35,298 bases of DNA from Reclinomonas americana ATCC 50394. Taxonomy: Eukaryota. This document shows positions 1-35,298 of the stretch, one piece after another. Each line of letters begins with the position of its first letter. Within the stretch, counting starts at the first letter, position 1. The translations under genes and the position numbers were made by a program. The notes under the pieces are model-generated. The model saw only the letters and a list, made by a program, of their open reading frames with translations, searched no databases and was not told the DNA's origin. Where the stretch lies: positions 62,001-97,298 of the forward strand of contig PS015093.1 in assembly GCA_048213135.1 (NCBI GenBank), given 5' to 3'.

Positions 1-675
1 TTTGCGCCCAAGTTCCCGTGAGTGGCGGCGGGGGTGAGAGTGTGAGTGTGAATGAGATGCTTTTGTAAAACTGTGCTTTTTTCTTTTTCCTTTCTCATTC
101 TCGCAGCGCATCATCTTATTCTTTGGTGAAGCATCGCTGCGAAACTGGTTTGTATGTGCCTCTTCTGTCTCTCTGCACCAGGGTTAATAGACAGTGACGA
201 CTGCAGGTTCTCTGCCACGGGCTTGAGACAAGGACGGCGTTTTGCCCTTGCCGCACAATCTACGGTAGATTCACACTGCAGCTGCGGGGTACCTTTTTGT
301 GCGATCGCGAAAACGAATCTGCAGGCATTCGTCATGTTGTCTTGCCTCGGGTCGTGGCATACAACCGACGGCCCTCGCGTGTGCTGCATCATCTCCTCCT
401 GACCGGCAGTTCTTCTTTGCACTTGCATTCTCTTCTGAGTTCTTGTCATGGAGAAGCGCAAATGCATATGAGATGCCTTTTTCAACTTGTCACTCTCGCT
501 TTGCGCCTGGCTCCCCTTGACACTTCTTTTCCCCATGTCTCTCTCACTGTTCGTTCCTCTCGTAGGCACTGTAGACAGCGCCTGCACAAACCAACAGTTC
601 CGCTTTTATGCGAATCGAATCGCATCAATCGCCAGCCAGATTCACCTCATCGCATTCTTTCTTTCTCGTCGTTGA
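1..675 (+). CDS. Possible 3' part of a multi-exon gene of unknown function
   Basis: Intron-like segments (GTGAGT at 18 ... pyrimidine tract-CGCAG at 106; GTATGT...CTGCAG; GTAGAT...CTGCAG; ...CGTAG at 565) can be joined into an open frame ending TGA at 675. No recognisable motif, so frame and exon choice are uncertain. Confidence 0.3.
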
Positions 676-715
676 GCCAAGGTTGCCACCTTACAAACAA
701 ACAAAACAAATCATC

Positions 716-1021
716 ATGAACCCTGAGGACTTTGCCCCCCCTGTCGATGGTGCGTCCATTATGCTCATGCTTTGCTGCACGTCCGCCCAGTAGTGACTGA
801 CTTTGTCTCTTCTCCATGCAGCGTCGGCTGAGTTCAAGACTGGCTGGGAGAGTGGCCTGCACCCGCGCACAGGCGCATGGATGTTCCACATGCCCAGCGT
901 TGCGTCTTTTCTCTCCTCCTTTTCTCATGTTCTTTCTCTTCTCGCTCACCTCTGCTTCTATCATATACAGGAGCAATACGCTGAGGGCTTCTTCGCGGCC
1001 AAGAGCGCTGCGGGCTGGTAA
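716..1021 (+). CDS. 53-aa microprotein, 3 exons (716-749, 822-898, 971-1021): MNPEDFAPPVDASAEFKTGWESGLHPRTGAWMFHMPSEQYAEGFFAAKSAAGW
   Basis: A-rich leader ACAAACAAACAAAACAAATCATC before ATG; two 72-nt GT-AG introns with branch-like CTGAC/CTCAC and pyrimidine tracts; exons sum to 162 nt; C/G-ending codon bias. Confidence 0.7.
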
Positions 1022-1253
1022 TCGCTTGCCATGAAGTAGGCACCCTCCTCCGCCTCTCCCACGAGTGTGTTGGAGTGTACGTACGGGCTGCGTGCCTTTT
1101 GGTGCAAGTCACCGCCACCATCTATCTTTTTTCCGTGTTTTTTCGATTGTGTGCGTCCTTTCTATAATCCGCGTTGTGCGCGGGGATGCCACGTGATGAA
1201 GCCGCTGATTGTACTTCTGGGAATTGTGTAACATGCAAACAACTACAAGGGGG

Positions 1254-1789
1254 TTATCTGGCGGGAGGGAGGGGTGCCAGGTGCATGGATTCGAGGGCGC
1301 GCATGGCCTCCTCCATGCTGCACACAAAAGATGAGTAGGTGTGGCAATACCGCACAGAGCTACAAACAACGTACGTTGGTCTCTGGGTCGGGTCGTATTG
1401 CAGACAGTGGACCATGAGCTGAATGAAATCAGGCGGCAGCATGGTTCCGCTCTCCTTGTCGGCCAGTTGTCGCATGCGCTCGCGTGACACACTGAGTGCC
1501 AGGGTACCTGCGCGTCTGTTTGCGTAAGTGATCGAGAAGCGACGAGGTTACAAGACAAGCGAGGGACGCACCGACTGCCAGCTGATGCAACACTGACATG
1601 GGATTGAGATCGGTGAACGGGCGTTGCTGGTGGGCGAGTTCCCACAGGACCACGCCGAAACTCCACACATCGGCTGCGAGAAAGGGGGCAAGTGAGGCAG
1701 AGGGTCTCGCACCTGCTTCCGAATGCAGAATTCCCAGCCTCCTGGCGCTTCCAGTCCCGCTCCTTGCCTGTCTCTTTTCCAGTAACTGC

Positions 1790-1824
<35 letters not shown>

Positions 1825-4800
1825 NNNNNNNNNNNNNNNNNNNNNNNNNNNNNNNNNNNNNNNNNNNNNNNNNNNNNNNNNNNNNNNNNNNNNNNNNNNN
1901 NNNNNNNNNNNNNNNNNNNNNNNNNNNNNNNNNNNNNNNNNNTCCTCCCTCCTTCCTCCCTCCCTTCCCTCCCTTCCCTTCCTCCCTCTCTCCCTCTCTC
2001 CCTCCTTCCCTTCCCCCTCCCTCCCTCTCCCTCCCTACTCCTCCTTCCCCTTTATCCCCCTTTATCTCCCCCTTCCCCTCGACCACCCTCCCTTCCCCTT
2101 TATCTCCCCTTATCTCCCCCCTTCCCCTCCATGGCCACCACCCACCTGGGTATCCCCCGCCACCACCCCCCAGCACATCAGCAGGTTCGGATGCCTCAAC
2201 GACGCCATCAGCCGCACCTCTCCGGCAAACGAGCGCACCGCCTCATCTTCTTCAAAGGACGGCGCGTTGCCAAAGGCCCTGTGAATGGACATGTCAGCGT
2301 TCGCCTCAAGAGCAGAGAAGAGAAGAGAAGAGTCTGCAAACCACGGCGCTCGGAAGCTCTTGACGGCCACCTGCAGACCTCGCCACACGCCGAGGTACAC
2401 ATCGCCGAAAGAGCCGGCGCCGACTCGTCGCACAAACTGAATGTCGTCGGAGCGGATGATCTGGATGCGTGCGTCGCCCGGCCCGAAGCGCGAGTCGAGG
2501 TCCGGGTCGGGGGAGGTGATGTAGCGCACGAACAGCGAGTGGCCCTCGACGGGTCGCGGCGAGGCGCCGGCCTCGCTGTTGGTGCTGAGATACACGCGAC
2601 CGGAGGGCAGCAGTGGCTGCTTCTCCTCGTGCACGATCTGCTGCTGACTTTCCTCCACCATGAACAGGAAGGTGAGGAAGAAGCTGCTCGGGGGGATCAA
2701 ATGATGAGACGAGAGACTCGGGCGACAAGGAGGAGCGATGAACGCACAATGTGGTCAACATATCAGCCGACTGCGGTACGTGAAGAGGGGACGTGTGAGG
2801 TACAGCTGGGGAAGCTCAGCATGCATCAACTGCTCACCATGTAAACGCAGTCGAGGGCATTCTTGTGTCCAGTCTGCGAGGAGAGCACGGTGAGCCACGC
2901 GAACATCGTGGAGAGATAAAGAGAGGGAGAGACAGACAGACACAGACAAGAAGGAGAAAGAGAGACGGCGGGAGACAGAGAGAGAGAGAGAGAGCACGAG
3001 AGAGAGAGAGAGAGAGTAGTGAGCACGAGCAGTGCCTAGTTTGCCTTATTGCCGATNNNNNNNNNNNNNNNNNNNNNNNNNNNNNNNNNNNNNNNNNNNN
3101 NNNNNNNNNNNNNNNNNNNNNNNNNNNNNNNNNNNNNNNNNNNNNNNNNNNNNNNNNNNNNNNNNNNNNNNNNNNNNNNNNNNNNNNNNNNNNNNNNNNN
3201 NNNNNNNNNNNNNNNNNNNNNNNNNNNNNNNNNNNNNNNNNNNNNNNNNNNNNNNNNNNNNNNNNNNNNNNNNNNNNNNNNNNNNNNNNNNNNNNNNNNN
3301 NNNNNNNNNNNNNNNNNNNNNNNNNNNNNNNNNNNNNNNNNNNNNNNNNNNNNNNNNNNNNNNNNNNNNNNNNNNNNNNNNNNNNNNNNNNNNNNNNNNN
3401 NNNNNNNNNNNNNNNNNNNNNNNNNNNNNNNNNNNNNNNNNNNNNNNNNNNNNNNNNNNNNNNNNNNNNNNNNNNNNNNNNNNNNNNNNNNNNNNNNNNN
3501 NNNNNNNNNNNNNNNNNNNNNNNNNNNNNNNNNNNNNNNNNNNNNNNNNNNNNNNNNNNNNNNNNNNNNNNNNNNNNNNNNNNNNNNNNNNNNNNNNNNN
3601 NNNNNNNNNNNNNNNNNNNNNNNNNNNNNNNNNNNNNNNNNNNNNNNNNNNNNNNNNNNNNNNNNNNNNNNNNNNNNNNNNNNNNNNNNNNNNNNNNNNN
3701 NNNNNNNNNNNNNNNNNNNNNNNNNNNNNNNNNNNNNNNNNNNNNNNNNNNNNNNNNNNNNNNNNNNNNNNNNNNNNNNNNNNNNNNNNNNNNNNNNNNN
3801 NNNNNNNNNNNNNNNNNNNNNAGAGAGCACGAGAGAGAGAGAGAGAGAGTAGTGAGCACGAGCAGTGCCAGTTTGCCTTATTGCCGATGCCAAAATCGCT
3901 GGTAAAGAGCAGGCCAAACTTGCAAAACACCAGCGCGCTGCAGCAGAGCTCCCAGATGCCACTCTTCGTCAGCAGCGCATTGATGGCCGCCACTCCGCCA
4001 AGCGCGACACCAACTCCGTCCAACCCATAGAATATGATCGAGTACTGCGGTTCATCGGCCACAGTCTACACACAGTAGAGGTCGGTGGCCAGCGGCAACA
4101 AAGCACAACACGTGAACCGAACGAACGAACCAGCGCCAGTGTGCCCACCACCATCATGATGGTGCCGACAATTGAGTTAATGACCCACGGCCGGTGCAGC
4201 GACGAGATGCCGAGACAGCACAGACAGCTGACACGCGAGCGCGGTCGGTTGTGCGTGATCAGTGCCGCTCCAACGTACCCAAACAAAAAGTACTGCCACG
4301 ACACAATAAGCAAGAAGGAAACACGGCCTTCAGCTTTTTCTCCTCGAGTCTCACATCAGCAGCATCCAAGGCAGAGAAGGCCGGGTAACCATGGTCACTA
4401 ATGATCCTGTGCATCAAGTATAAGACACAGAGACACGCGCGCAGTAAGAGCAGAGAAAGAGTCAGAAAATCCGACCTTCCGAACGCCATCAACACGAGGA
4501 TCACGGCCGATAGAACAAGAAACGTCATGTGCTCTGTGAGCAGAGAGCAAGAGTGAGCATTACAGAAGAGAGCATGCACCTCACCACCTCACCAGTGCGC
4601 AGAGGTATCCTGCGTCCTTTGGTCACATGTCGTCGTTGCCACAATGCCTGCATGCGACCAGTCATCAGTCACAATGTGAAGCTCACACAATGTAAACTGC
4701 CGCACCAGAACGCCCATCAGCAACGTCTCCGCGAGCAACCCCGAGCCAGAGATGACGCCAGCCAAGGTATGCGAGAACGGAGATTTCTTTGTGACAACGT

Positions 4801-4912
4801 CGAGCATAAGAAGTTGCATTGTGAACACCACAGGAGGAGGAATGCAGAGGAGGCTCACCACTACAATAGTGAGCGCATTGACACACCACCCATCGTCTCC
4901 ACTGAGTGCCAT
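1254..4912 (-). CDS. Seven-transmembrane (GPCR-like) protein fused to a C-terminal TKL/MAP3K-like kinase; central kinase exons missing at the N-gap
   Basis: Exons 4912-4859, 4786-4706, 4647-4593, 4533-4476, 4406-4390, 4327-4131, 4065-3877, 2873-2838, 2770-2748 and 2683-2146 splice in frame. They give 7 hydrophobic segments followed by VGAGSFGDVYLGVWRGLQVAVK and EVRLMASLRHPNL. After the gap, exons from 1785 give ADVWSFGVVLWEL and CLQYDPTQRPT, with stop at 1254. The kinase call is near certain; the fusion relies on a GC donor at 3876. Confidence 0.75.
2874..3876 (-). other. Putative GC-AG intron (AAG|GCAAAC ... CTCAC ... CGCAG); true length probably about 170 nt because the N-gap looks spurious
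   Basis: This phase-0 GC donor keeps DFGIGNK in frame with TGHKNALDCVYM. The nearest GT (TC|GTGCTC) leads to a stop in the 23-nt micro-exon. Confidence 0.55.
2989..3888. repeat. About 67-nt direct duplication on both sides of an N-gap (2989-3056 vs 3822-3888); probable assembly overlap
   Basis: AGAGAGCACGAG(AG)nTAGTGAGCACGAGCAGTGCC(T)AGTTTGCCTTATTGCCGAT abuts both gap edges and differs by a 1-nt indel. Confidence 0.85.
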
Positions 4913-4975
4913 TGTGCGCAGTCTTCGTGGGTCCTGTGTGACACAGTCTTCTTTCCGTCATATTGTCAACAGTCC

Positions 4976-7356
4976 ATGCGCAGAGTGCTGCTTCTGTTAC
5001 TGCTTTTGGCAGTCACAGTACGCGCACAAGGTCCCTTGCCTCCACTGCACATCAACCTTCCATCACGCCACTCACTCTCCCATTTGCAGAGTTGCTCACA
5101 GATCAACATTTGCACACTCACACTGACTGGTCATCGTCGTCTTCTCCGCGTGTGCGCACTGGTGACTTGTGGTTGCTCCGCGAACGCATCCCCGACGCAT
5201 CTGGAGTGGAAGCATTCCTCTTTGATGCGGATGAGACGCACAAGTCATTCGCGCTCTCGTTGAATGGCTTTGACTGGTTGCAGGATGCTGGTACGAGTGT
5301 CTCTGCTGGTGATGCTGTTACATAACGCATGTTGAGAGCTTCTCTCGTGTGTCTACAGTGGCAGAGGCTGTGGAGAAAGAGAAGCTGGGCCTCGGAGCGT
5401 TGCATATGACGGTGTATGTCATGCGGAAGAAATTTGAAGATGAAGGCGTGATGCCTGAGTTGTCGTCGATGAAGGTGCGTGTGACGACTGAGATGCTTTG
5501 TTGCGCCGTGTTGCGTGACTGGGAGACAGACGGCTGCACCGGGAGTTCGCACTGCGGGCAAGCGACCGGTGGTGCCGAGGCGCACGGTGGGACTGTTTGT
5601 GGATGGTCGCGTGCATACGTTGTTGGTGGAGGCTGATGGCTCGGATGTGGAGGCTGCTGGTGCGTGCGCGCAAGGGTGATGATGTTTTTTTCGTGTGACT
5701 GATAGCCTCACGTTGTCGTCGGCCAGTGGCCAAGTTCGTGTCGACCAGGACGATTGAGAAGGAATTCGTGCCGGCAATGGTGCACGCTGTGCGTATGCAG
5801 CTGGAGGCACACGATCCGGAGGTACGTCACTCTTTCCACTGTCTTGTTGCGCTGTCTCACACGTTCGTACACCACAGCCGTCGCAGTTGCCGTACAGCAT
5901 GGCCCGCATGCAGTATCTCCGCAAGGGCTTTGTGGTGCCTCTCACCGAGCCCGCCATTGTCGAGGAGAATCCGGTGGTGGTCATGGTGGATGCGCTGCGT
6001 AACCACGTGGGCGTGCTTGGTGCGTTGTCGCCCTGCCTTCCCTCCCCTTCCCTCCCCTTTCCCTCCCCTTTCCCCCCTTTCCCTCCCCCTTCCCTCCCCC
6101 TTCCCTCCCCTTCCCTCCCCTTCCCTCATCCACTGCTTTGCCTGACACTTGATGGCAGCCGACGACCCGCGAAAGCCTTCGTACCGCTGCTCCTTTATTC
6201 AGCATCCGTTCCCCCAGAGGAAGAAATGTGCGCCGCTGATTGCCGCTGCACGCAAGTGGGTGGAGAACAATGTGGAGGTGCATCTCCACATCACTTCCCT
6301 CCTCGCCTCAGTTCACTCCTCTCATCGCCTGTGATGCAGCGTGTCGCCACACACTTCCTGCCCCCGCCGCCACCCACATCGGAACCGCCACCCCTGCCGC
6401 CACCGCCACCACGCAGTCCCTACTTTATCGGTTCCGACACCATGTCGGGCGCCGAACTTGCCGCGCTTTCCGCCGGCGTGCGCAGCGTCGGCCGTGTGCG
6501 CCCGTGGGAGTGCTCGTACCGCAACGGACTGAAGGAGAGCACCGGTCGCAACGAGCCGTCGGCTCCCGAAGACAACCTCGCCAGCTCCTTGTTTGTCAAG
6601 TCGCAGCCACGGCCCGTCGTTGGCCAGCTGGCCACGATCGTGCTCGGCGTGTTCTCCATGGACGACAAGGAGGCGCAGCGTGACGACTTGCGCGAGACGT
6701 GGATGCGATACCCCAATGTGTATCACCGCACGCGCAACCCCGAGGGCTCGGTGCAGGTGGTGTTCGTGTTGGGCCGGCCGCGCAACGCGGAGCTGGCCAG
6801 CCGGTTGCGTGCCGAGCAGGAGAAACACGGCGACCTGTTCTTCTTGGACATTCGGGAGAACGTGAACGCCGGCAAGATGCACGACTGGCTGTCGTCCGCC
6901 GCGGATCACTTCCGCGGCACGAACGTGCGCTACGTGGGCAAGTGCGACCACGATGCCTTTGTGCGCACCGTGCAGCTGGAGCGCGAGTTGTCCAAGCTGC
7001 CGCGTGAGCGGCTGTACTGGGGTGCCTCGCTCGTCGGCTATCGGGACGGCGTGGCGCTGGACTACATCATCTCCTTCACCAACCTGCTGTCGTGGGATCT
7101 GGTGGAGTGGCTGCGCCGTGCACCGCTGGGCAGTCTCGAGCACCTCGGCAACGACGACTGCGCCACGGGCTCATGGTTCGCCATGGAGAACTTGCCGGTG
7201 CACATGGTGGGCGACAGCCGCTTCCACGACTACCTCGGCAAGCTGCTGGCCATCATTCCCGAACCGCTCAGCGAGCAGACAATCGCCGTGCACCGCGTTG
7301 ACAGCCGCGACTTGCTGGATCTTCTCATGCGCCAGTACCCGTCAGAAGACGAATAA
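4976..7356 (+). CDS. GT31-family (beta-1,3-galactosyltransferase-like) glycosyltransferase, copy 1, 8 exons, signal peptide
   Basis: MRRVLLLLLLLAVTVRAQ signal peptide; 7 GT-AG introns; Pro-rich linker; GT31 motifs RDDLRETW, VVFVLG, LRAEQEKHGDLFFLDIREN, YVGKCDHDAFV (DxD), LYWG, NDDCATG. Confidence 0.85.
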
Positions 7357-7467
7357 TATGCGTCCTATGGTGGTGGAATACAGGTGCATGCATGACGATC
7401 CTCCGATATCGCTTACATGAACGTTCGCGTCCGTCCTCGCCCTTCGCCAACCGACTCGCTGGCATCC

Positions 7468-9863
7468 ATGCCACGCACGCAGTCAATGCCGCTTCTGCTG
7501 CTGCTACTGCTAATCACCGCAGTATGCGCACACGATGGTACGATGCACACGCACAGTGTTCGCGCGCTTTCTTACACACACTCTCTCTCTCACACACACA
7601 GCGACTCACACTCACGAGAATGATCACACACCACCGCGCCCACCATCGCCATCGTGGACACTGTCAACAGGGTCATCGTCATCGGCCAGACAACGTGTGG
7701 GCGACATGTGGTTGCTGCGTGAGAAGGGATCGCACATTCCGGGCTTCACTCTCACTGTGTACGATGCGGACGAGAAGTTCAAGACCATTCCCATTCCCTA
7801 CGCTGGCTTTGTGTGGTTCGAGGACGCAGGTGAGGGAGTGAGTGAGAGTGAGAGAGTGAGAAGATCGCGCGAAAAGCCAGCTTACCATTCCTCCGAATGG
7901 CATGCAGTGGTGGATGCGATCACCAAGGCAAATGCAGGCTTCAATGCTGCTCATGCGGGACTGATGGTGTGTCGGCAGCTCACTGCGCGAGACGGCGTGT
8001 GGCCGGAGCCTGCGCAGCTCAATGTTGCGCGTACACGTGCTTGTTTTCGTCCGCTGAGTTGTCTGTTGACTTTTGTTGTGCAGGCGGTGGCACCGGGAGT
8101 TCGCACCTCGGGGAAGCGTCCGGCTGTACCGCGGAGGAGAGTGGGTCTCTTTGTGGACGGCCGTGTGCGCATCTTGTCGGTGCGAGTGGACGGTCGGGAT
8201 GTGAACGAAGTCGGTATGTATGTCTCCTGTTGTTTTCCTCTCTTGTCTCTTCCGCTCACTCGTGTTGTCGGCAGTGTCGTCGTTTGCGTCGGCGAATGCG
8301 ATCGAGTCGGTGTTTGTGCCTGCCATGGCACTCGCAGTGCATCGTCAGCTGCAGACAAACGCCGAAGAGGTTCTGTTGCACGGCATCGGTTTTCTCAAGC
8401 GTGAGAATTCATCTCACATCGCTGCGCGTGTTGCAGCCCCTGGATGTGCCTATCGGCATGTCCCGCCTCCAGCACCTCCGCAAGGGCTTCGTGGTGCCTC
8501 TCACCGAGCCCGAGGAGGCCGTTCAGCACCCAGTGGTGGTGATGGTCGGCGCCTTTCACCACGATGTGAACACTCTTGGTGCGTCCACTTGTCTCCTGTT
8601 TGTCACTCCTCTCCCTCACACTCCGTCGTGTGTTTGTTTGCAGCCGACGACCCACTGCAGCCGTCGTTTCGTTGCACGTTCATCCGACACCCTTTTCAGG
8701 AGAGGAGCAGATGCGCACCTCTCATCGCTGCAGCGCGCTCGTGGATCGCGGCGAATGCAGAGGTTCGCACTCATATCCTCCCTCTTTATCCCTCTCACCC
8801 TCTCGTGCCTCACCCGCCCATGACACTGCAGCGGGTCGCCATTCACTTTCTGCCTCCACCACCACCCACCCTGGAGCCGCCACCATTACCGCCACCGCCA
8901 CCACGCAGTCCTTACTTTGTCGGCTCGGACACCATGACTGGCGCCCAGCTGCTGGCACTTGCCACCAGCGGCCACCCGAACGTGGGTCGCATACGACCGT
9001 GGCGGTGCTCGTTCCAGACCTTTGATGGCTTCACGGGGCACGCTGAGCGAACCCGCTACACCGTGTCGGATCCCGAAGACAACGTCTTCAGCTCCATGTT
9101 TGTCAAGTCGCAGCCACGACCCGTGGTTGGGCGGATGGCCACCATTGTGTTGGGGGTGTTCTCCATGGATGAACGGGAGGCGCAGCGTGACGACGTGCGC
9201 CAGACGTGGATGCGATACCCCAACGTGTATCACCGCACGCGCAACCCGAGTGGCTCCGTACAAGTGGTATTCGTGCTGGGCCGACCGCGCAACGCGACTG
9301 TGGCTCGACGGTTACGTGCGGAGCAGGAGAGACACGGCGATCTGTTCTTTGTGGACATTCTCGAAAACCTCAACTCTGGCAAGATGCACGACTTTCTCGT
9401 GGCGGCAGCGGATCACTTCCGCGGAGCAAATGTGCGCTACGTGGGCAAAGTTGACCATGATGCCTTTGTGCGCACCGTGCAGCTGGAGCGTGAGCTGTCC
9501 AAGCTGCCACGCGAAAGACTCTACTGGGGGCCAGGACTGGTGGCGTACCGTGACGGAGTGGCTCTGGACTACACAGTGAGCTTCATCAACCTGCTGTCGT
9601 GGGATCTGGTGGAGTGGGTGCGACAGGCACCGTTGGGCAGCCTGGAGCACTTGGGACTCGACGACTGCACACTGGGTTCGTGGTTTGCTACGGAAAATGT
9701 TCCGGTGCACTTTGTGGGCGACAGCCGCTTCCACGATCTGTTCGGCGCCGCCGACGCCATCATCTCGGAGCGACTGACAGAGGAGAGCATCGCGGTGCAC
9801 CGCGTGCACACTGGTGACATGCTGCGGCTGTTCATGCGCCAGTTTCCACCCGACGACGAGTAA
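7468..9863 (+). CDS. GT31-family glycosyltransferase, copy 2, 8 exons, signal peptide
   Basis: MPRTQSMPLLLLLLLITAVCA signal (alternative ATG at 7486); the same 7 intron positions as copy 1; motifs RDDVRQTW, YVGKVDHDAFV, LDDCTLG. Confidence 0.85.
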
Positions 9864-9922
9864 AATCCATTTTGAGTGAGAGAGCGATTTGGTTGAAAAA
9901 AACGAAGAAGACGGACATGCAT

Positions 9923-12316
9923 ATGCGACGAGTGCTCCCACTTGTGTTGCTTGTGCTGCTGCTGGTCACTGCTGCCTGTGCACACCAAGGTGGGGTGTTC
10001 ACACGCGCCCATACACGGAAGAGCATGCAAGATTTTCACTCTCACAAACATGCATGCAGCAACTCACACTCGTGAAGAGAGTCGCACATCATCACCACCA
10101 GCGCCACCACCTCGACCACCGCCGACGTGGACATTGTCGACGCCGGCACCAGAGGGCGACACATGGCTGCCTTCCGAGTCAATAGGCTTCAATCTCATTG
10201 TGCACGACACGGACGAGGAGGAGCGCACGATCTTCATCCATATGCGGGCTTCACGTGGTTCGAGGATGCAGGTGCGACATGGGGGAGTGGAAGTGAGGGG
10301 GCGGGGAGTGAGTTGACATGCTTTTTGTTTTTGGTGTCTGTGTTGATATCAAGTGCGCTTGCACACACAACACAGTGTTGGATGCTGTCAGCAAGGCCGA
10401 GATGGGATTCGGCGCCGCTCAGCAGGGACTGGGATTGTGTCGGCGGCTCACTGCAGAGGAAGGCTCGATGCCGAAGCCTTCACAACTTGGTGTTACGTGC
10501 CTGTGATGCGCGCGTGGCGTGAATGCTACTGCTGACTTTGTTGTGCGCAGGCGGTGGCCCCGGGAGTTCGTGCGTCGGGGAAACGACCGGCTGTACCACT
10601 GCGCAGAGTGGGTCTCCTTGTGGACGGCCGTGTGCGCGTCTTGTCGGTGCGAGTGGACGGTCGTGATGTGAACGAAGTCGGTGCGTGCGTCTGTGTTGTC
10701 CTCTCTTGTGTTCTCATCCTCACTCGCTGTGTGTTGACGACAGTGTCGTCGTTTGTGTCGGCGAATGCAATCGAGTCGGTGTTTGTGCCGGCCATGGCAA
10801 TGGCAGTGCACCACCAGCTGCAGACGAACACCGAAGAGGTTTGCGTTCATCGTCGTTCACTGCTGGTATCGCCTTGCTGAACGTGCGTTTGTGTTTAGCC
10901 ATTGGAGGCACCGTACAGCATGGCCCGCATGCAGTACCTCCGCAAGGGCTTCGTGGTGCCTCTCACCGAGCCCGAGTTGGCCGTTCAGCATCCGGTGGTG
11001 GTGATGGTCGGCGCCTACCACCACCATGTGGACTTGCTTGGTACGCGTCCACTCGACTCTCTCATCCCCATTCTCTCCCTCCCCTCACACTCTTGCCTGT
11101 GCTTGTTGGCAGCCGACGACCCGCTGCAGCCGTCGTTCCGCTGCTCACTCATTGGGCGCCCCTTCCCGGAGCGGAAACGATGTGCGCCGTTGATTGCCGC
11201 CGCACGCAAGTGGATCGAGAACAACGTGGAGGTACGTGAGACGTTCCCTCAGCTCCCCCCTCCTTCCCTTCTCACACGTTGACAATGGCGCTGCAGCACG
11301 TCTTCACGCACTTCCTGCCTCCACCACCACCCACGCTTGAGCCGCCACCACTGCCGCCGCCACCACCACGCAGTCCCTACTTTGTCGGCTCGGACAGTAT
11401 GACTGGCGCCCAACTGCTGGCGCTCGCCGACAGCGGCCACCCGAACGTGGGTCGCGTACGACCGTGGGTGTGCTCGTACCGCACCATCGATGGTTTCACC
11501 GTGCATCGCTACACTGGACTGGCCCCCCAAGACAACGTCTTCAGCTCCCTGTTTGTCAAGTCACAGCCACGCCCGGTTGCTGGTCGACTGGCCACCATTG
11601 TGTTGGGTGTGTTCTCCATGGATGAGAACGAGGCGGATCGTGACGATGTGCGCGAGACGTGGATGCGCTACCCCAATGTGTATCACCGCACGTACAACCC
11701 AGAAGGCTCGGTGCAGGTGGTGTTCGTGTTGGGCAGACCTCGCAATGCGGATCTGGCCCGACGGCTGCGTGCCGAGCAGGAGAAACACGGCGATCTGTTC
11801 TTCTTGGACATTCTCGAGAACATGAGCTCCGGCAAGATGCACGACTTCCTCGCCGCGTCGGCCGATCACTTCCGCGGCACGAATGTGCGCTACGTGGGCA
11901 AGGCCGATCACGACGCCTTTGTGCGCACCGTGCAGCTGGAGCGCGAGCTGTCGAAGCTGCCGCGTGAGCGGCTGTACTGGGGACCGGGATTGGTGGCGTA
12001 CCGCGACGGAGTGGCTGTGGAGTATGCGGTCAGCTTTTTGAACCTGCTGTCGTGGGACTTGGTGGAGTGGGTGCGCCGCGTGCCGCTGGGCAGCCTGGAG
12101 CACCTGGGACTCGACGACTGCACGCTGGGTTCGTGGTTCGCGATGGAGAATGTGCCGGTGCACTTTGTGGGCGACGCCCGCTTCCACGATCTATTCGGCG
12201 CCACCGATGCCCTCGTCGAGGCGCGGCTGACCGAGAGGAGCCTCGCGGTGCATCGCGTGCGCGGCGGCGACATGCTGCGTCTGTTCATGCGCCAGTTTCC
12301 GCCGGAGGATGAGTGA
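9923..12316 (+). CDS. GT31-family glycosyltransferase, copy 3; 1-nt deletion in exon 2 (pseudogene or sequencing error)
   Basis: MRRVLPLVLLVLLLVTAACA signal (in-frame ATG also at 9917); same intron positions. ATC-CA-TAT at 10236-10243 corresponds to ATT-CCC-TAC (IPY) in copy 2. The catalytic exon is intact (YVGKADHDAFV). Confidence 0.8.
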
Positions 12317-12826
12317 GCGGTTGTGTAGTAAACGAGATGTGTAGAATTATGGTTGCAGTGCCGGTGTTCTCCGACAAGGAAGCCCGGCAGCAGTCTTGGT
12401 GACCAATTCCAACCATTCTGGAAACAATGCTTCGAACAAGTCGAAATCTGCGATCCACGTCGTGCGGAATGAAATGCACTTGCATAGACGCACGGCGATC
12501 TCGGCAGTCGATTATGGCAAATCCAACCCTGTAAATTCGAAGCCGTGCAAAGCAAAGCGCAGCGCGCTTGCAAATGCCTGGTCCGGATCGCAAACACAGA
12601 CGCCTTTGATTCACCTCGCGGGTCCATACACTGTCCACCACCCGCCCTCTTGCGTACCGCAGCCGTTTCCTCACCGCGGGGTTGTGGCGCGGTTTTATAA
12701 TTCCGCCGGACAATTCAATTCCACTCGCCGGCCCAACCAACCGAAAGCAATCCAAATAAAACGCGTCACTTGTAGACTCATCGCGAGCGGTCGCTGTGAC
12801 TCGCCTCAGTTAGATAGAGGGCGGCC

Positions 12827-14446
12827 ATGAGTGTCAAGTTCAACTGGGCACGGCTGAGCTCCACTGCCACGAGTGTGGAGCTCACCAACACTCTGAACAC
12901 ATTTTTCGCCGCTCAACAGCAACAACAGTCGACTTGGCCTTCCTTTCTGGGAGCCGTTCGTGTGACCGATCTCTCTCTCGGTCCGGTGAGTCACACATAC
13001 ACACACACACACACTCACACACGCATAGTGAGGGAGTCAAGAGTCGGAGAGTGAGAGAGAGGCGCGCGTGTGTGTGCGCGCGTGTGTGATGTCGTCAATG
13101 CTCGTCCTTTCAAACCGTTGTGTTGTCTGCCTTTGTNNNNNNNNNNNNNNNNNNNNNNNNNNNNNNNNNNNNNNNNNNNNNNNNNNNNNNNNNNNNNNNN
13201 NNNNNNNNNNNNNNNNNNNNNNNNNNNNNNNNNNNNNNNNNNNNNNNNNNNNNNNNNNNNNNNNNNNNNNNNNNNNNNNNNNNNNNNNNNNNNNNNNNNN
13301 NNNNNNNNNNNNNNGTGTGTGTGCATGTGAACGATTTGTAAGAGAACCGGAGGGAGAGCAGTATATTATCGTTGGTGGATTCCTTCTCGCGCGCGCGCGC
13401 GGGCATCAGGATTCACGCGCGCGGTTATGAGATGCTCATTCTCGCATCTTTCTCGTGTTCAGGATGCTCCGACGGTGCAGCTGATGAACATCTCTGGCGC
13501 GACGCCTCCCATGTGCCACGCACGCACTCGCGCATTGGAGGATCGGAATGGCGGGTTGCGCTCACTGGCCTCGATCAAGAGACCNNNNNNNNNNNNNNNN
13601 NNNNAGCACCGCCGGCTGCTGTCCGCGCGCCGGCGGCAGTGGCGGCGGCGGCGGCTGGGCGACCGGCAGCACGTCTCCCGCCAAGACCACATGCGCGGTC
13701 ACAGCAACAACAACAACAGCACCATTACATGCAGCAGCACGCGGCTGCAATGGCGATGATGTCGCGGCGATTGGTCGATGAAGACGATAGTGATAGTATG
13801 GCTGAGGTCGATGTGGGCCTGCGTGGTCCGGTGCGGCTCGTGTCGTCGCGCTCCGCGTCGAGTTTGAATGACTTGCACTCGGGTCCGCCGTTGACGCCCA
13901 CCAGCTCGGACAAGTCGGCGGTGAGCGATGCGGACTCGATGTCGCTGGGCTCGAGTGATTCCATGTATGGTGATTCGCGGCCGGCCACGCCCACGCCGCT
14001 GTCGGAGCTGGGAGGCGCTGCTTCTTCGTCTTCTACAACGACGACGACGACGACGACGACTACCCCGCACTCAAGGCATCCCTCGGCGTCGGCCTCCAAC
14101 GCGGGCTGGTCGCAGCTGGCCGGCTCGCTGGCGTGCATGTCGGCGTTCTCGATGCCGGGCATGATGCCGACCCGTTCGCGAGTGTCGCGTGCCGATGCGC
14201 GTGAGAACGTGCAGGCCAGCATTGCGTTGCGCTGGCTGTCACAGCTCTCGTTCAGTCTCGAGACGGAGCTGGTGCTGTTGAATGAGCCTGTGCCGCGCTT
14301 CTTGACGCTGCCGCTCCGCATCACCGTCTCCAAATTGTACCTGTGCGGTCGGCTCGAGGTTGCTCGGAGTCGCACGCACCTGTCCATGTACTTTCACCGC
14401 GCCAAGGACCCAGTTGCGTTGTACTCTCTCTCTCTCTCGCCCACCA

Positions 14447-14477
<31 letters not shown>

Positions 14478-14911
14478 ACGTACTACTACTACTACGTACT
14501 ACTACTACTACTNNNNNNNNNNNNNNNNNNNNNNNNNNNNNNNNNNNNNNNNNNNNNNNNNNNNNNNNNNNNNNNNNNNNNNNNNNNNNNNNNNNNNNNN
14601 NNNNNNNNNNNNNNNNNNNNNNNNNNNNNNNNNNNNNNNNNNNNNNNNNNNNNNNNNNNNNNNNNNNNNNNNNNNNNNNNNNNNNNNNNNNNNNNNNNNN
14701 NNNNNNNNNNNNNNNNNNNNNNNNNNNNNNNNNNNNNNNNNNNNNNNNNNNNNNNNNNNNNNNNNNNNNNNNNNNNNNNNNNNNNNNNNNNNNNNNNNNN
14801 NNNNNNNNNNNNNNNNNNNNNNNNNNNNNNNNNCGTACGTCGTACGTCGTACGTCGTCGTCGTCGTCGTCGTCGTACGTCGTACGTCGTACGTCTCGTCT
14901 CGTCTCGTCTC

Positions 14912-15008
<97 letters not shown>

Positions 15009-15849
15009 CATCCCTCTCTCTCCATACACACTCATTCTTCACCCATCCGTCTCTTCTCCCTCCCTTCTCCCTCCCTTCTCCCTCCCTTCTCCCCTCTCTC
15101 CCATCTCCCTTCTCACGTTGCCACCTTGCCACCCACAGTCGGAGAGGAGTCCATTGCGGTCGGTGCACTTCTCGTGTGAAATGGGCGACGCGTCGGCCAA
15201 GTCGTTGAAGTTGCCGGCACACGTCAGCAAGTTCTTGGTAGAGCAGTTGAAGAGGTGGATTGTGGCGCAAATGGTGTTCCCCAACGCGTTGGTGTTGCCA
15301 CTGCCGCCGGATGCCGACGAGGATGCCGCGGCGGACAGTCGGCGGGGCGAAGCACTGCTGGAACAGGAGGCAGCGCGAGCGTTTACCGACATGCCGCAAT
15401 TCACCGACGATTCGACGTTTGATGTGCTGGCCGAGAGCATCGACGACGACAGATTACCCCCGTTGCCTGCGATCCCCCTGCTGGCAGACTCGCCGCCGCC
15501 ACCCACGTCATCACTCGGCGCTCATCGCTCGCCGGTACCATTGCACCACCATCAGCATCATCACCACCACCACCACCACCATCAGCAACAGCAACAGACG
15601 CCGCCACCACCACCACTGCAGCGCGCTCCCCAACAGCAGGGCAGTCCACTCCCTGTGCATCGACCACACGTGCGCACCACCGGTGACGTGGACGCCGATT
15701 CCTCGGTGTCGTCGTACAGCACCAGCGACTCGGAGCAGCTCATCTCCACGGACACGATTGTGCATCATGCTCCGCGGCCTGGCGCTTCGTTCTACTCACC
15801 CGCGCCATCAATATCATCGCGGTTGTTTGGGCAGGGCGCCTACCCATAA
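12827..15849 (+). CDS. MDM12: Mitochondrial distribution and morphology protein 12 (ERMES SMP-domain subunit)
   Basis: Exons about 12827-12985, 13463-14412 and 15139-15849. MSVKFNWARL, PSFLGAVRVTDLSLGPDAPTVQL, LETELVLLNEPVPRFLTLPLRITVS and LRSVHFSCEMGD...VSKFLVEQLKRWIVAQMVFPN match the Mdm12 pattern (MSxDxNW, LxxPxPxFxxLPL, EIG, VExFxxEQxR, VYP). No N-terminal TM, unlike Mmm1. Confidence 0.85.
14424..15002 (+). repeat. Compound intronic microsatellite (CT)n, (TAC)n, (CGT)n/(CGTA), (CGTCT)n, long (CT)n around an N-gap
   Basis: Directly visible within MDM12 intron 14413-15138. Confidence 0.95.
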
Positions 15850-16053
15850 TCTGGCGCTCTTGCTCTATGTTTAGGTTGTTTTTAATAACGGAGACCTTAT
15901 TCCTTGTCTCCAGTTTGTGCATTTGTTGCGTTTTTGCTCTGTTTAATGTGCCCCCCCTCTTTAATTGGCTCGTGGGTGCAGCCACTCGATACTTGCATAT
16001 AAAGGATGATCACAATAGTTTAAACGTGCTTCATTATATAATTCATTCATTGA

Positions 16054-19000
16054 TCATCTCTGTGCACTTCTTCGGACCACTGCTTGTTTCGTGTGCGGTC
16101 GGCCTCGCGGATCACGATGTTCGCGATTGTCACGCCGATCACGAGGGTCGCCACCTGCATGTGCAACAGTGAGAGGCCACAGAAGCACGGTCAAGATGAA
16201 AGCCAGTGACTCACGATATCCGCCGCCGGCGCTGTCGTGTCGACGAGACGGTGGAGGCGAGGGCGGCAGTGGAGGTGGTGGTGGTGGTGGCGGCGGGCCT
16301 GATCTCGACCGCGGAGGTGTTGTCGGTGGCGGCGGTGATGCGCGCGATGATTGCGGGTCGCGATGACGACCGCCGCGTCTGCCGTCATCGTACGCGGGCC
16401 GATACGGTTCGCGATTGAAGTGATGAACGACATGACCAGTCCTGCTGCGGCTGCTGCTGCTGCTGCTGCCGGAAGGTGCTGCCGATGGAGGAGGTGGTGG
16501 CGGTGGCGGTGGAGGCGGCGGCGGCGCCACTGGCTGCGGCGACGCGCCATACTGCGCGTTGAGCACCAATTGGAGCGCAGCTTGAATGTCTTGCATGGAA
16601 ATCTGTGGAATTCGCGGAGGCTCCACGTGCGGTGCGACGGGGGTCACAGGACCAGCTGCATTTGCGCCGGAGGCGGGAGTTCGTTGGTGTGGAATGTATG
16701 GCTGATCGGCCACAAGCGGCGGCCTGCCGTGCGAACCATATGAGCGTCGGTAATCGGCTGCACAAGCACGCAGTTTGTCAAGTCAGTGCGACAACAATGC
16801 TACAACCACACACACGCACGCATATGTACACACCTTGCCGACGTGAGTCTGTGGTGCGCTGTGACCTGCCGGACGAATTCCAGCGGTCCTCTGGCGACAG
16901 CGACTGCGGTGGAAGCGGCGGTGGAGGTGGAGGCGGTGGTGGTGGCGGTGGTGGTGGTGGCGGCGGCGCAGTGGAGGCATACGACTTGCTTCGGCCTCCT
17001 CCTCCTCCTCCACCGTAGCCGGCATCTGCTGGGTACTGCTTGCTGCCACCCGTCTGGAACCGATCGCCAGAGTACGACTGGCGACTGCCAAAGCGACCTG
17101 CAGCCGAGGAGGGCGGCGGTGGCGGACCAGAACTGGTATTCGATTGTGACGACGGTGTCGGTGGCGCTTGTTTCGGGGTGCGGTTCCGTGTGTCGGTGAT
17201 GATGATTGGGTGCCGACGCCTGGTGTCGTTGATAATGGTGGTCGTACGACGAGGCTCGCCCTGCGGGGGCCACGGCTCTCCGGCTCTCTTGTTTGTCACC
17301 AATCGCCGCTGTTCTGGTGTTCCACCGTAGCCACCATGCTGGCGGCGCGGATGCGCGCTGTCATCTGCGCCGGCAGCAACGGCACTCGCACCGACATTTC
17401 CACGGCGTGCCAGCAACAAGTGCTGATCGGTGACGGCCGTCACCAGTTCTTGTGGCAACAAGTCACGGATGGATGACACCTCCACGTCGACGTGCCGGTC
17501 AAACGCCTATGCCAACAGTCAACAACAACAGCCACGATAGAACACCCTTTCTCATACACGCAAACGCACCACACTAGATCCTTGAAGCTCGGACGGTGTG
17601 GGAGCCACGCAGGACCGGCCACCCAGTTGCAGCGCACGATCTGCAGCACCACCACCCAGACTGGCCACGACACTCGCACGAGCCGTCGCCAAGGCCTCCA
17701 GAGCGGGCGAGCGCATCACTGTACACAAGAGTCTCAGCACTTCCTCCCAGTGCTCATCAGCACAAGTCGCTCACCGCCGAGGATGCCGACGAGAACCCAA
17801 CCCAGCGTTGACATGGTCTGCTCATATTCGGCAAGCACACCGGCGGCTTGTACGGCGTCTTCCAACTCCACAGCTGTTCCACCGCCGTCCTTGTCCGCCA
17901 CACGCGACGCAGGCAACGCACTCTGTCACCAAGACAACACACGCGTTGGATCATGCACCACAGACGAACATGAACACTTGCAGGCACGAACCTCGATGCG
18001 ATTACGGAGTGCCTCCCATTCCGTGGCCACGCGCTGCACCGCATTCACATGCACCTCAAACTCGGCGGCGGCCGCCGCACGAGATGACAGCCAACGAGCC
18101 ACGCGATGCCCACACTTCAGCGTCACATCAAACCACTCCATGGCCTTGCTGTGCTCGCCGAGTCTCGCCACGGCATGATCGGTATCCTGGACCACCATGG
18201 CGTGCTGATCCAGCACCGTACGTGTCCACCACTCCAGCAGAGGCTCCTCCGCGGCACGGTTGGGCGACCGCGCGTTCAACATGGCCACACTCCCGGCAAG
18301 CGAGTCACTGAATGTCTGCAGCGCACTCGACAGCCACGATGAGGCCGCAGAAAACCTTTCACTCGCCAGTGCCGCAGCCTCCAACACCTTGGGCACGCAG
18401 AGGGAAGTGAGCAGGAGACGAAATCAGTGAAGAACAGCGCAAGTCAGCGTACCTCGGCGAGCTGAGGAGCGGTCGGAATGTACCGCACACCACGCAGCGT
18501 GTCTCTGGCAGGCGCGTCGGCAGAATCGACGCCCTTCTCAAGAGCCTCATCCACGCGCTGATCGGCGACCACGACGGCCAGCGCCAGCTGCAGCAGCGTC
18601 TCACTTATCGACACGCGTACATTCTCCTCGATTGCGCCAGCGTCGATCACCGTGTGCAGCGCGGCCACAATGGCCGAACCAAGCGTCGATGCATCAAGTG
18701 CCAGTCGAATCGAGTCATTGCGCGAGACGATATCGCGCGCGGCGACAATCAAGCGCACGCCACCAAACACACTCTCGTCCATCTGCACACACTCACACAC
18801 TCAGCACGATTCGAAACAAGCAAAACACACCAATGACTCACCGGTCCCCCGGCTGCCCCGCTGATCGCTTGACACGTCTCCATCACGCGCACACGCAGGT
18901 GCTGTGCTACCGGACCGCATATTTGCGTTTCTGCAATGTCAGAATCTGCGAGTCGCAGCAACGCTTCAATCGTCGTCCGCTGAATGGCTTGATTGCTGAG

Positions 19001-22000
19001 CGGCGGCGAGAGTGAGAAGCGACCGAAAAAAAGAAACAAAGGGAAAAACACACGAACCCAGACTCCAGGTACGGCAGCAGACCATCGACGAGCGGTTTCA
19101 GCGCACCGTCAGCGACAAACACAACCCACGGATTGGATGCCAGCAGGCGAGCAAGCGACTGCGGCGCTGCGGAGGACTCCGACGACAGCGGCGGCGGCGG
19201 AGGGGGCGAGCACAGCAGCGGGATGAGAGAGGCGACGGCAAAGGCTGAGGTCGGAGTGGAAGCTGCGTGCTGCACCAGCCACGTGCACACACTGCATGCA
19301 TGCATTAGTCAGTGGCAATGATCACGTCAGAGTGGTGTCGTTTCACGGATCGTCAACTCACCGCGACAGCGACAGTGGGTGTCTGCACATGGTCAGCATT
19401 GCATTCACGATGCGCAGGACGCAAGTGGCCAGCTGCAGGTGTGGATTCACAGGCTCTGGCGGATCCCACGATGGTCGCACCGCGTGCAACGACACCCACA
19501 ACGGTGCCTGACGTTCACTCTCCGACACGCCAGAATATTCGTCGTCAAACAAATTGCGAAGATCAAGAGCGAAGCCGGCAGCAATCCACTCGGGCGGCAC
19601 CGCCTCGTGCTCGACGACAAACATGTACAGCTGTCGACAGCCGTGTGAGAAATCGCACATATTTGCACGCAACAGGACGGGCACAGACAGACAATCACAC
19701 CTCCAACATCATGTCCACAAAGTGGTCGAGGCAAGCGGTCGACTGCAGACGCTCTAGCAAGCTGTAGGCAGTGTTCGTGATCAACACCGCAGTGTCAAAC
19801 CAAAACATTTGGTCCTGCATTGACAAAAAAAAAAGGTATGTGAGTGGCAACTCGCCACACTAGCGCCCCCGGACGAGAATCATCAANNNNNNNNNNNNNN
19901 NNNNNNNNNNNNNNNNNNNNNNNNNNNNNNNNNNNNNNNNNNNNNNNNNNNNNNNNNNNNNNNNNNNNNNNNNNNNNNNNNNNNNNNNNNNNNNNNNNNN
20001 NNNNNNNNNNNNNNNNNNNNNNNNNNNNNNNNNNNNNNNNNNNNNNNNNNNNNNNNNNNNNNNNNNNNNNNNNNNNNNNNNNNNNNNNNNNNNNNNNNNN
20101 NNNNNNNCGCAAGAGCGCACCAGCACTGGCACTTCGCGCTGCACCGAGGCCAATGCACAGTGCCGAATGATGCACACCATTGTGGCAGTGAGCGTGGCCA
20201 TTAGTGTGCCACGCAGTACAGGTGGAATCGGCGGCATCGATATGAAAACATCGGCACCGCTGGCAGCTCCGGAAGTCTTCCAGGCCTCGCTCGTCAGCTC
20301 GCTGTTGACAACCATGCCAAGAATCGACATGTCTGCCAGCGCAAACTCAAGCAACTGCAGACAAAAGTAACAAGAGTGAGTCAGATATGTGAGACAAGAA
20401 AACACGCCGGTCACGTCACGTCAGCACCTTGACACCCAGGCGGATCATCTTGACACGCAGCAGTGTCGACTGAATCCTCGGAGCCAACTGGTCGATGATC
20501 AGTGGCTCACCAACGCCCGTTGTCGTCGACACTTCGGCGAGCCACGATACCAAACCGGTGACCTGTGGGAAGTGAGTTACATAGGCCAGGGTGTGAGCGA
20601 GAGGGAGAGGAGAAATGAGAAGGGAGAGGGAGAGAGGACGATAACGAGAGAGAAAGGAAGGGAGGGAGAGGAAGAGAGGAAGAAAGGGAGAGAGAGGGGG
20701 AGAAGTGTGCGTGCTTCGAGAGAGATTAGAGCACGCAACTCCGTCCGATTCCAGCACTCGCAACGGCGCCAACAATGCCGTCAAAGTGCGTACCGCCACT
20801 GGATGACAGAAACAGAAATCAACAACAGGATAAGGAACTCATTTTGCCGGCACAGAGCGCAGCGCGCATGTCAAACCATTGCTCGTGTCCATGGCTTTCT
20901 GCTCAATGCTGGCGAGAATGACCTTGGAGAAGCACGCAAAGAGTGTAATGGAAGCGAGGTCGTCGAGCACTGCCTGTACCAGGAAGCACGCAGCGTCGGC
21001 CTGTGCGCACACACATGCGATGAGCGGCTGCTATCATCGAAAGAGCAGAGAAAAAAGGAGGAGACAATTTGACGCAACAAGTCGCGCCTCACATCCGTGC
21101 TGCAGCAGCTGGTGACCGGCGGTGGCCGCGGCTGGCGACGTCGGCGAAAGAAGGGGCTTGTTGTGAATCGAGGCCACCATGCGGCACACCGCGTGCATGG
21201 CCTGCGGATGGGCGAAAAAGGTCTGCACGACCACCTGATGGCCACACTGCGACTCGCTGATTTCACACAACACGTGAATCTCCGACTCCACAATGCTGAG
21301 CGACTGACGCGTGGGCGCCTTGCGATCGGAGCAGCTCGCGGGCGGGAAGCCAGCCACACGATCGACACATCGATTGCGCGCCTCCTCACCCAGCACCACT
21401 CGCAGCTGGCGGGTAACGGTGAATGCGGCGAGGTGGGAGCGAATCTGCACCATCAGTTGCGCCGCCAGCAGCCACTGCAGCTCTCGCACTTCCAGCACCT
21501 CCAGCGGATCCACCGACAGCTCTTGCGGCTCCGGCACGCCGTGCATGGTCTCCATCAGTCGATGCAGGGAGGGTCGATTGCACAATAGCCATGCAAGGCT
21601 GCGGTGGAGAAGGACAAAGAAGATGAGACAGAGGTGACATATGCTTCGCAAGAAAACAGCAAGACACGCAACTGCATGGTACTGCCAGGTCCCTCGTCCC
21701 CAGCGGCCGGCTCACCAGACAAGCTGACGCGCAATTGACGCGCTCGAGGGTGCGCCGCGAGACTTGCGCTGGCATCGGCCGACGACAACACCATGTTCAA
21801 CACACGCAATGCCCGTCGCGACCACTGATTGTTGCCAATGATGCCCGGCAACTCGACCATCAGGTCCACAAGCGAGGAAGACTGCGCGGCGCCCGTGTAC
21901 AGCAGCGAACGACTCACACAACGCCGAATTCGCGCAGCACTCGTTTCATCGCCCCAGTCGGCCATGTGTGCGGCGGCCGTCCAGCCTCGTGCGCCAATGG

Positions 22001-25000
22001 CACACCGCGTCCACAAGCGCGGATCCGGCTGCGAATACAACGAAGAGAGAGAGAGAGAGAGAGAGAGAGTGAGAATATGCGGTCTGCAGAATCGCGAACA
22101 CAGCATGCACACCTCGCCCCCGTCTCGACGCGGCAGAGCCACGGTCTGCGGGTTTGGCGGCACGGAGAGTACGGTTCGTCCGAGAGCAGATGGCGCAAAG
22201 ATGGCCCGCAGTTGCTCCAGATGCGAATACGTGTGCTCAATGTCACCGACGGGGCGCAGACTCGTCACCACCGTGCCAAACACTGCAATTTCTGCACTCA
22301 TCGATTGCGCCAGTTCCTGCAGGGAAGCAAGTGTCAGCCACATTTCTGAAAAGTCACATGAACACACACACACACAAGACCTTCAGCGCTCCGTCAATCG
22401 CGGACATGAAGGGAGCCATGCGGATCAATGCCACGGCCTGCTCGTAATCCATCTGGCTCATGATGGCATGCACCGCCGCCCACAACTCCGTCAAAAAGTG
22501 CGTCTGATCCAGCAACCGCGAGCGGTCCATTACTGCACGCACGCATCGCACATGAGCACACGCGCGATACCACGTAACGAGAGGGAGACAAACACAAACA
22601 CACACACAACGCAACAGATCGTGACGGCACAGAGGAGGGCGTCGGATCGGAAGCGCGGAAGCAGAAGCGCCAAACGCGCGTAATAACTCCATTCCGCGCT
22701 CTCATCGGAGCGTGGCCACGGAGCGCTCCATTCCTCACGTGGTCGCTGTCGAACAAACGAGCGATAGACCGCCGGGTGCACAACTATCGCCTCCGCCAGT
22801 ACTGCCAGCTCGCGGACACACGAAGCCACGGAAATGAAGCGACTCAACGGTCGTCTGCCTGCACCGTCACCCATTTTCTCGTCGGTGCCATCGTCCTCGT
22901 TGTCGTGCTCATCGTCATCATCATCACCACCGTACGCATCCAATATCCACTGGCACAGCGCGTGCACTAGCCGGTCTCCAATTGTCGTGGCCAGCGATTG
23001 CAGGCCGGCCACTTCTGCACCTCGTGCCTCGTCATCAAACAGTGCCTCGAGCACGGCCAGCACCAGACGTGTGGCCGTCACGAAGCGCGCGTCAAACGCA
23101 GTAACACGATCCCACGACGGTCGTGGTACCTCACCACCTGCACCGTCAGCGTCAACACCGTCGTCTTCTTCCTCCCGCAGGTTTCCCAAATCACCGCCGA
23201 ATCCCTCCTCTAGAACGTAAAGCGACGCGTCCACGGCATCGTTAACCAGCGATGCCGACAACGCCTGCAGTCGAATACCGAGATACCGACACTCCTCTAC
23301 CACAGTCACCATTCTTCGCAACTCTTCCGTCGTCCAAAAACTGTGACCTCGCGTCATTTCGTCACCGTCACTCAACATGGACACATCCCCCTCTCCTCGT
23401 TCTTCCTGACTCCGTGTCGCTGGATGCGATCTCGTCAACTCTGTCACCACCTTGTAGACCTCTGTAGAAAGAGCAGTCAGCGGAACCACCGCTCGTCCGT
23501 CCCACAGCGCCTCCTGGCGCCGCCACATGGCATCTTCCTCGAGCAGTGTTGCCATCTCAATCACTTCGACATTCTCCTGCGCGGCGTCATCGTCGGCAGG
23601 GTCCGACGTGTTGGTGGCGACCGACATGTTGTCGCCACGCGGCGCACCATCGTCACCACCACCAGTACCCTCCTCGTCCTCGTCGTCGTCGTCGTCATTG
23701 ACACCCGTCATTCGAGTTACCGCAGAGGCAGTCGTAGTGCGAGATCGTGAACCAGTAGGTTCGTGAGCGGGCGGAGTGGTAACAACTGGCGGCACCGCAC
23801 GACTGGCAGTATCGGCCGACGGAAGCACAGCGACTCCATGTGACGGCAGTGGCCGCTTCTCTCGCACGGGTTTCGGGCGCGCCGGCGGGATCTCGTCGAG
23901 ATCAGGAGGCTCGGGTGTCGAGTGCGCCGAGTTACGGTCCCAGTCACCGTTACTGCCGGGAGCAGAGGAAGAAGAAGAGGTGGCAGGAACCACGACCACT
24001 CCACTCTTCGCCGTCTGTGCCGACGACTCCGACGAGAGATCAACAGTCACTCCGTGACGACGGTGCTGCTGCTGCTGTTGCTGTGATTGTCGCCCGGCAG
24101 CAAGAGGCGGAGGCGGTGGTGTGGAGACACCGCTGGCCGCTGCAGTAGGCGACCGATCTGTAACCGCCTGTGAACGATTGAAACGCTGCCGTCGTCGCTC
24201 CAGTCGTTGCATGTCATCCAGAGCGCCGTCGAACTCCAACGAAGACGACGAGAAATCCAGATGCGCACCACTTCCACCGCTGGAGCCACGCTTGCCGTGC
24301 AGAGCCCGTGCCGTCGTTGGAGACACCGGCGTCACTGGTGTATCGGGTGGACCCTGCGTTGCGGAGGTTGCTTGCGGACTGTTCATGACAGCTGCTGCTG
24401 CTGCCGCAGCCGCCGCCGCCGCCGCCTCGCCTCCCGTCTGCGCCACATACGGCGTTCCCCACACACACAGAGTCAATGCCGTAAACGCACCCCGTACCAC
24501 CAAGTGCTCCGTCACAATCTGCAACGAGGGACATCATGCATGTGAGAGACAGATTCGATGTGACATGCAACGATGTGCACACACACACACCTCATCAGCG
24601 ACGAAAAAGTCGCAGTGCTGCTGCTGACCGGCAAACTCGCACGTGTGCTGATCGCCACTACCACCATCTCCATCACCGTCAGTGCGAATGCGCACAGGCA
24701 GCATGCCAGCCTCGACCTCCGAAACCTGCATGCATTGGCATGTCATGGAAAGTCACACACACACAGCATCTCTCCCGCTGTCGCTCACTCACCGGTGCCG
24801 ACACCGCCGCGGCTGCAGTGAGCGGCTGATAGAAGACAGTGAACGAGAAGCGATCCGGCTGCGTCGCCCCCACGTGCGTCTGCAGTCGCGGATGCGCGGC
24901 GGCGCCCAGAGGAACCACCTGCAGGCGTTCGACGCGCACCGCCTTTTGGAATCGCACGCCTTCCACTCGCACAGCAGGCGGAGTCACACCGCCATCACCT

Positions 25001-25053
25001 TCACTGACAGCCGGTGGCGAAGGCGCAAAGGTGCCACAAAAGACAAGTTTCAT
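16054..25053 (-). CDS. VIRMA: Virilizer/VIRMA homolog (m6A writer accessory subunit), about 18 exons
   Basis: The spliced N-terminus MKLVFCGTF...VRFQKAVRVERLQVVPLG...GATQPDRFSFTVF...IVTEHLVVRGAFTALTLCVWG matches the VIR_N pattern (LLFxDTF, VRF, GETSP, LVLRGWYxxLTLAIYG). It is followed by an acidic/Pro-rich linker, a long helical region and a P/R/G-rich tail. Exons chain in frame except across the 19886-20107 gap. Confidence 0.85.
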
Positions 25054-25266
25054 GGACGAAGTGTGTGGCGGAAATGTCGCGCGCACTCACACTCCGCCTC
25101 GCCACACAACGAAAGAGCGAGAGTGTGTGGAGCGTGCAATAGACACACGCGCAAAGAGAGACAGCACCTGCAAACGCGCAGGTAACACGCACACACACGC
25201 ACGACGTCAAAGTGAGTGTGGACAGTGTCAGGCTGCGAGCAACAAAAGGCCACAAAACTCACTTCG

Positions 25267-28200
25267 ATGGAGCGTCGCGTGCAGGTCTCCTCCCGCTCTT
25301 CCCGCCCTTCCCGCCTGTCTCTCTGTCTTACACACTCTCTCTCTCTTACACAGAGGTTCCCCAATGTGGTGGACTTTGTGGCCAAGGCGGAGATGCGTGC
25401 GCGCTTTCGCATTCGACCGTCGCAGAACACGCGACACCTGATGCGCGGTGAGATGACCGAGGACATTGCGCAGAATGTTGACAAGTGCGCGGAGGATGCG
25501 GTGAGAAGAAGAAGAAAGGATGAAAAGGAAGTTGTCTTTTCGCGATCCGGTCATTCTCATGGATATTTCCGCACGTAGGCGTCGGTGTTGAGGGTGTTTC
25601 GTCACCTGCGACGCATGCAGCGATCAAAGGTCACTGGTGAAGGTGATGCCGACGACCCCACCATGATGGTCTGTCTACACAAGCATGAGCTGTTGTCTGG
25701 TCATTGTCAGCTCATTCATCGACATCGTGCAGGTCGTGGCCAGCCTGCAACTGGACTACTACTCACTGGTGTCGTCGTACAAGGCCAAGTGGGTCACACC
25801 GTTGATTCTGTGTGCGCCACTGGTGGAGCAGGCGTTGCGGCATCTCACGTATCCGCCTCTGGTGTCGGTGACCATTACGAGGGATGCACCGATTGTGCCC
25901 GACTGTTCTTCGTTTGTGGGCTCGCTGCTGCGGGCGCACACGTTGTTGCAGGAGCTGCGCATTGTGGAGCACGAGTGTGTGTTGGAGTTGCCGGAGACGC
26001 GGGCAGAGTTGAACGAGACGATTGCCCGCGGTCACTTGCGGCAGCTGCACTTGCAGGCGTGTGGCATCAACGATATGCAAATGGTGGAGCTGTGCGCGGC
26101 GTTGCATGCGCCGGGTAATGTGCTGAGCGATTTTTCGGTGGCCGGCAACATCATTAGCAAGTCGGAAACAATGGCTGCGCTGCGTGACGCGCTGGTGTCG
26201 CCACACTGTGCGGTGGTGGCGTTGGATGTGCGCGACTGCTTCATGTCGCAGCCGGACCTCGTGGCGCTGTCGGCCACTGTCGGGCGACCGGAGTCACGCA
26301 TCGAGCGGTATCTCTTTGATCAGTGTTGAGTGAGACTCTGTCGCTGTTGACGCCGGGGCCTCGTGATCTCACACCGACAATGTGTGTGTGTGTTGCACAG
26401 GCTCGCTGCAGTGCTTTGATCATGTGGAACCTCTGGCGCCACTGGCGCACAGTCGATGTCTGCACAGTCTGCTCTACTCGTTCCAGTGCACCTGCAACAC
26501 GTCGAGCACAAGCAGTTGCACAAGTGCTTGTGCCTCGAGGTGTCTGTCCGTCATGATTTACATTGCTGAGCCGTTTTTTTGGGTGCAGAACCGCTCGAGG
26601 ATCGCGACGCAGCGCTGGAGGAGCATGCGGAACAGACGCTGGCCAATGTGCTCTGTCTGCCGACTATGGAGACGGCGTCGTTCCGCGTGTCGTGCTACCG
26701 GCCACGATGTTTGCATTGGACATTCACCCACGGTCATCACCTCGCACACGCCTTGAGCATGGCCGCCTCGTTGACAGACTTGAGCTTGCTTGGTGCGGGA
26801 AAGAAGGACGAGGATGTGTTTAATGGACAGGTTGCTCACCACCCTTTCCGTTTGTGCCGCAGAGGTGCCGTTCACGGATGCGGCTGGCATTCAGTTCTTC
26901 GAGGCGCTGAAATCGGCCCCTGCCCTGAAAATTGTCACTCTTGATCGTGCGTACTTGTTTTGCCAGCTTTTGCATCTCCCTCTCCACTCTCGCTAATGCT
27001 TTTCACATGGCTGCAGGCAACGAATTCACGGCGAATTGTTGCACGGCTCTCCTCGACGTCATCAAGGAGACGCAGACGATTGAGACTTTCTCACTCTACG
27101 GTGCGTAATGAGAAGTGAGAATTGTGTGTCCGTGCGTGGTATCTCACTCGAACGGTGGGCGCAGACTCACCAATCTTCAACTTGGGCGACAAGCCGCGCA
27201 CGGACATTGCCGAGGCAATCGCCACCACACGAATCAAGCACCTGTCATTGCGGTTGCGTCCTCCTGCTCTCTTGTCTGCTCTACGTTGCAGCTCACCACC
27301 CACTCGCAGAGCTGCGTGGCTTGGCGTCGATGGCGGAAGTGCCGTGGCCGATGGCATGCAACTGAATACCACGATGGAGTCGCTACGGCTTGTCTGTTGC
27401 GTGCTGCTTCCTCCCTCTCTCTTTTCCACGTCAGTGAACGCTCACTGTCTCCGTTCGGCAGCCAACCGCATCGGCTCTTCTTCGGCCAAGATCATGCAGG
27501 CCGTCAAGGCGCATCCCACGCTGAAGAGGCTGGAATTGTGCGTACCAGCGTCGTACCAAATTCTCCGCACGATTTCCTCATGGTGGTCGCACACAGGTCA
27601 CGCAACTGGATCCGAGACTCATGTATGGACGCCCTGTACGAGTTGGTACAGCAGTCGACCACTCTCGAGCAACTCGAGCTGGACTCCAACGAGTTGAGTC
27701 GTGGCTGTGAGGCCATCATTCGTGCGCTCATTGACAATCCGCGCACGAATCTCAAGATTCTGGCCCTGACCGGTCTGTGTGTGCCTCTTTTCCCTTCACC
27801 TCCATCAGCAGCTGGTCACTCACCTTTGTCGTCTGCAGGCAACTACACCGCGTGGGAGACGGTTGACGTGCTGCCGTACATGGTGGCCACCAACACGTCG
27901 CTCACGTGCCTCAACCTGGCCGACACTCTCGAACTGCCGCACCGACAGCGGCAAGAGTTTTTGAAGGGCGTGGCACACAACATACACTTGCAGTCGGTGA
28001 ACTCGCTGGAGGTGATGCGGCGAGGTGCGTCCATCATATTGAAAAATGGTGTCGTTCTGTGTTTTCATTTCCTCACGAAACCAACAAGCAGACGACGAGC
28101 TGGTGCTCCTCTCCATGGTGGACCTCAACAAGGAGTACAAGCAGCTGCAGAGCATGTGGGCGGTGCTGGAGGAGGCCGAGGCCGAGTTGGCCACGATTCT

Positions 28201-28378
28201 GTCCGCCGAGGCACTCCACCTCATGTTCGCGGTGCGCGACATTTGCGTCAATCAAACGCGCGATCTTCTCCAACGACGCACGCGAAAGTGGCCGATGCCA
28301 CTAACACCGCCCTACGTGCTGGATCGCCAACAGGCGGGCGATGCACCGTCATCCGCTCCTCCACGAGCCCTAGAGTAA
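25267..28378 (+). CDS. RNI-like leucine-rich repeat protein, multi-exon
   Basis: Repeated LxxLxLxxN/C units (LRQLHLQACGI, LEQLELDSNEL, LKILALTGN, LTCLNLAD, LKIVTLDRNEF); introns often fall at the repeat Asn/Cys; stop TAA at 28378. Confidence 0.8.
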
Positions 28379-28411
28379 CCGCAAGTGGGGGGAGGGTCGG
28401 ACGGGGGTGAT

Positions 28412-31038
28412 TCACCACGGTGCACCGTCTGTCAGTGAATCCAGTAGAATGTCCATTGGCGCCCGCTCCACCGCCGGTGGTGGTGGTGGCGCGGCACTGC
28501 TCCCGCCCTTTCTTGTTGCACCCGTCCCCGGCGCAGTGGCAGCACTGCTCCGCTGCGCTGCGGCCACCTGCCGCTGTCGCTTCCACGCATGCTTCATCCA
28601 CTTTTCCGTGGCCTGGATCGCGTCAAACTCGGTGCTGCTGGCCTCGGAGCGGGCGGTGGTGGCACTGAGCGACGGTCGCTCGCCAGTTGCCACAGCCGAC
28701 AGGCGCATCGGCGAGCCAGTCAGCGGACCGCCGACCATGGCGGGCGCCGGTGTCACCGCCAGTGACGCACCTCGATCGTCGACCCGGAACAAATCGTCGG
28801 AGAGATCGTCATCGTCCACCTCCTCATCTTCATCGTCGTCATCTTCCTCCTCCTCCTCCTCATCCTCTTCGTCCTCGGCCTCCTCCTCCCCCTCATCACC
28901 ATCGTCGCCGACGACACCGTCCTCTTGCCGACCGGGACGCCGCACATCACTTCGGTCGTCGTCCGTGCCAGTCGACACACTCTCGTCGTCGCTCGGCTGC
29001 GGAAATATAGAAGTGAGACGCACAAACACACACAAAGAAACCCCAACAAGACAGCTTCCTCACCTCTAGCACTTCGATATCGCTTCCGGCAGCACCTCCA
29101 CCGCCGAGGCCACCCCACCCGCTGGCGGACTCGGGCAGCGCCACTGCCATACCGTCCAGCAAGTCTCCCATCAGACCCATCCCTCCGCCGCCGCCTCCGC
29201 CACCACCACCACCACCGTCGTCATCAAGTTGCAGGATTGGCAACTGCGCCGGGTGAACGGGAAGTGGATCGGTGAAGAAATAATCGTGCTGCAGAGCCTC
29301 GCTGGCCGTGATGCGCCGCGCCGGATCGTACACCAACAGGCGAGACAGCAGCGCCAGCGCACCGGGGGTGGCACGTGGCACAAGTGACTGTGCGCGACAC
29401 AGTGAGGAAAAGTCGGCAAGGAAAGCAAAAAGAGGGCCCGTCACACCTCCAACGGCAGCGCCGACATGTCGGGAAACGAGATCTTGTTGTAGTCCGGCAG
29501 CTCCTCCAAGCCGGGCCAATTGTGTGCGTCGGGTGTGCCGAGTGCGGAAATCACTCGCTGCAGCTGATCAATGTCACTCTCGCCGGCAAACAGCGGCGCA
29601 TGATTGAGCATCTCGGCCATGATGCAGCCGACGCTCCACATGTCCGCCGAGTAATCGTAGTGGCGCGAGCCAAACAGCAACTCGGGCGCACGGTACCAGC
29701 GTGTGGCCACCTGATGACTGTACGGTCGATCGGCCGCGTTGCCGCCAAACACGCGCGCCAGACCAAAGTCGGCCAATTTGAGCACACCGGAGCGCGACAG
29801 CAGCATGTTGGCCGGCTTCACATCGCGGTGCATAATGTGCTGTGCGTGGCAGTGCGCCAGTCCACGCAGCATCATCACCAGCAGGCATTTCATCTCGCCC
29901 TCGGTCAGCAGGCGCGGGAGGCGGTGCACGAGGTGGTGCAGGTCGGTGTGCATGAACTCAAAGACCATGGTTAGCTCGGATCCGTTGACGAAGACGTCGT
30001 ACATGGGGACCACCTGGGGGAGGGAAAGGGGGTAAGGGGGAGGAAAGGGGGAGGAAAGGGGGAAGAAAGGGAGAAGGGCGAAAAGAGGGAAGGGTGGGGA
30101 AAGGGGAGGGGGAAGGGGGAAGGGTGAGGAGAAGAGAGGAGAGGAGAGGGTGAAGGAGAAGGTGAAGGAGGAGGAGAAGAGAGGAGAGGGCAAGGGAGAG
30201 AGATTGGAGAGGAGAGGGCAAGGGAGAGAGATTGGAGAGGAGAGGAGAGGAGAGGAGAGGGTGAAGACAAAGGCGAAGGAGAAGGTGAAGGAGAGGAGAA
30301 GGTGAAGGAAAAGAGTGAAGGGTACAGGGGGAACAGGAAGAGGGAAGGGAGACTGAGAACGTCGACGTGAAGTGAGAATGAGAAAAGGAAGAGACTGTAG
30401 GGGAGAGACAGCAGGAGGAGAAGAGGAGAGGAGAGAAGAGTAGAGGAAAGGAGAAGGTGAAGGCGAGGAGAGGGCGAAGGGGAATGGAAGAGGGAGACTG
30501 AGAACGTCGACAAGAAGTGAGAATGAGGAAAGGAAGAGACTGAAGGGGAGAGCGGAGGACTGACAGAGAGGACAGAGAGACAACAGACAGACAGGGACGA
30601 GGAGAGACAGCAGGAGGAGAAGAGGAGAGAGGAGAGGGCGAATGGAAGAGGGAGGGGAGGGGAGACTGAGAACGTCGACGAGAAGTGAGACAGAGGAGAG
30701 GATGCTCCCAAGGGGAGAGAGGAAGACACACAGAAAGACAGCAGAGGGGGAGAAGAGCAGGGAGGGGAGTTACCCAAATTCCTCAACATTCTCATGCGAC
30801 AACTGCTGCAACGACTGCATCTCACGCAGCGCATTCGTCGGATTCCGGTCGGGTGTCTTGCGCAGTCGCACACACTTGAGCGCCACAGTGCTCCCAGTGG
30901 GAATATGCCGCGCTTTCAACACCACACCAAAAGTCCCTTCAAAAAGAACGACACAGACATGAGAGAGTGAGAAAAAACGCACGCAAGCGAGGAGAGCAGA
31001 CCTTCGCCAATGCGCCCAAGTGTCGTATACTCTTCCAT
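28412..31038 (-). CDS. CDK20: Cyclin-dependent kinase 20 (CCRK/LF2-like), 5 exons, with long acidic C-terminal extension
   Basis: MEEYTTLGRIGEGTFGVVLKA, PTNALREM, HRDVKPANML, LKLADFGLARVF, RPYSHQVATRWYRAPELLFGSR, WPGLEELPDYNKISF, HDYFFTDPLP. The YSHQVATRWYR and LPDYNKISF motifs are CDK20-typical. Confidence 0.9.
30014..30787 (-). repeat. Expanded CDK20 intron 2: polypyrimidine (sense) low-complexity tract with three imperfect tandem units of about 145-170 nt
   Basis: GACTGAGAACGTCGAC..AAGTGAGA recurs at about 30351, 30496 and 30664 on the + strand. Confidence 0.85.
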
Positions 31039-31094
31039 CGCTCACCGGCGACACGCAAACAAAGAAAACGTCCTGTGCAGGACACTTTTCACGA

Positions 31095-32374
31095 ATGCTC
31101 TTGTGCGCGACGCTCACTCGCCGCCTCTTCTCCATCATGAGTCGCCGACGACAAGCAGGCTACTTCGACCCGCCTGCAGCAAAGACCGCACCTGCAACAA
31201 CAATACCCGTGCAGGAGAAGAAGGAGGACACAAAAGAAGAGATGCCGAAGTCGAAGCCGCGCAGCAGAGAGCCTGTGCTCATCACAGAGCCCAGTTACGC
31301 CTCACACTGACTCAGTGCGCTCACCAGTGACTCATCTGTGCGCGTGTCCTCAGCATCCGCGCATCGAGAACTTCGCGTAGAGGCGCCCGTGTCGCCCTCG
31401 GACTCGCGCGTGCTCACTGTGAGTCTCCTCGGGCGCCCCAACGCCGGCAAGTCGACGCTGCTCAATCGCATTGTGGAGCGCCACGTGTCCATCACCTCGC
31501 CCAAGCCGCAGACCACGCGCACGGCCTTGGCCGGGGTGTGGACTCCATCGCCAGTGCAGATTGTCTTTTACGACACCCCGGGCGTGTATGGCGGCGACAC
31601 AACCGCGCGTTTGGATCGTCCGTTGACTGTGGTGGCGTGGGATGCAGCGTTCTCCACTGACCAGGTGCTGTTGGTTGTTGATGTGGCGGCCACGGAGGGA
31701 CTGCGATCGGTGCACTCGTTTCTTGACGCGTTGGAGCGCGACGTCGACGCGGAAGGCAGCGTGCGGCGAGTCACGCCTGTGCTCAACAAGGTCGATCTGA
31801 TCAAGGACAAGCGTGCGCTGTTGGCGGTGATGCGCGACTTGTCGTTGCGGCCGAGCGTGGGCGAGATCTTCCCGGTCAGCGCGGAGACAGGCGAGGGCGT
31901 CGACCCACTGCGCGAGTATCTGCGCAAGGCCGCGCAGCCGGGCGAGTGGGCGTACCCGGCGCACGTCGATGCCGCGCTCGGCGATGTCGATCGTGCGGCG
32001 GAGCTGGTGCGCGAAAAGGTCTATCGATACGCGCATGGCGAGGTGCCGTACCAGGTCAAGATCATTACGCGCGGGTGGACCGACTTCCGCAACGGCGACC
32101 TGCGCATCGATCAGGATATCATGGTCGACAAGCTCGGCCAGCAGGTTGCGCGTCTTGCATCGGTCTCTGTTGCACGAGGGGAAAGACTCAGCGTTTTGTG
32201 CAGAAAATCCTCGTGGGCAAGGGCGCTGCGGTGATCCGTCGCATCAGCACAGAGGCGCGCGAGGAGCTGGAGCAGCTGTTCTCACGACGAGTGCATCTCA
32301 TCTTGCAAGTGCGGCAACGGAAGCGCGGGGCAGGCGATCGGAGAGCAGCCGCCGACCATTCATCGGTCGACTGA
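31095..32374 (+). CDS. ERAL1: GTPase Era, probably mitochondrial (ERAL1-like), 3 exons
   Basis: Arg-rich leader MLLCATLTRRLFSIMSRRRQ; G1 GRPNAGKST, ITSPKPQTTR, DTPG, NKVD, VSA; KH region EVPY...KILVGKGAAVIRRI...VHLILQV; introns start at 31294 and 32145. Confidence 0.92.
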
Positions 32375-32415
32375 GGCAAGGAAGGAGAAGCATAGTAAAA
32401 CACGAATAGAACGCC

Positions 32416-34344
32416 ATGGAAAAGCATGAGGAAGAGGAGGAGGAGGTCACAGTGGCAACAGGCAAGCGACGTGAGGCTGACTGTGAGGTACACAGGGCGC
32501 ACGCAGCTCTCAGACTGTGCCTCTCTCTGACAGTCTCTTTCTTCAAAGGTGTGCAGTGAGCGTCAGGCACAGTACCGCTGCCCTGCATGTGACATGCGCA
32601 CGTGCTCTGTGGCCTGCGTGCGCACACACAAGGAGAGCACAGGGTGCGATGGAAGGCGATCGCGCACCAAGTACCTCGATGTGAGCGAGTTCTCCGATGT
32701 CGACCTGCTGAGTGGTGAGAGCACACAGACACACACACACTGACACACACACACACACACTTACACACACACTTACACACACTGACGCACTCTCCTTCCC
32801 TCACTCACTCACTCACTCCTTCCCTCACTCCTTCCCTCCCTCACTCGCTCACTCCTTCCCTCCCTCCTTCCCTCCCTCCTNNNNNNNNNNNNNNNNNNNN
32901 NNNNNNNNNNNNNNNNNNNNNNNNNNNNNNNNNNNNNNNNNNNNNNNNNNNNNNNNNNNNNNNNNNNNNNNNNNNNNNNNNNNNNNNNNNNNNNNNNNNN
33001 NNNNNNNNNNNNNNNNNNNNNNNNNNNNNNNNNNNNNNNNNNNNNNNNNNNNNNNNNNNNNNNNNNNNNNNNNNNNNNNNNNNNNNNNNNNNNNNNNNNN
33101 NNNNNNNNNNNNNNNNNNNNNNNNNNNNNNNNNNNNNNNNNNNNNNNNNNNNNNNNNNNNNNNNNNNNNNNNNNNNNNNNNNNNNNNNNNNNNNNNNNNN
33201 NNNNNNNNNNNNNNNNNNNNNNNNNNNNNNNNNNNNNNNNNNNNNNNNNNNNNNNNNNNNNNNNNNNNNNNNNNNNNNNNNNNNNNNNNNNNNNNNNNNN
33301 NNNNNNNNNNNNNNNNNNNNNNNNNNNNNNNNNNNNNNNNNNNNNNNNNNNNNNNNNNNNNNNNNNNNNNNNNNNNNNNNNNNNNNNNNNNNNNNNNNNN
33401 NNNNNNNNNNNNNNNNNNNNNNNNNNNNNNNNNNNNNNNNNNNNNNNNNNNNNNNNNNNNNNNNNNNNNNNNNNNNNNNNNNNNNNNNNNNNNNNNNNNN
33501 NNNNNNNNNNNNNNNNNNNNNNNNNNNNNNNNNNNNNNNNNNNNNNNNNNNNNNNNNNNNNNNNNNNNNNNNNNNNNNNNNNNNNNNNNNNNNNNNNNNN
33601 NNNNNNNNNNNNNNNNNNNNNNNNNNNNNNNNNNNNNNNNNNNNNNNNNNNNNNNNNNNNNNNNNNNNNNNNNNNNNNNNNNNNNNNNNNNNNNNNNNNN
33701 NNNNNNNNNNNNNNNNNNNNNNNNNNNNNNNNNNNNNNNNNNNNNNNNNNNNNNNNNNNNNNNNNNNNNNNNNNNNNNNNNNNNNNNNNNNNNNNNNNNN
33801 NNNNCGGAAGGCTGGGCGATCGTTGGTGCTGCTGGTGCCGGTGGAGGGCGTGCCTGGTCGCGATAGCTTGTTCCACGAGGTCGATGTGTCGGTGCCGCTG
33901 CGTGAGGCGCTGCGCGACATGCAGATTGTGGAGTTCCCCACGGTGCATGTGTACACCGCGGCGGAGCTGGCAGAGGCGACGGCCAGCGAAGGCGTGCGAG
34001 TGGTGACTACTGCCGAGGTGCAGGCCATGAGACCAGCCGCCGCAGCCGCCACGACAGCAGCCGCGGAGGATGGCGGAGAGGTGCCTGCAAGAGGTCGCGG
34101 AGGTCGAGGAGGAGGACGTGGCCGCGGTGGCGGCCGTGGCGATGGTCGTGGGCGCGGTCGTGGCGGAGGTCGTGGACGAGGTGCCTTTAACACAGCAGCA
34201 CCAGCAGCAGTAGAGGCACCAGAGGCAGCTCCAGCAGCAGCGCCACCTCCGCCTCCTCCAGCACCAGTTGCCGCGCCACCAGTTGCCGAAGCTCGCGGCC
34301 CGTCAACGATGCACGATTTCATTCGAAGTTTAGCCATGAAGTAA
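32416..34344 (+). CDS. BCD1: Box C/D snoRNA biogenesis protein BCD1/ZNHIT6 (zf-HIT); middle lost in N-gap
   Basis: CEVCSERQAQYRCPACDMRTCSVACVRTHKESTGCDGRRSRTKY...LLSD zinc-finger HIT; C-terminal LREALRDMQIVEFPTVHV motif. Confidence 0.9.
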
Positions 34345-34497
34345 TACAAGTAGACCATTATAGACACGCGAACGCTGCGACGTCGAGGAGAGGAGGAGAA
34401 GAACAAAAAGCAATTCCCTCCGTGTCCCGCGTCCGCTTGATCTTCAATCACCCGCCAAACACCGAGCTCTCCTCTCCACTCTCTCTCTCCACATACA

Positions 34498-35298
34498 ATG
34501 CAGCTCACAATCGTCACTGACACGCGAGTGGTTCAACTCGAGGTCGACACCAGTGAATCGGTGAGTGAGACACAGTGAGAGAGAGAGACAAGTCACAATC
34601 AGTGGGCGCGTGCCCCCTTCTTACACAACGCACACACTCACTCACTCTCTCACTCACACTCGACTGACTGCCGTCACTCACACAGGTGGAGAACGTCAAG
34701 GCACTGTTGGAGGCCGAGGTCAGTTTGTGCATGAGAGCAGTGCTCAAACATCGGAGACAACTCCCCACTCACTCTCTCTCTCACACACAGGTGGACGTGC
34801 CCATTGACCGTCAGATCCTCATACACAAGAGTGCCGAGCTCGACAGTGCCACCACCTTGGAGGCCGCACGTGTTCACCCGGGAGATGTGCTCATTCTGCG
34901 AGTGCGACCAGGCATTGCTGCTCCTCCTCCTCCTCCTCCAGCAGCAGCTGCTCCTGTGGCACAAGCAGACCCCATGTTCCAGCAAGTGATGACGCGACTA
35001 CAGCAGCAGCATCCGGCCATGTGGCAGCGTATGGTGGCGGACCCGTACTTTGCGCAGGCGCTGGCCTCGGGGCGAGCGGATGTGTTGCAGGCGGCCATTG
35101 CGCAGCGATCGATGATGGAGATGGCGGCGGCGGGGCGCGGGCAGGCGATGCCACCCATGCCCATGATGGGCGGTGGAATGCCCATGATGGGAGGGGGAAT
35201 GCCCATGATGGGGGGAGGGATGCCCATGATGCCGATGATGGGAGGAGTTGCGCGCGCAGGGACTGAAGGCATGAAAGGTGGTTGTTGTGTGCTGACTC
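34498..35298 (+). CDS. DDI1: DDI1-like ubiquitin-like-domain shuttle protein, 5' part (runs off window)
   Basis: Spliced MQLTIVTDTRVVQLEVDTSESVENVKALLEAEVDVPIDRQILIH...GDVLIL UBL, then a helical DPYFAQALASG segment. The aspartyl protease domain is not in the window, so another UBL protein is possible. Confidence 0.7.
35157..35246 (+). repeat. Coding 21-nt minisatellite encoding (MPMMGGG)x3 plus partial units
   Basis: ATGCCCATGATGGGNGGNGGN tandem units. Confidence 0.9.

Follow-up and report, generated by a model that had tools for sequence, protein, structure and literature searches.

In a 35,298-nucleotide stretch of GC-rich eukaryotic DNA (the window), about one predicted intron in five begins with GTT and a start signal moved along by one base, which raises the question of whether these are genuine donors and how the spliceosome would recognize them. 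The ordinary donor of the window follows G|GTNNG(T), with G|GTGCGT, G|GTACGT and G|GTGAG as its commonest forms. The variant donor is H|GTT-RMG(T), that is, GTT followed by the ordinary start signal shifted by one base. The guanines of -1 and +5 now stand at +1 and +6 with their spacing unchanged, and in the shifted frame T stands where the ordinary GT has its G. Judging from the DNA sequence, and at roughly even confidence, we hold that these are real introns of the ordinary major spliceosome that carry a second, frequent form of 5' splice site, probably one to which U1 pairs in a shifted position.

Gene models and the donor-blind search

Gene models were produced with our own finder, which was trained on the same window, and all junctions are predicted from sequence. 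The finder's scores cover the composition of the intron, the acceptor and the branch and leave the donor out: a GT is required, intron positions +1 to +8 are unscored, and the -1 base enters no donor score. Gene models scoring >15 were counted. Local support for a site was defined as the score lost when the finder is barred from that donor. The finder made at least one error, a false intron at 8671 in sequence that is coding according to the paralog comparison. An initial, fully flat gene finder gave antisense genes and long false introns and was replaced, and a list of canonical-donor-plus-branch patterns was too noisy to be used. The class sample consists of 13-14 sites in about eight genes of one 35-kb window.

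Frequency and form of the GTT donor class

The first-pass annotation had listed 13 donors of the form GTT(G/A)(C/A)G, and this motif is present at all 13 coordinates on the strands claimed (13/13). The motif alone is no proof of splicing, because, of the 4303 GT sites on the two strands, 54 (1.25%) begin the hexamer GTT[GA][CA]G. The donor-blind finder used the hexamer as donor in 11 of its 54 introns, compared with 1.25% of GT sites (binomial p=7e-11). Ten of these 11 are donors from the annotation's list (marked blind-picked in Table 1), and the eleventh, at 27396, is absent from that list. The annotation had also suggested an enrichment of RMG at +4 to +6 as a check; within the window RMG is found there in 11 of the 20 blind-picked GTT donors versus 7.6% of GTT sites (p=4e-8).

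In the curated intron set, the class makes up 13 of 57 introns. Its +4 R, +5 M and +6 G are each 13/13, as fixed by the class definition, and +7 is T in 9/13, compared with T at +6 in 20/36 ordinary donors. The class thus has the form of a shifted-register U2-type 5' splice site, with GU at the cut and the remaining consensus moved from +3..+6 to +4..+7. The longer 7-mer GTT[GA][CA]GT occurs 20 times in the window, of which 19 copies have the same orientation as the gene model they lie in and one is antisense to a gene. Ten of the 20 are donors, a rate of use similar to the 12/25 of G|GT[GA][CA]GT. Class introns end like the other introns, with CAG in 13/13 and a CTNAY branch-like motif in 11/13, a likeness that is partly circular.

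The description of the ordinary donors needed adjustment. The annotation had stated that most are GTGCGT, GTACGT or GTGAGN among roughly 80 introns; such donors do occur, but only 23 of the 57 curated donors are GT[GA][CA]G, and the number of introns modelled with confidence is 54-57. The remaining ordinary donors include GTGTG, GTCTG, GTATG and GTGCA, and one of these diverse forms, GTCTGC, was confirmed by homology.

Evidence at individual junctions

Judged on gene models, homology and paralogy, the class sites of this window behave like real 5' splice sites. At five of them (10492, 26325, 31294, 21078 and 30787), no alternative in-frame GT precedes the stop that read-through would meet. Local support is weak or nil at 27253, 22615 and 27396 (Table 1).

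Table 1. GTT-class donors of the window and one ordinary comparison donor; sites are called in the text by their donor position
Positions	Strand	Donor	Length (nt)	Phase	Gene	Basis	Score units lost on barring	Read-through stop
899..970	+	AGC|GTTGCGT	72	0	Small 53-aa gene	Blind-picked	5.05	
5475..5529	+	AAG|GTGCGTG (ordinary)			Galactosyltransferase paralog A	Paralog alignment, class-aware model		
8024..8083	+	AAT|GTTGCGC	60	0	Galactosyltransferase paralog B	Paralog alignment, blind-picked		
10492..10550	+	GGT|GTTACGT	59	0	Galactosyltransferase paralog C	Paralog alignment, blind-picked		+12
14413..15138	+	CCA|GTTGCGT			Probable long low-complexity intron	Motif; candidate, crosses assembly gap		
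20563..20739	-	GGA|GTTGCGT	177	0	Gene F	Blind-picked	3.02	
21001..21078	-	CTT|GTTGCGT	78	0	Gene F	Blind-picked		+42
21599..21672	-	GCA|GTTGCGT	74	2	Gene F	Blind-picked	4.18	
22533..22615	-	TCT|GTTGCGT	83	1	Gene F (ambiguous)	Motif	0.0	
26325..26400	+	AGT|GTTGAGT	76	1	Leucine-rich-repeat gene	Blind-picked	7.48	+2
27253..27309	+	GCG|GTTGCGT	57	2	Leucine-rich-repeat gene (ambiguous)	Motif, repeat-unit end	0.0	
27396..27461	+	TCT|GTTGCGT	66	1	Leucine-rich-repeat gene (new site)	Blind-picked	0.01	
30014..30787	-	AAT|GTTGAGG	774	0	CDK20 gene (polypyrimidine intron with repeats)	Homology, blind-picked		+15
31294..31353	+	CCA|GTTACGC	60	1	Era GTPase gene	Blind-picked		+14
32145..32203	+	CAG|GTTGCGC	59	0	Era GTPase gene	Homology, blind-picked		

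Two junctions that the annotation had regarded as fixed by homology were upheld. In the Era GTPase gene, alignment to E. coli Era (1ega_A) puts the QQ|K junction between residues 243 and 244, the last residue matched by one exon and the first matched by the next. This junction, at 32145, is spanned in a single alignment by 119 of 120 bacterial Era homologs, with no gap within -5..+6. The best match of the Era protein is a bacterial Era at 41% identity. At the other Era site, 31294, exon 2 lacks an in-frame ATG, and a TGA within the intron ends its open frame. In the CDK20 gene, the exon before N|VV reaches residue 62 of CDK2 (11gv_A), and the following exon has its residue 1 at residue 63. Homolog alignments are gap-free near this junction in 73 of 103 cases; among the alignments listed, homologs carry an indel upstream of H-x-N. 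Identity reaches at most 62%, with an anemone protein aligned across 81% of the query, and the top-ranked matches are chytrid proteins at 57-58%. The search for protein relatives of the window gave no close one: the top identities were 41% for Era and 62%, over part of the query, for CDK20.

Three tandem galactosyltransferase paralogs (A, B and C) share one intron position and phase, which begins with the ordinary donor in A and with two different class donors in B and C. Exon sequence is conserved on either side of the intron between A and B (5475 and 8024). The paralog alignment shows that ordinary and class donors interconvert at one predicted intron position. A search of metagenomes with the galactosyltransferase domain gave four loci at 30% identity and no close relative.

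The other sites are placed by reading frame, motif or repeat structure. For the donor at 899, the single in-frame alternative is GTTCTT at +30; the small gene (716-1021), through its 25-aa exon, has no PDB match at E<=10 and no Pfam family. The candidate at 14413 encloses a run of N (14513-14833) and has phase 0 on both sides, with acceptor CACAG at 15138. The four sites in the large orphan gene F are placed solely by reading-frame logic, since the gene has no detectable homolog; its exon 21079-21597 has no homolog among proteins of 304-2000 aa and 0 matches among 1.84 billion representatives. Barring 20739 leaves a 5-nt exon, and for the exons on either side the predicted frame is the best-scoring one. 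The donor at 22615 was not picked blind: the finder paired its acceptor with an in-frame GT at 22675, giving an intron of 143 nt, and the 60 nt between the two look coding. In the leucine-rich-repeat gene, the exon that follows 26325 has no in-frame ATG. The finder did not pick 27253 blind and preferred an in-frame GT at 27244; with donor 27253 the repeat unit still ends in I-x-x-L-x-L, like those of the neighbouring exons.

The -1 base and the register of U1 pairing

The -1 G, which the annotation had described as usually absent, is indeed missing from 11 of the 13 class sites and present only at 27253 and 32145. Within the window, -1 G is depleted in the class (2/13) relative to all other donors (36/44; Fisher 2e-5). 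The same holds against the other GTT donors (7/8, p=0.002) and against non-GTT donors (29/36). The class -1 base is A or T in 10/13, which resembles the ordinary -2 base (27/36, p=1.0) and differs from the ordinary -1 base (4/36, p=3e-5). In this small sample, G+1 appears to take the role of the exon G-1, so that the -1 base resembles the ordinary -2. The displaced +4..+7 signal, the loss of -1 G and the -2-like -1 base are what a U1 register shifted by one base predicts.

From these frequencies we infer the snRNA pairing that reads the class sites. U1 snRNA would pair with its register moved downstream by one base, with the intron G+1 replacing the exon G-1, and the cut would then be set at the sole GU present, once the site has passed to U6 and the catalytic core. 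A broader proposal, which we hold more tentatively, is that the spliceosome of this lineage routinely (in about one intron in five) takes a U1-paired core lying one base farther from the cut. On this view the extra nucleotide would be tolerated at the catalytic stage, by the GU pocket and the U6 ACAGAGA helix, or these would have adapted to it, and the donor of a given intron could change without constraint from G|GTRMGT to H|GTTRMGT and back. Duplexes modelled with a human-type U1 5' end average -2.1 kcal/mol for the class versus -6.35 for 18 ordinary donors. With this U1, class sites are weak in every register and favor no clear one, suggesting that simple pairing to a standard U1 may not suffice.

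Alternative explanations

The annotation had left the choice between shifted and bulged U1 pairing open. With a bulged U, U1 and later U6 would pair G+1 and U+2 normally, one U of +2/+3 would loop out, and RMGU would pair. This predicts the same displaced RMG(T) consensus, has experimental support in humans for the +2/+3 bulge (available text of PMC4856993), and agrees with the change among the paralogs, which looks like a one-base intron insertion that keeps the exon frame. The exon -1 base, however, would still lie opposite U1 C9, and -1 G would be expected to be kept; instead it falls to 2/13 in the class versus 36/44 in the other donors and 7/8 in the other GTT donors, and the class -1 base resembles the ordinary -2. 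Within the window, a one-base-shifted U1 register would fit better than a bulged U, and we consider the bulge rather unlikely. The weak pairing of human-type U1 would also suit a dedicated U1 (or U6) paralog whose 5' end pairs with GUURMGU directly, and a class frequency of about 20% would be enough to make a dedicated snRNA worthwhile. We regard such a paralog as very unlikely, since an snRNA with one extra base would still be expected to favor -1 G, and the acceptors and branch-like motifs of class introns are no different from those of other introns. An Rfam search of the window gave 0 matches at gathering score, with no U1, U6 or U5; at E<=1, only mir-3149-like and weak SCARNA2-like matches were found, and no snRNA.

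The pattern might also reflect misplaced boundaries or chance, if donors were degenerate (GT and little else) and GCG-rich composition after GTT mimicked a shift. The diversity of donors such as GTCTGC points this way, as do the three sites with in-frame alternatives or negligible local support. Against this, the enrichment exceeds the background of GT sites as well as that of GTT sites, homology fixes two junctions exactly and paralogy another two, -1 G loss is confined to the class, and the 7-mer is in sense orientation to gene models in 19 of its 20 copies; this explanation is quite unlikely. An extra T inserted at GT by the assembly is scarcely credible: 7 runs of N mark the window as a gapped draft, but random indel errors would not be expected to recur identically thirteen times at one intron position and to come with an altered exon base at -1, and the long exons are open in frame. 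A boundary one base downstream (intron TT...GG) is feasible only if the next exon begins with G, as in 7 of the 13, and was rejected by the GU-AG rule rather than by data; the corresponding column in the Era homologs is variable and gives no discrimination. U12-type (minor) introns have the donor consensus RTATCCTT, which has 0 matches in the window, and the class donors are GTTGCG, GTTACG and GTTGAG. Introner elements were likewise rejected: no family links the 13 class introns in an all-against-all BLASTN of the 57 curated introns, which gave 38 alignments between 14 of 1596 possible intron pairs, within CT- or GT-rich stretches.

If the shifted-register reading is true, an organism with a fifth of its introns in the class would be a natural system for studying how the cut site is fixed under off-register U1. 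It would also gauge the slack of the helix between U6 and the 5' splice site and the evolutionary interconversion of donor types. For the source organism, predictors trained on GTRNGT donors would get the splicing of many genes wrong.

Comparison with known systems

In humans, shifted and bulged U1 registers together make up a small share of 5' splice sites, and each case was proven with minigenes. No paper on such a donor class outside humans was found in the literature covered, which excludes most subscription journals. The ordinary donors and branch-like motifs of the window (G|GTGCGT, CTGAC/CTCAC) share the grammar of the canonical introns of Mamiellophyceae green algae, whose donor is AG|GTGCGT and whose branch is NCTGAC (PMC3879977). 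These algae have few canonical introns per gene, and the available part of that paper mentions no GTT class (PMC3879977). As no close protein relative of the window turned up, its source does not belong to the sequenced genera.

Human shifted-register sites have GU at the cut and the remaining consensus displaced by one base (Roca & Krainer 2009, via the available text of Tan et al. 2016, PMC4856993), as the window class does. Their U1 helix is thought to be moved by one position, with the cut fixed later and U1 only marking the site for U6 (PMC4856993). INPP4A and GTF2H1, which the annotation had offered as human examples, have 0 occurrences in that paper. According to the same available text, the human shifted class is rare among 201,541 sites, whereas the class makes up 11/54 to 13/57 introns in the window, and the displaced core is AAGT in humans versus GCGT, ACGT or GAGT in the window. 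The human bulge +2/+3 register has the same type of motif as the window class, GU-U-consensus, in which one additional U separates GU from the paired core; 68 such sites were predicted and 54 remained after curation, of 201,541 sites (PMC4856993, Table 3, in the available text). The window class differs from it by the loss of -1 G, contrary to the bulge-register prediction, and in frequency, at about 20% of introns in the window versus about 0.03% of human sites.

Gene content of the window

The gapped draft window has about 58% G+C, seven N runs and G/C-rich third codon positions. Its introns are many and short, mostly 55–85 nt. The genes that could be named are listed in the table.

Genes modelled in the window
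Gene	Position	Strand	Basis
Galactosyl_T paralogs A, B and C (tandem)	4842-12316; ends 7356 (A), 9863 (B), 12316 (C)	+	Pfam PF01762, alignment
Leucine-rich-repeat gene	25685-28378	+	
CDK20 kinase	31038-28412	-	Top-ranked matches named CDK20, mostly chytrids, 54-58% identity
Era GTPase, bacterial-type	31242-32374	+	Best matches ~40% identical; PDB matches
Gene F (long, no detectable relatives)	23711-17552	-	

CDK20 (ATG at 31038) and Era (ATG at 31242) form a head-to-head pair with about 200 nt between them. The Galactosyl_T paralogs have a proline-rich stem in common, and their intron positions are conserved. Gene F has 16 modelled introns and more than 1700 codons, and a search of 1.84 billion representative proteins returned nothing related to one 173-aa exon. 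The 774-nt CDK20 intron (30014-30787, minus strand) is almost pure polypyrimidine with several short tandem arrays, and a 19-nt motif is repeated exactly in it, three times in all, at spacings of 145 and 168 nt. An Rfam scan of the window returned no family at threshold and no snRNA even at E<=1. A sub-threshold mir-3149 match at 12999-13087 on the minus strand (38.9 bits against a gathering threshold of 100, E=4e-4) may be a simple-repeat hairpin.

Donor-blind prediction of GTT[GA][CA]G introns

All 13 donors that the first-pass annotation assigned to a variant class, GTT[GA][CA]G, carry the motif where it was placed, and G is absent at -1 in 11 of them, the exceptions being 27253 and 32145. 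The hexamer occurs 54 times on the two strands of the window; therefore, the question is whether introns truly start at these copies. Our dynamic-programming gene finder scores codon usage, intron composition from +9, the last 14 intron bases and a branch-like motif. In its donor-blind form, every GT was permitted as a donor at neither cost nor gain.

Donor-blind models scoring above 15 predicted 54 introns. The hexamer opened 11 of these; its background share is 1.25% (54 of the window's 4303 GT sites; binomial p=7e-11). GTT donors in general opened 20 of the 54 introns against 16.5% of GT sites (p=2e-4), so that T at +3 is unusually common overall. The anticipated enrichment of purine, A/C and G at +4 to +6 was borne out within the window, at 11 of 20 blind GTT donors versus 7.6% of all GTT sites (p=4e-8). 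The 11 blind hexamer donors comprise ten already listed and one new site, 27396. Forbidding each site in turn cost 3.0–8.6 score units for the ten, 0.01 for 27396 and nothing for 27253 or 22615, neither of which the blind finder had picked. The finder also moved some ordinary donors to in-frame neighbours (27553 for 27538; 28049 for 28025). It made a false intron at 8671, in a stretch that is conserved coding sequence in paralogs A and C.

A second, class-aware pass gave credit to +5G donors and to the class motif, and models scoring at least 20 were then edited by hand. Curation dropped 8671 together with 14842, 15760 and 19874 (gap-side or low-confidence) and replaced 22675 with 22615. The curated set comprises 57 introns (13 class, 8 other GTT and 36 non-GTT), but the 13/57 fraction and the +5G counts are partly circular because this pass rewarded both features; the blind figure is 11/54. 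An earlier estimate of roughly 80 introns was somewhat high, as 54 (blind) to 57 (curated) could be modelled. Nor do most donors read GTGCGT, GTACGT or GTGAGN as had been proposed: GT[GA][CA]G begins only 23 of the 57, and GTCTG, GTGTG, GTATG and GTGCA also occur. G|GTCTG (31001, 27773, 19063) and G|GTGTG (29446, 19700, 22112) are frequent extra forms with +5G. GTCTGC at 31001 fits the CDK alignment, with a gap in 2 of 96 spanning alignments. At 26515 (plus strand), GCA|GTTGCAC has an in-frame alternative, GTGCCT, 15 nt downstream, and may be a shifted form of the GTGCAT donors (6278, 15760).

Support for individual sites

Two junctions described as fixed by homology, CDK20 N|VV (30787) and Era (32145), agree with the alignments. 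The exon upstream of 30787 aligns to residues 14-62 of human CDK2 (11gv_A), and residue 2 of the following exon lies opposite residue 64, which places residue 1 of that exon at 63. Among 120 CDK20 relatives, 73 of 103 spanning alignments are gap-free nearby; in those inspected, the indel sits on the upstream side of the conserved H-x-N rather than at N|VV. At 32145, residue 243 of E. coli Era (1ega_A) faces the end of the preceding exon, and residue 244 the start of the following one. This junction is spanned in one alignment by 119 of 120 bacterial Era proteins, with no gaps from -5 to +6.

In the three-gene alignment, the donors at one shared intron position and phase are AAG|GTGCGTG in paralog A, AAT|GTTGCGC in B (8024) and GGT|GTTACGT in C (10492), with exon sequence kept on both sides (...PGVR...) and three exons of equal length. 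Donors vary between the copies at three shared positions: GTGCGT/GTTGCG/GTTACG, GTACGT/GTTCTG/GTTTGC and GTGCAT/GTTCGC/GTACGT.

From 45 nt upstream as far as the first read-through stop, 10492, 26325, 31294, 21078 and 30787 offer no alternative in-frame GT, and 899 has one (GTTCTT). Era exon 2, downstream of the 31294 intron, must be preceded by another exon: it offers no ATG in frame, and a TGA within the intron closes its reading frame. In-frame alternatives exist for both 27253 and 22615. Of these, 27253 is favoured since the repeat unit then retains its L-x-L end, in line with the neighbouring exons; 22615 is favoured on intron length and coding appearance only. A plausible candidate class intron, interrupted by an assembly gap, spans 14413-15138: the donor is followed by (CT)n and (ACT)n, an N run, (CGT)n and (CT)n, and an acceptor in matching phase. 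The arrays around this gap (14440-15100) comprise (CT)n, (ACT)n with ACGT interruptions, (CGT)n and (CCCTT)-like repeats.

Features and recognition of the class

Class donors have +5G in 0/13, +6G in 13/13 (by definition), +7T in 9/13 and -1G in 2/13. In the curated set, where +5G was rewarded, non-GTT donors have -1G in 29/36 and +5G in 33/36, and other GTT donors (GTTCG, GTTTG) in 7/8 and 6/8, respectively. The predicted -1G depletion holds in the window, against all other donors (Fisher p=2e-5) and against other GTT donors (p=0.002), and no donor score made use of the -1 base. The class -1 base is T in seven, A in three, G in two and C in one, and the ordinary -2 base is T in 14, A in 13, C in seven and G in two. 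A or T thus occupies class -1 in 10/13 versus 27/36 at ordinary -2 (p=1.0), and differs from ordinary -1 (p=3e-5); class -1 matches ordinary -2, not ordinary -1.

The 7-mer GTT[GA][CA]GT has 20 copies (10 donors, nine elsewhere on the sense strand of gene models and one antisense), and it serves as a donor about as often (10/20) as G|GT[GA][CA]GT does (12/25). Class acceptors (CAG in 13/13), branch-like motifs (11/13) and pyrimidine content, all features scored by the finder, do not differ from those of other introns. The class introns compared in the curated set share no common repeat element, and no U12-type donor was found in the window. G is the first downstream exon base in 7/13 class versus 7/36 non-GTT introns (Fisher p=0.03, unplanned test).

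Class donors would be read by a U1 helix moved one position, as described for human shifted sites. Read by guanines, G-G-U-N-N-G becomes G-U-U-N-N-G with the same spacing, the cut being shifted to the sole remaining GU. In PMC4856993, the human helix is offset by a single position; since U1 only marks the site for U6, the cut is fixed at a later step. A looped-out U at +2/+3 would also yield the class motif, but this bulge should retain -1G, which only 2/13 class donors have; for this reason, the data favour shift over bulge, on only 13 sites. Predicted duplexes with a human-type U1 5' end averaged -2.1 kcal/mol for the class versus -6.35 for 18 ordinary donors. These weak duplexes weigh against a simple reading of the mechanism, and recognition of the class may draw on additional factors or on another U1.

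Comparison with known systems

In humans, the +2/+3 bulge register accounts for 68 predicted sites (54 after curation) of 201,541, and all validated non-canonical registers together for 1.5%, as given in PMC4856993. A literature search, incomplete and without supplements, where donor-frequency tables frequently stand, turned up no paper on a donor class of this kind outside humans. The ordinary donors and branch-like motifs of the window follow the grammar of Mamiellophyceae algae, AG|GTGCGT with an NCTGAC branch; the GTT class seen here is not mentioned for them in the available part of the source (PMC3879977). The observation of a GTT donor class is confirmed in this window, and its proposed interpretation, a shifted or bulged U1 register or variant U1/U6, is partly supported. 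If true genome-wide, the class would be a variant of a known donor type, newly found here.

Follow-up and report, generated by a model that had tools for sequence, protein, structure and literature searches.

A candidate membrane-kinase fusion gene with an orphan multi-pass domain in Reclinomonas americana

Does the minus strand of this locus encode one protein in which a multi-pass membrane region is joined to a signalling kinase, or do the two parts belong to separate genes? The locus lies in a 35,298-nucleotide stretch of the Reclinomonas americana ATCC 50394 assembly (contig PS015093.1, positions 62,001 to 97,298; referred to here as the window), and an earlier note had proposed that micro-exons join a seven-transmembrane (7TM) region to a TKL kinase within it. 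A few protist groups are already known to combine a multi-pass membrane region with a kinase. According to PMC1420674, the kinase domains of Dictyostelium 7TMK1 and 7TMK2 are joined to seven segments that span the membrane, with 7TMK1 placed in the TKL group; PMC5784254 and PMC6033456 describe the oomycete GPCR-TKL proteins, or 'GPCR-bigrams', a family with 17 members in Phytophthora infestans in which a DEP domain follows the kinase in about half of the proteins. Both precedents had been named in the earlier note, and these sources agree with it. A third example, the GPCR-TKL/K family of acanthoecid choanoflagellates, carries a TKL or other kinase C-terminal to a 7TM domain; that 7TM domain groups with none of the other GPCR families, from which the authors infer that fusion has occurred repeatedly and independently (PMC12716839). 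For the present locus, we give an even chance, judged from sequence, that it encodes a seven- or eight-segment membrane protein joined to a signalling kinase.

From the ATG at 4912 to a stop at 1254, an open minus-strand reading can be threaded, although two N gaps interrupt the locus. Nine exons between 4912 and 2146 splice to a stop-free reading of 440 codons, and the kinase C-terminus and stop codon are supplied by exons at 1673-1572, 1507-1375 and 1317-1254, the last ending in TAA (1256-1254). The short introns of the model are 57-69 nt long and all have GT...AG ends. Exon 1 (4706-4912, minus strand as for all exons below; ATG 4912-4910) encodes a hydrophobic segment at residues 14-32, designated H0, together with H1, exon 2 (4593-4647) the K/R-rich H1-H2 loop with 6 K+R, exon 3 (4476-4533) H2, exon 4 (4355-4406) a loop, exon 5 (4131-4292) H3 and H4, and exon 6 (3877-4065) H5 and H6, terminating in GNK and followed by GCAAAC. 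Five successive GT-AG introns of 58-69 nt with pyrimidine-rich 3' halves separate these membrane exons, those flanking exon 2 being GTGCGG...CAG (58 nt) and GTGAGG...CAG (59 nt). Two micro-exons follow, of 36 nt (2838-2873; acceptor CTCGCAG/, donor /GTGAGC, with slashes marking splice sites) and 23 nt (2748-2770), and then exon 9 (2146-2683; donor GTGGGT), in which the last hydrophobic segment ends and a linker of ~70 residues leads to the kinase N-lobe. Neither an Rfam nor a tRNA scan of the window returned anything. Elsewhere in the window, the CDK20 gene contains a CT-rich intron of ~770 nt, a precedent for long introns of this kind, and the best full-length matches to its exon, at 59% identity, are spread over many eukaryotic groups. 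An Atlas search with an Era-like ORF pointed to no informative taxon.

All seven hydrophobic segments named in the earlier note are present, but the count is less settled than it appeared. A Kyte-Doolittle scan finds eight segments in the splice variant proposed there, and seven clear ones plus a weak third in the alternative variant. The additional segment is H0, which lies N-terminal to the first of those previously named (Kyte-Doolittle 2.19) and may be a signal peptide or a signal anchor. The third segment as originally described requires donor CATG/GTTACC and acceptor GAAG/, with exon 4 ending at 4390 and exon 5 starting at 4327; this start gives an H3 of greater hydrophobicity, and the variant translates the pyrimidine tract of an alternative GTGAGA...CAG intron. 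Both versions of the intron are 62 nt long and both models have 440 residues. Because of this splice choice and the possible signal-peptide status of H0, the total is either seven or eight. Intron 3 (4475-4407, 69 nt) is also stop-free and in frame, and its retention may give one additional hydrophobic segment; codon statistics on these short disputed segments favoured neither outcome for intron 3 and neither version of the third segment. The K+R counts per loop are 6, 4 and 1 on the putative cytosolic side and 2, 1, 0 and 2 on the opposite side, a pattern that fits the positive-inside rule with the kinase predicted to be cytosolic, and this placement holds only if the last segment, encoded by the micro-exons, exists.

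The membrane part could previously be assigned to no family, and the same outcome was obtained here: exon-by-exon Pfam scans, in which the pieces are only 54-69 residues long, gave no family match and no GPCR signature, nor did these pieces match any sequence of a solved structure. For exon 6, an Atlas search returned no usable match and a word-index protein search ('longer' lengths) returned none among 59 candidates at E<=1. A metagenome scan with exon 5 gave three loci with matches of 22-25 residues only. The matches at L001, which is in no plus-strand ORF of at least 80 aa, and at L003, which falls within a 636-aa membrane ORF under the bacterial code, were rejected as chance-like.

The stretch 3877-4957 has 9 hydrophobic 19-residue windows, whereas the median for 1.1 kb of the same strand is 2. 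Hydrophobicity alone is cheap in this genome, because CT-repeat intron DNA at 29.7-31.5 kb of the window yields 11-14 such windows per 1.1 kb. Spurious windows at up to this density (14 per 1.1 kb), plentiful open paths and the lack of homologues found for the membrane exons all accord with a reading in which the hydrophobic 'exons' are T-rich non-coding sequence threaded by permissive splice choices, and the kinase alone is real. We nonetheless consider this very improbable. The stretch 3877-4957 is not low-complexity, and the run of five consecutive introns with GT-AG ends, lengths of 58-69 nt and pyrimidine-rich 3' halves argues against it too. Exons 5 and 6 have codon-usage scores of +8.0 and +13.1 in the model frame (GC3 0.76 and 0.71, compared with 0.74 in the training set), whereas their other frames score -15 to -33. 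A gene on the opposite strand is without Pfam support, as plus-strand ORFs over 1945-5263 gave no Pfam match. A neighbouring minus-strand ORF at 5118-6125 gave none either. Across the nine exons of the N-terminal part the codon score is uniquely best in the model frame for seven, with one tie and one exception; exon 9 scores +46, exon 1 is best in the model frame yet negative (-7.9 versus -43.5 and -29.2), and for exon 2 the model frame is not favoured.

The kinase that was proposed to follow the linker is visible only in part. Against PF07714, which outscores PF00069, its pieces give 28 bits (profile positions 1-38), 29.3 bits (184-216) and 13.3 bits (226-252). The translation of exon 9 contains a TKL/TK-like N-lobe, with a Gly-rich loop (GAGSFG), the beta3 Lys (VAVK), the alphaC Glu and a ~36-residue beta3-alphaC insert, and alignments of this lobe to TK/TKL structures and to database kinases span GAGSFG, VAVK and E-x-x-x-M-x-x-L-R-H-P-N. 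Subdomains IX and XI of the C-lobe are likewise present, the former (DVWSFG) in the exon at 1572-1673 (PF07714 positions 184-216) and the latter, with subdomain X, in the exon at 1375-1507 (positions 226-252). By tblastn, four of seven kinases match 1674-1570 and two of these four also match 1442-1356. The C-terminal exons match the kinase profile only, with no DEP domain; the stop codon, in the last exon (1254-1317), is 20 residues past subdomain XI, and the protein ends ~100 residues after subdomain IX. The intervening region is a GA-rich low-complexity stretch (1680-2145, minus strand) surrounding a 118-N gap (1825-1942) at the expected place of subdomains V-VIII (HRD, DFG, APE). This gap replaces ~113 residues that would extend from the hinge to APE and include HRD and DFG, the equivalent of P0131 residues 318-430, and for none of the seven query kinases did the HRD-DFG region align anywhere in 1254-2700, the position of the core being taken up by the N gap and its low-complexity flanks. 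The visible kinase consists of the N-lobe and subdomains IX-XI only, and the catalytic core is absent from the assembly.

Such a missing core could also mean that the locus is decayed or mis-assembled, its membrane and kinase pieces being remnants or wrongly joined (for example through collapsed haplotypes or a repeat-mediated scaffold join), with no intact fusion protein and a kinase core that is truly deleted. The presence of two N gaps within one 3.7-kb gene, both beside microsatellite-like CT or GA sequence, is in keeping with this, as are an indel between the two copies of a duplicated sequence flanking the other gap and the weak codon scores of exons 1 and 2. We think it unlikely, however, as the visible exons are stop-free and retain the Gly loop, VAVK, the alphaC Glu, DVWSFG and the subdomain XI Arg, and codon usage is clearly coding-like in exons 5, 6 and 9. 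There are also seven such gaps across the window, which argues that they are general to the assembly and not specific to this gene.

Intron 6 is the link of the membrane part to the kinase part, and it contains the other N gap of the locus, 765 Ns at 3057-3821. The flanks of this gap, 3888-3822 and 3056-2989, are duplicates (67 and 68 nt, with one indel) and include the last 12 nt of exon 6; because the flanks duplicate each other, this suggests a false gap between overlapping contig ends. When the gap is collapsed, 170 nt separate exon 6 from the 36-nt exon, and the membrane region and the TKL-like kinase are ~400 nt apart on the same strand and joinable in frame. The exons, splice signals and both micro-exons of the earlier note exist, but the junction that it drew crosses the N gap and uses a weak, non-canonical GC donor after GNK (AAG/GCAAAC), whereas all other inferred donors are GT. 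An in-frame junction is worthless as evidence, because 13,875 stop-free in-frame paths with one to three introns are available from exon 6 to the kinase exon (1,460 with GT donors only). Among these, the junction path first proposed ranks ninth by an ad-hoc splice score, and the top-ranked path runs on through the CT repeat with only one intron, of 154 nt.

Better support for the join comes from the charge pattern, from multi-pass kinases among the nearest kinase relatives, and from the short introns next to the kinase exon. The two introns around the 23-nt exon, of 67 and 64 nt, have donors GTGAGC and GTGCGT and both have CAG acceptors, and they form one of only nine strong tandem short-intron pairs in the 35-kb window, both strands included; shuffled sequence gives a mean of 0.84 such pairs per strand. 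The pair immediately precedes the kinase exon, whose frame it keeps, and the intron lengths match the 56-69 nt mode of the other introns, among them those of the homology-checked CDK20 gene. Strong pairs do arise falsely, since one of the nine sits inside the Pfam-matched kinase exon. Coding probably begins ahead of the first ATG in the kinase ORF, as all seven codons preceding that ATG end in G or C (training GC3 0.74).

These micro-exons could instead be the 5' exons of a separate kinase gene. The locus would then hold two adjacent genes on the same strand: a membrane protein of six to eight segments ending just past GNK or in the CT-rich stretch, and a TKL kinase starting either at a micro-exon ATG, with an N-terminal membrane anchor, or at MVEES, as a soluble protein. 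In the second flank copy an in-frame TAG two codons past GNK would terminate a membrane-only protein, the sole donor directly past GNK is the GC dinucleotide, and a kinase-only protein could begin from in-frame ATGs that occur where the 36-nt exon ends, inside the 23-nt exon or at MVEES in exon 9. However, the ~170 nt that lie between exon 6 and the 36-nt exon after collapse leave scant space for a 3' end and a promoter, and the good acceptor of the 36-nt exon (pyrimidine tract, CAG) would be superfluous for a first exon. A membrane protein without the last segment would moreover end outside the cell, and the charge pattern agrees with a single chain that has its kinase inside. We take two genes to be a serious possibility, albeit a somewhat improbable one.

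Database relatives bear on this choice in both directions. An exhaustive HMMER search with the kinase exon gave 665 matches at E<=0.001 (best 68 bits), with no coverage of the linker in that, among the matches listed, none begins before query residue 35. A word-index search with the kinase ORF ('longer' lengths) gave one match among 2,431 candidates, with 28% identity and labelled Rmarinus by EukProt, and a metagenome scan with the kinase exon gave 109 pattern matches, none of them confirmed. No orthologue or paralogue was found by the kinase exon HMMER search, the exon 6 word-index search or the metagenome scans. The lack of a linking homologue favours two genes, and the one-component receptor kinase of the earlier proposal is sustained by the same-strand parts that can be joined in frame, but not by any orthologue or paralogue in which they form one protein. 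Standing against two genes is the occurrence of multi-pass kinases among the closest kinase relatives: 10 of the 150 nearest, from 1.84 billion representatives, were selected by eye as having 4-7 hydrophobic segments immediately before the kinase.

P0042, P0051, P0019, P0111, P0013 and P0022 (Group I) and P0083 and P0096 (Group II) resemble the present locus in having 4-7 segments before a PF07714 kinase, and the linker of P0083 (~65 residues) is similar in length to that here. The kinase N-lobes of the multi-pass TKL relatives are 33-43% identical to the N-lobe here, whereas their membrane regions are without significant similarity to the membrane region here. With that region as query, phmmer reached E-values of 0.074 and 0.031 at best, both for P0008, which is outside the ten multi-pass kinases; comparison with the multi-pass kinases gave an hhalign probability of 0.1% and a best Smith-Waterman z-score of 2.7 in 10 tests. 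A motif that exon 6 and P0096 seemed by eye to share proved no better than chance (z 0.18). In the Protein Data Bank, the best N-lobe matches are MLK4 (4uya), CTR1 (3p86), CSK (3d7u) and BMPR1B (3mdy), with E-values of 7e-7 to 8e-6, although the alignments cover only the Gly loop through beta5 and the kinase here differs by its beta3-alphaC insert.

By description, the predicted protein would be like the oomycete GPCR-TKL proteins, with an N-terminal multi-pass (7TM) region, a C-terminal cytosolic TKL kinase and no extracellular ligand-binding domain; it differs from them in that no DEP domain or exon-level GPCR signature was found at the locus. It would similarly be like Dictyostelium 7TMK1 and 7TMK2 in combining a kinase with seven membrane-spanning segments, and like the acanthoecid GPCR-TKL/K proteins in placing a kinase C-terminal to a 7TM domain. 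The ~60% GC and 56-69-nt introns of the organism here are unlike Dictyostelium.

The explanation that we prefer is one multi-exon minus-strand gene running from 4912 to 1254 in a short-intron genome of ~60% GC. Its product would have a polytopic membrane domain of ~270 residues, made up of seven segments and an N-terminal eighth that is a possible signal peptide or anchor, and the last segment would lead through the ~70-residue linker to a cytosolic TKL-type protein kinase. The assembly of the gene would be broken twice, by a false gap in the junction intron and by a second gap that hides the kinase catalytic core. We suppose that the helix bundle would sense a stimulus, either a ligand or the state of the membrane, and change its conformation or oligomeric state, and that this change would switch the attached kinase to phosphorylate itself or cytosolic targets. 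Signalling would then be that of a one-component receptor kinase, with G proteins not necessarily involved. The locus plausibly adds an example to the known 7TM-TKL architecture, one whose membrane domain is an orphan, and on what the sequence offers we regard the chances of this as balanced. Only tentatively do we put forward, as a possible but rather doubtful proposition, that this is an independently evolved one-component receptor kinase, in which an orphan seven- or eight-helix sensor, for which 1.84-5.8 billion database proteins include no detectable relative, is linked through two micro-exons with a TKL kinase, in a lineage whose proteome is absent from public protein collections.

Given the assembly gaps and the thin support, the locus is a lead at most, and it carries a warning for this genome, in which CT-rich introns translate to convincing hydrophobic segments and open spliced paths are plentiful. 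Fusions of 7TM regions to kinases are a rare and functionally uncharacterised route by which a receptor is wired directly to phosphorylation. Another independent case, with an unrelated membrane domain and from a lineage not sampled before, would add weight to the idea that the architecture has originated repeatedly, and an independently evolved one-component receptor kinase at this locus, if true, would mean that the 7TM-kinase architecture arose independently once more.

An earlier note had read the minus strand from 4912 to 1254 as a seven-transmembrane (7TM) receptor fused to a TKL kinase, and we reproduced its spliced reading, in which nine exons give 440 stop-free codons. Six exons encode the membrane part (4912-4706, 4647-4593, 4533-4476, 4406-4355, 4292-4131 and 4065-3877), followed by micro-exons of 36 nt (2873-2838) and 23 nt (2770-2748) and the kinase N-lobe exon (2683-2146); three further minus-strand exons (1673-1572, 1507-1375 and 1317-1254) end the kinase, so that the reading runs from an ATG at 4912 to a stop at 1256-1254. 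The short introns are 58, 59, 69, 62, 65, 67, 64, 64 and about 57 nt long, the last two parting the C-terminal kinase exons. The reading we favour, at about even confidence, is a single gene in which a 7- or 8-pass membrane domain would be fused to a TKL kinase whose core is hidden in a gap.

The window is eukaryotic, with a GC content of about 60% outside gaps, and contains seven runs of N (1825-1942, 3057-3821, 13137-13314, 13585-13604, 14513-14833, 19887-20107 and 32881-33804); gap lengths vary, and the borders inspected are CT, GA or similar microsatellite-like repeats. Gene build was judged from two homology-checked genes, the kinase studied here and an orthologue of CDK20 (cell-cycle-related kinase; 29235-31038, minus strand), which has at least four exons in differing frames and GT-AG introns of about 60, 770 and 56 nt. 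Because the best database matches of CDK20 are only about 59% identical and spread over many groups, the host's proteins seem not to be represented in the collections that were searched. Elsewhere in the window, three tandem, closely similar long plus-strand ORFs (5758-7356, 8205-9863 and 11240-12316) each have a proline-rich N-terminal part and then a galactosyltransferase catalytic part, the PF01762 match (E 1.3e-9) having been scanned in the first only, and a similar upstream ORF segment seems to be repeated before each copy (4942-5325, 7514-8404). There are also a 307-codon plus-strand ORF resembling a mitochondrial Era-type GTPase (31311-32234; MMR_HSR1 family, Atlas feature score 0.97) and a 667-codon uninterrupted minus-strand ORF with many homopolymer runs of A, Q, S and D (22530-24533).

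Against the Pfam profile PF07714 the kinase pieces match positions 1-38, 184-216 and 226-252, scoring higher there than against PF00069; among solved structures, the N-lobe is closest to kinases of the TK and TKL groups, MLK4 and CTR1 for instance. Helix alphaC is set off from beta3 (VAVK) by an insert of about 36 residues (2230-2340, minus strand), and some database relatives, P0016 and P0104 among them, have an insert of like length there. From the donor of the N-lobe exon at 2145 to the acceptor of the subdomain IX exon at 1674, the assembly offers nothing but low-complexity, GA-rich sequence and a gap of 118 N. Each of the seven query kinases aligns to the N-lobe exon, and four also align to the exon at 1674-1570, but the hinge-HRD-DFG-APE region aligned near this gene in none of the seven, the HRD-DFG segments of five falling on CDK20 instead; about 113 kinase residues are therefore, judged from these alignments, probably missing from the assembly. 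The claim that a kinase follows the membrane part is thus half true: its N-lobe and C-terminal pieces are visible.

Hydrophobic stretches come cheaply in this genome: per 1.1 kb, 3877-4957 has 9 hydrophobic 19-residue windows and the CT-repeat intron of CDK20 (about 770 nt), which when translated mimics many hydrophobic segments, has 11-14, against a strand median of 2. The signals that carry weight are codon usage, tandem short introns and coding-like codons before the first ATG. A codon table trained on 2,199 codons of other ORFs in the window uniquely favours the model frame in seven of the nine exons, with one tie and one exon not favouring it, and scores highest for exons 5 (+8), 6 (+13) and 9 (+46). 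Tandem pairs of introns that fit a strict short pattern (GTG[AC]G, 55-70 nt, CAG) number only nine over the two strands of the window; one pair is exactly the introns around the 23-nt exon, and another, which falls within the kinase exon that matches Pfam, must be false. In the seven codons that precede the first ATG of the kinase ORF, the third base is always G or C. That the hydrophobic exons are non-coding is very improbable, and we give as little weight to all remaining unlisted readings together.

A 765-N gap (3057-3821) that went unmentioned in the earlier note lies in the intron between the membrane part and the micro-exons. Its flanks are one sequence (67 nt before and 68 nt after, with one indel), the final 12 nt of exon 6 included; read most simply, the ends of two contigs would overlap here and the gap would be false, and once it is collapsed the intron is CT-rich and 170 nt long. 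An in-frame TAG stands two codons past GNK in the flank copy after the gap and is absent from the copy before it. A decayed or mis-assembled locus is unlikely in our estimate. The donor proposed after GNK (AAG/GCAAAC) is of the GC type and matches poorly downstream; all other inferred donors begin with GT. On the collapsed sequence, with one, two or three introns of 45-260 nt and GT/GC-AG ends permitted, exon 6 joins the kinase exon in frame and without a stop along 13,875 paths (1,460 with GT donors only); the proposed path ranks ninth by a crude splice score, and the top-ranked has a single 154-nt intron with the CT repeat read through. Since open frames are this cheap, in-frame joinability is no evidence. 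A pair of neighbouring genes, the first encoding a membrane protein and the second a kinase that is membrane-anchored or soluble, is a possible, though less probable, reading.

Bearing on that alternative is the charge of the loops. By the positive-inside rule, loops rich in lysine and arginine lie in the cytosol. Counting from the first of the seven proposed segments, in the proposed splice variant, K+R number 6, 4 and 1 in the loops that follow segments 1, 3 and 5; they number 1, 0 and 2 in the alternate loops, and 2 in the loop preceding the first segment. This pattern puts the kinase on the cytosolic side if the last segment, encoded by the micro-exons, exists, and fits better with one chain than with two. 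The seven segments are present in that variant, but an eighth lies upstream at residues 14-32, and the third depends on splice choice, requiring the donor CATG/GTTACC and acceptor GAAG/. A competing intron (GTGAGA, pyrimidine tract, CAG) has better signals and swaps 11 hydrophobic for 11 polar residues, leaving the third segment weak; the two introns are equally long (62 nt), and codon statistics do not tell them apart. Intron 3 (69 nt) is stop-free and in frame, and if retained would add one more segment. With the N-terminal extra segment, the single-gene product would cross the membrane either eight times, its N-terminus lying inside, or seven times if the extra segment is cleaved off.

Searched exhaustively, the kinase exon brought up 665 proteins at E<=0.001, of which the highest-scoring reached only 68 bits; the last segment and early linker are uncovered, as none of the matches listed starts before query residue 35. 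Ten of the best 150 relatives, picked by eye, have four to seven hydrophobic segments immediately N-terminal to their kinase domain, and most fall into two sequence groups of unnamed multi-pass TKL kinases (P0042, P0051, P0019, P0111, P0013 and P0022; P0083 and P0096). The membrane parts of both groups have no Pfam family, save a weak Tmemb_40 match in P0096, and in P0013 a guanylate/adenylate cyclase domain is flanked by two kinase domains. None of the ten showed significant similarity to the membrane region here by phmmer (lowest E-values 0.074 and 0.031, both to P0008, a relative outside the ten), hhalign (probability 0.1%) or Smith-Waterman against shuffles (best z 2.7 in ten tests). Searched singly, the membrane exons had no Pfam, solved-structure, Atlas or word-index match, and a metagenome scan gave chance matches only; with pieces of just 54-69 residues, these negatives are weak.

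Such fusions had been said to occur in oomycetes, and two reports bear this out, describing GPCR-TKL 'bigram' families, 17 in P. infestans, about half with a DEP domain (PMC5784254, PMC6033456); no DEP domain follows the kinase here. A third describes a GPCR-TKL/K family in acanthoecid choanoflagellates, with a 7TM domain that groups with no other; its authors infer repeated independent fusions and state that no family member has been functionally characterised (PMC12716839). The locus would be like these families in how it works, and we do not claim membership by descent. The 7TM-kinase architecture is already known in three lineages, the third being that of Dictyostelium (7TMK1 and 7TMK2; PMC1420674). 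From such an architecture, if it is present in R. americana, we infer that the membrane domain would sense and the kinase switch.
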